A DNA stretch of 50,307 nucleotides, taken from a virus (taxonomy: Duplodnaviria > Caudoviricetes). The position numbers and the translations under genes were made by a program. The stretch is taken from positions 1 to 50,307 of the IMG/VR virus record IMGVR_UViG_3300038309_000012; one strand, 5' to 3'. The stretch's first letter is position 1. Every line of letters starts with the position of its first letter. This document shows, one piece after another, positions 1-50,307 of the stretch. The notes beneath the pieces are model-generated. The model was not told the origin of the DNA, searched no databases, and was given only the letters and a program-made list of their open reading frames with translations.

Positions 1-209
1 CAGTGGGTTTCCAGTGAAGTACCAGATGCCTCTAACCTATATGTTGCCCCAGGCATTAGATCAAGACTCCCGGACCCAACAGTATCAATAGCCGCCTTAA
101 AAATAGCCGAGTTTAGATCCTCATTTGTGCCATCATTATAGGCACCAAACATCTCCGGAGTTATATGTCCGCCTGTTTGTCTTACCCAACAGCCTTCGCT
201 TCCATCTGA
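1..209. repeat. Direct repeat, copy 1 (copy 2 at 49535-49743)
   Basis: Identical except 75/49609 (C/T), 144/49678 (A/G) and 172/49706 (C/T). Confidence 0.97.
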
Positions 210-1262
210 ATCTGTAACAGAGGGAACGTAAACTCCAGATAGTGTATCAGCAACAACTTCTGTTGTATAGTCCCCAACCAGCCAAGAAAAAGTACCCTGT
301 CCACCATCATTTACTATAGCTCTGCCTACTAAATATACAGAATTACCTACTTGATTTGAATCTAAATACTGTAATGCGTCTATGCCTTCATGAGAAAAAG
401 CTAATGTACCAAGTCCAGAAGATATAGTATTGTTAGAACTATGTAGTAGATTATATCTAGAAAAAACAGTAAGTGTTATCCCATTAGATATAGAAAAACT
501 ACCATTGGTTAAATCATAGACTATATTCTGAGGTGAAGTTTGTGAATAGTCTACAGTGTTTGAGCCGTTAACTATTACTTTAACTTTCTCTGATTCAACC
601 CATGTGGTTAGTGATCGAAGACGACGGAACCAGTTTAACTGTAAAGTAGTTCCATCTGTGAAATCTATGTCACCGGCGCCTGCGAAGATTTGGTATAAGC
701 CGGCTTCTATTGAGCGAACGTTAGATAAAGTTATACCTGAATTGACTATAATTTTGTTTACTGTAGAGGTAAACTTAAGAGTAACATTATTACCTACTGC
801 TGCATCACCGTCTAAATAAGCCTGATCAGAAATTTCCAAAGTAAGATAGTCATCTTCTGTAACTTTAATAGCACGTTCTAAGTCAGCAAACCACGAAGAT
901 TTTACATATGAACCCTGTGCAAAATCGATATCTCCTACTCCAGTAAATATCTGTCTATTAGGTGCATCTATAGATTTACAATTAATAGTTAATTGGCCAC
1001 TATTATTGATAGCACCAGCTTTTACAAAATGTAATCTTATGTTTGATGGTACAGTTAAAGTAGTTACTGATTCTTCTTCAGCTATGTAAAGATCTACTTC
1101 ATCTGCGCCTATAGTAGAAATAGCCGTAGATAAGTCTGTAAACGAACGACTGTCTGTCCATATACCTGAAGTACCAGTAATAACTAAATCAGACATGTAA
1201 TCTGCATAGGCGATATTGGTTATCAGTAGTAAACTTAGTAGTATGTATCGTAAGTGTTTCAT
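1..1262 (-). CDS. N-terminal part of tailspike/fibre protein (runs off the window start; continues in frame at 49534 down to 47809 on the circle, ~995 aa)
   Basis: Not in the ORF track. Hand translation is open from ATG 1262: MKHLRYILLSLLLITNIAYADY...VYLVGRAIVNDGGQGTF...DSDGSEGCWVRQTGGHITPEMFGA. Internal repeat IDAPNRQIFTGVGDIDF / IEAGLYQIFAGAGDIDF. Confidence 0.85.
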   Translation of the reverse strand, partial: MKHLRYILLSLLLITNIAYADYMSDLVITGTSGIWTDSRSFTDLSTAISTIGADEVDLYIAEEESVTTLTVPSNIRLHFVKAGAINNSGQLTINCKSIDAPNRQIFTGVGDIDFAQGSYVKSSWFADLERAIKVTEDDYLTLEISDQAYLDGDAAVGNNVTLKFTSTVNKIIVNSGITLSNVRSIEAGLYQIFAGAGDIDFTDGTTLQLNWFRRLRSLTTWVESEKVKVIVNGSNTVDYSQTSPQNIVYDLTNGSFSISNGITLTVFSRYNLLHSSNNTISSGLGTLAFSHEGIDALQYLDSNQVGNSVYLVGRAIVNDGGQGTFSWLVGDYTTEVVADTLSGVYVPSVTDSDGSEGCWVRQTGGHITPEMFGAYNDGTNEDLNSAIFKAAIDTVGSGSLDLMPGATYRLEASGTSLETH

Positions 1263-1267
1263 TTATT

Positions 1268-1292
1268 AGCCCGTTTAATTTTTGAACAGCCT
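1268..1292. repeat. 25-bp palindrome copy 1
   Basis: AGCCCGTTTAA TTT TTGAACAGCCT; supplies the TAG stop of 1291..2349. Confidence 0.85.
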
Positions 1293-2349
1293 ATAATAAA
1301 TTCATAGCGTTTACAATTTTAGGTTTGTATACTTTATCTATTCGCTTATTTACTTTTGTAGCAATAGGGAAAAGACTAGCATCTTGCTTATATATGCGTA
1401 AATTAGTTGTACTTTGTTTACCTTTGAATTGAGTTACTATTGAATCATAACTAACTTTAGTATTTTTGTTTATCCATCTACGACATTCAGCGCATAGGTC
1501 AAAAACTCTATTTTTTACACGTTTTAGGTATTTCTCATCAGCACGATTTAACAGCTGTGAAAAGCGAACGTCTAGTAATTCTTCTCCACCTATTACATAG
1601 GCAGCTACCAGCATGCCTAAAAAACGAGGATTATTAGGTGAAGCTTTATCTATATAAGAAGCAGTAAAGAAGCCTCCATCATTGAAGGGGCCTAAATGGA
1701 CTACACCAGCTGTTGTTAGAGACCAATTAGAATAACCGAATAATAAAGGTTTAAAACTAATTAGAAAATCTCCTCCTCCCCAACACAGACGATGAGTCGA
1801 TAACGGGTAATAACCCCTAATATGCTCCCATACTGAACGTTTGATAACCATAGGCATACTTCGAAGTGGGGATTTGAAGTAAGGGAGGGTAGTCTTGTAA
1901 CCATGTAAGCGTAAGCCAGTGAACTTTTCAACGTCTCTATCGCAAAAGGAGTCTAGTTCATGAGCAGATGAATAGCACATAAGGCCAAAAAGTATGCCTA
2001 GGTTATCAATGCGATCTGCGAATGTTACTAATTTGTTAATAGCATTTTTCATTACTAGACAGTGTGAGTCTAGAATAAGAATATATTCACCTGTTGAATG
2101 CTGCACAGCTAAATCACGCGCGCTAAATAAGCAAGCAAAGTTTTGTTCTATTATTTTAACTTCGTTTTTAGTAGTGAAAGCATCAAATAAGTCGTATAGA
2201 GTTTGCCGTTTAGCTGAATCTTCAGAATTATTAACTATAATTATCTCAGCAGTAAAAGAACAACTCTTTAATGATTCCATAACTGAACGTATAGTTATTA
2301 GGCATCCAAAAGGATCATTTCTTTCTGAGATAATTATAGATAATTTCAT
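1291..2349 (-). CDS. GT-A fold (GT2-like) glycosyltransferase
   Basis: LSIIISERN, EIIIVNN, ARDLAVQHSTGEYILILDSH (DxH) and WGGGD motifs. Confidence 0.85.
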   Translation of the reverse strand: MKLSIIISERNDPFGCLITIRSVMESLKSCSFTAEIIIVNNSEDSAKRQTLYDLFDAFTTKNEVKIIEQNFACLFSARDLAVQHSTGEYILILDSHCLVMKNAINKLVTFADRIDNLGILFGLMCYSSAHELDSFCDRDVEKFTGLRLHGYKTTLPYFKSPLRSMPMVIKRSVWEHIRGYYPLSTHRLCWGGGDFLISFKPLLFGYSNWSLTTAGVVHLGPFNDGGFFTASYIDKASPNNPRFLGMLVAAYVIGGEELLDVRFSQLLNRADEKYLKRVKNRVFDLCAECRRWINKNTKVSYDSIVTQFKGKQSTTNLRIYKQDASLFPIATKVNKRIDKVYKPKIVNAMNLL

Positions 2350-3341
2350 CAGTTATTCCAAGGCTGAGTGGTTAATAGTTCGTCAAAAGTGATAGTTTTG
2401 TGCGCATCTAGCCAATCTTTTTCTTTCTGGCCCATTTGTATAGCTGCATCCCACCACTTGTCTATATCTATGAATTGACCGAAGCGACGTTTTATAGAAG
2501 CTTTGTTCCTTTTCATCATAGATTTACCACCTATAACATAACAACTTATCAGGAAACCTAATGAGTGTGGGCCTTCTCCTGAAACTGACCATAGGCGATA
2601 ACGATCTCTAGCAGTTACTTTAGCTACTTTTACAGCATTAGGGTTAGTTGTGGTGTCTACTTTTGGGAAAGGTCCGATGTGAATGCCTGGAGAAGTAGGC
2701 ACTGCGTAGTTCTTATAGCCGAGCATCCAAGGTTTGATGCCGATATGCATGTCTCCACCGCCCCAACTAAGACGGTGCTCTGCAAGCGCACCATAGCCGT
2801 TAATAGTTTTCCATAGCTCTCTACGACAGATCCAAGGCATACCTTTCCATGTGATTGTTCTAACTGTGTCATATGATTTGTTCCAGTTTCCTAGTTCACA
2901 TTCGCTCATGTCTCGATCATGACGAGAGGAAGTTTCATGTTGATGTGCCCAGTTGATAGGTGCATGAGCGAAACCTATAGTTGGATCACCCTGTCTTGAT
3001 TCCATAAAGTTGTAGAGATCAAGGAACATATCGTTGCCTATTAGCATGTGGGAATCAACACAAGCGATGTATTTTCCAGTTGAATGTTCAATAGCTGTTT
3101 CACGTGCTGTGAAGAGGCAAGGATAGTCTTGACGATAAACTTTCAGTAGCCCATCTGAGATGTAGCCAGAAGGAAGTACACTTTTAATTTTGTCATACCA
3201 TTCAGGGTCGGAATTGTCTACTATGATGATCTCGCAGTTTTCAAGGCCCAGAGGCTTGAGTTCTTCAACACATGATCTAAAAGTGACTGCGAGCATAGAG
3301 ACGTCGTTTCGGTTAGATATGACTACTGAAAGTTTTTTCAT
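2349..3341 (-). CDS. GT-A fold (GT2-like) glycosyltransferase, paralogue of 1291..2349
   Basis: LSVVISNRN, EIIIVDNS, ARETAIEHSTGKYIACVDSH, WGGGD, GIHIGPF. Confidence 0.87.
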   Translation of the reverse strand: MKKLSVVISNRNDVSMLAVTFRSCVEELKPLGLENCEIIIVDNSDPEWYDKIKSVLPSGYISDGLLKVYRQDYPCLFTARETAIEHSTGKYIACVDSHMLIGNDMFLDLYNFMESRQGDPTIGFAHAPINWAHQHETSSRHDRDMSECELGNWNKSYDTVRTITWKGMPWICRRELWKTINGYGALAEHRLSWGGGDMHIGIKPWMLGYKNYAVPTSPGIHIGPFPKVDTTTNPNAVKVAKVTARDRYRLWSVSGEGPHSLGFLISCYVIGGKSMMKRNKASIKRRFGQFIDIDKWWDAAIQMGQKEKDWLDAHKTITFDELLTTQPWNN

Positions 3342-3530
3342 CTATTTCTCGTCAAGAGGTTTGTCAGTTACAAAACGGAGTACTATGTTAAGTACAGTGT
3401 AGAACGCTGTTACAGTTTCTACAGACATTTCATAACCAAATGATTTGGAAATTGCTACTATAGCGGCCATTAGTGCATTAATATTCACTGTTTTGCTCTT
3501 ACCAGTGAGTGCAGCTATAAGTTTATTCAT
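3342..3530 (-). CDS. Small membrane protein, holin-like
   Basis: 62 aa, two hydrophobic stretches, KSKT...N start and NIVLRFVTDKP end typical of small phage holin-like proteins. Confidence 0.5.
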   Translation of the reverse strand: MNKLIAALTGKSKTVNINALMAAIVAISKSFGYEMSVETVTAFYTVLNIVLRFVTDKPLDEK

Positions 3531-4071
3531 TGACTACCTCCTTATCTTCTATAGTGACTAAAAGCCCAGATTCACGTGCAGCTTTTAGTCCACGCTCTTT
3601 GAAAGCATTTATCTGATCCATATTAGCTGTGACGTTCATGCTTTGAGATTGGACTTTAGTTGGTGCTCTGTGTCCTGCGATATCCATTACTATAGTATCA
3701 GCAGTTTCTTTTTTCATCTTGTAATCGACAGAAGGATTTTCAAAAATTTCTGAGTAAACTTCAAGTGCGCGTTCAGTCAGTTCATTGACTCGCTGGTGGA
3801 ATTGGATAGCTTCTCCATCCCGTTCTTCACGAAGTCTAGAAAGTTTTTCCTTACCTAGATCAGAGTTAATAGTGTTAGAGACAGTCTGGGGGCTTATGTT
3901 AAGAAGTTCGGCGATCTGTGTATTTTTGTACCCTTGGAGTTTAAGCAGGATGATCTCATGAGAGTGTTGCCATAGTTGTTGTATATTAATTTGACGCGTA
4001 CCCTCTTCGACGCGGCGCTTGTCTGGTATTCTTACTTCGAAACCGTATAGTGATTTTTCTGTCCCTTCCAT
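3523..4071 (-). CDS. HTH protein, probable terminase small subunit
   Basis: HTH LQGYKNTQIAELLNISPQTVS followed by a helical region; first gene of the late operon. Confidence 0.55.
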   Translation of the reverse strand: MEGTEKSLYGFEVRIPDKRRVEEGTRQINIQQLWQHSHEIILLKLQGYKNTQIAELLNISPQTVSNTINSDLGKEKLSRLREERDGEAIQFHQRVNELTERALEVYSEIFENPSVDYKMKKETADTIVMDIAGHRAPTKVQSQSMNVTANMDQINAFKERGLKAARESGLLVTIEDKEVVNE

Positions 4072-4103
4072 AACCCTTAATCCTTTTGTAAGTTTATGAT
4101 TAT

Positions 4104-4132
4104 AGTGTAAAGTAATTCAATTTAAAAGTCAA
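4104..4132 (-). promoter_or_regulatory. Leftward sigma70-type promoter (late arm)
   Basis: TTGACT-17 bp-TACACT on the - strand, upstream of 4071. Confidence 0.6.
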
Positions 4133-4202
4133 TTAATTTTTATTCATTTTTAGAACAAACTAGTAAGTTCAATTCTAGTTGTCTTCCACTAATGATCCGC
4201 CC

Positions 4203-4227
4203 AGACTGTTTAATAACTAAACAGACT
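4203..4227. repeat. 25-bp palindrome copy 2
   Basis: AGACTGTTTAA TAA CTAAACAGACT. Confidence 0.8.
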
Positions 4228-4483
4228 AAGTTTTAACTTCGTTAAAATTTTTTCTAAAATTTTTTTGGTTTAGTTTGTAATTTAACATTTACTCACATTT
4301 ATTGAAAACTAGGCACAAAATATTTGGAAGGCAACCCGCCCGATAATAGGGTGACTTTCCCCCTTCGAGTTGCTAGAAGAAAGGTTAATGGCATGGTAGC
4401 TGCAATTGCAATAAGTGGGCCAAAGGAGTTAGGTGGTGGGTGGAATTAGTTGAAATAAATGTTAAGAAAGGTGAAAATAACTG

Positions 4484-4512
4484 TTGACATTTATGATACT
4501 AGGTGTTATATT
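4484..4512 (+). promoter_or_regulatory. Rightward sigma70-type promoter (early arm)
   Basis: TTGACA-17 bp-TATATT with TGn extended -10 and an A-rich upstream region. Confidence 0.7.
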
Positions 4513-4667
4513 GAGGGTAAAGATTGTGAGGGAATGTGTTGAAGGTAATACACGCCCGAAAAACACCTAGGCGATCGAAGAAAGTGGTTGACAAATTGTG
4601 ATTAAGTTCTTTGACAAATTGGTTATATTTATATTATTTATTATACGGGCTAGTGGAAAGGGCCGAT

Positions 4668-4865
4668 ATGAAAATATACAATGTAAAAGAAGTATTTGAT
4701 AATGGCAAATTTGTGACATTAATTACCATAAGCGGAAGTAATGTTAACTTACCGATAGAAGAAGAACACTCATTAACAATCGAACAAAATGGGTCATTTT
4801 GTAACGTAAGTATTGATTTCAATGCCGGTTTTGAAAACATTGAAGAGCTAGAAGCCAAGATGTAA
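4668..4865 (+). CDS. Hypothetical early protein
   Basis: ORF; ATG 4668 after GAAAGGG preferred to the track's TTG start. Confidence 0.6.
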   Translation: MKIYNVKEVFDNGKFVTLITISGSNVNLPIEEEHSLTIEQNGSFCNVSIDFNAGFENIEELEAKM

Positions 4866-4941
4866 TTAAATATTTAATACCTAGCCCGTATAATAAATGA
4901 TATAAATATGAACGTTAATGCAAATGAAAAGGAGGTTAGCC

Positions 4942-5022
4942 GTGTGTAAGAGGTTAATATTGGTTTATGTGGTTGTGCCGTGTTGGGTTGTTTGGGCATT
5001 GTGCCAAATGACGGGTATATAA
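4942..5022 (+). CDS. Small hydrophobic peptide (26 aa)
   Basis: AAGGAGG then GTG; MCKRLILVYVVVPCWVVWALCQMTGI. Confidence 0.4.
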   Translation: MCKRLILVYVVVPCWVVWALCQMTGI

Positions 5023-5033
5023 TAAGGTAAGGT

Positions 5034-5058
5034 AGAGCGTTTAATTTTTGAACGGTCT
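5034..5058. repeat. 25-bp palindrome copy 3
   Basis: AGAGCGTTTAA TTT TTGAACGGTCT. Confidence 0.85.
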
Positions 5059-5211
5059 GGGAGCGATGCAACTCATGGACAAACGGAAGAAAGAGCGTAG
5101 AGGTAAACGTGGACTTAGCGATTATCAAGTTATTAAGGCAGTAGAGTTGATGATTGCTAGGGTGATTAATGACATTGAATTTAATAAGAAAGAAAACAAG
5201 GAGGATTAACT

Positions 5212-5580
5212 ATGGAAAACACATTAGGTAAGGCAATCGGTATTGTAAAAGACACATTTGAAGTCACCAATGATAATAAGGAAAAGGTGAAGTTGACAGT
5301 TAGATACGATTTCACCACTGTGGACGACCTAACGTTGAAAACGTGGGTATGTGGGAATAGGAGAATTGCATTGCAGGCACAACTTAGGAAACTGACCATA
5401 GAGGAAATCCAAGCCTTGGATGGCTCTATTATCATCGCACAGAATGCCGGCCAGAAGATAAAGAGCGCTAGTGAGCAAATCCAGGGATTGATTGCGGCAG
5501 GTGTGCCCGAGGCCATAGCCAAACTCATGGTTAGTGATCCGGATAAGTTTAGGGATGTCATGTCTAAGGTTGAAATTTAG
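5212..5580 (+). CDS. Hypothetical protein
   Basis: Strong AAGGAGG RBS, 122 aa. Confidence 0.8.
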   Translation: MENTLGKAIGIVKDTFEVTNDNKEKVKLTVRYDFTTVDDLTLKTWVCGNRRIALQAQLRKLTIEEIQALDGSIIIAQNAGQKIKSASEQIQGLIAAGVPEAIAKLMVSDPDKFRDVMSKVEI

Positions 5581-5596
5581 TTGAGATTCCATCCAC

Positions 5597-5634
5597 TATG
5601 CCCATAATAGGATAATTTCTTATTGTGGGTATAG
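5597..5634 (+). other. RNA hairpin after 5212..5580 (terminator or processing site)
   Basis: 17-bp stem CTATGCCCATAATAGGA / TCTTATTGTGGGTATAG whose mismatches are all G-U on the + strand; no U-tract. Confidence 0.5.
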
Positions 5635-5654
5635 ATGGGTGAAATGTTAATTGA

Positions 5655-5937
5655 TTTAATCATTGTAATTTGTTATCATTGTAATCATTGTAATCATTGT
5701 ATGTGTGTATCCCACATATGCCCCCCCGTTTTGTAACCTGTAATCATTGTATGCGTGTAATCTTTGTATGTATAAAAAATATGTTAAAGAAAAAAAATTT
5801 AGGAATACCTAAAAAATTTTTTCATACATTATTACGGGGATACATTGGTGACGGATTACAATTTGGGGGGGGGATATGTAGCATACGGGGTTATTTTGGT
5901 TACGTTGGTTACGTTGATTACAAATTTAAAGATTAAA
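5655..5937. repeat. Imperfect ~130-bp-arm inverted repeat with 9-bp iterons (candidate replication origin)
   Basis: AATCATTGT units on the left, TGGTTACGT units on the right. C7 tract 5721-5727 mirrored by G9 tract 5865-5873. AT-rich centre ~5796. Confidence 0.75.
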
Positions 5938-5959
5938 CAGTCTAAGAAAGGAAAAAGAG

Positions 5960-6151
5960 ATGGAAAATTTAAGTAGTAAAGTATGTCCTAAGTGTGGAAA
6001 AGAAATTGTTATCATTAACGATATTAAAAGTCACGAGTTAATACTATGGTGCTGTGATGGTCATTTATCATTGCAAGATAAAAGTGATGGATCAGTGCTG
6101 CTATTTGAATATGTTGGGGTTATAGAAGCTGGGGAAGCATATAATAAATAA
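5960..6151 (+). CDS. Small zinc-ribbon protein
   Basis: CPKCG...CCDGH; GAAAGG RBS. Confidence 0.6.
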   Translation: MENLSSKVCPKCGKEIVIINDIKSHELILWCCDGHLSLQDKSDGSVLLFEYVGVIEAGEAYNK

Positions 6152-6160
6152 AGGAGTAAT

Positions 6161-6871
6161 ATGAATAATAGTAGAGAAGAAAAACAAGAGAGGACCATAG
6201 CTGTTAATGCAAGAATAGATATGGTCTCGTTAGCGGAGATGTTAGTTTATTTTAACTCTCAAGGGATTGGGATTAGTTCTATGAGTAGCTTGGTTAGTCA
6301 CTGTGTGGAACTTAGCCGGGGAATTTTGGATAGCAATGGGAAGTTAGAAAGTAAATTTAGTGCTGGTGAGGCATTTAGAGTGTTGACTGACTTAGGGATG
6401 ATTAATAGAAGTACTAAGAGTAGGAATTTGAAAAAGATAATGAATGCTATTAGGATGGAGAACTTGAGAGTTGAGGGTGAAAATCCTAGGAATTATGCAC
6501 CTTTGCAATATAATATGGTTCATAATAGCCATTCGGTAGAACCACCTAAGATTAATGTCACAAGTGATATAGTGCAAAAGGCAGTAGAAGAGTATAACAG
6601 ACAAGAGGACTTAGAGAAACAAAAGATGATTGAAGAGGCTAGAAATAGAGATAAGATTTTGTTAGAGCATTTAAGATCTCAAGGGCAATTAGTTGATTTA
6701 CCTGATAAGCCTGAAGAAAGAAGTAAGAAAGTAGTTAAAGATTGGAGACCTAGGAAGTTGACAGATGAGGAGTTGAGGGCTAAGGAGGAAGAAATTAGAA
6801 GGCGTGATGAGGAATTGAAGGAACAGATGGGAGTTATTCCTAGGGATGGAGTAGTTAAATTGGAAGAATAA
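6161..6871 (+). CDS. Hypothetical protein, possible N-terminal ribbon-helix-helix, charged C-terminus
   Basis: AAGGAG RBS; TIAVNARID...SMSSLVSHCVE pattern. Confidence 0.7.
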   Translation: MNNSREEKQERTIAVNARIDMVSLAEMLVYFNSQGIGISSMSSLVSHCVELSRGILDSNGKLESKFSAGEAFRVLTDLGMINRSTKSRNLKKIMNAIRMENLRVEGENPRNYAPLQYNMVHNSHSVEPPKINVTSDIVQKAVEEYNRQEDLEKQKMIEEARNRDKILLEHLRSQGQLVDLPDKPEERSKKVVKDWRPRKLTDEELRAKEEEIRRRDEELKEQMGVIPRDGVVKLEE

Positions 6872-6882
6872 AGGAGAAAACT

Positions 6883-7032
6883 ATGTTTACATTATGGTTT
6901 GAGGGGTTAGTTTGGGTTATAGACGAGATTAATCCTGGTATATACAATAACACATACACTAGTGAAATACTATCAAAAGCTTTAGATAATGACTCGTGTA
7001 TGATAAAGCTCAGTAGATGGTTAATGTGGTAG
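6883..7032 (+). CDS. Small hypothetical protein (49 aa)
   Basis: AAGGAG RBS, open frame by hand; stop is the palindrome's TAG. Confidence 0.6.
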   Translation: MFTLWFEGLVWVIDEINPGIYNNTYTSEILSKALDNDSCMIKLSRWLMW

Positions 7033-7055
7033 ATTGTTTAAATTTTAAACAGCCT
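7031..7055. repeat. 25-bp palindrome copy 4
   Basis: AGATTGTTTAA ATT TTAAACAGCCT. Confidence 0.85.
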
Positions 7056-7087
7056 AAGTATAAATAAGAAGAATAAAAGGAGGAAGT

Positions 7088-7381
7088 ATGAAAAAAGTAG
7101 TGATTAACAGATGCTATGGTGGATTTGGACTGTCACATGAAGCTATCATGCGGATAGCAGAAATTAAAGGCATAAAATTATACACTGAGGATAATTTCGA
7201 TGTACATGGTATTTCCAGAGAAGATAAAACATTAGTAATGGTAGTAGAAGAATTAGGTGAAAAAGCTAATGGCGATTGTGCTGAATTAAAAATAATAGAA
7301 ATACCAAATGACGTTGAATATACAATAGAAGAATATGATGGTTCTGAATGGATAGCAGAGGTGCACAGAACATGGAGTTGA
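7088..7381 (+). CDS. Conserved phage hypothetical protein
   Basis: KVVINRCYGGFGLS...IEEYDGSEWIAE motif common in phage early regions; AAGGAGG RBS. Confidence 0.8.
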   Translation: MKKVVINRCYGGFGLSHEAIMRIAEIKGIKLYTEDNFDVHGISREDKTLVMVVEELGEKANGDCAELKIIEIPNDVEYTIEEYDGSEWIAEVHRTWS

Positions 7382-7383
7382 TT

Positions 7384-7408
7384 AGACCGTTTAAATTTTA
7401 AACAGTCT
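7384..7408. repeat. 25-bp palindrome copy 5
   Basis: AGACCGTTTAA ATT TTAAACAGTCT. Confidence 0.9.
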
Positions 7409-7514
7409 AAGTATAAATCAACAAATTTAATTCCAACTACTTGACCTACCATAAATGGTATGGTATGGTTGAGGAAAATGTAGGTAAGGTTAACTTTAAC
7501 TAAGGAGAAAACAA

Positions 7515-7775
7515 ATGAAAAATTGCAACTATTGCTCAAATCGTGAATGTGTAGAACATGCCTCAATTGACGACAATAACAGAATTGAATTGCGTCATGC
7601 GCCAAACCCAAAACTAGACTGCAAAGGTTTTAAGGAATACCAGAAACCAACCTTCTCACTGATGGAACTTGCTATGAGAAAATCAATCCAGGAAGTTATC
7701 AGTTTGCTGGCAGCAGCAAAACTGCAAATCAAGACTGATAATTCCTACAGAGGATTTAACTTTGTAAAAGGCTAA
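7515..7775 (+). CDS. Hypothetical Cys-containing protein
   Basis: AAGGAG RBS, CxxC. Confidence 0.7.
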   Translation: MKNCNYCSNRECVEHASIDDNNRIELRHAPNPKLDCKGFKEYQKPTFSLMELAMRKSIQEVISLLAAAKLQIKTDNSYRGFNFVKG

Positions 7776-7785
7776 CCTGTTAACC

Positions 7786-7811
7786 AAAGGGATAGTTTCG
7801 GCTATCCCTTT
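7786..7811 (+). terminator. Hairpin/intrinsic terminator
   Basis: AAAGGGATAGT-TTCG-GCTATCCCTTT. Confidence 0.6.
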
Positions 7812-7823
7812 AAAAGGAAACAA

Positions 7824-8129
7824 ATGGAAACTCTAAATACCTTAACAGAAAAGAAAGAACTAATAAGGGATTCTATCTTGGAAATTCTTTCGGAGTTGAA
7901 ACCTTTAGAGGTTAAATGCAAGCATTTGAATGACCAGTTATTTACTCTTCGTAAAGAATACGAAGAAATTGACTGGCAGTTAGCAATGGTAGACGGAAGG
8001 TATCAGGTGGTTGATACTAAGAAAGCTGCCAGTAAGGTGAAAGAAACTAACTTACCACCAGAAATTAAACAATTGCTGAAAATGAGCCCTGAGAAACTTC
8101 AACAGGTTATTGACATGTTGGAAGGATAA
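7824..8129 (+). CDS. Hypothetical coiled-coil protein
   Basis: ORF with AAGGA RBS. Confidence 0.7.
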   Translation: METLNTLTEKKELIRDSILEILSELKPLEVKCKHLNDQLFTLRKEYEEIDWQLAMVDGRYQVVDTKKAASKVKETNLPPEIKQLLKMSPEKLQQVIDMLEG

Positions 8130-8136
8130 TAGTGTT

Positions 8137-8511
8137 ATGCGTAAACAACTTGCAAAAGTAAAGAGTGCAACTTTATCTATTAAAGATAGAGGAATATTAA
8201 CATTTTGGATTTCTGTAAACTATGAAGAAGGTTGTTCACAGGGAGTTGGTGGAGTATGCCTTGATACTTACGATAAACACAAGAAATGCAGAATAGGCAC
8301 AGCAGGAGGTCTAGAAATTATTCGCCAAATTCTATTGGCCTTCAACATAGATGATTTGCACCAACTAAAAGATAGGCACTTGTGGGTTCTTGGAGAAGGA
8401 GAAGGTTTTTCTTTTACTCCTAAAGGGGTACAACCACTTCGTACGGACAACTTTAAAGCTAAGCCGATTATATGGGATGATATTTTTATGTGGGTAGGCA
8501 CAGATAAGTGA
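8137..8511 (+). CDS. Conserved phage hypothetical protein
   Basis: LSIKDRGILTFW...QGVGGVCLD motif; ATG 8137 preferred. Confidence 0.7.
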   Translation: MRKQLAKVKSATLSIKDRGILTFWISVNYEEGCSQGVGGVCLDTYDKHKKCRIGTAGGLEIIRQILLAFNIDDLHQLKDRHLWVLGEGEGFSFTPKGVQPLRTDNFKAKPIIWDDIFMWVGTDK

Positions 8512-8535
8512 TTGATATACTATAAGGAGAATAGA

Positions 8536-8739
8536 ATGAAACATTTAGAGAGAGAATATGAAAGCGCTGTAAACGTACCTTGGGCTAATGATATAAAATA
8601 CTTGAACGTGTGTAACTGGCCAAAAAAACAAATACTATGTGATGCTTGCTATACAAAACCTGGAGGATATATAAACCAAAAATACACTATAAATCTCTGG
8701 GTATGGCCACAAACTAAACCATTTAACGAGGAGGAATAA
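8536..8739 (+). CDS. Hypothetical protein
   Basis: AAGGAG before ATG 8536. Confidence 0.6.
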   Translation: MKHLEREYESAVNVPWANDIKYLNVCNWPKKQILCDACYTKPGGYINQKYTINLWVWPQTKPFNEEE

Positions 8740-8952
8740 ATGCGTAGATTCGATGGAAAGACTATAGATAACATTCACTATGGTATTACAGAGTCTGGTT
8801 TTGACTATGTAGCAATCACTTTTATAGATAGTACTGCACTAAAAATAGTGGCCGATATAGAAGCACACGAAATACCTGTACTTAAATTACAAGAATTTTC
8901 TCCAAGAACAATAGAAATAGAGGATTTAGAATATGATCCAAACCTGCCATGA
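8740..8952 (+). CDS. Hypothetical protein
   Basis: GAGGAGG RBS, abuts neighbours. Confidence 0.65.
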   Translation: MRRFDGKTIDNIHYGITESGFDYVAITFIDSTALKIVADIEAHEIPVLKLQEFSPRTIEIEDLEYDPNLP

Positions 8953-9127
8953 TTGCGAAGGAATAGGCTTTATTAGTGACATTTGCTACTATTGCAGCGG
9001 CTCTGGTGAAGGACCAACAGATGGGACAATCTGCAAGACTTGTAAAGGTACGGGCGAACTGAATGAAATTTGCTCTACTTGCAAAGGCTTAGGAGAGATA
9101 ACTATTAAAGAAAGAGGAAACCAATGA
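8933..9127 (+). CDS. DnaJ-type zinc-finger protein
   Basis: Four CxxCxGxG repeats. Confidence 0.75.
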   Translation: MIQTCHDCEGIGFISDICYYCSGSGEGPTDGTICKTCKGTGELNEICSTCKGLGEITIKERGNQ

Positions 9128-9483
9128 GACTATGGCATGTAGACCTCATCCCAAAATTACCAAGACAGCAACTACTTGGCCAGCATCGTGAATGCTGTGC
9201 ACTTCGTGGTAAGGGATGGGGAAAGAGGCATTCAACAGTAGATTATGTTTTTAAGTATCCTATTTCTAAACTTTTCTGCTATCATAAAAAAGTAATGGAC
9301 GAAATGCAGAGAAGAGGTTATAGTGTATCAGAGGAATGGAAACTGCCACAATACCGAGGTAAAGAATTATGTATAGACGATTCAATTCTTGACGCTTGGG
9401 ATGGTGCATGCTATCCTGAGCATAATGATAAATATTTTCAAGAATGCATAGAAAATCTTAAACGTAAAGGTATTGTTGTATAA
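9124..9483 (+). CDS. TIGR02328-type / pyrimidine-dimer DNA glycosylase (endonuclease V-like) protein
   Basis: MRLWH..LIPKLPRQQLLGQHRECCALRG.GWGK.HSTVDYVF signature. Confidence 0.8.
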   Translation: MRLWHVDLIPKLPRQQLLGQHRECCALRGKGWGKRHSTVDYVFKYPISKLFCYHKKVMDEMQRRGYSVSEEWKLPQYRGKELCIDDSILDAWDGACYPEHNDKYFQECIENLKRKGIVV

Positions 9484-9506
9484 AACAACTATGAAAGGAG
9501 AACTAA

Positions 9507-9821
9507 ATGATCCAAGGAAAAGACCTTGCATGGCATTATGATGCCTGTATCGAGATGTGGAATGAGATAGCAGAAGGGATGGATGCTAATGAGTCAGACT
9601 ATGATATTAGTGTCAAGAAAAAAACTACATTATGTAAAATGTATTATACTCATAGTAATTGCTTTGCTTGTGAAGCATTTAATTGCGATGACTGTCCATT
9701 TGCAGTATATGGTAATTGTGGTGAAATTGGCTCTCCTTACAAGAATTTCGAAGACCATAAAGGAACTCAACAAGACGCAATCGCCATAGCACAATTGTTT
9801 ATAGACTATTATCCTGAATAG
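9507..9821 (+). CDS. Cys-rich hypothetical protein
   Basis: CFAC...CDDCP; AAGGAG RBS; ends on the palindrome's TAG. Confidence 0.7.
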   Translation: MIQGKDLAWHYDACIEMWNEIAEGMDANESDYDISVKKKTTLCKMYYTHSNCFACEAFNCDDCPFAVYGNCGEIGSPYKNFEDHKGTQQDAIAIAQLFIDYYPE

Positions 9822-9844
9822 ACTGTTTAATTTTTAAACAGTCT
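9820..9844. repeat. 25-bp palindrome copy 6 (perfect)
   Basis: AGACTGTTTAA TTT TTAAACAGTCT. Confidence 0.95.
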
Positions 9845-9860
9845 GAAAGTAAAGTAAGAT

Positions 9861-10100
9861 ATGAAACTCTTTCTATGCAAAACTCACAATTGTCACATAA
9901 CTACCAAAACCTGCCTAGCTCGACTCCGTAATACTACGTTTGGCTTTACTCATAAAAGGCGCCCTGATATGATTGATTCTGTACATCGGTGCTGGTATTG
10001 TGACCTAGGCAAAAAACTAGCAAAGGAGAACAATATTGAAAACCCTATTGAAAAGTCAAATAGTAGAAAAAAGAAAGAAAAGGTGGAAAGTGGTGAGTAA
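9861..10100 (+). CDS. Hypothetical Cys-containing protein
   Basis: ORF in co-oriented cluster. Confidence 0.6.
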   Translation: MKLFLCKTHNCHITTKTCLARLRNTTFGFTHKRRPDMIDSVHRCWYCDLGKKLAKENNIENPIEKSNSRKKKEKVESGE

Positions 10101-10182
10101 TTTAGTTCTTGCCGTAGCATGGATTGCTATAGGATATTTGTTTATAGTAATCATGTTTTCTTTTGGAAAACCTTATAGGTAA
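10093..10182 (+). CDS. Small membrane peptide (29 aa)
   Basis: GTG start, MSNLVLAVAWIAIGYLFIVIMFSFGKPYR; fills the gap between ORFs. Confidence 0.45.
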   Translation: MSNLVLAVAWIAIGYLFIVIMFSFGKPYR

Positions 10183-10196
10183 AAAGGAGGTATTTA

Positions 10197-10496
10197 ATGC
10201 TGCCTAACAAAAATGAAAGTGGTAATTCTTATCGAGGATATATACTTCTAGACCCTAATGGAGATTGGATAGTAGTACAGGAAATAGAAGAAGGAGTAGG
10301 TATTACGTTAACTATGCTGAATGATAGAAATGATAGGGCAGTATGTATGAAATTTTTGAACTCTATCACAGATAAAATATTTTGGAACTATGTAGTAAAT
10401 TGTATTAGAGAAGGGAAATATGCTTCACCTATCTCTACCTTTAAAAATACAGGTGGAAAGTCAGTTCCAGCATCAAGTTGCGCCTTCGCTATGTAA
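10197..10496 (+). CDS. Hypothetical protein
   Basis: AAGGAGG RBS. Confidence 0.7.
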   Translation: MLPNKNESGNSYRGYILLDPNGDWIVVQEIEEGVGITLTMLNDRNDRAVCMKFLNSITDKIFWNYVVNCIREGKYASPISTFKNTGGKSVPASSCAFAM

Positions 10497-10507
10497 AAGG
10501 AGAAATT

Positions 10508-10666
10508 ATGATAGTAACTATGAAATCATTCATTGATGGTAAAGTAACTACCTTCAATCTAAGCAATTCTCATTGTGAAGTATTAGGCCTGGGAACTCCA
10601 GAATTCAAAAACTCATTCGAAACTTATTATCAAGCAGAACTACTGGCTATTACTAGGTACATTTAA
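10508..10666 (+). CDS. Hypothetical protein
   Basis: AAGGAG before ATG 10508. Confidence 0.6.
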   Translation: MIVTMKSFIDGKVTTFNLSNSHCEVLGLGTPEFKNSFETYYQAELLAITRYI

Positions 10667-10683
10667 ACTAAAGGAGAAAAACT

Positions 10684-10980
10684 ATGGGCAAATCACAAAA
10701 ATTAAACGCAGAATTGAAACAAACTCTTGACAAACTGGTAGAAATTTCAAAAGAAATGGGCACTAATGAAATTATGGCCGTTCCTGGGTATGTAATTTAC
10801 ATCGAATCCAGAGATGAAATCATCTCCTATGCAAATGCTCAAGCAAAGTTCATCCTAGAAAGCGCAAAGCTAAACATCGATATGCTATATCAACACATGC
10901 CTGCAGAATTCAACGAGATTGTGAAGTTAGTTCGCGATCTCGTAGTCAGTTCAGCTGAAAACGGTGGAATTGTGCATTAA
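10684..10980 (+). CDS. Hypothetical protein
   Basis: AAGGAG RBS. Confidence 0.75.
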   Translation: MGKSQKLNAELKQTLDKLVEISKEMGTNEIMAVPGYVIYIESRDEIISYANAQAKFILESAKLNIDMLYQHMPAEFNEIVKLVRDLVVSSAENGGIVH

Positions 10981-11011
10981 TGCTGCGATTTAAAAATGTT
11001 TAAATTAATTG

Positions 11012-11040
11012 TTGACATTATGTTTAAAATGATTTAACAT
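11012..11040 (+). promoter_or_regulatory. Sigma70-type promoter
   Basis: TTGACA-17 bp-TAACAT in an intergenic gap with an AT-rich upstream region. Confidence 0.6.
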
Positions 11041-11118
11041 GGTTATGTAAATTTGATTCACACCTTGACCGGATTGGCCGGTCTAGACTAAAACTAAGTA
11101 AAACTAAGGAGAAAACAA

Positions 11119-11484
11119 ATGGTAAAGAAAGAGGTTAGCGCAACCGCAAAAGATGGTAATGAAGTAGTTGGTAATGTAACTGTGACCGTAAACTTTCCTG
11201 AAACTGTACAAGAAGCTCTGGATAATGGTATTTCAGAAGAAGCCCTTCTCAGCAATGCCTTTGCCAACTGGAAAGTAACGCTGCAAAGTGCAATTAGAAA
11301 TCGCCTCAAAGCTGGAAAATCTGTAGACGAAATCCAGGCTGACATGGACTCAGCGAAGATGGGCGTAACTATGACAGCCAACAAGGTGGACCCGCAGCAG
11401 GCCTTCATCAACAAATTTAAAACGGCAAATCCGGAAGAGCAGGCAAAAATGCTGGCACTACTTCAAGAAGCTGCGCAGGCCTAA
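11119..11484 (+). CDS. Hypothetical protein
   Basis: TAAGGAG RBS, own promoter and downstream hairpin. Confidence 0.8.
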   Translation: MVKKEVSATAKDGNEVVGNVTVTVNFPETVQEALDNGISEEALLSNAFANWKVTLQSAIRNRLKAGKSVDEIQADMDSAKMGVTMTANKVDPQQAFINKFKTANPEEQAKMLALLQEAAQA

Positions 11485-11493
11485 TTACATTAA

Positions 11494-11524
11494 AGTGAGG
11501 GTCAATGCTGGGTTGGCCCTCACT
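11494..11524 (+). terminator. Hairpin, possible terminator
   Basis: AGTGAGGGTCAAT-GCTGG-GTTGGCCCTCACT. Confidence 0.5.
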
Positions 11525-11536
11525 AACAAAACAAAT

Positions 11537-11561
11537 AGTCTGTTCAAAAATTAAACAGTCT
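11537..11561. repeat. 25-bp palindrome copy 7
   Basis: AGTCTGTTCAA AAA TTAAACAGTCT. Confidence 0.9.
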
Positions 11562-11577
11562 AAAAGGAATAAAAGCC

Positions 11578-11829
11578 ATGAAGAAAAGCCTTCACAAAAT
11601 CATACCTAACCAAAATAACTTCATTAAAATAGCTAAGTATTTATCAAGGAAGAAAAAAGTCTCTACTTTCATAGACTGCAATACTGTAAGTTATTACATT
11701 AATGGTGAGTATTCTACACAAGTAAAATACACTGTATCATATGTAGACGACGATAACAAAGTAGACCAATACAATTTTTATTCTTTTACTGATCTTCTAA
11801 TCCACTTCCACAAAGAAATGAAAGGATAG
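11578..11829 (+). CDS. Hypothetical protein
   Basis: ORF with AAGGA RBS. Confidence 0.6.
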   Translation: MKKSLHKIIPNQNNFIKIAKYLSRKKKVSTFIDCNTVSYYINGEYSTQVKYTVSYVDDDNKVDQYNFYSFTDLLIHFHKEMKG

Positions 11830-11833
11830 CATC

Positions 11834-12679
11834 ATGTCTACCTGGCAACGCTGGAAGGGGATTATGAAAGCATATCCCTTCGAAGAAAAACGTCTATCAA
11901 AATGGGCTCCACCGTTCATTGTTCAGCCTAAGTATGATGGAATTAGGTGTCGTGCCGTGCCTACTCCATCAGGCTATGTGCTTGTCTCTAGCGAAGAAAA
12001 CGTAATTAGTTCAGTACCGCACATAAATAAGTTTTTAAACGAGTCTAAGGTCCTTAGCAAAAGTAACATAGAATTCGATGGTGAACTATACATCCATGGA
12101 AAATCGTTCGAGGAAATAACTAGCATTACTCAACGAACTGTTAACTTGCATACTAATTACAAATCTATGTCATTTTACATATTTGATATAGTAAATGAGG
12201 ACGAACAGTTGAGAAGGTTGCTAGAGTTAAACAATTTATCTGATGAAATCTACGGACCTCTCTGGATCTCACCTTACTGGTTATGCAATAACCTTAATGA
12301 AGTAATGGAGCAGTATAGTAAGCTTATATCTGACGGCTACGAAGGTATAATTGTTAGGAACTTAATGGCTCATTATGAAAAGAAACGAAGTACCTACGTT
12401 ATGAAATTCAAGCCTAAGAAGTCAGATACTTATAGGATTCTAAGCTATGTAGAGGAGATTTCCATAGAAGGTAATCCAAAAGGTACTTTAGGCGCGCTAA
12501 TTTGTGCATCTGGAGACGGAAATACTTTTAATGTAGGTACTGGTTTCACAGAATCTCAGCGTAAACTATTATGGCTTAATAAGGAAACCTTACCTGGGAA
12601 AAAAGCACTAGTCGAATATCAACATATAACTTCAGGGAAAGGTGTTCCTAGATTCCCTGTATTTGTGAAGGTAATATAA
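11834..12679 (+). CDS. ATP-dependent DNA ligase
   Basis: QPKYDGIR (motif I), FDGELY, FYIFD, YEGIIVR, MKFKP, VGTGF, PRFPVF. Confidence 0.93.
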   Translation: MSTWQRWKGIMKAYPFEEKRLSKWAPPFIVQPKYDGIRCRAVPTPSGYVLVSSEENVISSVPHINKFLNESKVLSKSNIEFDGELYIHGKSFEEITSITQRTVNLHTNYKSMSFYIFDIVNEDEQLRRLLELNNLSDEIYGPLWISPYWLCNNLNEVMEQYSKLISDGYEGIIVRNLMAHYEKKRSTYVMKFKPKKSDTYRILSYVEEISIEGNPKGTLGALICASGDGNTFNVGTGFTESQRKLLWLNKETLPGKKALVEYQHITSGKGVPRFPVFVKVI

Positions 12680-13098
12680 TGGTTTATATAAACTATGAAT
12701 GCTATAACCAAGAAGTTCCAAACGGAACATTCGGAGGAGCAGTGTGTATGTGTGAAAAATGCCAGAAAGAACGAAATAAAAAAGAGTTAAAAGATCAGCA
12801 AGAAAAAACATGCCTCATGAACTTTAAAATAGAGAAAAATATACCTATTCCTAAGAAAAAAGGAAATACTAAAGGCAATCCAAATGGGTGTATAACAGTA
12901 TACCCTTTTGATGAAATGCTATATGGAGATTCATTCTTTGTGCCAATTACAGGAAAGAGAAAAATACATATCGCAAATTCACTTAGAATATGCGCTAAAA
13001 GAAAGAATGTAAAAGTCACTGTGCGTTTTGTAGAAGACGGTATTAGAGTTTGGAAAATAGGAGTAATAACTAACAACAAAGGAGAGCTAAAACAATGA
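12679..13098 (+). CDS. Conserved phage protein
   Basis: FKIEKNIPIP...YPFDEM..GDSFFVP...GIRVWK motif. Confidence 0.7.
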   Translation: MVYINYECYNQEVPNGTFGGAVCMCEKCQKERNKKELKDQQEKTCLMNFKIEKNIPIPKKKGNTKGNPNGCITVYPFDEMLYGDSFFVPITGKRKIHIANSLRICAKRKNVKVTVRFVEDGIRVWKIGVITNNKGELKQ

Positions 13099-13430
13099 AA
13101 GAATTTTACATCGCTGGAGTACAATTTAGAATTAAAGAAAACCTGGAAGTCCTGAATGTAATTAAAGGACTAGAAATCGGAACTAAGCTTTCCTTAGTTC
13201 CTGAACCAACTAACCGTCACGATCCTAACGCTGTCAAGATCATTCACGAAGATGAAAATGGTAGTTATTTCCTCGGCTACGTTCCGGCCAAATTTAGCCC
13301 TGATGTTACAGCTGACCTTGAGATCTACGCACTTACAGATGTAATTTGTGAAGTGGTTGAGGTTAATACTGAGACTAAAACCTATGAGATGTGCAAGGTT
13401 AGAGTCTTTATTAATAAAGGAGAAAACTAA
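13095..13430 (+). CDS. HIRAN domain protein
   Basis: FYIAGVQF...LVPEPTNRHDPNAVKI...LGYVPA. Confidence 0.85.
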   Translation: MKEFYIAGVQFRIKENLEVLNVIKGLEIGTKLSLVPEPTNRHDPNAVKIIHEDENGSYFLGYVPAKFSPDVTADLEIYALTDVICEVVEVNTETKTYEMCKVRVFINKGEN

Positions 13431-13876
13431 TGAATATATCAGACAAAATGATGGTATCAGTAGTATACTCTAAATATAATAGTTCAGGCCGTATAGAAGA
13501 TTGGGGAACTAAAGAATATTATTATTGGGTACCTAAGTCTTGGAATGTTAATGTATTTGATTTTCTAGTAACTAATCCTAGAAATAATGAATATTCTGTA
13601 GTGCGTGTTATTGAGGTAGAAGGTTTTACAGCTTTGCAGAGAGCTAAATGCACTAAATGGGCAGTCCAGAAAATAGACACTACTGAGCACCAGAAAAGAA
13701 TGAAAATGGAAACAGTAGCTCAAGAAATAAAAGCTAAACTACAACAACGTAAAGAGGAATATGAAGAAAGAATGATTTATGAACGGCTAGCTTCAGAAGA
13801 TCCTGAAATTAAGGCGCTGCTTGCTAGACTTGATGATATCGAAAGTGGTAAATTACTTCTGGAGGAATCCAAATGA
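13430..13876 (+). CDS. Conserved phage hypothetical protein
   Basis: KEYYY...KWAVQKID...LASEDPEIKALL; translationally coupled. Confidence 0.75.
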   Translation: MNISDKMMVSVVYSKYNSSGRIEDWGTKEYYYWVPKSWNVNVFDFLVTNPRNNEYSVVRVIEVEGFTALQRAKCTKWAVQKIDTTEHQKRMKMETVAQEIKAKLQQRKEEYEERMIYERLASEDPEIKALLARLDDIESGKLLLEESK

Positions 13877-14202
13877 GTGAAATTATTAGCTTTGGCTACA
13901 ACGAAGATTATGTAGTAGATGAATCATTTGATTTAAACCAACTACGTAAATTAAGACGAACTAAAAAAGTAGGAAATGTACGTACTTTAGATGAAAGTAA
14001 TAATAACATAACTGTTAAATTTGGTGCTACTATAACTATTGATGAAGAAGTAGTAAACGATGAGCTTCTACAAGAAACCAAAGAATCTCTTGAAAACTAT
14101 CGTAAATGGTATCATCAAGAACAGGAAAAAGTTAAAAACCTGAATGCTGACATAGATTGCATAAAGCAACAGATTAATGAGCTTAAAGGAGAACATTTCT
14201 AA
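13873..14202 (+). CDS. Hypothetical protein
   Basis: GGAGG RBS, ATGA overlap. Confidence 0.7.
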   Translation: MSEIISFGYNEDYVVDESFDLNQLRKLRRTKKVGNVRTLDESNNNITVKFGATITIDEEVVNDELLQETKESLENYRKWYHQEQEKVKNLNADIDCIKQQINELKGEHF

Positions 14203-14537
14203 TGCCTAAACATCTTTATTGCGCCCAGTGTGGTGAGGAACTCCTACAATTTCGCAAAGCTGTGAAAGGTGAAATCTTCGACTTCATCCAGCCCCACACT
14301 TGCGCTGAAGTTAAGGAACCTACACTGGAAAATGAGCCTATACCAGTTAAGAAAGAAAAACCTGGTACGGCTGAACTATCAAAAATGTTTGATGAGTTTC
14401 AGTTCGTTCAAAAATTAAACGGTCTGGGCAAATCAACAGGTGATAAACGTGAACCTGAAGTACTGCGTAAGGAGAAAGAAATAGAACCAACCTCTTCTGC
14501 TCCTTTAGCAGTGCAACAAATGATTAAGGATAAGTAA
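14202..14537 (+). CDS. Hypothetical zinc-ribbon protein
   Basis: CAQC...HTC; contains a palindrome copy in frame. Confidence 0.7.
   Translation: MPKHLYCAQCGEELLQFRKAVKGEIFDFIQPHTCAEVKEPTLENEPIPVKKEKPGTAELSKMFDEFQFVQKLNGLGKSTGDKREPEVLRKEKEIEPTSSAPLAVQQMIKDK
14401..14425. repeat. 25-bp palindrome copy 8 (intragenic)
   Basis: AGTTCGTTCAA AAA TTAAACGGTCT. Confidence 0.85.
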
Positions 14538-14540
14538 CTA

Positions 14541-14831
14541 ATGCCTAAAGTCTACATAATCAACAAATCTGCTCATGACTTTAGTGATGCGCACAACTAC
14601 GGAGAGGTCATATTTCTAAGCGACAAGCCTATGAACCGCTTCGGATGCAATAACATTCATCGGCAGTTTAGTGAGAAACTAAAAGACTCTTCACCTGATG
14701 ACTACATAGTCCTCTGCTCACTAAACTCCATGAATGCTATCGCTTGTGCTATATTTGCTAAACTGCATGGGAAATTAAATCTACTTCTTTTCAAGAATAA
14801 GAAGTATGTAGAAAGGAATCTTGTGTTATGA
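14541..14831 (+). CDS. Conserved phage hypothetical protein
   Basis: KVYIIN...HDFSDA..YGEVIFL...DDYIVL. Confidence 0.7.
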   Translation: MPKVYIINKSAHDFSDAHNYGEVIFLSDKPMNRFGCNNIHRQFSEKLKDSSPDDYIVLCSLNSMNAIACAIFAKLHGKLNLLLFKNKKYVERNLVL

Positions 14832-14917
14832 TGGAATGTATATTATTATTATTTATATTTTACCTTATTATACTATGTGCTGGTACATTACTTGATATTA
14901 TAGGAAGGTTAAAATGA
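14828..14917 (+). CDS. Small membrane peptide (29 aa)
   Basis: MMECILLLFIFYLIILCAGTLLDIIGRLK; ATGA-coupled at both ends. Confidence 0.45.
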   Translation: MMECILLLFIFYLIILCAGTLLDIIGRLK

Positions 14918-15063
14918 CCCTACTACTCTCAGCAATCTTTGTATTCTTTGCTGGACTAGCAACTGGATTAGCAATAGTAAGTTTACTCTGGTGCTTTAAA
15001 ATAACTAAAGTATTGAAAGGACTAAGTAATGATAAAGGAACATCCAACACACCTAATAATTGA
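14914..15063 (+). CDS. Small membrane peptide (49 aa)
   Basis: MTLLLSAIFVFFAGLATGLAIVSLLWCFK...; GGAAGG RBS. Confidence 0.45.
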   Translation: MTLLLSAIFVFFAGLATGLAIVSLLWCFKITKVLKGLSNDKGTSNTPNN

Positions 15064-15991
15064 CAGTTCTAAGTTAGACACCTACTTAGACTGCCCTAGG
15101 CAATACTTCTACGAATACATCCTAGGTTGGCGTCGTGACATTCCAGCTCATGACTTGCACTTTGGCACTTCTTGGCATGAAGCTAGAGAGCACCAACTAC
15201 TTCACGGTTATGAAGATGTAGAAGGCGCGTATGCTAAATTTATCAACTGCTACCGTGAAGTATTTCCACAGGAAACTGATGCAATCTACACGCCAAAAGA
15301 TCCTACTGCTGTAGCGATGGCATTGCTGAAGTTTGCCCAGGAGAGAAAATCAGACCTAAGGAATAACAAGGTGCTATATACTGAAATCTCAGGTACTGTA
15401 CCTATCTCCGAAAGCGGCAAAGTCCTGCATTACCGAATGGATTCAGTTATAGAAAGAAAAGAAGACGGAATGATTTTCTCTTGGGATCATAAATCAGGTA
15501 GTGAAAAGTCCCTAAATTTTCGTGGCTGGGATGATAAGTTTCAACTAGGAATCCAAGCTGGAACTTACACTCATTGCTTGTATTGTCTATACCCTATAAA
15601 GCAAGTACTTGGTATAGAGTTCTGCGGCACTGGATTTGGTTACTTAAAACGCACCCAGGAATACCGCATAACTTTTAAGCGCGTCCCTGTGTGGAAAACT
15701 CCTGATCAAATGAACAACTGGCTATGGACTGTAAATGAACTCTACGATAACATCATGAGAGATATGGATAGATTGAATGATTGTAGTGAGAATGATTCTA
15801 TCCTCATGACATTTCACATGAATCCTGGGGCTTGTACTAAATACTGGGGCTGTCCTTATCATGACTTTTGTTTAACTTGGAACAACCCATTACGAAATTG
15901 CTACGAACCTCCACTAGGCTTTAAAGAAGAGTTCTGGGACCCGAGTGCTATGGAAACTACTAACAAAATGAACTTGGAGTTTAACAAATGA
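15029..15991 (+). CDS. PD-(D/E)XK exonuclease (RecB/Cas4-like, Fe-S cysteines)
   Basis: CPRQYFYEY, LHFGTSWH, RMD...DHKS, C-terminal C....CPYHDFC. Confidence 0.85.
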   Translation: MIKEHPTHLIIDSSKLDTYLDCPRQYFYEYILGWRRDIPAHDLHFGTSWHEAREHQLLHGYEDVEGAYAKFINCYREVFPQETDAIYTPKDPTAVAMALLKFAQERKSDLRNNKVLYTEISGTVPISESGKVLHYRMDSVIERKEDGMIFSWDHKSGSEKSLNFRGWDDKFQLGIQAGTYTHCLYCLYPIKQVLGIEFCGTGFGYLKRTQEYRITFKRVPVWKTPDQMNNWLWTVNELYDNIMRDMDRLNDCSENDSILMTFHMNPGACTKYWGCPYHDFCLTWNNPLRNCYEPPLGFKEEFWDPSAMETTNKMNLEFNK

Positions 15992-16173
15992 TTTCAGTAG
16001 TAATTAAAATAAACGGTAAAGCAATTACTGGAAGAAGTGCAGTCAGGAAAGTAACTAATCCTGACGGAAATCATGAATATCATGTAGACGATGGCAGAAT
16101 AATCTCTCATCAATATGATGATGGAGCTATTAAATTAGCAATTAAAATGCTAGAAGGGATAAAGAATACATAA
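15988..16173 (+). CDS. Hypothetical protein
   Basis: Coupled overlaps at both ends. Confidence 0.65.
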   Translation: MISVVIKINGKAITGRSAVRKVTNPDGNHEYHVDDGRIISHQYDDGAIKLAIKMLEGIKNT

Positions 16174-17006
16174 TGGCCTACTCATTCCAAGACGAACTTA
16201 AAAAAGTAAAGGATTACTACAATGGTGACCCACTACAAAAGCGCTTCTCTGCTCTTGTAACTGGCGAAACCAACGCTGGCAAGACCTTTATCTTGCGAAC
16301 AGCTAGATTTCCAATCCACATAGATTCCTTCGACCCTGGTGGGAGTAAATGTCTTGGAGATCTTATTGCTAAAGGAGACATAGTAGTTGACTCAAGGTGG
16401 GAAAACGAAGATCCTTACAATCCTACTGCCTTCGCATCGTGGATGAAAGCTACTGAGATTAGAATCAAAACTGGCTACTTCGATCACTTTGGTACTTATT
16501 GTCTTGATTCGCTAACTACCTTCAGTGATGCGATCATGAACTACCAGATGAATCTAAAACAAACCGCTGGTAATGTTCCTAATTGGAAAGACTATAATCC
16601 ACAAAAGATTATTGTTCAGAATTATGTACGTAAGCTGATGAACTTAAAGTGTGATTTTATTCTAACTGCCCATCTAGATGCCATCGACGATGTGATCGGC
16701 ACTAGGCCTGATGGCTCTGAGATTAAGAAAACTAAGTATCGCCTCAAGGCTACTGGTAAAGCAGTAACTGCGCTCCCTCTACTCTTCGACGAACTTTATG
16801 TAATGGTAGGAAAGCAAGGACCTAAGGGGCCAATCAGAGAAATGCTATTAGACTCATGTGGCGAGTATATTGCGAGGTCTAGACTAAAACAAGATGGAAA
16901 ACTAGAAGCCAAAGAACAGCCTGACATCAAAGCTATACTTAAAAAAGTAGGACTTAGTTGGGCTGACAAACCTAAACTATCAACAATAATAGAGAAGGAG
17001 AAATGA
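16173..17006 (+). CDS. AAA/RecA-like NTPase (Sak4-like recombination protein)
   Basis: Walker A GETNAGKT, Walker B CLDSLT, ILTAH; lies between exonuclease and SSB-like gene. Confidence 0.8.
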   Translation: MAYSFQDELKKVKDYYNGDPLQKRFSALVTGETNAGKTFILRTARFPIHIDSFDPGGSKCLGDLIAKGDIVVDSRWENEDPYNPTAFASWMKATEIRIKTGYFDHFGTYCLDSLTTFSDAIMNYQMNLKQTAGNVPNWKDYNPQKIIVQNYVRKLMNLKCDFILTAHLDAIDDVIGTRPDGSEIKKTKYRLKATGKAVTALPLLFDELYVMVGKQGPKGPIREMLLDSCGEYIARSRLKQDGKLEAKEQPDIKAILKKVGLSWADKPKLSTIIEKEK

Positions 17007-17007
17007 A

Positions 17008-17283
17008 ATGCAAATGAGTGAATTATCACCTAAAGGACAAAGTGAGATTAACGAAAGATTAGAATCTTTATCTAACGTAATAGCTTCATTAAGGAGTACA
17101 ATAGATAAATTATTTCCAGCACTTTCAATTGTTCTTACTGACAAATGTACTGAAGAAGTAGATAAAGAACCATCAATTACACGCTGTTCATGTAAGATGT
17201 CTGGTGAATTACTTGAGATGGAAACTTCAGTTAGTTTTGCAAATGACAAGATTAATAATATTCTAGAAAGAATAAAACTATAA
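17008..17283 (+). CDS. Hypothetical protein
   Basis: AAGGAG RBS. Confidence 0.65.
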   Translation: MQMSELSPKGQSEINERLESLSNVIASLRSTIDKLFPALSIVLTDKCTEEVDKEPSITRCSCKMSGELLEMETSVSFANDKINNILERIKL

Positions 17284-17368
17284 GAAAGGAGGAGAAATGA
17301 AATAAGTAATTCATTACTACTAACTTTAATAACTAAACCAAACAACAAACATTAAGGAGAAAACAACT

Positions 17369-17782
17369 ATGTCACTTACAGACTACAGCCAGTACGAATC
17401 AATGATCCAAGACGCCGAAGCACCTAAAGCCCTTCCTGCTGGTACGGAAGTAACTGCACGTATTATCTCAATTCGAGAAGGCGTAAACGAAGAGACTGGA
17501 ATCGGTTGGAGGATGGTAACCTATGATATTCCAGACGAACCAACCGCCAGAGAAATGACCGACTTCTTTGGCGTCCTCGATCAAGAAAAGATGGACGCTA
17601 AACGCTTCGCACGTGAACTGTATAAGTTCAAAAACTTTGCCGCAGCTATTGGCCTTGACTATACCCAACCATTTGATTGGGAAGAACTGGTTGGCCGAGA
17701 GTGTTGGGTGATTCTTGGAATTCAGAAAGATGAAGAATTCGGTGATAAGAATCGTGTAACTAAGTATTTGTCTGGAAATTAA
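17369..17782 (+). CDS. Putative ssDNA-binding protein (DUF669-like)
   Basis: ALPAG..TARI...ELVGREC...KNRVTKY; context after nuclease and NTPase. Confidence 0.65.
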   Translation: MSLTDYSQYESMIQDAEAPKALPAGTEVTARIISIREGVNEETGIGWRMVTYDIPDEPTAREMTDFFGVLDQEKMDAKRFARELYKFKNFAAAIGLDYTQPFDWEELVGRECWVILGIQKDEEFGDKNRVTKYLSGN

Positions 17783-17784
17783 TT

Positions 17785-17809
17785 AGACCATTTAAAAATT
17801 AAACAGACT
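17785..17809. repeat. 25-bp palindrome copy 9
   Basis: AGACCATTTAA AAA TTAAACAGACT. Confidence 0.8.
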
Positions 17810-17844
17810 AAGGAATGGGAAACTGTTCCTTAGTCTAGCCTTTT
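17805..17844 (+). terminator. Intrinsic terminator-like hairpin
   Basis: AGACTAAGGAATGG-GAAA-CTGTTCCTTAGTCT then AGCCTTTT. Confidence 0.6.
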
Positions 17845-17862
17845 AAAGGAGAAACTAAAAAA

Positions 17863-19053
17863 ATGCCCAACCATCGTGTTTTAATCCTAGGAATTGACGG
17901 CTACATTGGTTATCCTCTAGCACTACACCTTATCAAGCAAAATTTCGAAGTGTGTGGAGTAGATAACCTAAGTCGTCGTGATAGAGTACGCCACATAGGT
18001 GGAGCGTCTTTAACCAACATTGCTTCCTTTGATGATCGCGCTAATTATTTATCCTCGTTTAATAATTTCATAGATAACATGTCTCGTATTGATGTAGATT
18101 ACTACGATACAATATCTGCTGCAATAAAATATTTCAAACCTGATACAATAGTTCACCTAGCGCAAATGCCTAGTGCTCCATGGTCTATGATCAATGCCTA
18201 TCATGCGTATCAGACACAGCATGAAAATTGTATGGCTAATCTTAATGTACTCTGGGCTATGAAACAGCATTGCCCTAATGCACATTTGTTGAAGTTAGGA
18301 ACTATGGGAGAGTATGGCACACCTAATTGTGACATACCTGAAGGAGAGATTCCTAAGGAATGTTTAACTGGTGGTGTAGGCCCTTATGTAGGAGGTTACG
18401 ATGCTGGATGCCCTATGTCAGGCCTAATCTTCCCACGCCAACCTGGATCATTCTACCACCTATCCAAAGTCTTCGATACTTACAATGTAGACTTCGCTTG
18501 CCGTAACTGGGGCTTACGCTCTACTGATGTAATGCAAGGAGTAGTATATGGTCTTAATAAACCCAACAATAACATTGAAATTACTAGATTCGACTACGAC
18601 GAATACTTTGGCACTGCTATCAATCGTTTCTGCACTCAAGCTATTATCGAATATCCCATTACAGTCTACGGAAACGGAAACCAGACAAGAGGATATCTAC
18701 CACTTAAAGATTCTATCCAGTGCTTAACCTTAGCAATAGAAAATCCTCCTGAAGATGGAGAATGTAGGACATTCAATCAGTTTGAGGAAATCTATTCCAT
18801 TAACGAACTCGCTGACATCGTAAATCGTCAGGCACAAAAGCTAGGACTTAATCCAGGAATCACGCACATTTCTAATCCACGAAAGGAAAAGGAATCACAC
18901 TATTACAATCCAGAACATAGTAAACTTTTAGACTTAGGTTACAAACCTACAGATGATCTTGAAGGTGAGGTAGGAATCCTACTCCAACAACTCATGCCTT
19001 ACAAAGATAGGGTTAATAAAAAAGTTATTATGCCTAAGACTAAGTGGGAGTAG
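17863..19053 (+). CDS. sqdB: UDP-sulfoquinovose synthase (SqdB/SQD1/Agl3 family)
   Basis: GIDGYIG, VDNLSRR, SAPWSM, KLGTMGEYGTP, PGSFYHLSK, WGLRSTDVMQGVVYG, RFDYDEYFGTAINRFC, QTRGY, FNQF, NPRKE...HYY. Confidence 0.92.
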   Translation: MPNHRVLILGIDGYIGYPLALHLIKQNFEVCGVDNLSRRDRVRHIGGASLTNIASFDDRANYLSSFNNFIDNMSRIDVDYYDTISAAIKYFKPDTIVHLAQMPSAPWSMINAYHAYQTQHENCMANLNVLWAMKQHCPNAHLLKLGTMGEYGTPNCDIPEGEIPKECLTGGVGPYVGGYDAGCPMSGLIFPRQPGSFYHLSKVFDTYNVDFACRNWGLRSTDVMQGVVYGLNKPNNNIEITRFDYDEYFGTAINRFCTQAIIEYPITVYGNGNQTRGYLPLKDSIQCLTLAIENPPEDGECRTFNQFEEIYSINELADIVNRQAQKLGLNPGITHISNPRKEKESHYYNPEHSKLLDLGYKPTDDLEGEVGILLQQLMPYKDRVNKKVIMPKTKWE

Positions 19054-19059
19054 ACTGAC

Positions 19060-19260
19060 ATGGATAGAATGGGATTATTTGTTATAAAAAAATCAGACCA
19101 AAATCAATACTGGGTAAGGAGTGGTGAACACGGATGTGGATGGAATCCACATTTTCCAAAGCAGGCATTTTCAAAATCGGAGCTAGCAAAAGAAATATTA
19201 TTTTTACTTTCTAGTGGTATTGGCGCACAGCGAATTGAAATTATAGAACTACATGGATAG
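19060..19260 (+). CDS. Hypothetical protein
   Basis: ORF with GGAG RBS. Confidence 0.55.
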   Translation: MDRMGLFVIKKSDQNQYWVRSGEHGCGWNPHFPKQAFSKSELAKEILFLLSSGIGAQRIEIIELHG

Positions 19261-19270
19261 TTTAATAATT

Positions 19271-19295
19271 AGACTGTTCAAAAATTAAACAATCT
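19271..19295. repeat. 25-bp palindrome copy 10
   Basis: AGACTGTTCAA AAA TTAAACAATCT. Confidence 0.9.
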
Positions 19296-19312
19296 ATGAA
19301 AGGAATTAACTA

Positions 19313-19573
19313 ATGAACAAAGACACAGGTGAAATATTATCTTATTATAACATACCTAAAGAAGAAAAAGAAAACTACGTACCTCTAACAATGCGCGAAG
19401 CTAAATACCTAGTTAAAAGAAAACCAGACGCACGTAAAAACTGGATGAGAAACAAGCCTTGCCCTTGTGGATCTGGAAAGAAATTCAAACGTTGTTGCTG
19501 GGGTAAGAAAACTCCACAGAAAATATACGAGGAGGAAGTATCATGTCTGACAAACCATACATCCCAAGAATAA
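19313..19573 (+). CDS. SEC-C motif protein
   Basis: RNKPCPCGSGKKFKRCC. Confidence 0.85.
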   Translation: MNKDTGEILSYYNIPKEEKENYVPLTMREAKYLVKRKPDARKNWMRNKPCPCGSGKKFKRCCWGKKTPQKIYEEEVSCLTNHTSQE

Positions 19574-19785
19574 CTTTCGAAGTAACACTAGAACAAAAAG
19601 AACGTGCGGACAAACACCTAGGTCTTTATGGCACTAGGAAAGCGGTCTTATCTAATGTCCTTGATTCTGTTTTAGACCTTATAGAACAACATGGATCTAT
19701 TGTAATAGGCATCCTTATGGAAAAAGATAAGCCTAAGCAAGTGCTTAAATCTTTAGTGCAAGTTCAGAAGAAGGTGGAGGAATAA
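19543..19785 (+). CDS. Hypothetical protein, possible ribbon-helix-helix
   Basis: PRITFEVTLEQKERA...RKAVLSNVL; GAGGAGG RBS. Confidence 0.6.
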   Translation: MSDKPYIPRITFEVTLEQKERADKHLGLYGTRKAVLSNVLDSVLDLIEQHGSIVIGILMEKDKPKQVLKSLVQVQKKVEE

Positions 19786-19787
19786 CA

Positions 19788-20015
19788 ATGAGCTGGAGAA
19801 TACATATCAACGAAAAAAATTATTCTGACGCTGAATTATTAGCTTGGAATTATATACTACCGCATAAACATATACCAGTACTAAATTCTGATTATACTAA
19901 AGTAAAAGAACTTACTTGTTATCTAGAAAAAGCATTTAGCCGTCAAGCATTAAAATCAGCTATTAAAAGATTAGGAATAAAAAGAAATGAACCTATCCTC
20001 AATCCAAAATCCTAA
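19788..20015 (+). CDS. Hypothetical protein
   Basis: GGAGG RBS. Confidence 0.6.
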   Translation: MSWRIHINEKNYSDAELLAWNYILPHKHIPVLNSDYTKVKELTCYLEKAFSRQALKSAIKRLGIKRNEPILNPKS

Positions 20016-20199
20016 CATCTCAACTATGTCTTACTCAGACGCAGTTGAATACCTAAAGTCTCTACGCTATAGTAGGCGCATCCCTAAACGTCAACAGTCT
20101 AAAGCTACACAAGAAAAGAAGGCTAAAGCTAAAGCACTACCAAAGATTTCAAAAGTAGACGCACAACAATTACTTAAGTTATTAGGAGGATCAAACTGA
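19987..20199 (+). CDS. Small basic hypothetical protein
   Basis: Lys-rich ORF coupled to the next gene. Confidence 0.6.
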   Translation: MNLSSIQNPNISTMSYSDAVEYLKSLRYSRRIPKRQQSKATQEKKAKAKALPKISKVDAQQLLKLLGGSN

Positions 20200-21512
20200 T
20201 GTCAATCAAAGTTGGTAAAGTAGCTATGATCGAACGATCTAAAATCATCATAGGAGAACGCGCTCGTAAAGACATGGGTGACTTGACTTCGCTAGAAACC
20301 TCAATGACCGAGCGTGAAATGATTCAGCCTATTGCAGTAATCGACAATGAAGATTCTACTTACGAACTCCTAACTGGCGGCCGTAGAATGGCTGTGTTAG
20401 AAAAGCATGAAGTAGATGTAATCCCTTGTCGTATTTATTCTAAAGATATCTCTGACCATGAACGTAAGTCTATTGAACTAGCTGAGAATCTTTACAGAAA
20501 AAATTTCGAATACTATGAACATGACGCACTAGTAGCCCAAATCCACTCACTTCAACAACAAGCGCATGGAGTAAAACTAGGTGGTCCAGGTACTGGATGG
20601 GGACTCGCTGAGACAGGAGAACTGGTTGGCAAATCTAAAGGTTCAATTAGCTCAGCCCTCAAACGTGCGGAAGCTAGAGACAAATTCCCTGAACTCTTCT
20701 CTACATGCAAAGACCAGAAAGACGCTATGAAAGTTATGTCTAAAATGTCTGACCTAATAGTTCGTGAAGAAGTAGCTAAGCGTATCGAGGAGAATAAAAC
20801 AGGAGTTGTTAACGACCTAGCCAAACGCTACATACTAAAAGACTTCTTTGAAGGGGTAAAAGAAATACCTGATAATACTTACAACTGGGTGGAAATAGAC
20901 CCTCCTTACGCAATCGATTTAAAAAACGCTAAGAAAACAATAGATGGAAAAGCTATTCAAGAACATGACTATAATGAAATCCCTGCTAAAGAATACAAGA
21001 GATTCTTAACCAGACTTTTCAAAGAATGCTATCGTGTAATGGCTCCTGACTCATGGCTTATCTGTTGGTTCGGCCCTGAGCCTTGGTTTGAATCAGTTTA
21101 TGATTCTCTAATCAAGGCAAACTTTAGTGTTAAACGTATTCCTGGCTTGTGGGCTAAACCTTTAGGCCAGTCCAAACGTCCTTATGAATATCTAGGAAAC
21201 GCCTATGAAATGTTTTTCTATGCTAAGAAAGGAGAACCTAAACTCCACAAACCTGGTAGATCTAACATATTCCAATTCAGTCAGGTTCCACCTAACACCA
21301 AAACTCATCCTACCGAACGCCCTATTGAAATGATTAAAGAGGTATTAGACACTTTCGCTGCCCCTAATTCAAAAGGCTTAGTTCCTTTTCTCGGATCTGG
21401 TAACACCTTACTAGCGGCCTACGAACTAGGTATGGAATCTATTGGATTTGAGCTAGGCAAAAGCTTCAAAGATTCATTTCTAATCAAAGTTAATAAGAAG
21501 TATAGTGGGTAA
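20199..21512 (+). CDS. ParB-like domain + HTH fused to N6A/N4C DNA methyltransferase
   Basis: MIQPIAV, LLTGGRRMA, IELAENLYR (ParB); LAETGELVGKSKGSISSAL (HTH); IDPPY, HPTERP, FLGSG (beta-class amino-MTase). Confidence 0.88.
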   Translation: MSIKVGKVAMIERSKIIIGERARKDMGDLTSLETSMTEREMIQPIAVIDNEDSTYELLTGGRRMAVLEKHEVDVIPCRIYSKDISDHERKSIELAENLYRKNFEYYEHDALVAQIHSLQQQAHGVKLGGPGTGWGLAETGELVGKSKGSISSALKRAEARDKFPELFSTCKDQKDAMKVMSKMSDLIVREEVAKRIEENKTGVVNDLAKRYILKDFFEGVKEIPDNTYNWVEIDPPYAIDLKNAKKTIDGKAIQEHDYNEIPAKEYKRFLTRLFKECYRVMAPDSWLICWFGPEPWFESVYDSLIKANFSVKRIPGLWAKPLGQSKRPYEYLGNAYEMFFYAKKGEPKLHKPGRSNIFQFSQVPPNTKTHPTERPIEMIKEVLDTFAAPNSKGLVPFLGSGNTLLAAYELGMESIGFELGKSFKDSFLIKVNKKYSG

Positions 21513-21641
21513 GAAAATCAATTGTGGCGGGTTTAAATTTGTTATTGGTATGGTAATATATACCATTGAATTTAACCGTCACCACGGGCACGTTTACCCC
21601 ATACGATTTGATTTTTGTCATAACTTTTAATAGGATTAAGT

Positions 21642-21839
21642 ATGAATAAATTAATTTATTGTCTAGGTAAAAGATCAAAATACGTTCGCAAAATATACTA
21701 CACACTTACTAACAAATGGCTATGGGGGATAGTGGGATTTGTAATAGACTATGCAACAATAGAAAAGAAAGATATTCCTGCATATACGCAAGATGAATTT
21801 GATAATACTATAGAACAGATTTTTAACTATAAGAAATAG
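21642..21839 (+). CDS. Hypothetical protein
   Basis: ORF ending on the palindrome's TAG. Confidence 0.55.
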   Translation: MNKLIYCLGKRSKYVRKIYYTLTNKWLWGIVGFVIDYATIEKKDIPAYTQDEFDNTIEQIFNYKK

Positions 21840-21862
21840 ACCGTTCAAAAATTAAACAACCT
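21838..21862. repeat. 25-bp palindrome copy 11
   Basis: AGACCGTTCAA AAA TTAAACAACCT. Confidence 0.88.
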
Positions 21863-21876
21863 AAGGAATAAACTAT

Positions 21877-22032
21877 ATGAAAGATACAAAAGTTATTAAG
21901 TTAATAAACGATAAGTTTAAAATTAAACTATTTAAACATTCTGCAGTAATAGCTCCTAATATATATGCATTATTTTTAGATGTACTACATGAGGTATTAG
22001 ATGATATAGAAAAGGAAAGGTTAAATAGATGA
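21877..22032 (+). CDS. Small hypothetical protein (51 aa)
   Basis: TAAGGA RBS, ATGA overlap with the polymerase gene. Confidence 0.5.
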   Translation: MKDTKVIKLINDKFKIKLFKHSAVIAPNIYALFLDVLHEVLDDIEKERLNR

Positions 22033-24542
22033 AACAAACCTATATCCACCCATCAGGTAATCCAAAAGCTAAACTTGCGATCTGTGGTGAACAGCCTGGG
22101 TTTCAAGAAGTTCATGCTGGCAAGCCATTCGTTGGCCCAGCAGGACAAGGCTTAGATGATTGCCTCAAGATGGCAGGAATACTACGAAGTGAACTATACA
22201 TCACCAACGTTATTAAAGATTTAGATGCACCATTAGCTCGTTATATTAACATAGCGCCTAATGGTAAGTCTACTATCTCCAAAGAAGGATATCAGTACAT
22301 CGAGGAGCTTGGCGAAGAACTACGCGCACTTGACCTTAATTGCATTGTAGCTCTTGGTAATATAGCCTTACTCGCGCTGACCAATCGTACTGGAATTACC
22401 AAGTGGCGTGGGTCTATCCTTGAATCTACTATAGTCCCAGGACTTAAAGTAATTCCTACATTCCATCCAGCCACATTCATTCCACCTAAGTTTAACTACC
22501 TAAACAAACCATTGATAACTATGGATTTGGAAAGGGCTAAAAAAGAAAGTGCTAATGCGTCTATCAATACAAGAACACGCTATGTGGTTACTTCACCTAC
22601 TTATGATGAATCCATCAGAGAACTTAATAGTTGTATCTTCGACGGAAGAGCAGGCAAAACTATTGATGTCGACATTGAAGTCATTAATGAAGAACTCGAC
22701 TGTTTTTCAGTGTGTAGAAATGAGAACCTCAGCATGTCAATCCCACTCAGATATGACAAAGGTGACTATTTCACGGTTGAGCAAGAGTTAGAAATTTTAA
22801 AACTCCTTAGCAAAATAATGTCTGACGACCAAATATCTAAACGAGGCGCTAACTTTATCTTCGATACTCAGTTCTTATTTCACAAATACGGGATGGAACC
22901 TAAGGGAGAACTCCACTGCACGCAGATAGCTCAGAAAATAGCCTTTCCAGATTTCAACGCTGGCCTAGACTTCGTAACCTCTATGCACACTGACATACCG
23001 TACTATAAAGCAGACGGTAAAAAGTGGATGAAGACTGGTACTGGTACTTGGAAAGAGTGGTGGACTTACAATGGGATGGATACTATATCAACAGCAGCTG
23101 CACACCCAAACCAGATAAAAGAATTAGAAAAACAATTAAACATCGAAACCTACGATCGCCAACGTAAGTTGATAAAGCCTCTAATCTACATGTCAGAACG
23201 TGGTATTAAGATTGATGTAGATGGAATGCTTAAACTAAAGAACAAAGAACAAGCTGAACTCGACAAGCTAATTGAAAACCTGCATGAAGAAGTAGGTTAT
23301 GAGATTAATCCTAATTCTCCAGCCCAGCTTAAAGAATATTTCTATGGGAAAAGCAAAGGGCAACTTGGTATAAAAGCTTACAAAGCTAAAGGCGCAAACG
23401 GTTATACTATCTCTACCAATGTCGATGCACTAAAGCGTATCTCTCGTCAAGGGTACAAAGCAGCGCAGATTATGTTAGACATTAGGTCACGTAGTAAACG
23501 AATATCAACTTACTTAAACATTAAAAAGGTGGATAAAGATGGAAGATATAGAAGTTCATATAAGCCAGTTGGGGCTGAAACAGGGCGTTTGGCATCAGGA
23601 GAAACTATCTTTGGTACCGGAGGGAATCAACAAAATTGGCCTCATGACCTCCTTAGATTTTTTCTCTTTGATGATGGATACATTGGATATTCTTTTGACC
23701 TATCTCAAATCGAAAACCGTATTGTGGCCTACGTCGGTGGAGTCATATCACAAATTGAAGCTTTCGAACGAGGAATAGACCTCCACTCTATGACTGCTTC
23801 AGTCATCTTTAACAAACCTTATGATCAAATAAGTGATGAAGAAGGTTCTTGTTCTTTAGGTGACGGTCGTAAGTCAGAACGTGACTATGGTAAAAAAGGT
23901 AATCATGCAACTAACTATGACACCGGATACAAAACTTTCGCACTAAAGAACGAAATGCCTGAAGCAGAAGCTAAGATGGTGTTAGAGAGGATTCACCGTG
24001 GGTATCCGCAAATTAGAGGAGGTTATCACATACTGATTCAAAACATGCTAAAAGAATCACGTATTGTTACTAACTTGTTTGGGCGACGTAGACTTTTCCT
24101 CGGTCCTATATTCCCATCCTCTATGACTCCAACCTCAGCTTGTATGGATACCTATCGTGCTGCTTATGCACACTTTGCTCAATCTTCCTGTGCCGATAAG
24201 ATTAATGAACAAGGAGTTGAATTCATATACTACGACCAAGACAAGTTTGGGCCAATAGAATTACTAACACAGATTCATGACTCAGTAGTATTTCAAATTC
24301 CTTTATCAATACCTTGGAGAGAGCATGCTAGGATGTTATTCCAGATAAAACGTTCACTTGAGACCCCACTCTATTGGAAAGGAATAGAGATTAAAACTCC
24401 TTGTGATTTGGCCGTAGGACTTAACATGTATAAGAAGCAAATGGTAGAACTCAAAAGTAAGAAGTTTCCTACTGATGAAGAAAATCTTGCAATTAGGTTA
24501 GAAGAAATTTATAAACAATTGATTAGTGAGGAGGAAGAGTAG
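22029..24542 (+). CDS. Family A DNA polymerase with N-terminal family-4 uracil-DNA glycosylase-like domain and 3'-5' exonuclease
   Basis: GEQPG..E...GKPFVGPAG, YITNVIK, TFHPA (UDG); DVDIE (ExoI); ETGRLAS, DLSQIENR (A), RDYGKKGNHATNY (B), QIHDS (C). Confidence 0.93.
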   Translation: MKQTYIHPSGNPKAKLAICGEQPGFQEVHAGKPFVGPAGQGLDDCLKMAGILRSELYITNVIKDLDAPLARYINIAPNGKSTISKEGYQYIEELGEELRALDLNCIVALGNIALLALTNRTGITKWRGSILESTIVPGLKVIPTFHPATFIPPKFNYLNKPLITMDLERAKKESANASINTRTRYVVTSPTYDESIRELNSCIFDGRAGKTIDVDIEVINEELDCFSVCRNENLSMSIPLRYDKGDYFTVEQELEILKLLSKIMSDDQISKRGANFIFDTQFLFHKYGMEPKGELHCTQIAQKIAFPDFNAGLDFVTSMHTDIPYYKADGKKWMKTGTGTWKEWWTYNGMDTISTAAAHPNQIKELEKQLNIETYDRQRKLIKPLIYMSERGIKIDVDGMLKLKNKEQAELDKLIENLHEEVGYEINPNSPAQLKEYFYGKSKGQLGIKAYKAKGANGYTISTNVDALKRISRQGYKAAQIMLDIRSRSKRISTYLNIKKVDKDGRYRSSYKPVGAETGRLASGETIFGTGGNQQNWPHDLLRFFLFDDGYIGYSFDLSQIENRIVAYVGGVISQIEAFERGIDLHSMTASVIFNKPYDQISDEEGSCSLGDGRKSERDYGKKGNHATNYDTGYKTFALKNEMPEAEAKMVLERIHRGYPQIRGGYHILIQNMLKESRIVTNLFGRRRLFLGPIFPSSMTPTSACMDTYRAAYAHFAQSSCADKINEQGVEFIYYDQDKFGPIELLTQIHDSVVFQIPLSIPWREHARMLFQIKRSLETPLYWKGIEIKTPCDLAVGLNMYKKQMVELKSKKFPTDEENLAIRLEEIYKQLISEEEE

Positions 24543-24845
24543 ATGGAATTTGAAGAAATAGAATGGAAAGTAATTGAGTGGGCTAAAGAACGTGGTATAT
24601 ATGAAAACTACTCTGCTCAAGCACAGATAGCTAAGCTTATTGAAGAACTTGGTGAGTTAGCTAATGCATTAAATAGAGAAGATTCTCCAGAAGTAATGGA
24701 TGCTTTAGGTGATATGTTAGTAGTAATGACGAATATATGTAGAGGGACATTAAAACTCCCATTGACTATTTGTTATGAGGAAGCATACAATCAAATCAAA
24801 GACCGTAAAGGTAAGATGGTAAACGGAACTTTTGTAAAGGATTAA
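24543..24845 (+). CDS. MazG-like nucleotide pyrophosphohydrolase
   Basis: KLIEELGELA...DALGDMLV...AYNQIKDRKGKMVNGTFVK. Confidence 0.85.
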   Translation: MEFEEIEWKVIEWAKERGIYENYSAQAQIAKLIEELGELANALNREDSPEVMDALGDMLVVMTNICRGTLKLPLTICYEEAYNQIKDRKGKMVNGTFVKD

Positions 24846-24847
24846 CT

Positions 24848-25060
24848 ATGAATTACTTTAAAGTACTATCATGGATAGAAAGAAGAGCAGAAGAAGCTAG
24901 GCAAACTGTAATAGGAAAACATTATAGATACTGGCATTGGGATAATCGTATATTTATGTCTAATAGACTATTTGTTTTCGGTACAGATAATTGGCATCTG
25001 GCATTCAACGGTGAGATAATTAAAATAGGAAAATCATACAAATACAAATTCAGGTTTTAA
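24848..25060 (+). CDS. Hypothetical protein
   Basis: ORF with AAGGA RBS. Confidence 0.55.
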   Translation: MNYFKVLSWIERRAEEARQTVIGKHYRYWHWDNRIFMSNRLFVFGTDNWHLAFNGEIIKIGKSYKYKFRF

Positions 25061-25063
25061 TCT

Positions 25064-26284
25064 ATGGAAAACCTAAAGCGAATTCTACCTAACTGGATAG
25101 ACGCCTTTATGAAATACACAGAGAATACTGAACCACCTATTCTCTTTCGTAAGTGGACTGCCTTATCTTGCATAGCTGCAGCACTACAACGAAAGTGTTT
25201 TATAAACTGGGGTACTTCCCTAACGTTTTATCCAAACTTATACATTATTCTAGTAGGCCCATCAGCTACTGGCAAAGGTACGGCTATGTCACCGGCATTA
25301 GATATCATAGACAAAATCCCATCTATAAAACAAGCTGCTAATGCTACATCACTACAGGCGCTCATTAGGAAACTCAAAGATACTAACCTTACTGATATTG
25401 ATATTAGATCAGGCAAGCAACAGTTTCACTCATCTATGACAATCTTCAGTAAGGAATTTACTGTCTTCCTCGGCTATCATAATCGTGAACTAATGGCCGC
25501 CTTATGTGATTGGTATGACTGTGATCGTAAATGGAGTTATGAAACTATATCTAGACAAAAGGAGGAGATCAATGGAGTATGGGTAAATATGATAGGTGGT
25601 ACAACACCTGACTTGATTCAGTCTTCCCTACCTATTGAATCAATTGGTGGTGGTCTTACTAGCCGAATCATATTTGTATTCGAGGAGAAGAAAGACAAGC
25701 TAGTAACTGTGCCTATTCAATCATCAGCAGATCTTGAACTAAAAGAAATGCTAATAAATGATTTAGAAAAGATATCCCGCTTATCAGGGCAATTCGGTTA
25801 CACGGAAGACTTCTGCACAACGTGGTCAGATTGGTGTGTTGAAGCTGAGAACAACCCACCTTTTTACGACCCAAAGTTTGATGGTTATCTAGGTCGTCGT
25901 CGAACTCACTTAATGAAGCTAGCAATGATCGTATCTGCTTCTAAAGGCTCACATGATCTTATCCTTACTAAGGATGATTTAGAAGATGCAATCCAACTAT
26001 TGGCAGAAGTAGAAGTTAAAATGGGCTTGGTATTCAAAGGTGTTGGTAAATCTGATATATCTTCACTAATGAATAAATCTATAAACTTCTTCGCATCATC
26101 AAAGGTTAAACAAATACCTATATTCCAATACGCTAGACATTTCAACAACGATATGGATAAATCTATGATGGATAGAGTATTTGCTACACTTGAGGCTTCT
26201 AGAATGATTAAGATTGTAAATAAGCCTGGTGGGGATAGTTATATTGAAGTACTTGAAGATATAAATAGACCGTTTAAAAATTGA
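25064..26284 (+). CDS. DUF3987/YfjI-like P-loop protein, putative replicative helicase
   Basis: PNLYIILVGPSATGKGT, MIGGTTP, GGGLTSRIIFV. Confidence 0.7.
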   Translation: MENLKRILPNWIDAFMKYTENTEPPILFRKWTALSCIAAALQRKCFINWGTSLTFYPNLYIILVGPSATGKGTAMSPALDIIDKIPSIKQAANATSLQALIRKLKDTNLTDIDIRSGKQQFHSSMTIFSKEFTVFLGYHNRELMAALCDWYDCDRKWSYETISRQKEEINGVWVNMIGGTTPDLIQSSLPIESIGGGLTSRIIFVFEEKKDKLVTVPIQSSADLELKEMLINDLEKISRLSGQFGYTEDFCTTWSDWCVEAENNPPFYDPKFDGYLGRRRTHLMKLAMIVSASKGSHDLILTKDDLEDAIQLLAEVEVKMGLVFKGVGKSDISSLMNKSINFFASSKVKQIPIFQYARHFNNDMDKSMMDRVFATLEASRMIKIVNKPGGDSYIEVLEDINRPFKN

Positions 26285-26291
26285 ACAGACT
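26267..26291. repeat. 25-bp palindrome copy 12
   Basis: AGACCGTTTAA AAA TTGAACAGACT; spans the end of 25064..26284. Confidence 0.9.
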
Positions 26292-26308
26292 AATTAAAGG
26301 AGAACTAT

Positions 26309-26581
26309 ATGTCAGCATTAGATAAACAAGTAGGTGGAGATCATTACAAGAAGTATGTTATTCAACCAATAGAATTTTTTATCGCTAATAACATACCATA
26401 TGCAGAAGCAGCTATTATTAAATATGTTTTAAGATATCAAGATAAGAATGGAATAGAAGATCTTGAAAAGGCTAAGCATTTGATAGAGATTTTGATTGAA
26501 GTCATAAAAAAGGACCAGGTACCAAAGATACCTGATCCGTATAAAGTAAACCAAAAAGGATTTAAACCAGGCTGTTATTAA
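26309..26581 (+). CDS. DUF3310 protein (T7 gp1.7-like nucleotide kinase family)
   Basis: QVGGDHYK...IQPIEF...IKYVLRY..KNGIEDLEKA. Confidence 0.85.
   Translation: MSALDKQVGGDHYKKYVIQPIEFFIANNIPYAEAAIIKYVLRYQDKNGIEDLEKAKHLIEILIEVIKKDQVPKIPDPYKVNQKGFKPGCY
26506..26538 (-). terminator. Intrinsic terminator of the late arm, embedded in the antisense gene
   Basis: - strand GGATCAGGTA-TCTTTGG-TACCTGGTCC-TTTTTT, 44 bp past the stop of 26582..30748. Confidence 0.65.
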
Positions 26582-29500
26582 TTACTTAGCTCTCAACCGC
26601 ATAACTTCCTTCCTAAAATCCTCGCTAATAACCCCACCAGCCTTAGAGACAGTAGCATATTCCTTCCACAGCTGCTGTCTCTCCTTTTCATTTGCATTAT
26701 CTAAACGATCAACAAATAGTTGCGCCCTAACTTCTGGACTCAAACCTTTAAGCCTTTTCCAGAAAGATTTCTCAGGTAGATTTTTAATAGCTAATTCATA
26801 CTTAAACCTATCAATCAATCTTTTTCTTTCATCTAAATCTTTAACACGCCTAATAAAATCAAACACGTCTTTTCTTTGGTTAGTACCTTCATACAAATAT
26901 CCGTCTGTTAGTCTATCTACTTCTCTACTATTAATAAATCTTTTTAACGTGTCAGCTTCTCCAGCTTCATCTATCTTCTCCGCATGTTTTGAATAAGGAT
27001 TAGTCACACCAAAGAATCTTTTAATTAAAGGTAACTTACTCAAAGTCATTGCTAGGTGCTGTTCTTTCTTGTCTTTAGGTAAATCTCCAAAAGTCTTTTC
27101 ATATCCTTGATTAAGTAACCAACTCCACACTGTGCCATTAGTTACTAATTCATTAACAGAATATTTTAATCTCTCAGGACTCAACCCAGTTTTCTCTCCA
27201 ATATCTATAAAAGCTTTAGGAGTTTCTCCTGGTATATACTCCTCTTTGCTTTGTGGCCAACTGAAAGGTTTATCAGTCTGTCGCCAAATATCTTCATTCA
27301 TCCAGAAATCTTTATTAGTAATATAACCTATAGCTGCTGACATAGTAGGAGGTAAAATCTCTGTAACTCCAATAGGACTTTGTTCTTTAAAGCCTTTAAT
27401 AACTCTATCAACATCAAAATCTTCATCACCTAACCATTTATCAGCTGAAGCTTCAAACAAAGCTTTGAAAAACTTCTGGCCAGGATCAATAGGAATTTTA
27501 AAATATGGATAACGTTTTTGGTTCTGTTCATCATAAAAACCAAATTGATCTCCTAGAGGGATAATCAAATAGTTATTATTAACCATAGAACCTTTAAGTT
27601 CTTTAGTTGTTTCAGGACTTAGTTGTTTTGAGGCTAAGTAAACTCCAGTAACTAACGCACCGAATTGAGCTAATTTATAAGTTCCTTCTAAAGGTTTTTC
27701 TTTCAAGCTTCTAAACAATCCTCTAGTACCTTGAATACTAGCATTTAAATAAGGAACAGCATTATCAATTGCTTTTGATATACTACCACCCTGACCAAAG
27801 TCCATATAATCCCTAGCCACAAAAGTAGCTTCTTGTGTAATGTCTTTATTCTTTCTAGCTTCTTCCACGCTAATACCTTGTTCTTTAGCTCTCTGCTTTA
27901 TGACTCTTTCTCTTATAGCTAATCGCGTAACAAGCTCAGAAGTTTCTCCAAAGAAGCCTATATAATCCATAAACTTATCAATAGCAGAATCTATATGCCT
28001 ACCACGCTGAAAAATTCTACCTTGGTGGACTAGAAATTCCATACCTCCACCTTCTTTAATATATTGTTCATACCTAGGCCCACGATTCCAAGCATCGCCT
28101 GCAACGTCTACTATATCCTTACCAATCTGTAAACCGTATATTGGTAAGTTACTATTATAAGGACTAACAGCCTTACCATTATTGTACATACTAGTAGCAA
28201 ACCAAGCATGCATAACATCACGAGGTATATTAGCTAAAGCAAATCCCCAGTTTATACCAGTAGCCATAGTCCTAAGTACTGGAGACCCAGACGCATATCT
28301 TAACAGTGTGCTCATTCTATAACTTAATTCAGGTGATCCATTTAACCATCCTTTAGAAAATTCAGGAGAAAGATACATAGCTTTACGTTGGCCACCTTCA
28401 AATACAAAAATTCTATTCCATCCTGAAGGTATGATGCTATCTTTATTCTTAATCCTTACCATGTCATTAGTAGGATTAATCCTAGCAATTTCCAGCAAGG
28501 CTTGATTAGCTTTATTATTTAATACTCTACCATAACTTCTATTAAATACTTCCAAAGCCATTATTTCTGAACTAGGTTCAAATATATCTGTTTCTCGTCC
28601 TTTAGCTAATGCTTCAACTCCTGAATCAAACACAGTTTTTTTCTTATTACCTAATCTAGCTTGATACTGCTTATCGTAAATTTCTACTAGTTTCAACTTT
28701 CTATAATTATATGAACTAAGATCATTAAACTCTTGTTCACTTATTACACCAGAATCTAACATATCTTTAAGCGGCTTCTTCATCCACTCATAGTATGCTT
28801 TAGCTTTACTTCTAATAATAGCTTCTTTTTCTGGGCTGAGTTTTTCTATCTTACCAAATAGTTCACTATACGCAGCAGTACTTTTAGGTTCAAGACCTTT
28901 AGGAAAATTAAACTTACCTGGATCTTTATATCTAGCTATTTCATTCATACGGTCTGATAGGATTAAAGTATCCAGTATATTTTTTTCTTTACTATTTAAT
29001 CCATCATATACTTCTTTTCTCATCTGAGTAAGCATATTTGCAGCCTCAGCTGAGGCACCTTTAGACAATACAAATTTCTGAAGTGCTCTATATCCTTCTT
29101 CTCCATGACTAAGTAAAGATTTCCTAACATTTGCGACGTCTACAAAGGCTTTTGTGGCAGCATCTTTAATCATACCTAAAGCTTGCATAGGTTTAAATGA
29201 CTTAACACTACTAGCATATTTAGTATAATCAGATACATTTTTAGCGTCTATTGGATTTACATCCATAGAAGTCTCAGCTATTTGCTGTTCAGACTGTTCA
29301 ATTTTTAAACGGTCTACTCCTCTCGCCCACTTTGCAGCTTCACTAACATTACTTTTCCATAGTTCAAATTCGCTATTACTCCTAAACATGTTTCGTATTT
29401 CTGACGCTTTACCGGCTAAGTCACTCAACGTATTTTGTGTAGCAGTAATATCTACATCTTCACCATGATACCATCTATTAACATCATTGATTAATTTCTG

Positions 29501-30748
29501 TGTAGCTACACCTGGGTCGTCTATTTCTTTACCTTCAAATAGTTTAGCATACCTAGCTGTTTTCTCAGCGTCTTGAAAGTAAGGACTTTCTTTATTTATC
29601 TGCCTTTCACTTTCTACTTTAATAGCTATGTCTTCACTAATCTGATTATTAAGCTCTTCTGTTTTCTGCTCAAGATTTATTTTCTTCTCATTTATAATCT
29701 CTTGATTTTTAACTTTAGTAGGTTCATCAACTACAGAGTTATTCATCTCTTGCATTTTGTCTATTTGTATTCTTTCATTTATGGTTTCGTCTAACTGATT
29801 TATTCTTCTTTCTGATACTTTCCTAGGCAAACCTCTCCATAGAAAGAAAACATCTAATGCTGTATCAAACATTACTTCTTCTGCTGGACGATCAGTAAAT
29901 GGATTACCTCCTACTTCCAAAGCTCTTTGAGCATTCAAGCCTATAAGGCCAGTTATAATTCTAGCTGCTTGTTGCGCTCCTTCTTTTGGAAACATACCTC
30001 TAGCTATGCCAAAAACTGCACCAGTAATAGCTCCACTTTTAGTAGCATCATATATCTTACCTGCTGCTTGTGTGAAAGTAGGTTGCTCTAAGGCTTCTCC
30101 TGTAGCAGTTAAGCCAATAGCAGGGCCTAAAACAGCAGCTTCGCTAAGAGCTGATTTTAACACTCTACTTATAACTGATCCTTCAGCTGAGGCAGCAGGT
30201 AAGAATTTAACTATTGGTTTAGTAATACTTTCTACTATTTTAGCCGGTCCAACTAATAATCCAGCTAATGAACCTAAACCATTACCTATATACCCACTAG
30301 CATCAGTAGGTTTAAAATCTTCTTCACCAGTTAGAGTAGATCTAATGGCTGGTAGTACTCCCAAAGTAACTACGTTAGTAAATCCACTAGCTGCTTGTTC
30401 TATAAACTCAGGAGAATTTCTAAATTCAGCTGTAGTTTTTCCATTTTCATTAGCCAATAATTCCACTACAGCTTGAGCTCTAGCGCGATCACTTAATTGG
30501 GGTTGAATGTCTGTGCCAAACCAACTATTTATTTTACCTATAGCTTGTTCTATTAGATTATTTTTCTTTTCATAAGGTTCTAGTACAGATATCCTGTCTG
30601 GCTCATTAGTTTGTTTTCCCCCAACAAACATTTGATCAGTGAGTGACTGAGGACTAGCCTCAGTCTTTCCACTAAACAATTGATCAGATAAAGATTTACT
30701 ATCCTGTTGTTCTTTGTTAAATAGTTGATCAGTCAAGTTTAATGTCAC
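26582..30748 (-). CDS. Large internal virion/ejection protein (LPD38-like C-terminal region)
   Basis: 1388 aa, last late gene; F..ANIPRD, MDFGQGG, VPYLNASIQG, YFKIP motifs typical of podovirus large polyvalent proteins. Confidence 0.7.
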   Translation of the reverse strand: MTLNLTDQLFNKEQQDSKSLSDQLFSGKTEASPQSLTDQMFVGGKQTNEPDRISVLEPYEKKNNLIEQAIGKINSWFGTDIQPQLSDRARAQAVVELLANENGKTTAEFRNSPEFIEQAASGFTNVVTLGVLPAIRSTLTGEEDFKPTDASGYIGNGLGSLAGLLVGPAKIVESITKPIVKFLPAASAEGSVISRVLKSALSEAAVLGPAIGLTATGEALEQPTFTQAAGKIYDATKSGAITGAVFGIARGMFPKEGAQQAARIITGLIGLNAQRALEVGGNPFTDRPAEEVMFDTALDVFFLWRGLPRKVSERRINQLDETINERIQIDKMQEMNNSVVDEPTKVKNQEIINEKKINLEQKTEELNNQISEDIAIKVESERQINKESPYFQDAEKTARYAKLFEGKEIDDPGVATQKLINDVNRWYHGEDVDITATQNTLSDLAGKASEIRNMFRSNSEFELWKSNVSEAAKWARGVDRLKIEQSEQQIAETSMDVNPIDAKNVSDYTKYASSVKSFKPMQALGMIKDAATKAFVDVANVRKSLLSHGEEGYRALQKFVLSKGASAEAANMLTQMRKEVYDGLNSKEKNILDTLILSDRMNEIARYKDPGKFNFPKGLEPKSTAAYSELFGKIEKLSPEKEAIIRSKAKAYYEWMKKPLKDMLDSGVISEQEFNDLSSYNYRKLKLVEIYDKQYQARLGNKKKTVFDSGVEALAKGRETDIFEPSSEIMALEVFNRSYGRVLNNKANQALLEIARINPTNDMVRIKNKDSIIPSGWNRIFVFEGGQRKAMYLSPEFSKGWLNGSPELSYRMSTLLRYASGSPVLRTMATGINWGFALANIPRDVMHAWFATSMYNNGKAVSPYNSNLPIYGLQIGKDIVDVAGDAWNRGPRYEQYIKEGGGMEFLVHQGRIFQRGRHIDSAIDKFMDYIGFFGETSELVTRLAIRERVIKQRAKEQGISVEEARKNKDITQEATFVARDYMDFGQGGSISKAIDNAVPYLNASIQGTRGLFRSLKEKPLEGTYKLAQFGALVTGVYLASKQLSPETTKELKGSMVNNNYLIIPLGDQFGFYDEQNQKRYPYFKIPIDPGQKFFKALFEASADKWLGDEDFDVDRVIKGFKEQSPIGVTEILPPTMSAAIGYITNKDFWMNEDIWRQTDKPFSWPQSKEEYIPGETPKAFIDIGEKTGLSPERLKYSVNELVTNGTVWSWLLNQGYEKTFGDLPKDKKEQHLAMTLSKLPLIKRFFGVTNPYSKHAEKIDEAGEADTLKRFINSREVDRLTDGYLYEGTNQRKDVFDFIRRVKDLDERKRLIDRFKYELAIKNLPEKSFWKRLKGLSPEVRAQLFVDRLDNANEKERQQLWKEYATVSKAGGVISEDFRKEVMRLRAK
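29291..29315. repeat. 25-bp palindrome copy 13 (intragenic)
   Basis: AGACTGTTCAA TTT TTAAACGGTCT, encoding RLKIEQS. Confidence 0.9.
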
Positions 30749-31811
30749 GTCTCACCTCGCTAGTTGATCCATCAGGCCATTTAAGTTCCCAGATGAAAGT
30801 ATTACCATCTAAACGTTTGTTAATTAGTTTAGCATCTGAAGATTGAATTTTATCATCTATGTATTTCTCAGTCATGATAGCACGTTGACGTGTAGCTTCT
30901 GGACCTTCATACTGTATTAAAGTATTCTGTACATCTTCAGTATTAAGATACTTATCTACATCGCTAATTAATCCTTTAGGACTTTTAAAATAATCCTTAC
31001 GGTTCTCAAGTCCTGTTATTTGCTTCCTAGCTTTAAACTCACCTAAAGAAAGACCTCCACCAAGCGCAGTCATATCTCGTAACCAGGATTGAAAATCCCC
31101 TTTATATCCATTATTAACTGCATATTCATAATCTTTAATGTGTGAAGTTTTAGCATCTCGTTGAAACTCTGCGAAAGAACCCTCAAAGCCTTGAGATTTA
31201 GCGTATTCAAAATTCTTCATTGCTACGGTTCTTTCATCTTTACTTAAAGCTTTGTAAGCACTAGTAGCTGCATTCATTCTTGCAATCTCACCAGTTGCTT
31301 CTCTTGCTTTAATTGTCTGTGCTAAACTAACCGCCTGTGTTATGTCACTAGGAGTCAGCCCTGCTAGGTCGGCGGGAGAAATGTTACCTAGAGGACTAGA
31401 AGAAGGGTTTAGCAAACTGCCTAGAAATTTATTCTGGCTAGCCTCAGGAGTAGAAGTAGGTTGCATAGCTACTCCTTTACTAGCTGCTCCAGCATCCATC
31501 ATGCTGCTTTCTCCACCTAATGCAGCAGAAGGCATTTTTAAATTTAAGCTATCTCTATCAGCTGTAAGCTTAGCTCCTGCTGGCATACCTGAAAGCATGT
31601 TACTAAGCAACTTAGCTTGGTTTTGAGCAGCTATGTTTTGCATAGTTACATTGTTTAAGGCTACACCTACAGGCTGACCTGAACTAAGTGCTGCTCCAGC
31701 ACCTGACAAGTATTGTAGAAATAATGGATTACTAAGCAATCCACTTATTCCTCCACCTTGAGGAGTATTACCTCCAAGCATTCCACTAAGAGTTGAATTA
31801 GTATCTGTCAT
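30729..31811 (-). CDS. Putative ejection/internal virion protein
   Basis: Gly/Ala-rich N-terminus, repeated EYA...G..G.F; ATG 31811 follows GGAGG. Confidence 0.6.
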   Translation of the reverse strand: MTDTNSTLSGMLGGNTPQGGGISGLLSNPLFLQYLSGAGAALSSGQPVGVALNNVTMQNIAAQNQAKLLSNMLSGMPAGAKLTADRDSLNLKMPSAALGGESSMMDAGAASKGVAMQPTSTPEASQNKFLGSLLNPSSSPLGNISPADLAGLTPSDITQAVSLAQTIKAREATGEIARMNAATSAYKALSKDERTVAMKNFEYAKSQGFEGSFAEFQRDAKTSHIKDYEYAVNNGYKGDFQSWLRDMTALGGGLSLGEFKARKQITGLENRKDYFKSPKGLISDVDKYLNTEDVQNTLIQYEGPEATRQRAIMTEKYIDDKIQSSDAKLINKRLDGNTFIWELKWPDGSTSEVRRDIKLD

Positions 31812-31828
31812 ACGTTGTTCCTCCAAAT

Positions 31829-31853
31829 AGATTGTTCAAAATTTAAACGGTCT
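31829..31853. repeat. 25-bp palindrome copy 14
   Basis: AGATTGTTCAA AAT TTAAACGGTCT; supplies the stop of 31852..32715. Confidence 0.9.
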
Positions 31854-32715
31854 AAAGAAATGCTAAAGCTGCACCTAGCCCTCCTCCAATGAGCGCTCCT
31901 ACTGGACCTCCTCCTACCACTGCACCAGCAGCCGCACCAGCCATAGCACCGCCTAAAGCTTGCTTTGCAATAGATGGGCCTTCAACACCTTGTGCTACTG
32001 CTGAACCTGAAATAGACGCTAGTAAATTTCCACCGTACTTAAAAATACTAAGATCCCATTCAGCATCTGCCTTATCATATTCTACGTTCTCTCTATTCTC
32101 TTCTCCTTTAGCTACTATCTTAATACGATTAGATTCAACTACCATCCTAGTATAGCTCTCTTCCCAGGCATACTTGTTAGTCATAAGTTGAACCATATTT
32201 TGAGTTATACTAACTGCTGCCTTGATTCTAAGATCTCCAGAATACTTGGCTACATCTCTAGCATTAAAGGCTTCTATAATTCCCCTGCCAATTATAAATG
32301 CTGAACTCTGAACTGCATTTATATTCCTCATGCCACCTTCAAATCTAGGTAGCACAACACTAGTTAAATTATCATTTAACTGCGATGAGAAAGAATCTAC
32401 ATCTGCATCCAAATTATTCTGCATAGCAGTAACAGCTGCTGTATAAAGAGCCATTACATCAGTACCTTCATCTATTCCAGCAAGTATAGTGTTAAACCCA
32501 CTAATAGCTGCTTCCCAAGCTGCTATGGGAACATCTGGATCATATGCAGTAGCAGTAGCAAAAGGAGATGAACCAATAGCTGTATCCATTACTTCTGTTA
32601 TAGAAGTACTAAGTGTATCAGTACCTGTGTCATCCAGAGCCATGCTGTGCCAATCTTTCATGTAATCAGGATAATCAGTTTTACCCGAAGATCCTCCACC
32701 TCCTGAACCTCCCAT
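31852..32715 (-). CDS. Putative ejection protein with glycine-zipper C-terminus
   Basis: MGGSGGGG start, ALGGAMAGAAAGA...GALIGGGLGA end. Confidence 0.6.
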   Translation of the reverse strand: MGGSGGGGSSGKTDYPDYMKDWHSMALDDTGTDTLSTSITEVMDTAIGSSPFATATAYDPDVPIAAWEAAISGFNTILAGIDEGTDVMALYTAAVTAMQNNLDADVDSFSSQLNDNLTSVVLPRFEGGMRNINAVQSSAFIIGRGIIEAFNARDVAKYSGDLRIKAAVSITQNMVQLMTNKYAWEESYTRMVVESNRIKIVAKGEENRENVEYDKADAEWDLSIFKYGGNLLASISGSAVAQGVEGPSIAKQALGGAMAGAAAGAVVGGGPVGALIGGGLGAALAFL

Positions 32716-33176
32716 TAGACACCCCCTATTAAAACATCAATGTCAAATGTAACTAATGTTTGTACAGTGTTTCCACTATGCAACTTAGATAATTCTATTA
32801 TACGTTCATTCTGTGTATAAGCTATAACATTCTCACAACCTTTTGATTTAGCATATTTAGCTATAGCATTTAAACCAGCAAATTGTGTTTCGTCTGAAAT
32901 TGGAGCAAATGCATATAGAGCATAGATAAGTAAACTCTTAGACATACTAATCGTATCATGTTGAATCTGAGTAATACACAGAGCTTCTAAATATCTCTGC
33001 TCATCTTTAACCTTATGTGCTACCCAACATAAAGACTTTCCACTTAGTAAAGAACTAAGTACTTTATTCATTCGTTCTTCTTTGTAACTTGCAATAGGTG
33101 GTAATGCTTCCTCTATTGCTGGCCCAAGTATATTCCAATACCTAGCTATTTGATCTGGAAGTAAAATAGTAATCAT
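32715..33176 (-). CDS. GNAT-like tail assembly protein
   Basis: YAKSKGCENVIAYT; lies between nozzle and ejection genes, as in P22/T7-like phages. Confidence 0.5.
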   Translation of the reverse strand: MITILLPDQIARYWNILGPAIEEALPPIASYKEERMNKVLSSLLSGKSLCWVAHKVKDEQRYLEALCITQIQHDTISMSKSLLIYALYAFAPISDETQFAGLNAIAKYAKSKGCENVIAYTQNERIIELSKLHSGNTVQTLVTFDIDVLIGGV

Positions 33177-34564
33177 GAACTCTGCCCTCGTATCCCTGAA
33201 GCATACACTCCTCTAATGCCTCTAAGATCTGTCATCTTATATCTAACTTTAATATAGCTTATGAAGAAATCATCTGAGATTTCACTAAACCTAAGTTTAA
33301 ATCTAAACAAGTTACCTGAAGCAATCAGTGAAGAGAATCCTACATTATTTATAGGTGTAAAAGCTGGTGACTTCCAAGTAGTATGATCTGTACTAAGATC
33401 AACACTTGAGTAAGGAGAAGTAGTTCCAAATGAATCAGTTTCGATATTAAAAACTGTCTTATCTCCTTTGTATTGGAAGTCGAATGGCCAGGTAGTTATT
33501 GTATAGTAATCATCATCTAAATCAACAGGCAATCCGTATAAATTATTTCCACTTGACCATATAGCAGAAGGATGTTGTAATACTTCTGTCAAACCATTTT
33601 GAGAAAGTAGGTAAGTCTTACTGCTATTTCCTATATAGAAATCATTGCTACTTTTATCATACTTAACAATTATATCTTCACCTGCAAGTGTAGATATTTC
33701 ATGACTGTAATCTAATTCACTAACTCCTTCAGAAGTAATCTGGTACAGAGAATAGTCAGTGCCGACAAATACGTGCCTATTTAAATCTCCATCATTAGCA
33801 CCTTGATTTATTAAACCTATATCCAACATCTCTCTAAAGCCAAAAGTAACTGCTGGTTCTATAACTGGAAACAACATAGTTATTCCTTCACTAGAATAAC
33901 CAACTATATTATCGCCAAGCCTTCTAACACTAAGTACTTCTCCACCATAAGGACATCTGCGATAACCTTCAGTATTGCGTTGGTCTGGCACAAAATTCAT
34001 TTCGCCTATACGTGACCACACATAATAAGTCTCATCACAGTCATACCAATCACTAATTATTCCTCCTCCTACTGCCTGCCCTTTGAAATTACATATAGTT
34101 TTCATCATAGGAACTTCAGTCAAACTAGTAACTTTGTACCATGTAGTGTCTGTTGGACTATAGTAAATCATTATAACACCATTAGTCATAAACACATACT
34201 TACCAAAGTCAGCAAATTCCATCAAACTACCTTGACCATAAGTTAATTGGTCAATGGCGTATAATTTAGTTACTGTAGAGAAGTCAGAAGATATAGAATA
34301 CACTGCGTCTTCCAACTGAAATGGGTCTCTAATTACCATTAGTCTGCAAGACTCACCTTGGAAAAATTGAGGAAAAGGCCACTGGTAATACATATCTTCT
34401 ATTGGCGGCAAAGGATTTGTACACTCAGTAGCTTTCTCAAGTCCTGTCTTTCCGCACCTAAACCCGCGGCACTCGTATAGGAATTGAGAATTAACAGACA
34501 TGTTTTTAACAGGGCTTAGGCCTTTAGTTAATGCTTCGTCAATTAGTAATTCAAACTCTCTCAT
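33173..34564 (-). CDS. Putative tail nozzle/stabilisation protein
   Basis: Beta-rich, 463 aa, podovirus synteny. Confidence 0.55.
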   Translation of the reverse strand: MREFELLIDEALTKGLSPVKNMSVNSQFLYECRGFRCGKTGLEKATECTNPLPPIEDMYYQWPFPQFFQGESCRLMVIRDPFQLEDAVYSISSDFSTVTKLYAIDQLTYGQGSLMEFADFGKYVFMTNGVIMIYYSPTDTTWYKVTSLTEVPMMKTICNFKGQAVGGGIISDWYDCDETYYVWSRIGEMNFVPDQRNTEGYRRCPYGGEVLSVRRLGDNIVGYSSEGITMLFPVIEPAVTFGFREMLDIGLINQGANDGDLNRHVFVGTDYSLYQITSEGVSELDYSHEISTLAGEDIIVKYDKSSNDFYIGNSSKTYLLSQNGLTEVLQHPSAIWSSGNNLYGLPVDLDDDYYTITTWPFDFQYKGDKTVFNIETDSFGTTSPYSSVDLSTDHTTWKSPAFTPINNVGFSSLIASGNLFRFKLRFSEISDDFFISYIKVRYKMTDLRGIRGVYASGIRGQSS

Positions 34565-34595
34565 CTTTGTCTCCTGACAACTAGGTCCTACTCAT

Positions 34596-35051
34596 TTACC
34601 CTTCAGTAGTTTCATCATTATTAAGTTCCTCCACTAGAAAACTTCTAACAGACGCGTCTTTGACTATAGGTTCCCATAAGAAAGCAACCCAAAATTCATT
34701 TACTTTAGCTGCTTCGGTAGAAGAAATTGACACTGTGAGTTTGTCTAATTCATAAACATCTATACTTACTTTAGCGCTATAGGTTTTTTTATCTAATTTA
34801 AAACCTTCTGACTTAACCCCAAGTTCACCTTCAATATTAACATTAACAACAACTACTTCTTTAGGTTTAGAATTAAAACTAATAGCTATTTTAGTAATCT
34901 TACCAGAACAAGGAAACATGTATCTTGAAGCAGGGCCATTTAAATCTCCAGTCATACAACAAGAAATAGGATAAGGAGTAGTTATTGTCTTAACTCTCTG
35001 TTTTCTCTGTTTACGTTCTAGTCTACGTTGAAGTCTTTCTACTTTATCCAT
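34596..35051 (-). CDS. Hypothetical structural protein
   Basis: GAGG RBS, in structural operon. Confidence 0.65.
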   Translation of the reverse strand: MDKVERLQRRLERKQRKQRVKTITTPYPISCCMTGDLNGPASRYMFPCSGKITKIAISFNSKPKEVVVVNVNIEGELGVKSEGFKLDKKTYSAKVSIDVYELDKLTVSISSTEAAKVNEFWVAFLWEPIVKDASVRSFLVEELNNDETTEG

Positions 35052-35055
35052 AGTT

Positions 35056-35778
35056 TTAATCCTCTATTTGAGTAACTTCTGAGATTTCTTCTTCTACAAG
35101 GTCCATACCTAACAATCGCATATCACTAGTGATTGCGCTAGTCCAGTCATTAACTCCTTGGGTATTTCTATTGTTTATTTCTAATTCTCTTAATGCTGCT
35201 CTTATCAATAACATTGGATGATTAACAGACCAATGATTAGTATCTGTATCGTTAACTAACTTAGGCGAATAAAACAAGCCTTTTACTTCTAAGACTAGTT
35301 TTTCACTAGTAGGCACATTAAGCAAAATGGTATTGTATTCTTCTACTTTACCAGCCGGAATTTCTACCCACTGCAAGAAAGATTCAAATTCGTCAGATTG
35401 AATATCAGCTGGATTATACCTAGTGATAGTTGGCGAATAGTACAATGGAGTACCACTAGTTCTTGAAGATGGAGTTCCAGTTAAATACTCAGAAATAAGA
35501 TCCTGAATATTTTTCTTTTCTAACTGCCAACGCTGAGTTGTAGTAGCAACCCAGACTTCTTTTATAGCCCTACAATATTGCACAGAGGCTATATATTTAT
35601 CTATCTCAACAAACCTAAACTGAGAGGCCCAGGATTTTTGAGTCTCGTCTAGACGATCTAGAAACTTCCTCCCCTCGTTGAGATAAAAGTCTGCGCCATT
35701 ATCAGAGTAGTCGTCATTGACTAGGTCAAATCTACCTGAGATATCTCTAAACTTTGTCCTAATTTGTAATAAATTCAT
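35056..35778 (-). CDS. Putative head-tail adaptor
   Basis: MNLLQIR...YLNEG...GTPLYY...HPMLLI; directly after the capsid gene. Confidence 0.6.
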   Translation of the reverse strand: MNLLQIRTKFRDISGRFDLVNDDYSDNGADFYLNEGRKFLDRLDETQKSWASQFRFVEIDKYIASVQYCRAIKEVWVATTTQRWQLEKKNIQDLISEYLTGTPSSRTSGTPLYYSPTITRYNPADIQSDEFESFLQWVEIPAGKVEEYNTILLNVPTSEKLVLEVKGLFYSPKLVNDTDTNHWSVNHPMLLIRAALRELEINNRNTQGVNDWTSAITSDMRLLGMDLVEEEISEVTQIED

Positions 35779-35792
35779 CTGAGTCACCAATT

Positions 35793-35817
35793 AGACTGTT
35801 TAAAAATTAAACGGTCT
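35793..35817. repeat. 25-bp palindrome copy 15
   Basis: AGACTGTTTAA AAA TTAAACGGTCT. Confidence 0.92.
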
Positions 35818-35843
35818 GGGACAGTCATCGCTGACCATCCCAG
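35815..35843 (-). terminator. Hairpin after major capsid gene
   Basis: - strand CTGGGATGGTCA-GCGA-TGACTGTCCCAG, running into a palindrome. Confidence 0.6.
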
Positions 35844-35862
35844 CCGTAATTGGCCTTAGAGG

Positions 35863-37167
35863 TTAGCTAAGTGTGTTGTTCAGGCCAACACCATTAAGCA
35901 GTGCACATTTCTGCGCAAGGCCGAACTCAAGACCAGCTTCAGTGAGAAATTCCTCGTTCAAACCATCTACACGTCTCTGACCATAACCAGAAGAATGTTC
36001 CTTCTTGCTGTTCTCCCCATAAAAAGTAGTATCATCAATATAACGATATGTAAGTTCTTTAGGTTCGAGAATCAGCATCATGTTACGAGTAGTAGGATCA
36101 TGGCTAAACAGAGGATGGGTTTTCATATAGATGGAACCAAAAGGAGTCATCCATCTAGTAATTTCCATACCATAGGTTTTCTGCCCAGGCATGAGTTGTA
36201 CCTGACCGCCAGTCATAGCAAGTGCATCAATACCTAGCAGTGCGCCAGAACCTATGAGAGCGAGTTTCTCGTTTGATCCATACCGGAAAATCTGTTCAAG
36301 CATTGCCTTAAACCAGGTTTCTCCACCGCTTGCCCAGGTAGTACCAGAGTAATCAGTATTGAGTGTATAGTCATCACAGTTAGCACTAGCATACTGACGA
36401 ATGAAGTTGATAGCACCCATAGTGGTACGCTCAGGTTTACCATTATCACCTACGTTCTCAGTCCTAATACCCCAGAGAAAAGCGAGTTCCATTTCCCAAG
36501 AATGATTTTCCAGAGCTTCAGCCTTTGCCTTCTGGTAGTCATTAGGAGTACGAAGTCTAGTCTTCATAGCAGTACGAGTCATGCTAAGAGGAGACCTGAA
36601 TATTTGAGTATAGTTGTATACTTTGGTAGGATTCTGTGCAATAGCATCAGGCATCTCACCGCCTTCAGGGTTAATATTACCAATGATCTTGAAGTTATCG
36701 CAGTCACTGAGGTCATGAGTAGTTGAATTATCATCAGCTTCGAGAAGCTTAACAGCTAGTGTAGTATAGGTAGTACCTCTAGTTACATCAGTAACTTTGG
36801 CATTCACATCTACACGGTAATCACTAGCATCACGCAGAAGAATCTGATGACCATTACGAATTCGCTGAGCTACTGAAGTAAGGACCTTAATAAACAGTGT
36901 ATCGCCAGCTACTCCACCAGTTACATAAGCAGTAGAGAGATCAGCATTAGTATAAATACCGTACACATCGCCGCTAACAGCAGTCTGTTCCTGTGTCCAC
37001 CAATTAAACTCAGGGTCATCAGTTGCCTGACCACCCATCATAGAGAGGAGAGCAGTAAGTGGTGCCATACCATTAGGATACAGTTTAAGAATCTGCTGCC
37101 GCCAATTTTTAGGCCGTTGGTCAGTTACCCAATCTCCAGTTCCACGCATTCCAAGAAATCCAGACAT
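35863..37167 (-). CDS. Major capsid protein (HK97 fold, DUF5309/SU10-like)
   Basis: APLTALL, FNWW, NYTQIFR, EMELAFLWG, RTTMG, TPFG.I...HP, EFLTEAGLE; AAGGAGG RBS. Confidence 0.85.
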   Translation of the reverse strand: MSGFLGMRGTGDWVTDQRPKNWRQQILKLYPNGMAPLTALLSMMGGQATDDPEFNWWTQEQTAVSGDVYGIYTNADLSTAYVTGGVAGDTLFIKVLTSVAQRIRNGHQILLRDASDYRVDVNAKVTDVTRGTTYTTLAVKLLEADDNSTTHDLSDCDNFKIIGNINPEGGEMPDAIAQNPTKVYNYTQIFRSPLSMTRTAMKTRLRTPNDYQKAKAEALENHSWEMELAFLWGIRTENVGDNGKPERTTMGAINFIRQYASANCDDYTLNTDYSGTTWASGGETWFKAMLEQIFRYGSNEKLALIGSGALLGIDALAMTGGQVQLMPGQKTYGMEITRWMTPFGSIYMKTHPLFSHDPTTRNMMLILEPKELTYRYIDDTTFYGENSKKEHSSGYGQRRVDGLNEEFLTEAGLEFGLAQKCALLNGVGLNNTLS

Positions 37168-37195
37168 ATTATTACCTCCTTAGGTTATAGTTAAA

Positions 37196-37588
37196 TTAAA
37201 CAGCTACTGTAGTAGGAGCTACAGTTGTAGGTGTAGGTGTAGTACCAGTAAATGTTGTTACTGACTGAGCTACAAACCAAGCTAGGCCATCAGAGAAGCA
37301 AAGCAACTTATCGCATTTACCATTGAGCACTACATCACCTGCCCAACACTCAGAGTCATCTTTGTCCTGGACAGTAATAGTGTTAACTGCATCTGCATTA
37401 CGGCAGACGATGGAATACCATCTTCCACGAGCTTCAGCTACTGGCGGAAGGGTAATTGTAATAGCCCCAGTGTCTCCATCTGCTGAAGGGCGTACTACGT
37501 AATCTCGAGTTGACATTTGATAGTTGGCAATCGGATCTACGAATTTGTCAACTACTTGATGATGTTGTTCGGATCTATTTTCAAGCAT
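37196..37588 (-). CDS. Putative capsid decoration protein with Thr/Pro-rich tail
   Basis: GAITITLPP...SDG.AW beta domain; C-terminus TTFTGTTPTPTTVAPTTVAV. Confidence 0.55.
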   Translation of the reverse strand: MLENRSEQHHQVVDKFVDPIANYQMSTRDYVVRPSADGDTGAITITLPPVAEARGRWYSIVCRNADAVNTITVQDKDDSECWAGDVVLNGKCDKLLCFSDGLAWFVAQSVTTFTGTTPTPTTVAPTTVAV

Positions 37589-37603
37589 TAGATTTACCTC
37601 CGT

Positions 37604-38413
37604 TTAGTTATTAAGAGCATTATCCATTTCAGAAATTTCATTCAGGAACGGATCAACATCTTGTTTTGTTTTAGTCCTAAGCGCACTCTTTTTAGAAGTC
37701 AGCTTTGGAGGACCTGATTGTTTAATAGCTTCTTTTTTAAGGTCTAATCGTTTTCTTACTTCCGGACCAATCTCTTTAAGGATCTCTTGATAAGAACGAT
37801 TAGGATCTTTACCCACAATCTCGTCAAATACTGTACTAACGACTTTCTTAAACGGCACAAGGTCTGGATTATTTTCATAGAAATCCTCGCTAGCCTTTTT
37901 AAGTGAAGTTACAATTTCTATATTGTTTTTTACTATAGAGGGAATGTCCATAAGAATTCCCTGTCTTTCTGTAATTGCCTCCTTTCTTGCTTCTTTTCTA
38001 GCTGCTATATATACTTTGTTTAAGATAGCATTCAAAGCATCTTTGTTCATTGTTAGTTCGTCTAAATCAACTTCGCCAAGAAAATCTTCTATCTTGATAG
38101 GAGCTTCTGTAGAAGGTGTTGTTGTAGAAGGAGCCTTATCTTTTTCCTTCAACATACTTTCAAGTTCAGTAATTTTATCACACAATTTCTGAAATTCAGT
38201 AGGTTCTTCAACAGGAAGTTCAGTAATAGGGACTTCAGTGCTTGGAAGTTCCGTTACTGGGGACTTAGTACTAGGCATATCAGTAGTTGGCGCATCTGTA
38301 ATAGGATCATCTGCTGGCACCTCAGTCATAGGTGCACTAGTAGCCGCAGTAATAAGTTCTTCCATTTCATTAAGTTGATTAATAACATCTTCTTTACTCA
38401 TAGCTAACCTCAT
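37604..38413 (-). CDS. Putative capsid scaffolding protein
   Basis: Acidic Pro/Thr repeat N-terminus, helical body, FYENNPDL; upstream of capsid gene. Confidence 0.65.
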   Translation of the reverse strand: MRLAMSKEDVINQLNEMEELITAATSAPMTEVPADDPITDAPTTDMPSTKSPVTELPSTEVPITELPVEEPTEFQKLCDKITELESMLKEKDKAPSTTTPSTEAPIKIEDFLGEVDLDELTMNKDALNAILNKVYIAARKEARKEAITERQGILMDIPSIVKNNIEIVTSLKKASEDFYENNPDLVPFKKVVSTVFDEIVGKDPNRSYQEILKEIGPEVRKRLDLKKEAIKQSGPPKLTSKKSALRTKTKQDVDPFLNEISEMDNALNN

Positions 38414-38415
38414 TT

Positions 38416-38440
38416 AGTTTGTTTAATTTTTAAACAGTCT
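38416..38440. repeat. 25-bp palindrome copy 16
   Basis: AGTTTGTTTAA TTT TTAAACAGTCT; supplies the stop of 38439..38903. Confidence 0.88.
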
Positions 38441-38903
38441 ATTTTACAGAAATAGTTCTATACAGCTCTTTCCAGTAACCACTTACTGTAGAACCATCTC
38501 CACCTATGTTTACTAAAGCTAGAATATCATCTTGTGCTGCTTCAAAATTATCACCTACAGGTAGCAGATTAAGATAGAACTTACCACTAGCTTTATCATT
38601 ACTATCTGTGAAATTTATATTATCGTCTTGAAAAATAAAAATCTTCACGTCGCCTTCTTGACCACCAGTTATGGATGCTATAGTTATTGCCCCCGCACCT
38701 GTTATTTTTATAGTCTCAAAGGAAGCAGAACTTAAATCAGTGTCTATATCCAATGAAGTAGTGCCTATAGATACAGTCAAATTAGTATGCACCTTAGCAC
38801 TGCCAGCTTCTATTGCGTTAACAGCTTCTCGTGTCTCCCTGATGTAACTCGGTAGTTCACTGACTGTTCTTTGATCAGTCGGTTCGTTAGCGCTTATTGT
38901 CAT
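38439..38903 (-). CDS. Hypothetical structural protein
   Basis: Beta-rich, TIASITGGQEGD...WKELYR; GGAGG RBS. Confidence 0.65.
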   Translation of the reverse strand: MTISANEPTDQRTVSELPSYIRETREAVNAIEAGSAKVHTNLTVSIGTTSLDIDTDLSSASFETIKITGAGAITIASITGGQEGDVKIFIFQDDNINFTDSNDKASGKFYLNLLPVGDNFEAAQDDILALVNIGGDGSTVSGYWKELYRTISVK

Positions 38904-39171
38904 CTTTTTGTTCCTCCAGAATGTTTAAAAATAGATCAGGAAGATTAAGAATAAAATCAACTGACTTAACCCTCCCATGAATATCACCTAGGTGCATTAA
39001 TACAGCAGCTGTAGAAGGATTAGAATCTTGAGCTTCGGATACTATAGCCAGAGGTTCTTCTTTACAAGCAGTTTTCCAAACACCTAATTCCCTAACCATA
39101 TCTTTCCAAAGTAGAGATTCTTTAAAACTTTTAATTTGTTCTCTAGTTGCTCTTACTATTACACCTTCCAT
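38887..39171 (-). CDS. Hypothetical protein downstream of portal
   Basis: GGAGG RBS; typical position. Confidence 0.65.
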   Translation of the reverse strand: MEGVIVRATREQIKSFKESLLWKDMVRELGVWKTACKEEPLAIVSEAQDSNPSTAAVLMHLGDIHGRVKSVDFILNLPDLFLNILEEQKDDNKR

Positions 39172-41121
39172 CTAAACCTCCGATACTGGGATTAAATTTC
39201 CTGCCTGTGCTTGCTGTGACACTTGTTCATCAGGCATTGTTTGTGTCTGTATGTTATTCATATTTCGTTTGAAATCTTCTACATTCTTTGCACCTAATTG
39301 TTGCGCAATATACATGAAGATTCTAGAAATATCAAATTCAGCCATTAGAGGTTCTGAAGAACCTATTACTTTAAATAACTGAATCCAAGCATCTGAGAAA
39401 TTACTTCCGGGTATAGAACCATCCCTAACTATCATATCATAATTTACAGATATTTTATAAGGATCAGCTTTTACTCTTCCAGTAGGGGAGATAGTAGATT
39501 GTAACTGCTGTGCATATCGACCAGTAGCTTTAACCCACTGCGGTTTACTCATGTATTGTTGAGTATGTACAGCGAACATTGTACCTATGTCTTGCGCAAA
39601 CTGCATACCAATGATCATAGCAATTCGTTGTAGACGACTTACAGCTGAACCACGCGTACCTTGGAATTCTGCGCTAGTGAGTCTCTCAGGACCGCCTTGC
39701 CTAATAGCTCCTTGCATAGATTGATCAGCTCCAGAAATACGATCCATCCACTGTGTTATATAAGCACTGTCTGCAATGTTAGCACGAGTTATATCGTTTA
39801 CTTGTAGTTGCTGTACAACCTTATCAACTCCACGGCCCCAAGCAGGACGTCTAAGTCTAATGATTTTCCCAGGTTCTGGATCTTTCAAGTCGTTGATATT
39901 AATTAGATAAGGATCAACAACTAGCATATCATTAACCGCTTTACGTAGATTAGCTACATGATTGTTAAACAAGAAATCTAAAGTATGCTGAAGCCCATAA
40001 AGTATTTCTAATCTACCTATTGGCGTAATAGAATATCCATCAAACTCAGGTGATGCAACAGCAGCTGGATACATACCATGGTTATGATCAGCTTTGTAGG
40101 CTGAAGTAATTATACAATCAGATGATAATTGAAAGAACCATTTTTCAGGATATTCACTACTGCCTAATCCCCATTCTTTAGGAATTAGATTAATATACAT
40201 TTTAATATTGTCTACTGGGTTAGTAATATCTGTCATCTTTCTATGTGTATCAGGATCTGAGCCAAATTTAGTATTACGTTCACTCTGATCCAGTGACAGA
40301 GAAGATCTTTTATTCTTTGCTAGTTTAACATACTTTACATTAAATAGTTCTGAATCAGGCTCACTTTCTTTAGATAACATATTCATCAAATTGTCTCGTT
40401 CTACCCAGCCAAAGAACTCACCTTTTTGCACTTCACTACTTGATACAGAAGGATCGGGCAACCACATGTAAGGATCTATGTTGCTTAAAGCATTTCCTTC
40501 AAATAGTAAGTCGTCTATAAATTCTACCCCAGTTTGAGAAGTTGTACCTAATTCACTCTCATTTGTGTACTGAGTCCTTACAGCTTTTCTACCATACTGT
40601 CTTACCCATTCAGGGATAGCAATGCCTACACCATAGGCCAGTGAATCACGAATAGCAGTATGGAAATTCAAAGCTACTTTATTCTTTATACAGTGTAACC
40701 TAATAACCATCTCTAACAACATAGCACCTATAGTATCATCATCTTCCACACCTTCATATTGAAACATAGGATCTTGAAAGAATGCTAGGGACATATAAGT
40801 AAGTAGTGCCTCTAACATTGAATATGTGTAAGGAAAAACTATACTTACAGGCTTAGACGAATCTTTATTTTTTAATATTTTCTCTTTGTCTTTTAACGGA
40901 ATGTATGCAGTTAGAGTCTTATCTATATTATTCCAGCTATCAAAACGTTTAGATATCTCATTCCTAGACTCTCTAGCCCTCTGCCATATCTTGTTGCGTA
41001 GTTTTTCGTGGAAGTCAGAACCAGGTTTAAGATCTAGGCCATTAGAATACTCGTAATCAAACTTAGCGTTGATATAATCTTGGCCTCTACTTTCTGGTTC
41101 TCCTGTTACTATGTATGGCAT
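39172..41121 (-). CDS. Portal protein
   Basis: 649 aa, DSLAYGVGI, ISGADQSMQG...RLTSAE, Gln-rich C-terminus; between terminase and scaffold. Confidence 0.8.
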   Translation of the reverse strand: MPYIVTGEPESRGQDYINAKFDYEYSNGLDLKPGSDFHEKLRNKIWQRARESRNEISKRFDSWNNIDKTLTAYIPLKDKEKILKNKDSSKPVSIVFPYTYSMLEALLTYMSLAFFQDPMFQYEGVEDDDTIGAMLLEMVIRLHCIKNKVALNFHTAIRDSLAYGVGIAIPEWVRQYGRKAVRTQYTNESELGTTSQTGVEFIDDLLFEGNALSNIDPYMWLPDPSVSSSEVQKGEFFGWVERDNLMNMLSKESEPDSELFNVKYVKLAKNKRSSLSLDQSERNTKFGSDPDTHRKMTDITNPVDNIKMYINLIPKEWGLGSSEYPEKWFFQLSSDCIITSAYKADHNHGMYPAAVASPEFDGYSITPIGRLEILYGLQHTLDFLFNNHVANLRKAVNDMLVVDPYLININDLKDPEPGKIIRLRRPAWGRGVDKVVQQLQVNDITRANIADSAYITQWMDRISGADQSMQGAIRQGGPERLTSAEFQGTRGSAVSRLQRIAMIIGMQFAQDIGTMFAVHTQQYMSKPQWVKATGRYAQQLQSTISPTGRVKADPYKISVNYDMIVRDGSIPGSNFSDAWIQLFKVIGSSEPLMAEFDISRIFMYIAQQLGAKNVEDFKRNMNNIQTQTMPDEQVSQQAQAGNLIPVSEV

Positions 41122-41135
41122 CTTTGTTTTCCTTT

Positions 41136-41160
41136 AGAGTGTTTAATTTTTAAACGGTCT
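41136..41160. repeat. 25-bp palindrome copy 17
   Basis: AGAGTGTTTAA TTT TTAAACGGTCT; supplies the stop of 41159..42001. Confidence 0.88.
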
Positions 41161-42001
41161 AATTAATTAAAGCGGCGTAGTCTATATACAAATTATGTGC
41201 TGCATTGCCAGCTTGTGGATGATAGAAACGCATAATTACTGTACCAGAATTTATATAATTACTTGGTGCTAGGCATATAGGAATATGTATAGTCTGCATT
41301 CCTAATTGATTACCTAACTGACATGAATAGCTATCCCAAGATGCAGTAGAGTTATTATATATAGATACTTCACAACAGTGTGTTGCGCTTCCTACATATT
41401 CAAACCTAGTATATATGGCATTAAATGTAGTAATTCCAGTGAAAGTTACTTCTAAATGGAAACCAGGTGTAGCCGCAGCTTCTTGTATATCATAAGTACC
41501 TCCATCAAGAGGAGTTTGTAAATCTGATACACTATTAGCTGAAGTACCAGCTATTAGAGTTATAGAGTTAGGAGATATAAACTTATATATGAATTGATAT
41601 AGTTCATTACTATCACTAACTAACACTCCACTATTTTGTACTACTTTGCCAGTAGCTCCATCGAATCTAGCTACTTCATTATCAGTAGAAGATGCAGGCC
41701 CTGTTGTTTTATTACCTAATAAAGTATCAATACCTTTTAAATGCGCGCTTAGATCGTCTGCGTCGGCAGCTTCAGCTATTGTAGCGTCTGGAACGTAATT
41801 AGTAGGATTCCAAGTTATATCTAATTGATCACCATCTACTATTAATCCATCAGTTATGTCTTGTAATCTAACTACATCATTCACTGCTGATGGAGCGCCA
41901 GCTTTAATTGGAGCGTCTGTCTCAACAGCAGAATCATAGTCTCCGTCATCATAGACATGAATATCTTCCATTGAGCCTATTCGCAGATATTTATCAGCCA
42001 T
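41159..42001 (-). CDS. Fibre-like structural protein
   Basis: GPASSTDNEVARFDGATGKVVQNSGV fibre motif; C-terminal jelly-roll-like ...LYIDY. Confidence 0.6.
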   Translation of the reverse strand: MADKYLRIGSMEDIHVYDDGDYDSAVETDAPIKAGAPSAVNDVVRLQDITDGLIVDGDQLDITWNPTNYVPDATIAEAADADDLSAHLKGIDTLLGNKTTGPASSTDNEVARFDGATGKVVQNSGVLVSDSNELYQFIYKFISPNSITLIAGTSANSVSDLQTPLDGGTYDIQEAAATPGFHLEVTFTGITTFNAIYTRFEYVGSATHCCEVSIYNNSTASWDSYSCQLGNQLGMQTIHIPICLAPSNYINSGTVIMRFYHPQAGNAAHNLYIDYAALIN

Positions 42002-43728
42002 TAGTTTATTACCTGTACTGTTCCAGTTGTCTGAATAACTCTGACTGTTCCAGTTGTTCCAATAGTTACTATGCCTGAAGTACTCGGGACAGAAGAGCCT
42101 GAGCCATAGGCTATAGCTCCTATATCAACCGGGTCCTGTAATGTTACCCCATAATAGTCGATCGTGAAAAGGCTTGATACAGCCGATAGCGCCGTTCCAG
42201 CCCCATCAGCGGGTGATCCGGATTGAAGTACAACGCTTGCTACTGTTATTGGTGGGGTTGTGGTAAATAATGGGTCGGACTCTACGTCGTTTGAAGTTGT
42301 AGTAAAATCAGTGTGATCCGCGAACGCACCTATTCCATACCATAAGTTATTCGACATTGTTGGGTCCGGAACCGTACCGGCGGACTCAAGTTTTTTGATG
42401 TATTTTGTTGCGTCTCCCGCCGCGTAAAAAATATTATTACTCATAGTAACAGATTCCGGAACATAATTATGACTGTACACAGTTTGAGAATAGAGGTATA
42501 CCAACCCTAATGCTGCGGATGAACCCGCATACACCGTATTGTTGTACAGATATACAGTGCCTGACAGAATTGATATCGTCGAGGACTGATCCCCCGAGTC
42601 CCCAATAATGATATTGTCATAAATATAAAAAGTAGAACCAGTACCCGATTCAAAAACATTTATTGCGCGCTTGTCGTACTGCGAACTCCTGACATCAATA
42701 AAATTATGGTGGACCCTAATGTTTTCCCATACCATATTCAGCGCATAAGCATTATTATTGTTAAAACTTATTTTGCTTCCGAGTCCGTCTGACCCATAAA
42801 TATAGTTCCACCCGATATCTATATTATCGACCCCATAGCCTGGGTAAATAGCATGGTCCTGAGTCCCTGAACCCGCACCTCCAGTAATGCTGTTGCCATA
42901 TATTTTTACATCATCTACCGCCCACGTCCCATCTGCCAGTCCGTCAATACCAATTATCCCTGCTGGGAAATCTCCACCAGTTTGGCCTGTTATAGTATTT
43001 CCGATTATACGAGTGTTAGAGCCTGGGTAAATGCTCGATCCATATGACGCACATGTAAAACCGGCAACAACGATATATCCACCGCCATGGTCGCCACTGT
43101 TATCGTATCTCCGGAAATTATACGATATATTTGAATCAGGAGCGCTAAGCGTTGCGGTTTCTCCTGGGTATGCAACGAAAGCATTTTCATTACCAGAAGC
43201 ACCACTATAAGAGTTTTTTAAACTGAAGTTAGCATGCCAACTGGTATTGGCGTACTCGCCTTCATACGTGCCAGCCCTGAAATAGCATGTCGCTCCATCC
43301 TCACCAGCCGCAAGAAGGGCGCAATAATCGGAGGGATCAAACGGGGACGCAAAAGAACCGTCTCCAGTTCCGGTTGGAGTGCAAAAATAGATATTTCCAG
43401 ATCGCACTGTGAACGGTAGGGCATTTGAAGCATCGCCACCGACTGTAACGATAATGTTACCTGTAGCGGCAAGAGAGCCTAATTGAAACACTATTTTAGT
43501 ATCTGACCACAACGGATAATTGTCAGCAAGTCCACCACCAATTGTTGCCGTAGATGTGGATTGGGTTGATCCAAATCCCTTGCCATACACAGAGACAAAA
43601 ACACCTTTATTGTTTTCTCCGCCTGTTTTTGGTCCAGATGTAAGGTCAGAGTAAAATAATACTGGACCTGCGTATGATGCGGCAGATAATAGCATAACAG
43701 CTATGATACTGACAATTCTTTTTATCAT
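42001..43728 (-). CDS. Signal peptide + IPT/TIG-like + right-handed beta-helix protein
   Basis: MIKRIVSIIAVMLLSAASYA; VSVYGKGFG...WSDTKI; repeated I.GN.I / I..N.I rungs; DPLF...LQSGSPA...DIGA. Confidence 0.7.
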   Translation of the reverse strand: MIKRIVSIIAVMLLSAASYAGPVLFYSDLTSGPKTGGENNKGVFVSVYGKGFGSTQSTSTATIGGGLADNYPLWSDTKIVFQLGSLAATGNIIVTVGGDASNALPFTVRSGNIYFCTPTGTGDGSFASPFDPSDYCALLAAGEDGATCYFRAGTYEGEYANTSWHANFSLKNSYSGASGNENAFVAYPGETATLSAPDSNISYNFRRYDNSGDHGGGYIVVAGFTCASYGSSIYPGSNTRIIGNTITGQTGGDFPAGIIGIDGLADGTWAVDDVKIYGNSITGGAGSGTQDHAIYPGYGVDNIDIGWNYIYGSDGLGSKISFNNNNAYALNMVWENIRVHHNFIDVRSSQYDKRAINVFESGTGSTFYIYDNIIIGDSGDQSSTISILSGTVYLYNNTVYAGSSAALGLVYLYSQTVYSHNYVPESVTMSNNIFYAAGDATKYIKKLESAGTVPDPTMSNNLWYGIGAFADHTDFTTTSNDVESDPLFTTTPPITVASVVLQSGSPADGAGTALSAVSSLFTIDYYGVTLQDPVDIGAIAYGSGSSVPSTSGIVTIGTTGTVRVIQTTGTVQVIN

Positions 43729-45662
43729 GGAGCCACAACCCCCGTATAGAATTTAAGATTTTTAATGTATGATGCTGCCCCAGCTGAAGGCTGGTACGGA
43801 AACAATACATTACCTGATATCGTTCCAGGATCTGCAATTGCTGTCATATCCGCCGCAGATGTGTCGACCGGTGTGTCGTCTATCCACAAATTTATTCTGT
43901 CGGCTGGTGTTGCGTTAGCATAATCAAGAGCGATTCTTGCACTGTGAACCGCTGATGTGGTCGGTGATGTAAATGTTATAGCTGCCGCTGTTCCGTAGTT
44001 TGTCCGAACATAGAGAAGGCCTGTCGTGCCGGTTGAATAGGCGCGAAATTGGACGTCATCCCCACCGCCAGTTTGGTAAAACGAATAATTGTACTGACTG
44101 TTCGAGTCGTTTTGGAACTCGAAGTAAATCGTATATGCAATTTGGCCCATATACGTATCGGAAGTTAACGAAACTGACTGGCCTGTACCATTAGCGCGAG
44201 CGCCTGTTTCGGTATCCGCCATGGTGGTAAATGTAACTGTATCCGCGCCTGAGCCTACATTTGCATCTGCTATACTATCATAAACTTTCGATGTTTCTAC
44301 TGCAGAATCAAGTGCAAATGAATGATCCGGTGTTGTGCCACCTGAATATGTGACATTGTACGTGTCCTCATCAGTATTCCCAGCAAGGTCTGTTGATGTG
44401 ACAACAAGATCTATCGTGCTTGTTGACCCATTAGGATCAACACTTGCAGTGTAAGTATAGTTTGGTGCAGTACCGGATTGACTCATTGCAACATCAGTCA
44501 AACTTAACTCAGTAGATGAGTATGTGACAGTGCTGATGTATTGTTCTGTGACATCAACGTCAAGCGTGATTAATGTTGTCCCATCGTGTGTACTGTCTGT
44601 TCCACCGTCTGCGTTTACAGGGTCTGTGGTATCGGAATCGTCAAGCGTACCAGCTGTTAAGTCAACAGTCCTAACACCATACTCATTCCAGAAAAAGTGA
44701 TAATCGTTTGTTGCGATATAATATCTAGTGCTTGACGCTATCGTAGGATCAGACGCCTGGACAGTAGGAGTCGATCCGGATATAGCAAGAGCATCCGCGT
44801 AAGCCTTAACAGCCGCGCTTGTTGGCAATGCAGTATTTGTGTTTGTTAGCCCCTCTGAGCTTGTTTCAACAGCTGAATCAGCTATATCAGATACTTCAAT
44901 ATCAGATACTACAGGAACTGACCATGAAAATTCACCTGACCCATTATAAGTAGGTACCTGCCCAGACGTGTCAGGAAAAGAATCGAACGCCAGGAAATAC
45001 CGCCACGTATCGGAATTATAGAACCCCATTACGTCGAACGTTCCACCAGTATAGTACGTAAACTGTCCATCTGTAGGAGAACCTGGCAAAGAGGCAGAAG
45101 AAGTCCAAGCTAATGGACCGCTAGTTACACTTGATGCGCTGGTTAAATCTACAGCAGCTGTTGGGGAATAATCTCCACCATTAATAAGTGTCATAAGTGC
45201 TGCTAATGTATTACATCCTAATATATCACTCGAATATAAACCAAGATTAGCAGCATTTTCAAGACTAGCTGGAGAATTAACTACTACTTCATTAGTAAGA
45301 GTTCCATTAGCAGCGCTAACCCAGTATTGTACATCTATTGGAGCTCCACCTCCACCACCCAAAGCGTTGATTTGAGATTGGATATTAGAAGTCACTCCAT
45401 TAAGATATCCAAATTCAGTCTTACTAACAGAACCTACATCGAAAGTTAAATCATTCAAAGTCAGGCTTGTTAAGTCTATTGCGGTATCGTTAATAAAAGC
45501 ATTAGTACAATCACCACTAGTACAAGAACCTACGCTAGTTATATCCCCAGAACCACCGCCAGACGTTCCACCACCTATAGGTCCGCCACCTATTGGAGAA
45601 GCATAAGAGGTGGTGGATATAAGAAGAATAGTAATTAAATAATTTAATAGTCGCATATTCAC
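43725..45662 (-). CDS. Signal peptide + fibre segments + Ig-like + LamG-like protein
   Basis: MRLLNYLITILLISTTSYA; TEFGYLNGVTSNIQSQIN and PTSAAVKAY fibre motifs; TDLAGN; LWIDD..V. Confidence 0.65.
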   Translation of the reverse strand: MNMRLLNYLITILLISTTSYASPIGGGPIGGGTSGGGSGDITSVGSCTSGDCTNAFINDTAIDLTSLTLNDLTFDVGSVSKTEFGYLNGVTSNIQSQINALGGGGGAPIDVQYWVSAANGTLTNEVVVNSPASLENAANLGLYSSDILGCNTLAALMTLINGGDYSPTAAVDLTSASSVTSGPLAWTSSASLPGSPTDGQFTYYTGGTFDVMGFYNSDTWRYFLAFDSFPDTSGQVPTYNGSGEFSWSVPVVSDIEVSDIADSAVETSSEGLTNTNTALPTSAAVKAYADALAISGSTPTVQASDPTIASSTRYYIATNDYHFFWNEYGVRTVDLTAGTLDDSDTTDPVNADGGTDSTHDGTTLITLDVDVTEQYISTVTYSSTELSLTDVAMSQSGTAPNYTYTASVDPNGSTSTIDLVVTSTDLAGNTDEDTYNVTYSGGTTPDHSFALDSAVETSKVYDSIADANVGSGADTVTFTTMADTETGARANGTGQSVSLTSDTYMGQIAYTIYFEFQNDSNSQYNYSFYQTGGGDDVQFRAYSTGTTGLLYVRTNYGTAAAITFTSPTTSAVHSARIALDYANATPADRINLWIDDTPVDTSAADMTAIADPGTISGNVLFPYQPSAGAASYIKNLKFYTGVVAP

Positions 45663-45956
45663 CTACTTATAATAAGTAACATGTACTGTGGCAGTTCCAG
45701 CAGAAGTAATCATACGAAGATTTCTTACAGCTTTCGGATCTTCGAAGTATAAATTCTGCGTCGCATATACCAGATGTCCATCAGTAGCACTAGGATCACC
45801 ACCATCAATACGGTAACGGATATTAGTGGTTTCAATAGTAAGAAGCACAGCCGAGTAGGTATTTCTTTTAGTTTCATCTAATCTCCTAACTGCTGTAGTA
45901 ACAGATATTTTTTCATAGTCGAAAGGAGTTTTGCCTATTACTTTTATTAACCGCAT
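45663..45956 (-). CDS. Small conserved structural protein
   Basis: IRYRIDGGDPSATDGH; GGAGG RBS. Confidence 0.65.
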   Translation of the reverse strand: MRLIKVIGKTPFDYEKISVTTAVRRLDETKRNTYSAVLLTIETTNIRYRIDGGDPSATDGHLVYATQNLYFEDPKAVRNLRMITSAGTATVHVTYYK

Positions 45957-45965
45957 TTAACCTCC

Positions 45966-45990
45966 AGTCCGTTTAATTTTTAAACGGTCT
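45966..45990. repeat. 25-bp palindrome copy 18
   Basis: AGTCCGTTTAA TTT TTAAACGGTCT; supplies the stop of the 45989 gene. Confidence 0.9.
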
Positions 45991-46231
45991 ATATTTTATC
46001 CTTTATGAGTTGATATATAGTATTAAACTTATCGTCTATTTTCTTATCTAAATTATCAATCTTTTCACCGACTACTAGAAAGCAAGATTTACGTCTTTCT
46101 ATGCAGTGAACATCTGATACTTTACTTTCTAATTTATCACTTACTCCTTTAGCGCCTAACCATTTGCCTATTAAAGCGGATATAAGAGATAACAAAATAC
46201 TTCCTAAAATCCAAACAGTAATATCTTTCAT
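45989..46231 (-). CDS. Single-TM protein with coiled-coil (holin/spanin-like)
   Basis: VWILGSILLSLISALIGKWLG; ATGA overlap with the TerL stop. Confidence 0.5.
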   Translation of the reverse strand: MKDITVWILGSILLSLISALIGKWLGAKGVSDKLESKVSDVHCIERRKSCFLVVGEKIDNLDKKIDDKFNTIYQLIKDKI

Positions 46232-47760
46232 ACAAGTCTCCAATTAGACATAGGTGGATCGTAGTCAAGTTCTTCATATTCAGCTTCTATATCATCAGGG
46301 TTTTCACGAGGAGAAAAGTATCTTTCTCCTAGCTCTAACATTTCTATTACGTAAGCTAGACAGTCCATTAAATCCCAGAGGGCTGATCTAGGAAACATTA
46401 AAAGTTGCTGTTCGAGTTTAGTTATTGTAGCACATGAGGCATTGTGGTAGATATAACCACCTCGGTAGTAAGGAACTAATTCTTTAACACGCAGTTCCTT
46501 TTTCATTCCACCGCGAGCTTTAAGCCAGACTAGTTCAAAAAAACTACCACGCCTAAACATTTCGTTTTTTATAGGTTGTTTTACAAATTCATTTAGTGAA
46601 GTTTCCTCAAAGCCTATTACCTTTGCACCTAGACGAGTAGCCATCCCGAACATTTCGTCGTATATTTCATCTGGGTATAGTTTGGCTGAGATTGCGTCCC
46701 TGACGTAAATTTTAGCACTTGTTAAATCTAGGCCTAGTCCTATAATAGCAGTTTCATCTGAATGTATTTTTACTGTCTTAGCTGGATCAACTATTACTAC
46801 TGTTTCAATATTCTTACTGTGTTGTAGTTCTGCATCTAGAATATTTAAATCAGTTTCTTGTCTTGTTTTAGTTCCTTGAATGTTGTAGTAATGAAAGTAT
46901 TCTTTTTTAAAACTAGCGTCTTTAGTTGAAATTGGTAAGTTGCGTAGTTCTTGAAAAAAAGCATCAGTTTCACCGGAAGCTAATGCTGCTTCCCATTTAG
47001 ACTTAATAACTTCATGCGGCACGAAATTAGGATCAACAGATTGTAAGTTATCATCACAAGCTTCTAATCGTACTGACTTCCAGTCAGGAGAATCTAGAAG
47101 GTGTTGAAGTAGAGAATCTTCATGCTTTAGGGTATCTATATAAATAATCTTCCAGTTCATATGTGTTTGAGGAATAGCTTCAATAACATCAGAAAAGAAC
47201 CAGTTTTTGATTCCTTTTCTAATTTCCTCGTTCATAATTTTTTTCTTATCTTCTAGATCATCTATTACAAATAATCCTGGGCGATCGTTCCTGAAAAGTA
47301 CACCACGAACTTGTTGTTCAGCACCACGTGGCCAGACTAAAGTATCGTAAGCTACCCAAGCTTTCTTAGAAAAAACCTCTTCGAATTCATCATCTGCGTA
47401 GGTCTTAGGTTTTACTGATCCAAATAGTTGTCTGATTGGTTTATTAGTTATTAATTCTCTTCTTAAATTTTCTGTCTGTAGTGAGGCAGCGTCATGTGAT
47501 TTATTAATATAGCAGATAAATCCAGTATGTCTGAATAGAATGTAACGCGCCATTAAGCCTAAAGCGACTATAGAAGTCTTTCCCCAACCACGAGGAGCGG
47601 CAATTGCTATTTTATTCCAAGGACCATCAATCAGTTCAAATATCTTATCATGCACAGCAGGAGAGAAATCTAGCTTGAAACGATCTGGGAAGAACGTCTT
47701 AGCTGTCATTCTTGTAGAGACTGAGCATAGTGAGAGTATTTGTTCTGTTTGTTTGTCCAA
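46228..47760 (-). CDS. terL: Terminase large subunit
   Basis: AAPRGWGKT (Walker A), VRG...RPGLFVIDDLE (Walker B), IVDPA, GFEE, QLLMFP...DLMDCLAY (nuclease). Confidence 0.93.
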   Translation of the reverse strand: MDKQTEQILSLCSVSTRMTAKTFFPDRFKLDFSPAVHDKIFELIDGPWNKIAIAAPRGWGKTSIVALGLMARYILFRHTGFICYINKSHDAASLQTENLRRELITNKPIRQLFGSVKPKTYADDEFEEVFSKKAWVAYDTLVWPRGAEQQVRGVLFRNDRPGLFVIDDLEDKKKIMNEEIRKGIKNWFFSDVIEAIPQTHMNWKIIYIDTLKHEDSLLQHLLDSPDWKSVRLEACDDNLQSVDPNFVPHEVIKSKWEAALASGETDAFFQELRNLPISTKDASFKKEYFHYYNIQGTKTRQETDLNILDAELQHSKNIETVVIVDPAKTVKIHSDETAIIGLGLDLTSAKIYVRDAISAKLYPDEIYDEMFGMATRLGAKVIGFEETSLNEFVKQPIKNEMFRRGSFFELVWLKARGGMKKELRVKELVPYYRGGYIYHNASCATITKLEQQLLMFPRSALWDLMDCLAYVIEMLELGERYFSPRENPDDIEAEYEELDYDPPMSNWRLV

Positions 47761-47808
47761 GATAAATATCCTATATTGTTTTTTTACATACTTTGAGATA
47801 AAGCATGT

Positions 47809-50307
47809 CTAATAGCTAACTATCCTAAGAGAAAATGAAACCCCAGCTAAATCCTGGCCTGAAGAAGCTTTCTCAAAATAGCAATCAACAGAATTACCCT
47901 TGTTGATGTATGCATCTGAGTCTGTTATAAGGCCGGTCAGATCAGTGTTAGCAAGTGCATTTATATCTACCCCACCGGTTGTCTTAGTGTTTGGAGACGA
48001 TATTGCTGCCGGTGTTGTCCCATCTAACGACCTGTTACGGATATTAAATGTGACATAATCCGTGTCTGATTGTGCCACATCAGATCTTGTTATACAGCGG
48101 ACATTAAAAAGGTACGAATTTGACACCATTGTTGCTAAATGCTCGCTGATATTCATTGATGCGGCTGTTACATCACCGACCCTTATATCTACTGCATCCG
48201 CTATCACTGCATCCTCAATTTCCGGTCCGATCAATATTATTGGCGTTGATGATGGGTTAATAACTATGTTTTTGAAAACCTTTATCACAGCGCCACCAGA
48301 GTCAACACTTGTGTGGAATCGCAACCCTGAGTACGCGCCATCTATTATATTCCCGCTAATCGATCCTTGGCAGCCTCTAAGATCTAGGTCGCTTGAATTT
48401 ACTCCTAAACAATTAGATACTGTTGATATGTTTTTTATGGCGTTATTGTTTACCTGCAAAATTGCCGCCCATCTGGCACGCACAAAGCCTCCGTCTAAGT
48501 TCCGTGCATCGCAATTCGAAACGTCAAGTTGAAGATCCGAGTACGTTTCAGCGTCTGGATGAGTAGTCCAGTCCTCCTGGCTAGCCGCGTTAATGGTGTA
48601 TCCGGTAGACGTAGAGACCGGAACTATCGATCCATTGAACGTACACCCAGTAAATTTAACCCTACCCTCAAGGATATCATGCTGCCCGCACAGGTTGAAA
48701 TTGCACCCTGAGAATACGATGTCCGTAGGAACGTCGCCAGTCGAACCAGACCCCGATCGGTCTGCGTCAGTGTCCCAATTATTGCCTATGTACTGAAACA
48801 CCTGAGACGCATCATTGGCGCAATTTATAAAATTGGCCCCTGAAAATGTAACCTGTCTGGGGTTCTTCCACGTTAAACCCGTTCCCGTAATATGATTCGC
48901 AAAGCTATCAGCCAATAGCTTACCATTTATAACGATAGCGCCATCTCCGCAGTTTCTTATATTACCACCAGACACAGAAAAACCAACTGTACCATTGATG
49001 TCTATTGCCTGTCCCGCGGCCGCGGCAGACCCGTAGATTATGGGGTTTATTACTGCATAATTTATATCATATTTATCAGCGTCAATTGCCTCATTTATAT
49101 TATAAAAAATAGGCGAATCAACAGTGATGTCTCTGCAATATATTGTAAAAATACCGCCGCTTACATTTATAAATCTACAATTGTTAATGCTCGGTCTATC
49201 ACAATCCCACATATCAACCGCGTAGCCGCCCTTTGTACTCGATGAGGTGAATAAACAATCGTTGATAATCATATCGTCAACACCAACGGCAAGTATCGCC
49301 CGCTCTTGTTCGGCGGTCGGATTCGCTGCGTGATCAAGGTCGAATATAATATTATTATAAGTAATATTCGTAACAGCTTCGTCCTTAGAATTTCCAAACA
49401 CATAACTGATCTCAGTTAGTGTGTTGGTTGACAGAAGTTGAATCGTGGCTCCATTACCGTTTATAGTGAGGCCAGAGTTACCACTTTCAAGTTCCACAGC
49501 TACATGGGTAGTATACCCAGCCGAAATAATATTCCAGTGGGTTTCCAGTGAAGTACCAGATGCCTCTAACCTATATGTTGCCCCAGGCATTAGATCAAGA
49601 CTCCCGGATCCAACAGTATCAATAGCCGCCTTAAAAATAGCCGAGTTTAGATCCTCATTTGTGCCATCATTATAGGCGCCAAACATCTCCGGAGTTATAT
49701 GTCCGTCTGTTTGTCTTACCCAACAGCCTTCGCTTCCATCTGAGTCCGCGTCAGATGGAACGTATATACCGGCCAATGTGTCCGCAGTGACCTCCGCCGT
49801 GTAGTCTCCAGAAACACCGACGAAAACCCCCTGGCCTCCGTCTCCTGATGTTGCCCTTCCCTTGAGATACACAACAGCTCCGTCAACGACTGAAAAACTC
49901 TGGAGTTGGTCCAGATCATCGGCGAGAATTACCCCACCAATAACTTTCCAGGCCGCTGTAACTCCTGGCTCTGAGGCTGTGACATCCGCCAGATTGCTTA
50001 TAAGCTGCCAATAGTTACCCTCATGATATACAGAGTATGGAATTGCGGCCGCGCCTGTTTGGTCTGACCAGTTTCCCTTGAAATTGGCAGAGGTCTGTGC
50101 TACTGCTTGGGCGGCTTCTGCCGCCGCCTGAGCTGTCTCCGCATCGGTTTTATACCCATTGACATCTGTGGCGAGGGTATTTGCCTCTGTGGCAAACGTC
50201 GGGAGAGCCCCGAGAAACGCATCAGCCTTTGTTGCAAAATTGGCGGGATCTGTTCTCTGGGGTGGATCTGGAAGAGGTGTTATATCTGCGAAAGTGAGGG
50301 TTGCGTA
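47809..50307 (-). CDS. Tailspike with pectate-lyase-like beta-helix (frame open to the window end; 5' truncated)
   Basis: ITPEMFGA..DG...IFKAAID start of beta-helix with many N/C ladders. Frame is open beyond the track's 49872 start: YATLTFADITPLPDPPQRTDPANFATKADAFLGALPTFATEAN... Confidence 0.8.
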   Translation of the reverse strand, partial: YATLTFADITPLPDPPQRTDPANFATKADAFLGALPTFATEANTLATDVNGYKTDAETAQAAAEAAQAVAQTSANFKGNWSDQTGAAAIPYSVYHEGNYWQLISNLADVTASEPGVTAAWKVIGGVILADDLDQLQSFSVVDGAVVYLKGRATSGDGGQGVFVGVSGDYTAEVTADTLAGIYVPSDADSDGSEGCWVRQTDGHITPEMFGAYNDGTNEDLNSAIFKAAIDTVGSGSLDLMPGATYRLEASGTSLETHWNIISAGYTTHVAVELESGNSGLTINGNGATIQLLSTNTLTEISYVFGNSKDEAVTNITYNNIIFDLDHAANPTAEQERAILAVGVDDMIINDCLFTSSSTKGGYAVDMWDCDRPSINNCRFINVSGGIFTIYCRDITVDSPIFYNINEAIDADKYDINYAVINPIIYGSAAAAGQAIDINGTVGFSVSGGNIRNCGDGAIVINGKLLADSFANHITGTGLTWKNPRQVTFSGANFINCANDASQVFQYIGNNWDTDADRSGSGSTGDVPTDIVFSGCNFNLCGQHDILEGRVKFTGCTFNGSIVPVSTSTGYTINAASQEDWTTHPDAETYSDLQLDVSNCDARNLDGGFVRARWAAILQVNNNAIKNISTVSNCLGVNSSDLDLRGCQGSISGNIIDGAYSGLRFHTSVDSGGAVIKVFKNIVINPSSTPIILIGPEIEDAVIADAVDIRVGDVTAASMNISEHLATMVSNSYLFNVRCITRSDVAQSDTDYVTFNIRNRSLDGTTPAAISSPNTKTTGGVDINALANTDLTGLITDSDAYINKGNSVDCYFEKASSGQDLAGVSFSLRIVSY
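49535..49743. repeat. Direct repeat, copy 2 (copy 1 at 1-209)
   Basis: 206/209 identical by eye. Confidence 0.97.

Follow-up and report, generated by a model that had tools for sequence, protein, structure and literature searches.

The 50,307-nt phage sequence analysed here (the window, meaning the whole stretch) carries 18 copies of a 25-bp palindrome that are real, non-random, intergenic, evenly spaced, polar and not hairpins, and that recur across a phage family in lineage-specific versions. It is proposed that these palindromes are duplex docking sites of the parS/NBS/OB kind, at which a ParB-family protein encoded by the phage itself (20199-21512, + strand) would bind as a homodimer, an assignment that we rate as somewhat better than an even call. 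This protein has three domains, is predicted to dimerise and possesses an HTH segment that co-varies with the site.

Sequence, placement and spacing of the palindromes

All 18 copies listed in an earlier note on this DNA are present: AGNNYGTTYAAWWWTTRAACRNNCT matches exactly at 16 of the listed starts (0.00 expected from 100 shuffles) and, with up to three mismatches allowed, at all 18 and nowhere else in the window (0.11 expected), the copies at 4203 and 17785 having one mismatch each. The AG/CT ends and the A/T-only 3-bp centre, which the note had called invariant, hold in 18 of 18 copies. The half-site that it placed at 5933-5943 is real: it represents the right arm, still intact, of a decayed 19th copy (about 5919-5943, aligned by eye), whose left arm is degenerate and which lies in the usual position between a stop codon and an RBS, here that of the gene at 5960-6151. 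A near-identity search with both arms against 50,697 phage records returned no match. The window contains no tRNA and no Rfam family.

The sites are almost confined to short gaps between co-directional genes; 14 of the 18 include at most two coding bases although coding sequence makes up 95.5% of the genome, and an ATG follows 9-17 nt 3' of the site in 10 of the 16 non-genic copies (counted by eye). The copy at 1268-1292 shares its AG with an upstream TAG stop and has the ATG of a large end ORF 5 nt downstream, and TAG stops are also overlapped by the copies at 9820-9844 (ATG 16 nt downstream) and 21838-21862 (followed by a small ORF and PolA). The stops of the genes at 7088-7381 and 17369-17782 end 2 nt upstream of the copies at 7384-7408 and 17785-17809, respectively, while the copies at 11537-11561, 19271-19295 and 45966-45990 have an ATG 16, 17 and 9 nt downstream. 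Entire 25-bp gaps are occupied at 31829-31853, between two minus-strand genes, and at 38416-38440, a position kept in four of five genomes. Of the others, 4203-4227 lies in a 539-bp divergent control region, 131 bp from a TerS-like gene, 5034-5058 in the early region, 35793-35817 between a G+C-rich hairpin 3' of the capsid gene and the next gene, and 41136-41160 upstream of the portal gene; 7031-7055 is a further exact copy. The copy at 26267-26291 extends over the final 18 nt of the DUF3987 gene, and a copy is found at or overlapping that 3' end in all five genomes. Where no gap is available, copies are kept inside genes: one (14401-14425) lies in the 111-aa gene at 14202-14537 and has in-gene counterparts in the orthologues of all four complete relatives, and another (29291-29315) lies in the 1388-aa gene at 26582-30748, with in-gene copies in the orthologues of relatives G001-G003 and in the giant gene of G004.

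The complete relatives (n=4) carry 17, 21, 17 and 15 copies, with none for a reversed control pattern. Some site positions shift by one gene between relatives; the number and the spacing persist. In all five genomes the sites are more evenly spaced than random placement allows, with mean spacings of 2.4-3.2 kb and maximal gaps of 4.0-5.9 kb against about 9-11 kb expected; with uniform placement P lay between 0 of 20,000 simulations and 0.044, and with sites drawn from gene boundaries it was at most 0.003. For the window itself, a maximal gap as small as that observed had P = 0.0076 under uniform placement and P = 0.003 with gene-boundary placement (20,000 simulations each). The claim that start-to-start gaps never exceed about 4.84 kb around the circle does not stand; the largest gap is 5,609 bp, from 45966 to 1268 across the contig ends, a value that is uncertain because there is no overlap between these ends and no in-frame join of the two terminal ORFs.

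Among 80 loci with orthologues of the ParB-methyltransferase, the palindromes are lineage-specific and share the same architecture, the changed cores in related phages including TAATTAAA, CCCATTAA, CCGTAAAA and TGTCCCAA. With the finder used here the lattice was undetected in Vibrio phage VS-ABTNL-3 and Microcystis phage Mel-JY34, both of which are distant and encode a ParB_N-methyltransferase fusion, and in a few orthologue loci (L349, L359 and L386). The nearest named phage is assigned to a Desulfofustis host by CRISPR spacers, and the portion of that pink-berry phage paper considered here does not mention the palindromes (PMC10370329). The sequencing runs matching the window were four DNA runs, available as contigs, from one marine-sediment study, with no RNA run among them; one of the four may be the source of the window.

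The ParB-methyltransferase as candidate reader

The 437-aa protein encoded at 20199-21512 combines an N-terminal CTPase fold (GGRR, ENLYR), a ParB/Noc-type HTH at about residues 128-165 and a beta-class DPPY N6_N4 methyltransferase at about residues 206-427; Pfam assigns ParB_N (E 4e-8, above the cutoff) and N6_N4_Mtase (E 2e-20). In phmmer searches, residues 30-186, which cover GGRR, ENLYR and the HTH, align to Noc (E 7e-7 to about 1e-6), with GGRR and ENLYR falling on the GERR and ENLQR of Noc/Spo0J, and across 29 orthologues the residues of GxRR and ENxxR are either invariant or conserved to at least 90%. Foldseek matched the structure model to the Noc chains 7nfu_B and 7ol9_B over about 200 columns, matches that include a Noc-DNA complex (2.5e-9 and 1.5e-8), and to beta-class methyltransferases (3e-15); helices are modelled at residues 136-143 and 147-162. 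Pfam HTH_ParB gave no match in the window protein and a weak one in that of the Desulfofustis phage (E 0.04), and the canonical ParB C-terminal domain is absent from the window protein. The predicted homodimer scores 0.75 against 0.00 for the best control, with at least 96% of contacts agreeing between runs and a partner pLDDT of at least 75; in calibration, the mark applied was reached by 20 of 30 solved pairs and by 1 of 23 single chains. The predicted interface (residues 293-357 and 385) lies in the methyltransferase domain. Solved beta-class methyltransferases such as CcrM are dimers, and likeness to them may explain why the homodimer passes.

When single columns were compared with motif class, the association was as strong as in the ParB-methyltransferase, or stronger, in PolA, the exonuclease and the DUF3987 protein; motif class therefore largely tracks phylogeny, and because the column-wise mutual information was not specific to the ParB-methyltransferase it was replaced by a sliding-window scan in which the rest of the protein served as control. 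Divergence that follows that of the palindrome is confined to windows starting at residues 126-146, that is, in the HTH (r = 0.28-0.40); elsewhere in the protein r stayed at or below 0.19, and none of 1000 label permutations reached 0.40. The HTH window is the highest among the seven proteins scanned, followed by the DUF3987 protein and the ligase at 0.30. The HTH is thus singled out in this phylogeny-controlled window test only, and its lead is modest (0.40 vs 0.30). Site identity is not set by any one residue: a code that pairs K/R at 147 with G at -7 fails on L384, L397 and L402, and of 17 class-A proteins 14 have K at position 147, the other three having T, N or P and keeping the same site.

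Three candidate binders had been named in the earlier note, and the alignment and fold match to Noc together with the HTH-window covariation favour the ParB-methyltransferase among them. The TerS-like HTH protein (3523-4071) was rejected as reader, since its recognition helix has barely changed in the Desulfofustis phage even though the palindrome there differs. Six small conserved proteins (121, 111, 96, 137, 80 and 236 aa) match no DNA-binding family at E up to 5, and the 96-aa protein has no meaningful PDB match.

Alternative readings of the sites

The palindromes are not hairpins. At the four variable pairs of 157 oriented sites from relatives, Watson-Crick pairs number 60, 103, 73 and 103 against 73.5, 100.4, 71.9 and 90.4 expected for independent halves, so that compensatory base-pair covariation is absent. 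Predicted sense RNA stems are weak and variable (0 to -11.7 kcal/mol, mean -5.0, with 2 of 18 folding to 0.0), no site has a U tract or a G+C-rich stem, and the palindromes have no Rfam match. The suggestion of the earlier note that the site is read as a duplex by a dimeric protein is supported by these results. The location between a stop codon and the next RBS, with the ATG so near, would suit a single-strand RNA or DNA hairpin (a terminator, RNase processing site, mRNA stabiliser, translational operator or hairpin promoter), and so would the polarity of the sites relative to transcription, which the earlier note had missed: three variable pairs, read in sense orientation, have 137 C.A mismatches against 44 of the G.U type. 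It is the sense strand, however, that is the less pairable one, and copies persist within coding sequence; taken with the missing covariation and the weak stems, this makes a hairpin function very improbable. An N4-type template-strand hairpin promoter, considered because the sites are polar, was rejected on the lack of covariation and of any RNA-polymerase-like gene (PHROGs, Pfam).

Nor are the palindromes promoters. No conserved flank (-35/-10 at fixed distance) was found in 139 oriented sites, promoter-like sequences occur at the shuffle level (64 vs 63.2) without sigma-70 association, and the ATG is too close to the sites for a sigma-70 arrangement. Terminator association was likewise absent, and the view of the earlier note that these are not ordinary promoters or terminators is upheld. 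A scan of 185,579 species' genomes for a host regulon returned single-copy matches only, bar mis-binned phage contigs, and hence no bacterial regulon with the palindrome; the only phage-related contigs in the bacterial collection were small ones binned into one MAG.

Selfish palindromic elements or recombination boundaries, homogenised within genomes and mediating module exchange, would account for the lineage-specific variants shared by the copies of one genome, as in concerted evolution, and for the copies that flank variable cassettes, such as those at 41136 and 45966 around non-conserved tail genes. Many boundaries between conserved and variable genes nevertheless lack a copy, homology, inspected by eye, is lost within genes and not at the copies, PHROGs and Pfam revealed no transposase, recombinase or integrase, and neither even spacing nor in-gene maintenance is expected under selfish spread; we consider this reading as remote as that of hairpins. 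Inspection of the orthologue table by eye gave no support to a module-boundary role. Integron attC sites, Xer/dif sites, serine-invertase sites and REP/RAYT were set aside, since the genome encodes neither a recombinase nor a transposase and their sites have a different geometry. An integrase, a CI/Cro-like repressor and an excisionase were also not found by PHROGs or Pfam.

Two other proteins could bind the sites as duplexes. One is a different dimeric protein of the phage, for example the DUF3987 helicase/'primase' (25064-26284), for which the palindromes would be helicase-loading or priming sites every few kb. The A/T-only centre between half-sites recalls an initiator site with its melting region, the mean spacing is of the order of Okazaki-fragment length, a copy sits at or overlaps the 3' end of this very gene in all five genomes, and the best separation of the two main motif classes is given by columns of this protein (MI 0.98, as high as the class entropy). 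Against this, no DNA-binding domain was identified in the protein (Pfam gives DUF3987 only, and there is no PDB sequence match), it is kept at 30-31% identity in the lattice-less Vibrio and Microcystis phages, its best controlled window (r = 0.30) lies inside the ATPase-like domain and below the ParB HTH, and a 50-kb genome would not obviously need 18 origins. We therefore regard it as an unlikely binder, though the least unlikely of the alternatives weighed here. Somewhat less probable still is a Fis-type nucleoid-associated DNA-bending protein of the host, used by the phage for compaction, topology or transcription. Positions 6-20 of the palindrome (GTTYAAWWWTTRAAC) fit the 15-bp symmetric E. 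coli Fis motif GNTYAAAWTTTRANC given in Table 2 of PMC6907758 at every specified non-central position, including Y-4/R+4, and indirect readout by DNA bending typically goes with an A/T-only centre, as described in that paper. The fit is to GNTYAAWWWTTRANC in 16 of 18 window copies and to the strict form in 3 of 18. The strictly conserved flanks at +/-11-12 fall outside the Fis motif, however, and in related phages the architecture is kept while the four changed cores given above no longer fit; cores that differ between lineages and co-vary with a phage HTH are unexpected for a host factor, as is the lack of multi-copy occurrence in the bacterial genomes scanned. Fis occurs mainly in gamma- and beta-proteobacteria. 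The window derives from marine sediment, and the nearest named phage belongs to a Desulfofustis host (PMC10370329).

Proposed function and comparison with known systems

Docking of the phage's own ParB-family protein is thus the reading that we favour. In the proposed mechanism, two ParB-type HTH units would read the inner 8-bp half-sites (YGTTYAAW) across the A/T-only centre, and the invariant G:C pair at +/-11 is probably contacted by another part of the protein or by a partner; an HTH dimer alone accounts neither for the outer AG/CT nor for the polarity. The methyltransferase domain would replace the usual C-terminal dimerisation domain of ParB. As the roughly 18 sites leave no gap above about 5.6 kb, a protein loaded at a site would be able to reach any stretch of the genome. 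We infer site binding, a nucleotide switch, sliding, a methylation target and a benefit to the phage: nucleotide-gated sliding, as in ParB, Noc and KorB, would be the most likely mechanism, and the tethered adenine methyltransferase would mark or protect phage DNA in cis. In its fullest form, the ParB-methyltransferase would be a sequence-loaded, nucleotide-gated sliding methyltransferase that loads only at the phage palindromes, diffuses a few kb and methylates the phage genome in cis, sparing the host chromosome because it has no loading sites, with the spacing set by the sliding range; we offer this tentatively, as possible rather than probable. The earlier note had envisaged a site needed every few kb, with parS-like clamp loading among the options; the over-even spacing in all five genomes agrees with such a site, and packaging, ejection and recombination gained no support.

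The literature searched yielded no account of a palindrome lattice of this kind, nor of a DNA target for the ParB-methyltransferases of phages. The defined 25-bp candidate site provides these proteins with a testable DNA target, even with an uncultured host, and the paired variants of site and HTH that occur in nature form a ready data set for the recognition code of the ParB family. If the protein spreads from its sites, the sliding-clamp principle of ParB and KorB would extend from segregation and silencing to enzyme delivery and would account for selective modification of the phage's own DNA; if methylation in cis is true, this would be replicon-specific epigenetic self-marking. We know of no described example of a DNA-modifying enzyme that is targeted to one replicon by sliding from loading sites.

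Among multi-site systems, the L5 stoperators, the phiC31 conserved inverted repeats and the P1 C1 operators have tens of binding-site copies in short intergenic gaps throughout the genome. These temperate-phage systems serve lysogenic repression, whereas no repressor, integrase or lysogeny module was found in the window (PHROGs, Pfam); stoperators are asymmetric, and to our knowledge even spacing has not been reported for sites of this type. ParB-parS is similar in its N-terminal fold with GxxR and ENxxR, its HTH and its palindromes on the same replicon, and the phage half-site starts with TGTT, like that of parS. It differs in that no ParA/Soj-type ATPase was found here (PHROGs, 72 proteins; Pfam, 68 proteins), no canonical C-terminal domain is present and the 18 sites are dispersed rather than clustered near an origin; a partition role for the phage protein is unlikely. 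For the N-terminal 200 residues, the top match in the PDB by both sequence and fold is Noc of Bacillus subtilis, a CTP-dependent paralogue of ParB that has numerous palindromic sites (NBS) dispersed over the genome and plays no part in partition. Unlike the phage protein, Noc lacks an enzyme domain, carries a helix for membrane targeting and dimerises through a canonical C-terminal domain, and the NBS half-sites abut (8+8), while the phage site is 8+1+8 with extra conserved flanks.

KorB and its OB sites (with KorA/OA) on the IncP plasmid RK2 likewise pair a ParB-family protein with a many-copy short palindrome on a mobile replicon of about 50-60 kb, RK2 carrying 12 OB sites. The differences are several: the phage looks lytic and has a methyltransferase in place of the KorB C-terminal domain, Pfam and PHROGs reveal neither a KorA-like partner nor a ParA, and its 25-bp sites have an odd A/T centre and are evenly spaced rather than placed at promoters. 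KorB is a CTP-gated sliding clamp acting at kilobase range (PMC11790492). Closest in domain architecture are the ParB-CTPase-fold fusions to N6_N4 methyltransferases surveyed in PMC12704722, which are the same in this respect as the phage protein. The parts of the survey considered here describe them as frequent in phages and prophages, count them in phages with the most common fusions of ParB, suggest anti-defence functions for them and show that the ParB CTPase fold may bind CTP, ATP or GTP (PMC12704722). Those parts name no DNA target site for the fusions, and for this the window and its relatives provide a candidate.

Distribution and conservation of the palindromes

The palindrome lattice is real and non-random. 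The 18 copies of the 25-bp palindrome (consensus AGnnYGTTYAA-WWW-TTRAACRnnCT) listed in the earlier note are exact at 16 of their 18 coordinates; a search allowing up to three mismatches recovers all 18 and nothing elsewhere in the window, against chance expectations of 0.11 and, for exact matches, 0.00. The half-site described at 5933-5943 also exists and is the intact arm of a decayed nineteenth copy. The genome is 95.5% coding, yet 14 of the 18 copies hold at most two coding bases; of the other four, one shares bases with a doubtful ORF, one covers the final 18 nt of the DUF3987 gene (25064-26284), and two are fully in-gene, at 14401-14425 in a gene for a 111-aa protein (14202-14537) and at 29291-29315 in the giant gene for a 1388-aa protein (26582-30748). 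The intergenic gap consists of little more than the palindrome and a ribosome-binding site; the AG of the palindrome is part of the TAG stop of the upstream gene in 8 of the 18 copies, and an ATG, read by eye, lies 9-17 nt downstream in 10 of the 16 non-genic copies. Inspected by eye, the two in-gene copies and their orthologous sites in four complete IMG/VR relatives (G001-G004) are translated in fixed frames into conserved peptides, approximately K-F-V-Q-K-L-N-D-L in the 111-aa protein and D-R-L/S-K-I-E in the giant protein, so that DNA and protein constraints are superimposed there.

The maximal gap of about 4.84 kb, claimed to hold even around the circle, is confirmed inside the contig (4,830 bp) but not across its unjoined ends (5,609 bp with the contig taken as a circle). 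A maximal gap as small as that of the window occurs in 0.76% of uniform placements and 0.3% of gene-boundary draws. The four relatives, with core proteins at 55-79% amino-acid identity, carry 17, 21, 17 and 15 copies (reversed control pattern, 0) and all share the over-even spacing, with maximal gaps of 4.0-5.9 kb and P values from 0/20,000 to 0.044 for uniform placement and at most 0.0008 for gene boundaries. All five genomes have a copy within the 111-aa gene and one that lies at the 3' end of the DUF3987 gene or overlaps it, and the position inside the giant gene is conserved as well; other copies are displaced by one gene among relatives, with number and spacing maintained. This mixture of fixed and shifting positions fits a need for coverage, not control of particular genes.

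The genome, a single complete contig of 50,307 bp that constitutes the entire record, is two-armed. Genes on the + strand from about 4.6 to 26.6 kb have replication and recombination functions, their products including a ligase, a PD-(D/E)XK exonuclease, a Sak4-like ATPase, a ParB-methyltransferase fusion, a UDG-fused family-A polymerase and the DUF3987 protein; the genes for virion functions (SU10-type portal, major capsid, large terminase and the 1388-aa protein) are on the - strand. The divergent region near 4.1-4.6 kb holds strong sigma-70-like promoters, and the + arm is headed by a near-consensus sigma-70 promoter (TTGACA-17-TATATT, upstream TG) and tandem TTGACA boxes (4484-4512, 4590-4640); evidently the phage relies on a host polymerase that recognises canonical promoters. 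Just past the major capsid gene, in the sense of the - strand, a G+C-rich hairpin (35818-35841) is followed at once by copy 15 of the palindrome (35793-35817); this hairpin looks like a terminator or stabiliser, because its G.U pairs arise only in the - (sense) orientation. The family-A DNA polymerase (22029-24542) has at its N terminus a domain of the uracil-DNA-glycosylase superfamily (Pfam UDG, E 1e-18, residues 8-150), which precedes the 3'-5' exonuclease and polymerase domains. This lytic-looking phage also has genes for two family-2 glycosyltransferases and for an NAD-dependent epimerase/dehydratase (1291-3341, 17863-19053); their orthologues occur in only some relatives, and the enzymes could serve DNA or surface-glycan modification. 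Positions 1-230 are 96% identical to 49535-49764, which ends 543 bp short of the contig end; the two segments fall within large - strand ORFs running off the contig ends (3-1262, 47809-50307), which are out of frame if the contig is directly circularised, and the repeat probably reflects a tail or host-recognition gene with internal repeats, at which the assembly broke.

Hairpin, promoter and host-regulon readings

The earlier note favoured a duplex site for a dimeric protein, needed every few kb, over a hairpin or an ordinary operator, and the lack of covariation together with the over-even spacing supports it. In the relatives, 186 sites have enough flank and 157 of them could be oriented from the neighbouring reading frames; in these 157, Watson-Crick pairs at the four variable arm pairs come close to the expectation for independent halves (observed vs expected, 60 vs 73.5, 103 vs 100.4, 73 vs 71.9 and 103 vs 90.4), as does the pairing pattern of the window's own 18 copies. 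RNA stems are predicted, with weak and uneven stability (sense mean -5.0 kcal/mol, two copies at 0.0, extreme -11.7). The sites are polar: in the sense orientation of the 157 sites, C.A mismatches are more frequent than G.U (137 vs 44 over three pairs), and in the stems predicted for the 18 copies of the window the sense strand pairs less well than its complement (-5.0 vs -6.7, Wilcoxon P 0.03). We infer that selection may maintain the site as a duplex and at the same time weaken the hairpin that mRNA or an exposed strand could form.

Promoters would be expected to carry -35/-10 boxes; neither such a pair nor any other conserved flank accompanies 139 oriented sites of the relatives, a purine-rich stretch downstream being the sole accompaniment, and sigma-70-like and terminator-like counts over 3.5-23 kb equal the shuffle expectation. 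A host regulon is likewise not seen in a pattern scan of one genome each of 185,579 species, which returned at least 123 stretches. Among the matches listed, only six stretches come from relatives of this phage, all on small contigs assigned to one MAG; the others occur once per genome, share no recurrent neighbouring gene and are for the most part perfect hairpins of A+T-rich Bacteroidota. The palindrome can also be read as a Fis-type site, in that its inner 15 bp (positions 6-20 in every copy, for instance 9825-9839) agrees with the E. coli Fis motif given in PMC6907758 at every specified non-central position, Y/R degeneracy included; however, this reading is weaker because the core changes among related phages while the flanks stay constant.

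The ParB-methyltransferase as candidate reader

DNA-binding candidates are few in the genome. Among those named in the earlier note, the 437-aa ParB-methyltransferase (20199-21512, +) is favoured, its HTH windows tracking palindrome divergence, and the TerS-like HTH protein (3523-4071) is disfavoured, its near-constant recognition helix being almost the same in Desulfofustis phage LS06-2018-MD01, whose palindrome differs. The N-domain of the ParB-methyltransferase is of the ParB type and carries GGRR and ENLYR, its HTH aligns to Noc and Spo0J, and its fold matches Noc, including the Noc-DNA complex. At its C terminus the protein carries a beta-class amino-methyltransferase domain of the DPPY type, which we take to be adenine-methylating. 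A homodimer via this domain is predicted (score 0.75, best control 0.00), with runs agreeing in at least 96% of contacts and partner pLDDT of at least 75; in calibration, 20 of 30 solved pairs but also 1 of 23 single chains passed the mark. Resemblance to beta-class methyltransferases of solved structure, which are dimers, may account for this result.

Residue 147, where the recognition helix begins, shows the strongest association of any column with the two main motif classes, and seven of the 12 top class-associated columns fall within residues 135-152. Associations are as high or higher in the polymerase, the DUF3987 protein and the exonuclease, and the separation of the classes is about equally good in every protein, so motif class in large part reflects phylogeny; no single residue accounts for the site version. 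When local divergence was compared with palindrome divergence, with the rest of the same protein regressed out, only windows starting at residues 126-146 of the ParB-methyltransferase responded (r 0.28-0.40; all others at most 0.19). The value of 0.40, reached by 0 of 1000 label permutations, is the top window of the seven proteins scanned, a modest margin over the next (0.30, DUF3987 protein and ligase), and this controlled covariation is the main, indirect support for the ParB-methyltransferase as the putative reader.

Lineage-specific versions and known systems

IMG/VR contigs hold at least 190 stretches that match the pattern. This pattern is absent from the closest named phage, Desulfofustis phage LS06-2018-MD01 (capsid identity 51%), which has nine copies of another palindrome of equal span (core GTCCCAA-N-TTGGGAC), likewise in intergenic gaps; the host of this phage was assigned via CRISPR spacers, according to PMC10370329. 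Orthologues of the ParB-methyltransferase at 80 IMG/VR loci (44-58% identity) accompany many versions of one architecture, namely outer AGW, an 8-bp half-site, an A/T-rich centre, the mirrored half-site and WCT, with inner half-sites such as CCGTTTAA, TAATTAAA, CCCATTAA and CCGTAAAA, among others; by our own motif finder, a few orthologue loci show no lattice. In some lineages (L339, L394, L401, L407, L191) the G:C pair at +/-11 is strand-flipped, giving CTW...WAG (e.g. CTT...AAG) in place of AGW...WCT, and the flip is compatible with an unchanged inner half-site, which suggests a second contact that evolves separately. The fusion can occur without an obvious lattice, as none was detected in Vibrio phage VS-ABTNL-3 or Microcystis phage Mel-JY34, distant relatives with a ParB_N-methyltransferase fusion. 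In the latter, a cultured phage (L408), a short CCCATTCT-like word is repeated just upstream of several ribosome-binding sites in intergenic gaps.

A 2025 survey found ParB-fold fusions to N6_N4 methyltransferases, of unknown function, to be frequent in phages, and names no DNA target for them in its available part (PMC12704722); such a palindrome lattice is not described in the literature searched. As the best mechanism, towards which we lean slightly, the palindromes would be docking sites, and probably also spreading sites, of the ParB-methyltransferase dimer. PHROGs and Pfam scans found no ParA partner for the phage protein, and the canonical C-terminal domain is missing, so that, in contrast to ParB-parS, a partition system is unlikely. 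The closest known systems are KorB-OB on RK2 (PMC11790492), Noc-NBS and ParB-parS, and the ParB-methyltransferase has the fold and motifs of the KorB/Noc/ParB family.

Follow-up and report, generated by a model that had tools for sequence, protein, structure and literature searches.

The comparative analysis of the window, i.e., the whole 50-kb stretch of DNA (50,307 nucleotides, 37% G+C) from an uncultivated phage, suggests that this phage encodes a mucin-type O-glycosylation of its own particle proteins and that the sugar is most likely sulfoquinovose; we assign to this reading a probability of roughly 0.45. A gene for UDP-sulfoquinovose synthesis, an enzyme resembling those that start mucin glycans, and Thr/Pro-rich tags on particle proteins are found in the same genome; it is therefore probable that the phage covers its own virions with sugar, and this sugar is possibly sulfonated. 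If this idea is correct, then the virion would bear a hydrated and (through the sulfonate) negatively charged coat. To our knowledge, no phage has yet been described with a sulfonated sugar coat, and no description of a phage sulfo-sugar mucin-type coat was found in the literature searched.

The three parts from which an earlier note had assembled this system (sqdB, two glycosyltransferase genes, and Thr/Pro tracts) all lie where it had placed them, and the connection between donor, transferase, and acceptors, previously drawn by inference alone, is now supported in silico by the fold of the transferase and by the profiling of relatives. The connection is narrower than had been proposed, however: only one of the two transferases is conserved, one of the two tracts follows sqdB more loosely, and two complete genomes harbor the transferase and lack sqdB. 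Because of these two genomes, the link between transferase and acceptors is firmer than that between sulfoquinovose and transferase; we infer the identity of the sugar, its linkage, and its target alike. The early expression of sqdB and the late expression of the transferases, also claimed in that note, are deduced only from where the genes lie; scans for promoters and terminators gave no useful difference from shuffled sequence.

The conserved transferase and its paralogue

The gene at 2349-3341 (minus strand) codes for a GT-A glycosyltransferase of 330 aa (PF00535, E 2.1e-12), the conserved transferase of the system. When its AF2 model (pLDDT 88) was compared with the PDB by Foldseek, only polypeptide GalNAc-transferases were retrieved among the matches listed (to rank 48), with E values from 3e-13 to 2e-11. 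In a VIA-align comparison with 48,161 chains, GalNAc-T1 (Z 25.1) and TgGalNAc-T3 (Z 24.6) came first, and any other GT-A enzyme reached at most Z 18.4. Two methods hence converge on CAZy family GT27 (human GalNAc-T2, mouse T1, Drosophila PGANT9, and Toxoplasma GalNAc-T3) as the best structural match. The likeness extends to the motifs DxH and WGG(E/G)(N/D) and to the third metal-binding His: the DSH and WGGGD...H221 of the phage enzyme align with the LDSH and WGGEN...GHI of PGANT9 and GalNAc-T7, and 32 family members all keep DxH, WGG, and the third His without change. As in GT27, a disordered loop (residues 225-253) follows the third His. Judged from its model, the enzyme is not a generic GT2 member; its closest fold is that of the mucin-type polypeptide GalNAc-transferases.

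The tandem gene at 1291-2349 (minus strand) codes for a second GT-A enzyme (352 aa; PF00535, E 1.9e-11), 31% identical to the first. The two had been regarded as a pair belonging to the system; this holds for the 2349-3341 enzyme, which is conserved across the clade and has 442 homologues, whereas its paralogue is a rare accessory with just 12 homologues in a large protein collection. In five relatives, the sole match of the paralogue was the orthologue of the 2349-3341 enzyme (33-38% identity); an apparent orthologue in tandem was seen in the genome G031, discussed below. The second enzyme may represent an optional extra, perhaps adding a second sugar to extend the glycan.

Donor enzyme and candidate acceptors

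The predicted donor-forming enzyme is an SqdB/SQD1-type UDP-sulfoquinovose synthase of 396 aa (17863-19053, plus strand). It matches NCBIfam NF041015 (UDP-sulfoquinovose synthase; E 1.4e-141) with 471.9 bits, a score below the equivalog cut-off of 575, and its residues 4-396 align end to end with Arabidopsis SQD1 (1i24, 1qrr; E 1e-107), of which the catalytic residues T145, Y182, H183, and K186 are conserved. In a tree with the 80 nearest cellular homologues, the phage copies group as a separate clade of their own (support 100). They carry a Cys-flanked insert whose TPxC motif occurs in 25 of 28 phage copies and in none of the 80 cellular ones; the insert varies within the phage clade and is missing from all 10 cellular sequences in the alignment.

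The main candidate acceptor is a beta-knob protein of 130 aa (37196-37588, minus strand), whose gene lies directly upstream of that of the SU10-type major capsid protein (35863-37167, minus strand; PF17236, E 3.9e-33; phrog_1328); an SU10-type portal protein is encoded at 39172-41121 (minus strand; PF23899, E 1.2e-13). The AF2 model of the knob protein (pLDDT 81) has a beta core at residues 14-112. Structurally, it comes closest to distal domains of phage tailspikes (Z 12.7 and 11.1), followed by the capsid spike of Pa223 (Z 9.6), and its BFVD matches are tail-fibre-like proteins; fold and gene position make it probable that this is an exposed virion protein, capsid spike or decoration-like. 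The protein ends in TFTGTTPTPTTVAPTTVAV, and the predicted O-glycosylation acceptor is its C-terminal Thr/Pro tail (residues ~108-130, SVTTFTGTTPTPTTVAPTTVAV; 37199-37267, minus strand), a disordered TTPTPTTVAPTT tail that is modelled with low confidence and as unstructured. This tail contains the richest Thr/Pro/Ser 15-mer (11/15) in the window ORFs of at least 60 aa, the next nine standing at 9, and under a stricter T+P rule, the knob protein alone passed among 75 window ORFs of at least 80 aa. The core is conserved in sqdB-positive and sqdB-negative relatives alike; the tail is present in 20/20 orthologues from sqdB-positive genomes versus 0/8 from those lacking both sqdB and the transferase. 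Each simple rule misclassifies one or two borderline tails: the T/P-fraction rule recognized 18 and the PT[TS] rule 19 of the 20, all of which were called by at least one, and neither called any of the eight. The number of repeats varies from ~1 to 6 or more among orthologues.

A possible second acceptor is the Thr/Pro/Glu-rich, xPxTE-like repeat linker (residues ~24-105; 38099-38344, minus strand) of a 269-aa protein (37604-38413) that appears scaffold-like in position and composition. A linker Thr fraction of at least 0.08 was found in 10/12 sqdB-positive genomes versus 0/7 close sqdB-negative relatives; the linkers of the latter are rich in Asp/Glu/Lys or in Pro. Of the tracts in the two genes directly upstream of the capsid gene, that of the scaffold-like protein follows sqdB less strictly than the knob tail does.

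According to the mechanism that we envisage, during infection the phage SqdB would form UDP-sulfoquinovose from host UDP-glucose and sulfite, as its homology suggests; the soluble GT27-like transferase would use its DxH/His metal site to bind the UDP-sugar and, as fold, motifs, and co-distribution indicate, place the sugar on Thr hydroxyls of unstructured xPTT repeats. In this phage, these would be mainly the repeats of the knob tail and possibly those of the scaffold-like linker; in relatives, the enzyme is accompanied by long mucin-like xPTT or poly-Thr proteins, encoded among the head and tail genes.

Distribution among relatives and alternative explanations

The capsid gene was used as phylogenetic anchor, and its search of IMG/VR yielded 154 relatives, 80 of which were kept. 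Eight of 24 large capsid-anchored records harbor sqdB, and seven of these eight harbor the transferase, the remaining one being an 84%-complete fragment. Among records at least 90% complete (n = 20), 7 have both genes, 13 have neither, and none is discordant; two further complete records, anchored on sqdB, both possess the transferase. An orthologue of the 2349-3341 enzyme was detected in 10/11 sqdB-positive and 0/16 sqdB-negative records, and no complete sqdB-positive genome lacks it (0/15, window included). Although they lie 15-20 kb apart, sqdB, transferase, and tail thus occur jointly or are jointly missing in relatives, albeit with only two independent contrasts on well-supported branches; this is the outcome of the phylogenetic profiling that the earlier note had named as a check, and it agrees with the three-part link. 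Long mucin-like proteins of the xPTT or poly-Thr kind are likewise encoded by transferase-positive relatives: when 15 genomes were scanned in full, strong T/P tracts turned up in 9/9 transferase-positive genomes (17 ORFs) versus 2/6 negative ones, these two having one weak Thr-rich stretch each, in an unrelated protein. PT[TS] motifs per proteome numbered 14, 25, 34, 69, 95, 50, 7, 5, and 17 in the former and 4, 5, 4, 8, 5, and 2 in the latter.

Two complete genomes, G031 and G038, possess the transferase and lack sqdB. The G031 enzyme is an ordinary orthologue (58% identity), and this genome retains the Thr/Pro tail and a poly-Thr protein beside a GT2-methyltransferase fusion, ~5 kb from the P0005-type transferase; in G038, a poly-Thr protein gene lies ~200 bases from the P0005-type transferase. 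Therefore, the enzyme is evidently workable without a phage sqdB, through another donor or host UDP-sulfoquinovose. The best-placed alternative starts from here: the transferase would decorate the Thr/Pro tracts with an ordinary host sugar (e.g., UDP-GalNAc, UDP-GlcNAc, or UDP-Glc), and SqdB would serve elsewhere, for instance in a later glycan step via another enzyme or in a host pathway. The closest solved relatives of the transferase do use UDP-GalNAc, and no residue marking a sulfonate or sulfoquinovose donor was identified in its sequence. We nevertheless consider this rather unlikely, given that sqdB is never found without the transferase in the 15 complete genomes, that the two were apparently lost jointly several times, and that in 2/5 complete sqdB-positive relatives the 2349-3341 orthologue is the sole recognizable glycosyltransferase, which leaves no other visible candidate among the phage enzymes for using UDP-sulfoquinovose.

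It is a good deal less probable that SqdB is an auxiliary metabolic gene for host sulfolipid (SQDG) or an envelope sulfoglycan, with the transferase modifying a host envelope polymer and the Thr/Pro tracts acting as flexible linkers. SqdB is classically a sulfolipid enzyme, and the prophage enzyme TarP modifies teichoic acid. Cellular homologues of sqdB are widely found among non-phototrophs, TarP is the best sequence-level PDB match of the transferase profile (over generic N-terminal residues 1-123 only), and a putative viral UDP-sulfoquinovose synthase was called an auxiliary metabolic gene in the accessible text of PMC7785012. Against this, the record lacks an SQDG-synthase-type transferase (no PF00534 or PF01501 match; PF00534 was likewise absent from 5/5 complete sqdB-positive relatives examined), the transferase model has no membrane segment, and its structure is far nearer to GT27 (Z 25) than to TarP or TarS (Z 18). 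Moreover, the joint gain and loss of Thr/Pro tails and mucin-like proteins with the transferase would be left unexplained.

We give a similarly small chance to the three parts being functionally unrelated and co-occurring through shared ancestry in one sub-lineage plus module exchange. The capsid tree is poorly resolved and offers only two independent contrasts on well-supported branches, so that a sign test is underpowered and cannot reach significance, and part of the co-occurrence is indeed shared ancestry. However, the best tree requires 4 to 6 changes of the trait, with genomes lacking sqdB, transferase, and tail nested among positive ones; all basal ingroup rows are transferase-positive, so that the parts seem to have been lost together more than once. 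Three separate loci thus change in concert, the transferase fold independently predicts Thr/Pro-tract acceptors, and transferase-positive genomes without the knob tail have a poly-Thr protein ~200 bases from the transferase. Lastly, glycosylation of phage DNA (hypermodified bases) is frequent in phages, and sqdB has a DNA methylase and the polymerase as neighbors in the replication block, but this target, already less favored in the earlier note, is very improbable here: no thymidylate-synthase-family hydroxymethylase was found in the record or among the 20 early ORFs scanned, and the transferase has a polypeptide-transferase fold and is encoded between terminase-like genes, away from those for replication.

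Comparison with known systems

GT27 is regarded as a eukaryotic family, whereas the enzyme described here is encoded by a bacteriophage; it shares only 13-17% sequence identity with GT27 members, lacks their ricin-type lectin domain and membrane anchor (330 aa versus ~500-600), and its donor is probably not UDP-GalNAc. The inferred acceptors are nonetheless alike, namely Thr in unstructured Pro-rich repeats, and the phage "APTT" repeat resembles the classic EA2 mucin peptide.

As for the donor, Sulfolobus Agl3 supplies sulfoquinovose for protein N-glycans, and we know of no other protein-linked use of this sugar. The phage synthase shares full-length homology and the catalytic Thr and Tyr-His-x-x-Lys with plant SQD1 (1qrr, 1i24), bacterial SqdB, and Agl3; its clade differs in the Cys-flanked insert and the sub-cut-off NF041015 score, and its partner belongs neither to the SQDG synthases (GT4 or GT8) nor to an oligosaccharyltransferase pathway. 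A virus-encoded homologue in a glycosylation context has been reported as an auxiliary metabolic gene in a Mu-like virus from the Cariaco Basin (Mara et al. 2020, PMC7785012), a different type of virus, for which the accessible text proposes no transferase, acceptor, or virion target.

The glycosylation acceptors of the mycobacteriophages Che8, Corndog, and Myrna are Ser/Thr-rich extensions. [quoted passage not shown] 2023, cited therein and in the reference list of PMC12582341); as far as these sources go, the two cases are alike in that phage enzymes presumably act on structural proteins of the phage that encodes them and that the genes occupy the late or structural region. The host of the window phage, as far as can be told, is not an actinobacterium (37% G+C; nearest named relative, a Desulfofustis phage), and a search of 50,697 deposited phage genomes detected no sequence match to its GT27-like transferase. 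The system described here would further differ in including its own sugar-nucleotide synthase for a predicted sulfonated sugar, and in its predicted acceptor, which is not the capsid subunit itself but a small knob protein and, in relatives, long proteins with mucin-like repeats.

The predicted sugar-nucleotide synthase and the transferases

The ORF at 17863-19053 (+ strand, 396 aa), the SqdB of the earlier note, is a full-length SQD1/SqdB homologue, and its sequence predicts an enzyme forming UDP-sulfoquinovose from UDP-glucose and sulfite. Indeed, residues 4-396 align to residues 12-393 of SQD1 (1i24; E 1.1e-107), the extended-SDR homology covering the full length, and SQD1 is the only match among solved structures. 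Thr145, Tyr182 and Lys186 (1qrr numbering), which we take to be the catalytic residues of SQD1, are all kept, as is His183, adjoining the Tyr; the segments LGTMGEYG and SFYHLSKV are identical to those of SQD1, and their residues are invariant across 28 phage homologues. The score against the UDP-sulfoquinovose synthase model of NCBIfam (NF041015) was 471.9 bits (E 1.4e-141), below the equivalog cut-off of 575; since the next-best NCBIfam family scored only 32 bits, the protein is to be regarded as a divergent member and not as an enzyme of another family. The replacement of Arg101 of SQD1 by Pro is no phage peculiarity, the same Pro being common to cellular homologues.

The phage copies also carry a variable-length insert (residues ~156-183) bounded by invariant Cys (C156, C167 and C183), which is missing from the 10 cellular homologues in the same alignment and whose TPxC motif occurs in 25 of 28 phage copies versus none of 80 cellular ones; the insert may hold a metal or disulfide site. 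In the phylogenetic tree, the 28 phage sequences group together with a support of 100, and the 80 nearest cellular sequences fall outside their clade, which fits a single old acquisition. Deposited phage genomes yielded no close SqdB, the best match having 23% identity. Moreover, no homologue of either glycosyltransferase (GT) or of the knob protein described below lies within 5 kb of the 80 cellular sqdB loci, so that this route led to no cellular prototype of the system. A putative viral UDP-sulfoquinovose synthase is discussed in the context of glycosylation, for a Mu-like virus, in a previous report (PMC7785012).

The two tandem GT2 genes of the earlier note are present as described there. 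The first of them (2349-3341, - strand, 330 aa) gave a model with pLDDT 88 and pTM 0.88, whose sole disordered stretch comprises residues 225-253. All the matches listed by Foldseek against the PDB, to rank 48, are polypeptide GalNAc-transferases (E 2.8e-13 to 1.8e-11). This is in agreement with VIA-align, which is independent of Foldseek and was run on 48,161 representative chains: mouse GalNAc-T1 (Z 25.1, 284 residues aligned, rmsd 3.3) and Toxoplasma GalNAc-T3 (Z 24.6) were retrieved, whereas the other GT-A enzymes, among them the teichoic-acid transferase TarP of a prophage, all scored Z 18.4 or less. The profile of the GT family, built on an alignment of 32 members, matches nine ppGalNAc-T sequences (E 4e-5 to 0.017), placing LDSH on LDSH and sWGGGdlhig...aihi on IWGGENLELS...VGHI of PGANT9 and GalNAc-T7; H221 falls at the third-His position, and the motif WGGGD stands where GT27 has WGGEN. 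D96, H98, W193, G194-196 and H221 are invariant in the alignment. The top sequence-level match of the profile is TarP (E 2.5e-6), over the generic N-terminal 123 residues only.

Two GT27 features, the C-terminal ricin-type lectin domain and the type II membrane topology, are missing: the phage protein ends at residue 330 with three helices after the catalytic domain, and the structural matches span only the catalytic part of the 450-600-aa ppGalNAc-T targets. For this reason we describe the enzyme as working like GT27 rather than as a member of that family; on its modelled fold, which is closer to GT27 structures than to other GT-A ones, it is a predicted polypeptide Ser/Thr glycosyltransferase.

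The second GT (1291-2349, - strand, 352 aa) is far less widespread, having 12 homologues in a large protein collection versus 442 for the first one. In five relatives, it matches only the orthologue of the first GT; an apparent orthologue lies in tandem in one further relative (G031). The GT27-like enzyme is the sole recognisable GT2 in two of five complete sqdB-positive relatives, and a PF00534 GT was detected in none of these five. Thus, the minimal conserved set comprises SqdB, one GT and the predicted acceptors. Some relatives harbor GT2-methyltransferase fusions of 466 and 512 aa (L285:1584-2984, in G031, and protein P0183), which suggests methylated sugars in some lineages.

Thr/Pro tracts in putative particle proteins

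The two Thr/Pro-bearing proteins that the earlier note had placed upstream of the capsid gene were both recovered. The smaller one (37196-37588, - strand, 130 aa), hereafter the knob protein, has a C-terminal tail (residues ~108-130) that is more extreme in Thr/Pro than any other tract of the window. Its model shows a beta-sandwich knob (residues 14-112) followed by the unstructured tail; it is most similar to two phage tailspikes, in their distal domains (Z 12.7 and 11.1), and to the spike on the capsid of Pseudomonas phage Pa223 (Z 9.6), proteins without a relation to these scoring Z 4.9 or below, and in a viral model library the knob matches tail-fibre-like proteins. Judging from the modelled fold and from the location of its gene next to that of the capsid, the knob protein may be exposed on the particle. 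A predicted complex between the GT and knob residues 90-130 scored 0.02, which speaks neither for nor against the pairing.

The comparison of knob orthologues revealed that the core is kept both in sqdB-positive genomes and in negative ones, the C-termini being different. Where the full sequence was available, the sqdB-positive orthologues (20 of 20) terminate with Thr/Pro/Ala repeats of TTxAPTT type, whose copy number ranges from about one to six or more. A rule based on the Thr/Pro fraction recognized 18 of these 20 tails, missing two short ones, and a rule based on the PT[TS] motif recognized 19, missing one, every tail passing at least one of them; none of eight orthologues from genomes lacking both sqdB and GT passed either rule, and these end, for example, in FPEGYDYDY. 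The neighboring scaffold-like protein (37604-38413, - strand, 269 aa) follows sqdB less strictly: its linker has a Thr fraction of 0.08 or more in 10 of 12 sqdB-positive genomes versus none of seven close negatives, where it is Asp/Glu/Lys- or Pro-rich.

A scan for Thr/Pro tracts was then applied to the whole of 15 complete genomes (nine with GT and six without), no protein being pre-selected. Strong tracts were found in all nine GT-positive genomes (17 ORFs in total). Among the six GT-negative ones, four had no tract and two had one weak stretch each, located in homologues of the window ORF 30729-31826, which are unrelated to the acceptor proteins. The GT-positive genomes harbor mucin-like proteins, for example of 328 aa with 51 PT[TS] motifs, 399 aa with 46, 502 aa with 32, and 670 aa with 34, the last of these having its motifs around a concanavalin-like domain. 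Long ORFs of the mucin-like or poly-Thr kind, in which xPTT repeats number in the tens or poly-Thr takes their place, are in GT-positive relatives G003 15174-16160, G004 46771-47970 and 49109-50617, G009 22253-24265, and G002 6248-7513; to these are added G001 9502-10020, G038 41234-43717 and G031 20607-21356. A short Cys-bounded C-terminal module (...C...ELxxxxxLC) is common to the mucin-like ones (at least eight ORFs of the scan) and is perhaps their particle-attachment part. The scan revealed no such long mucin-like ORF in the window.

The phage and the distribution of the proposed system among its relatives

The window is a complete virus record (CheckV 100%, linear, 37% G+C). A replication-gene block on the + strand (~5.7-26.5 kb) encodes an ATP-dependent ligase, a PD-(D/E)XK nuclease, an AAA_24 ATPase, a ParB-N6/N4 DNA methylase, a family A polymerase with an N-terminal UDG-like domain, a DUF3987 primase-helicase-like protein, a pyrimidine-dimer glycosylase, a HIRAN domain protein and MazG. 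The polymerase (22029-24542, 837 aa) joins an N-terminal uracil-DNA-glycosylase-superfamily domain and a 3'-5' exonuclease domain in a single protein, and the methylase (20199-21512, 437 aa), in which a ParB N-terminal domain is fused to the N6/N4 DNA methylase, is conserved in the relatives G031 and G038. Structural genes lie on the - strand, with the SU10-type major capsid protein at 35863-37167 and portal at 39172-41121. A 510-aa ORF (46228-47760), kept in relatives, occupies the position where the large terminase would be expected and has no Pfam match at E 0.01; a 182-aa HTH protein (3523-4071) weakly resembles small terminases (phrog_2538). Both GT genes lie between these two genes.

The window has no exact terminal repeat. 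Bases 1-~210 reappear at 49535-49744 with three mismatches, diverging beyond, and both copies lie inside large - strand fibre-like ORFs (3-1262, open at the end, and 47809-50307); paralogous fibre genes could explain this, as could a permuted genome assembled in the presence of strain variation. Promoter and terminator scans of the window gave no useful difference from shuffles, and a tRNA scan found no gene, hence no host clue.

No deposited phage genome matches the window at the nucleotide level. Among named phages, Desulfofustis phage LS06-2018-MD01 comes nearest, with a capsid identity of 50.7%. Its locus OP947158.1 22688-29980 has the portal, scaffold-like and capsid genes, the knob-protein gene being absent between them, which marks the latter as an accessory gene; neither sqdB nor GT was found for this phage in the phage-genome searches. 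According to a previous report, CRISPR spacers assign it to a sulfate reducer (PMC10370329); a capsid identity of 50.7% is too distant for this to name the host of the phage studied here.

Profiling of the parts across relatives had been proposed in the earlier note as a check of its donor-transferase-acceptor link. A capsid-anchored search of IMG/VR gave 154 relatives; 80 loci were retained, and 27 contigs were profiled: 24 of the 26 capsid-anchored ones above 40 kb and three already known to carry sqdB. The sqdB gene was present in 8 of the 24 capsid-anchored records and GT in seven of those eight, the remaining one being an 84%-complete fragment; GT was present in none of the 16 records without sqdB, and in all three sqdB-anchored ones. 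Restricting the comparison to the 20 capsid-anchored records at least 90% complete, seven had sqdB and GT and 13 had neither. A GT-anchored search (74 loci) added 17 contigs with a length of at least 26 kb; 15 were searched and nine carry sqdB, which among those at least 90% complete (n = 7) is present in five and missing in two, G031 and G038. Among fourteen smaller fragments, one carries sqdB, with a tail on its knob protein, and none carries GT. Overall, the complete genomes of the three anchored sets, together with the window, comprise 15 with both genes, 13 with neither, two with GT only and none with sqdB only, an asymmetry that is expected if the GT uses the SqdB product but can work without a phage sqdB.

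On the capsid tree, the sqdB state requires four changes with 28 rows and six with 35 rows, well-supported branches forcing only two. The four earliest-branching ingroup rows are all GT-positive, which favors an ancestral presence of the system and several losses, each of all parts. A sign test had only two independent pairs on supported branches, too few to reach significance, so that shared ancestry accounts for part of the association. The case for a linked system comes from the fact that three or four separate loci change together and that the fold of the GT independently predicts such acceptors.

The two GT-positive genomes without sqdB fit the link between transferase and acceptors. In G038, the knob proteins are tail-less, and a very long poly-Thr tract occurs in a beta-helix protein of 827 aa encoded ~200 bases from the GT; in G031, the tailed knob protein is accompanied by a 249-aa poly-Thr protein, another GT2 and the GT2-methyltransferase fusion, which suggests a different glycan. 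The same two genomes make an ordinary host sugar a serious alternative donor, and comparing their GTs with the sqdB-positive orthologues revealed no obvious donor-discriminating residues. On the whole, the link proposed in the earlier note stands in part: the evidence for transferase and acceptors is good, that for sulfoquinovose as the sugar transferred is moderate, and the second GT falls outside the minimal conserved set.

Other roles considered and comparison with known systems

A sulfolipid or envelope role, in which SqdB would work with SqdX/SQD2 or SqdD in the SQDG pathway, is less probable than an ordinary sugar: the record has no match to PF00534 (GT4) or PF01501 (GT8), the positive controls being detected, and the acceptor pattern would be left unexplained, even though the host may supply the SQDG-synthase GT. 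Attachment of the sugar to phage DNA, already disfavored in the earlier note, is harder to reconcile with a record devoid of a hydroxymethylase of the thymidylate-synthase family and with a GT fold that fits a polypeptide transferase.

We prefer mucin-type O-glycosylation of the phage's own particle proteins, most likely with sulfoquinovose, and assign the full reading of a sulfoquinovose coat a probability of about 0.45. More tentatively, it is possible that an uncultivated clade of ~50-kb podophages puts a synthetic "sulfomucin" on its particles, the GT27-type enzyme O-linking sulfoquinovose to Thr in the xPTT repeats of the capsid-proximal knob and of long mucin-like fibre proteins. The clade appears to have a self-contained system in three parts, namely a sugar-nucleotide synthase of its own, a transferase of the mucin type and acceptors with repeats; with hundreds of metagenomic homologues each of sqdB and GT, it is an abundant environmental clade.

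GT27-type enzymes are otherwise known from animals and some protists. If the idea is correct, mucin-type glycosylation would have a counterpart in prokaryotic viruses, and this would be both the first case of O-linked sulfoquinovosylation of a protein and the first sulfosugar-coated phage. Its confirmation would extend the enzymology of mucin-type O-glycosylation beyond eukaryotes and would make O-sulfoquinovose both a new protein modification and a new sulfoquinovose sink in the sulfur cycle; it would also provide a compact three-gene toolkit for placing a sulfonated sugar onto defined peptide tags, and a testable idea on how phages tune the charge, stickiness or protease resistance of their particles. 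Our literature search, which covered texts other than supplementary files, found no description of a sulfoquinovose-modified phage particle or of a GT27-like phage enzyme.

To our knowledge, glycosylated phage virions have been described for a few actinobacteriophages only, in which the glycosylation alters antibody recognition. The GT27-like enzyme had no tblastn match at E 1e-3 or better among 50,697 phage records, actinobacteriophages included, which sets it apart at the sequence level from the GTs of Che8 (gp110) and Corndog (gp38). In mycobacteriophages, as described in a previous report, phage-encoded GTs glycosylate capsid and tail-tube proteins (PMC12363180). The system proposed here would be phage virion glycosylation, a process of a known kind, carried out with unusual parts.

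Follow-up and report, generated by a model that had tools for sequence, protein, structure and literature searches.

The window, by which we mean the whole stretch of DNA analysed, is an entire virus record of 50,307 bp with a completeness rating of 100%. It carries a gene that fuses a ParB N-terminal domain, a helix-turn-helix (HTH) and a DNA amino-methyltransferase, together with a family of 27-bp palindromes dispersed along the genome. The gene and its parts, with the evidence for each, are as follows:

20199..21512, + strand: ParB-N/HTH/beta-class DNA amino-methyltransferase fusion gene, 437 aa (ORF, Pfam, PDB profile matches, AF2 model)
20217..20498, + strand: ParB N-terminal NTP-binding (ParB-CTPase fold) domain, residues ~7-100 (invariant residues, VIA matches)
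20595..20699, + strand: helix-turn-helix, residues 133-167 (secondary structure, structural alignment, covariation)
20637-20639, + strand: codon of K147, the first residue of the recognition helix, which covaries with the palindrome
20811..21509, + strand: beta-class N6/N4 DNA methyltransferase domain and predicted dimer interface (VIA, homodimer prediction)

Domains of the fusion protein

The AF2 model of the 437-aa fusion has a pLDDT of 85.4, and Pfam recognises both ends of the protein: ParB_N (PF02195) at residues 21-98 (E 4e-08; 33.6 bits against a curated cut-off of 26.3) and N6_N4_Mtase (PF01555) at residues 230-425 (E 2.4e-20; 73.9 bits against 26.7). In profile searches of the PDB, the N-half matched Noc best (7ng0, E 4.5e-17), along with ParB/Spo0J entries, and the C-half matched N4CMT, CcrM and M1.HpyAVI. 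The motifs that the first-pass annotation had read at the two ends are in place: G60-G61-R62-R63 and E93-L-A-E96-N97-L-Y-R100 in the N-domain, D234-P-P-Y237 and F397-L-G-S-G401 in the methylase. An alignment of 78 relatives shows R21, R23, G60, R62, R63, E93, E96, N97 and R100 to be invariant in the N-domain, and D234, P236, Y237, G399, S400 and G401 in the methylase. Because the catalytic and SAM motifs are invariant in all 78 sequences, the methylase does not appear to be vestigial. The annotation had also noted the absence of ParA, and indeed neither PF13614 nor PF01656 matches anywhere in the 50-kb record at E<=1; the same search detected both families in 14 of 14 control genomes.

The invariant N-domain residues fall in the boxes I-III of the NTP pocket, namely R21/R23 (C motif), G60-R63 (GxRR) and E93-R100 (ENxxR). 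A full-length VIA search was filled by methylases, so we folded the N-half and searched with it alone. Its N-domain resembles PadC (6ryk_B; Z 13.4, rmsd 2.6, 99 aligned), ParB bound to CTPgammaS (7bnr_A; Z 12.4, rmsd 2.1, 91 aligned) and ParB bound to CDP (6sdk_A; Z 12.1, rmsd 2.4, 94 aligned). According to the accessible part of a survey of ParB-fold proteins (PMC12704722), the nucleotide of such proteins is predicted by neither sequence nor AlphaFold3, and 17 of 28 purified proteins bound no NTP; that part of the survey does not name N6N4-methylase fusions among the NTP binders.

The HTH that had been claimed between the two domains is predicted as a helix (136-143), a turn (144-146) and a second helix (147-162). 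Residues 8-190 of the model span the N-domain and HTH on Caulobacter ParB-parS (6t1f_D; Z 11.9, rmsd 3.7, 162 aligned), and the same two elements align with Noc (7nfu_B; Z 10.8, rmsd 5.1, 167 aligned). The HTH carries a ParB-like G-K-S-x turn motif, G144-K145-S146-K147. In Caulobacter ParB, the conserved residues G170-K171-S172 touch DNA and R173 forms a hydrogen bond with a guanine of parS; Noc has Q at the position of R173 and reads adenine (PMC7383237, accessible part). By motif and predicted secondary structure, K147 would correspond to ParB R173 and Noc Q173, a residue proven to set specificity, with R going with G and Q with A as in the phages described below. Pfam HTH_ParB (PF17762) has no match in the window at E<=10, and sequence searches of the PDB with the HTH alone (phmmer with residues 120-200, or an HTH-only profile) did not find ParB. 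In the full-length profile alignment of the fusion with Noc, the HTH is shifted out of register.

The methyltransferase domain occupies residues 205-437, and the ParB C-terminal dimerisation domain is absent. The order of motifs, DPPY (234-237) before FLGSG (397-401), is that of the beta class, and the domain aligns closely with M.BceJIV (8urk_D; Z 25.5, rmsd 2.1, 210 aligned) and CcrM (6pbd_A; Z 24.6, rmsd 2.9, 225 aligned). The top sequence and Foldseek matches include an N4-cytosine enzyme (8s9n/8s9o), and the top VIA matches are N6-adenine enzymes. DPPY is typical of N6-adenine methyltransferases, and because of this motif the target base would most likely be N6-adenine.

Predicted as a homodimer, the fusion scored 0.73 (runs of 0.74, 0.73 and 0.72) against 0.00 for the best control, a score that may also reflect likeness to solved beta-class methylase dimers. 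Of 30 proteins solved as one-chain pairs, 20 reached the mark set for this score; of 23 proteins solved as single chains, one did. The runs agreed in at least 94% of contacts, with a partner pLDDT of at least 75. The predicted interface lies in the methylase domain (residues 293-357 and 385); the N-domains make no contact in the predicted dimer, and ring closure is an assumption.

The palindromes and their spacing

We located 18 palindrome copies in the window as the union of a 17-mer search and a 27-bp dyad search. They have no assigned strand, and both searches found them unless stated otherwise:

1267..1293: 27-bp palindrome copy
4202..4228: 27-bp copy with degenerate core and 3 mismatches (27-bp search)
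5033..5059: 27-bp copy
7030..7056: 27-bp copy
7383..7409: 27-bp copy, perfect match to the consensus
9819..9845: 27-bp copy
11536..11562: 27-bp copy
14400..14426: copy with exact 17-bp core (14405-14421) and degenerate outer boxes, within ORF 14202-14537 (17-mer search)
17784..17810: 27-bp copy, core off by one base (27-bp search)
19270..19296: 27-bp copy
21837..21863: 27-bp copy downstream of the fusion gene; most relatives have a syntenic copy
26266..26292: 27-bp copy
29290..29316: 27-bp copy within the 1388-aa ORF 26582-30748 (- strand)
31828..31854: 27-bp copy
35792..35818: 27-bp copy
38415..38441: 27-bp copy
41135..41161: 27-bp copy
45965..45991: 27-bp copy

The first-pass annotation had described a palindrome of 17 bp. 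The palindrome is real, and that 17-mer has 16 copies against none in each of 100 dinucleotide shuffles; its length does not stand, as the element is a 27-bp dyad, TAGAC-N-GTTYAA-WWW-TTRAAC-N-GTCTA (18 copies, 0 expected). Searched as TAGACNGTTYAAWWWTTRAACNGTCTA, the dyad gives 17 matches at <=3 mismatches, again with 0 expected. The likeness to parS pointed out in the annotation (outer TGTT...AACA) coincides with the half-site segment whose bases covary with residue 147.

At core pair 5/13, 9 of 16 copies have C.A or T.G and none has the compensated C-G, and the counts at pair 1/17 (C-G 3, T-A 5, C-A 4, T-G 4) are those of independence. On these counts, the copies appear to behave like protein half-sites rather than base pairs. 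Sense-strand RNA folds are clearly stable in two of six copies (-9 and -12 kcal/mol, z about -5) and weak or absent in the other four; for the copy downstream of the fusion gene, the folding energy is 0 kcal/mol.

The stable folds, the location of copies between genes and the presence of a second HTH protein in the window (3523-4071, - strand) would suit a different reader, in which case the palindromes would be RNA hairpins serving as terminators or as processing or stabilising elements, or else operators bound by some other protein of phage or host, and phylogenetic coincidence would account for the covariation described below. About 22 relatives that have the fusion and no detectable palindromes point the same way. 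We regard this as quite improbable. Compensatory changes are seen in 0 of 9 cases at pair 5/13, four of the six folds are weak or absent, and it is sequence rather than pairing that is conserved within a genome, with concerted change between genomes. A pattern search returned no relatives of the second HTH protein, whose homologue in L005 (40662-41084) is annotated as a small terminase subunit. Residue 147 also argues against coincidence, being the sole exclusive column of 2,473, with ~11 coincident changes and a chemistry that puts K/R/H with G and Q with A.

Non-coding DNA, defined as lying outside the ORF set, makes up 7.0% of the window and holds 16 of the 18 sites, and the intergenic copies typically precede a ribosome-binding site or start codon by 10-20 nt. 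This placement would suit a global regulator similar to KorB, a ParB-family CTP switch that acts at roughly twelve palindromic operators of plasmid RK2. The main task of the fusion, once bound to the palindromes, would then be to regulate the neighbouring cassettes at the level of transcription or translation, with the methylase local or accessory. The N-half model does align to KorB (8qa9_A; Z 9.6, rmsd 6.7, 173 aligned), and cassette structure alone could yield even spacing. However, a fixed 27-bp element hardly fits outside non-coding DNA, so little can be concluded from where it sits; two copies fall within ORFs, flanks inspected by eye have no consistent -35/-10 pattern, and the invariant motifs of the methylase speak against a vestigial enzyme. 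We consider such a regulator unlikely.

The spacing of the sites had been described as every few kilobases, and this holds: the mean gap is 2.8 kb with a CV of 0.46, which is non-random. Random picks among the 69 gene junctions gave a mean CV of 1.02 (P=0.00015), and no gap exceeds 5.6 kb, where 11 kb would be expected for the largest (P=0.002). Similar regularity is seen in the complete genomes G003 (CV 0.58, P=0.006) and L005 (CV 0.50, P=0.03), so that palindromes are evenly spaced in all three complete genomes examined, the window included. Even spacing is consistent with a reach-limited, coverage-type function.

Covariation of residue 147 with the palindromes

In a large group of phages, the fusion belongs to the core genes: it has at least 474 relatives in IMG/VR and adjoins polA in 68 of 71 polA-anchored loci. 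Two of the remaining three loci begin inside polA, which leaves L099 as the only true absence; this polA relative has upstream DNA and lacks both the fusion and the palindrome family, in a record rated 67% complete. Testing whether motif and gene co-occur, as the first-pass annotation proposed, is nearly uninformative since almost every relative has the gene, and L099 alone lacks both. The informative test is covariation.

In relatives, the palindromes differ in sequence yet occupy syntenic places, as in concerted evolution. We found the arm versions GTTTAAT, GTTCAAT, ATTAAAT, CATTAAW, GTAAAAT, GTCCAAA, GTCCCAA, GGTGATT, TGTGAAT and CGCAATA. Across 73 genomes, the base 6 bp from the dyad (p7) follows residue 147 of the fusion: H or R occurs with G (12/12), Q with A (5/5) and all other residues with T (56/56). 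Conversely, p7=G is seen only with H/R147 and p7=A only with Q147. The counts of residue 147 with the bases p6p7 are as follows:

K: GT 32
H: GG 7
R: TG 3, GG 2
Q: CA 3, AA 1, GA 1
D: AT 7
N: AT 3, GT 1
G: AT 1
P: GT 4, CT 1, TT 1
T: GT 3
V: GT 2
S: CT 1

The pattern remains perfect in the 47 genomes with at least four sites. On a tree from which the HTH columns were left out, residue 147 and the p7 base each change 11 times, and independent pairs are concordant in 5 of 5 cases on well-supported branches (p=0.0625) and in 11 of 11 on the best tree. The sign test on the five well-supported pairs alone is above 0.05.

Among the 436 columns of the fusion, column 147 is the sole exclusive signature for both the G and the A state, and none of the 2,037 columns of six other neighbour-gene families with at least 60 rows is exclusive, which makes residue 147 unique among the 2,473 columns of the fusion and its well-sampled neighbour genes. 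Less-sampled families do contain exclusive columns for one state: two for G in w14541 (48 rows) and one for A in the ligase (41 rows). For arm positions 5-10, the highest-ranking columns include recognition-helix residues 145, 148, 149 and 152. The exclusive signature for both states was obtained with a MAFFT --auto alignment; a quick alignment misplaced some HTH turns, and in it column 147 scored 0.91 with the A state not exclusive. In an initial mutual-information screen, row number and column diversity acted as confounders, with families of 26-39 rows also reaching 1.0; the screen was replaced by the exclusive-signature test and tree-based pairs.

One genome, L033, was left out before the covariation count, its two candidate palindrome families being at shuffle level; the better candidate would be discordant (K with p7=A), with 6 copies found against 2.2 expected, a number reached by 4 of 200 shuffles. 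For 24 distinct fusions with at least 15 kb of locus, we found no odd-centred palindrome family. A looser search on these 24 rescued one clearly (L122) and one weakly (L110/L068). The other ~22 fusion-bearing relatives are at shuffle level for palindromes, including nine with P147 and five with R147, so either multi-copy sites are not universal or the finder misses some.

Because residue 147 and the palindrome base change together in relatives, the HTH of the fusion is the probable reader of the palindromes, as the first-pass annotation had suggested; the predicted dimer and the joint absence of gene and palindromes in L099 agree with this. We think it quite probable, from these comparisons, that the fusion binds the palindromes sequence-specifically.

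The outer part of the element behaves differently from the arm: throughout the major clade the outer box AGWYN is conserved, and it is the inner arm that varies. The length of 27 bp and this conserved box exceed what one HTH per half-site explains. A constant outer box beside a changing inner arm suggests a second, steadier reading element, for which the methylase is the obvious candidate, and AGWYN might be the methylase's own target. On that basis, the ParB-HTH part could be an address label only, tethering a methylase that acts without sliding on the palindrome and its immediate flanks, and the 17 purified ParB-fold proteins without NTP binding (PMC12704722, accessible part) would be in keeping with a tether. 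We find this doubtful, as invariant boxes I-III of the NTP pocket are unexpected in a mere tether and even spacing in three of three complete genomes lacks an obvious purpose if action is local. In addition, the outer box differs in a distant clade (CCCTWT, CTAT, CTTC), yet the methylase domain there is still 47-52% identical.

Proposed mechanism and related systems

The reading we prefer is that the fusion is a dimeric NTP switch of the ParB family in which a beta-class DNA amino-methyltransferase takes the place of the C-terminal dimerisation domain. The HTH of each monomer would read one half of the 27-bp palindrome, and the ~18 evenly spaced copies would be the protein's own parS-like sites on the phage genome, concentrating the methylase on phage DNA. 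On NTP-dependent closure of the N-domains, with the other end of the dimer held by the methylase domains, the closed dimer would depart from the site as a clamp and methylate the flanking few kilobases. If a clamp methylates a few kilobases on either side, even spacing would give coverage of the whole genome. We assign a probability of roughly 0.5 to this whole chain of binding, clamping, spreading and methylation of flanking DNA. Taken by itself, the step in which the fusion slides or spreads after binding and methylates in cis is plausible, at odds somewhat short of even.

It is tempting to go further and regard the fusion as a self-addressed epigenetic writer, a clamp that loads only at evenly spaced phage palindromes, slides, and methylates phage rather than host DNA, with an address that evolves by a residue-base code. 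We offer this more tentatively still, together with the code that it would contain at the start of the recognition helix (K-GT, H-GG, R-NG, Q-NA, D-AT). If true, this would be the first known case of a ParB-type switch that carries an enzyme along DNA, and a viral means of confining an epigenetic mark to the virus's own genome. The matched protein-site series would be a natural repetition, many times over, of the experimental R173/Q173 switch between ParB and Noc, and such pairs could be used as orthogonal tools for DNA labelling or targeted methylation.

Like canonical ParB-parS, the system has an N-terminal NTP-binding fold with boxes I-III, dyad-symmetric sites, and a first recognition-helix residue that appears to set a base near the outer edge of the palindromic half-site. 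On comparative grounds, the 18-copy dyad and the residue-147 covariation place a candidate ParB-type cognate site on the same replicon. Unlike the canonical system, the fusion has neither ParA nor the ParB C-terminal dimerisation domain, the methylase being the predicted interface; its ~18 sites are evenly spread instead of forming an origin-proximal cluster, and are 27 bp long with an odd centre; it lies on a lytic-type phage genome; and Pfam HTH_ParB is not detected. Noc-NBS shares the top profile match of the N-half (7ng0), many sites dispersed along the genome, and the Q-adenine versus R-guanine switch at the motif-equivalent residue (PMC7383237, accessible part). However, its sites and biology differ, and the cargo of Noc is not an enzyme but a membrane-binding helix (PMC8429893, accessible part).

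Fusions of a ParB-CTPase fold to an N6_N4 methyltransferase, with both Pfam domains found here, are catalogued in PMC12704722, whose accessible part describes them as enriched in phages and prophages, suggests anti-defence roles, and gives no cognate site, HTH specificity or mechanism. What the present locus and its relatives add to that part of the survey is a putative ParB-type HTH between the two domains, a family of sites spread over the genome and a putative residue-base code. They supply a candidate cognate site, a candidate specificity residue and a testable mechanism. Our literature search turned up no account of a cognate DNA site for a ParB-methylase fusion, nor of a mechanism in which such a fusion slides.

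KorB-OB of plasmid RK2 and HerB (YfjB) of F-like plasmids are likewise ParB-family NTP switches used for non-partition purposes, in contrast being regulators without enzymatic cargo. HerB has its ParB N-domain and HTH on a different, novel dimerisation module and forms a clamp-like dimer, and the accessible part of the report (PMC13370423) states that no consensus site was found.

Dispersed dyads also occur in Cluster O mycobacteriophages, whose 17-bp repeats, TGTTCGGNNNCCGAACA, number >30 copies per genome; in the accessible part of PMC4351075, the authors predict that a dimeric protein binds them, and describe them as unrelated to promoters and of unknown reader. These repeats share with our element a genome-wide 7+3+7 dyad arrangement and similar outer bases, as an analogy only, and the mechanism proposed here is a possible reading for such unexplained repeats in other phages. 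A direct link to Cluster O was considered and rejected: the ParB-like gp90 of Corndog has ParB_N only, with no methylase domain and a dissimilar HTH region, and is absent among the tblastn matches of the N-half.

Among methylases, CcrM, M.BceJIV, M.MboIIA and M.RsrI share the fold (Z 22-25.5), DPPY, the motif order and the catalytic-domain homodimer predicted here. They find short targets through their own domains, whereas the N-terminal ParB-HTH of the fusion adds a separate predicted address of 27 bp.

A dispersed palindrome at gene junctions

The first-pass annotation had described a repeated 17-bp palindrome. Its repetition held up (16 copies, compared with 0 in each of 100 shuffles), but its length did not, because the flanks extend it to a 27-bp dyad with the consensus TAGAC-N-GTTYAA-WWW-TTRAAC-N-GTCTA. 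The longer dyad has 17 matches at up to three mismatches where 0 are expected, and its union with the 17-mer search comprises 18 sites, 16 of which fall within the 7.0% of the window DNA outside the ORF set. Usually a stop codon lies upstream and the next ribosome-binding site downstream. With its TAG, the outer box TAGAC often supplies the upstream gene's stop codon, as in the ORFs ending at 9821 and 21839 (copies 9819-9821 and 21837-21839), so that the palindrome is wedged exactly between stop codon and ribosome-binding site. Two copies lie inside ORFs:

14405-14421, palindrome core inside ORF 14202-14537, outer boxes degenerate
29295-29311, palindrome core inside the 1388-aa ORF 26582-30748

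Either coding sequence tolerates sites, or ORF 14202-14537 is miscalled.

The few-kb spacing remarked on at first pass is borne out: the gap CV is 0.46, compared with 1.02 for random picks among 69 gene junctions (P=0.00015), and the widest gap is 5.6 kb where 11 kb would be expected (P=0.002). The complete relative G003 has 21 sites with a gap CV of 0.58 (under a uniform null, P=0.006), and the Desulfofustis phage OP947158 has 9 sites with a gap CV of 0.50 (P=0.03). The sites are spaced much more evenly than chance.

The palindromes could be RNA hairpins rather than protein-binding sites. However, their variable positions in the window are without compensation: across the 16 window copies, core pair 5/13 is T-A in 7, C.A in 6, T.G in 3 and C-G in 0, and the four combinations at core pair 1/17 occur in 3, 5, 4 and 4 copies, which is the expectation under independence. 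Sense-strand RNA folds of six copies gave -9.0, -12.0, 0, -3.1, -6.8 and -5.1 kcal/mol (z-scores, in the same order, -5.2, -4.7, +1.2, -2.2, -2.0 and -1.7), and no uridine tract follows the copies in their window flanks. On these grounds what is conserved is each half's own sequence, which is what one would expect of sites for a DNA-binding dimer, and the hairpin explanation is disfavoured.

A ParB-methylase fusion upstream of polA

The candidate reader is encoded in this complete virus record of 50,307 bp by a single gene:

20199-21512, + strand, ORF of 437 aa, fusion of ParB N-domain, HTH and DNA methyltransferase

Pfam places ParB_N at residues 21-98 and N6_N4_Mtase at residues 230-425. Every ParB and methyltransferase motif named at first pass is present in the ORF, and an alignment of 78 relatives shows the ParB boxes (R21, R23, G60, R62, R63, E93, E96, N97, R100) and the methylase residues D234, P236, Y237, G399, S400 and G401 to be invariant. 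Between the two domains AlphaFold2 (mean pLDDT 85.4) predicts an HTH with helix 136-143, turn 144-146 and helix 147-162; Pfam HTH_ParB has no match in the window. The C-terminal domain of the model matches the beta-class DNA amino-methyltransferases M.BceJIV (8urk_D; Z 25.5, rmsd 2.1, 210 aligned) and CcrM (6pbd_A; Z 24.6, rmsd 2.9, 225 aligned). The N-terminal 205 residues, modelled separately (pLDDT 84.4) and then structure-searched, match the nucleotide-bound ParB N-domain of PadC (6ryk_B; Z 13.4, rmsd 2.6, 99 aligned) and nucleotide-bound ParB (7bnr_A: Z 12.4, rmsd 2.1, 91 aligned; 6sdk_A: Z 12.1, rmsd 2.4, 94 aligned). N-domain and HTH together align with Caulobacter ParB-parS (6t1f_D; Z 11.9, rmsd 3.7, 162 aligned, model 8-190 on chain 44-236), Noc (7nfu_B; Z 10.8, rmsd 5.1, 167 aligned) and KorB (8qa9_A; Z 9.6, rmsd 6.7, 173 aligned). 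That the fusion, bound to the palindromes, acts mainly as a KorB-like regulator seems rather unlikely to us.

Beta-class methylases such as CcrM have been solved as dimers. Two copies of the fusion were predicted to pair with a score of 0.73 (runs 0.74, 0.73 and 0.72; best control 0.00), a mark reached by 20/30 proteins whose solved structures are pairs of one chain and by 1/23 solved as single chains. The runs agreed on at least 94% of contacts, with partner pLDDT of at least 75, and placed a symmetric interface in the methylase domain (residues 293-357 and 385), with no engagement of the N-domain. This pass may stem from likeness to solved beta-class methylase dimers; the predicted dimer also fits a methylase standing in for the C-terminal domain that dimerises ParB. 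A recent precedent is HerB/YfjB, in which a foreign dimerisation core carries 'legs' made of the ParB N-domain and HTH (PMC13370423).

As had been stated at first pass, no ParA-type ATPase was found in the window. The neighbouring genes (ligase, HIRAN, PD-(D/E)XK nuclease and AAA_24 on one side; polA, MazG-like protein and DUF3987 primase-like protein on the other) form a replication/recombination module. IMG/VR queries with the fusion protein and polA returned 33 and 71 loci, respectively, and a fusion profile search returned at least 474 relatives (80 kept); among cultured or named phages only Desulfofustis phage LS06-2018-MD01 is close (43% identity). The fusion lies immediately upstream of polA in 68/71 polA loci. 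Of the three exceptions, two loci start within polA. In the remaining one, L099, 9 kb of DNA lies upstream of polA (9106-11628), and the fusion is absent there and from the rest of the record. No repeated palindrome was found in this 32-kb record (67% complete, classed provirus).

Covariation of the recognition helix with the half-site

Each relative with sites has its own version of the palindrome, often in a syntenic position shared with the others, such as directly after the fusion stop codon. Main-clade genomes keep a constant outer box, AGWYN, and vary the 7-base inner arm (GTTTAAT, GTTCAAT, ATTAAAT, CATTAAW, GTAAAAT, GTCCAAA, GTTTTGG, TATAAAT). Distant-clade genomes differ in both parts (arms GTCCCAA, GGTGATT, GGTTAAA, TGTGAAT, CGCAATA; outer boxes CCCTWT, CTAT, CTTC). 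Sites scattered through a genome and changing together from one genome to the next imply a genome-encoded reader co-evolving with them. The outer box could be read by the methylase domain or by an additional element of the ParB part that contacts DNA. One relative with GGTGATT-type arms and H147 (L026) carries tandem palindrome pairs about 36 bp apart, at 5345/5382 and 15067/15103.

We compared residue 147, the first of the recognition helix, with half-site positions p6 and p7, which lie 7 and 6 bp from the dyad centre. The set comprised 73 distinct fusions with at least three sites by a de novo or a main-clade template finder; L033, whose best candidate family would be discordant but is barely above shuffles, was excluded before the count. 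Residue 147 predicts both bases across the 73 genomes.

Residue 147 and half-site bases p6p7 (number of genomes)
K: GT 32
H: GG 7
R: TG 3, GG 2
Q: CA 3, AA 1, GA 1
D: AT 7
N: AT 3, GT 1
G: AT 1
P: GT 4, CT 1, TT 1
T: GT 3
V: GT 2
S: CT 1

At p7, G occurs only with H or R (12/12), A only with Q (5/5), and T with all other residues (56/56); the pattern is still perfect in the 47 genomes whose families have at least four sites. The de novo finder reported at least three sites in 2/135 shuffled and 49/135 real loci, and at least four in 0/135 and 30/135. When the HTH columns are left out of the maximum-likelihood tree, non-T bases at p7 and H/R/Q at residue 147 each account for 11 changes. Independent pairs are concordant in 5/5 cases on well-supported branches (two-sided p=0.0625, short of 0.05) and 11/11 on the best tree.

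Column 147 is alone among the 436 fusion columns in marking both the A state and the G state exclusively. No exclusive column was found in six neighbour-gene families (polA, DUF3987, AAA_24, PD-(D/E)XK, w17369 and w19543; 60-69 rows, 2,037 columns); families with fewer rows do show some, namely two exclusive-G columns in w14541 (48 rows) and one exclusive-A column in the ligase (41 rows). A first screen of 55 genomes had placed residues 145, 147, 148, 149 and 152 of the recognition helix among the top columns for arm positions 5-10. We likewise disfavour a different reader of the palindromes, for example:

3523-4071, - strand, HTH protein (HTH_23 / sigma-70 region 4-like), homologue of the protein annotated in the Desulfofustis phage as its small terminase subunit (L005 40662-41084)

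This gene adjoins a divergent non-coding region with palindromes at 4202 and 5033.

In 24 fusions with at least 15 kb of locus, no odd-centred palindrome family was found. A looser search recovered L122 (6 sites) clearly and L110/L068 weakly, and left the other 22 or so at shuffle level (nine P147, five R147). Six P147 fusions do have palindromes; P147 in nine of the 24 may mean that site specificity is relaxed or lost in part of the family.

In Caulobacter ParB, G170, K171 and S172 are reported as conserved parS contacts, and R173 forms a hydrogen bond with a guanine of parS; in Noc this position is glutamine and adenine is read instead, and four residues including this position suffice to switch specificity (as described in PMC7383237). 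The HTH turn reads G-K-G-Q in the Noc chain and G144-K145-S146-K147 in the fusion. Because this motif falls where the turn and the beginning of the recognition helix are predicted, we infer that residue 147 is the counterpart of the experimentally defined specificity residue. The pairing of K/R/H with G and of Q with A follows the chemistry of ParB/Noc. The p6 and p7 distances bracket the 6.5 bp calculated for base two of an 8-bp half-site within a 16-bp site, in agreement with the earlier suggestion that the core resembles parS but is one base longer, the extra base being central. We put the probability that the fusion binds the palindromes directly at roughly 0.8.

Possible mechanism and related systems

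Computation shows the domain architecture, NTP and catalytic motifs that do not vary, a genome-wide family of evenly spaced, half-site-type palindromes, their concerted evolution and the covariation with the HTH specificity position. We further propose that the fusion would load at a palindrome through its HTH, close into a clamp driven by NTP, slide off the site along the DNA and methylate the flanks, so that only site-bearing (phage) DNA would be marked. We hold this sequence of steps tentatively, at somewhat below even odds. In the ParB-fold survey, 17/28 purified proteins bound no NTP, and the nucleotide is described there as not predictable from sequence (PMC12704722). A site-tethered methylase, which would bind without sliding, we consider rather unlikely.

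ParB-fold/N6N4-methylase fusions have been catalogued as phage-enriched, with no function assigned to them (PMC12704722), and a full-text literature search found no report of a cognate site, specificity code or loading mechanism for them. We read the finding as a system of the ParB/parS type whose cargo is an enzyme and whose sites form a distributed array, and regard it as of high interest because an open question becomes specific bench tests.

The closest analogy to the repeats is the 17-bp dyad of Cluster O mycobacteriophages, an element left unexplained (PMC4351075). The ParB-like gp90 of the Cluster O phage Corndog (9425-10933, - strand) has ParB_N, including a GQRR box, and a stretch resembling an HTH; we rejected it as the same fusion type, as it has no methylase. 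Whether gp90 reads the Cluster O dyads is a question accessible to the covariation approach.

Two family-2 glycosyltransferases and an NAD-dependent epimerase/dehydratase are encoded in the window at 1291-3341 (- strand) and 17863-19053 (+ strand), with DNA or host surface sugars as possible substrates. Other genes encode a pyrimidine-dimer DNA glycosylase (9124-9483), a MazG-like pyrophosphohydrolase (24543-24845) and a small SEC-C-motif protein (19313-19573).
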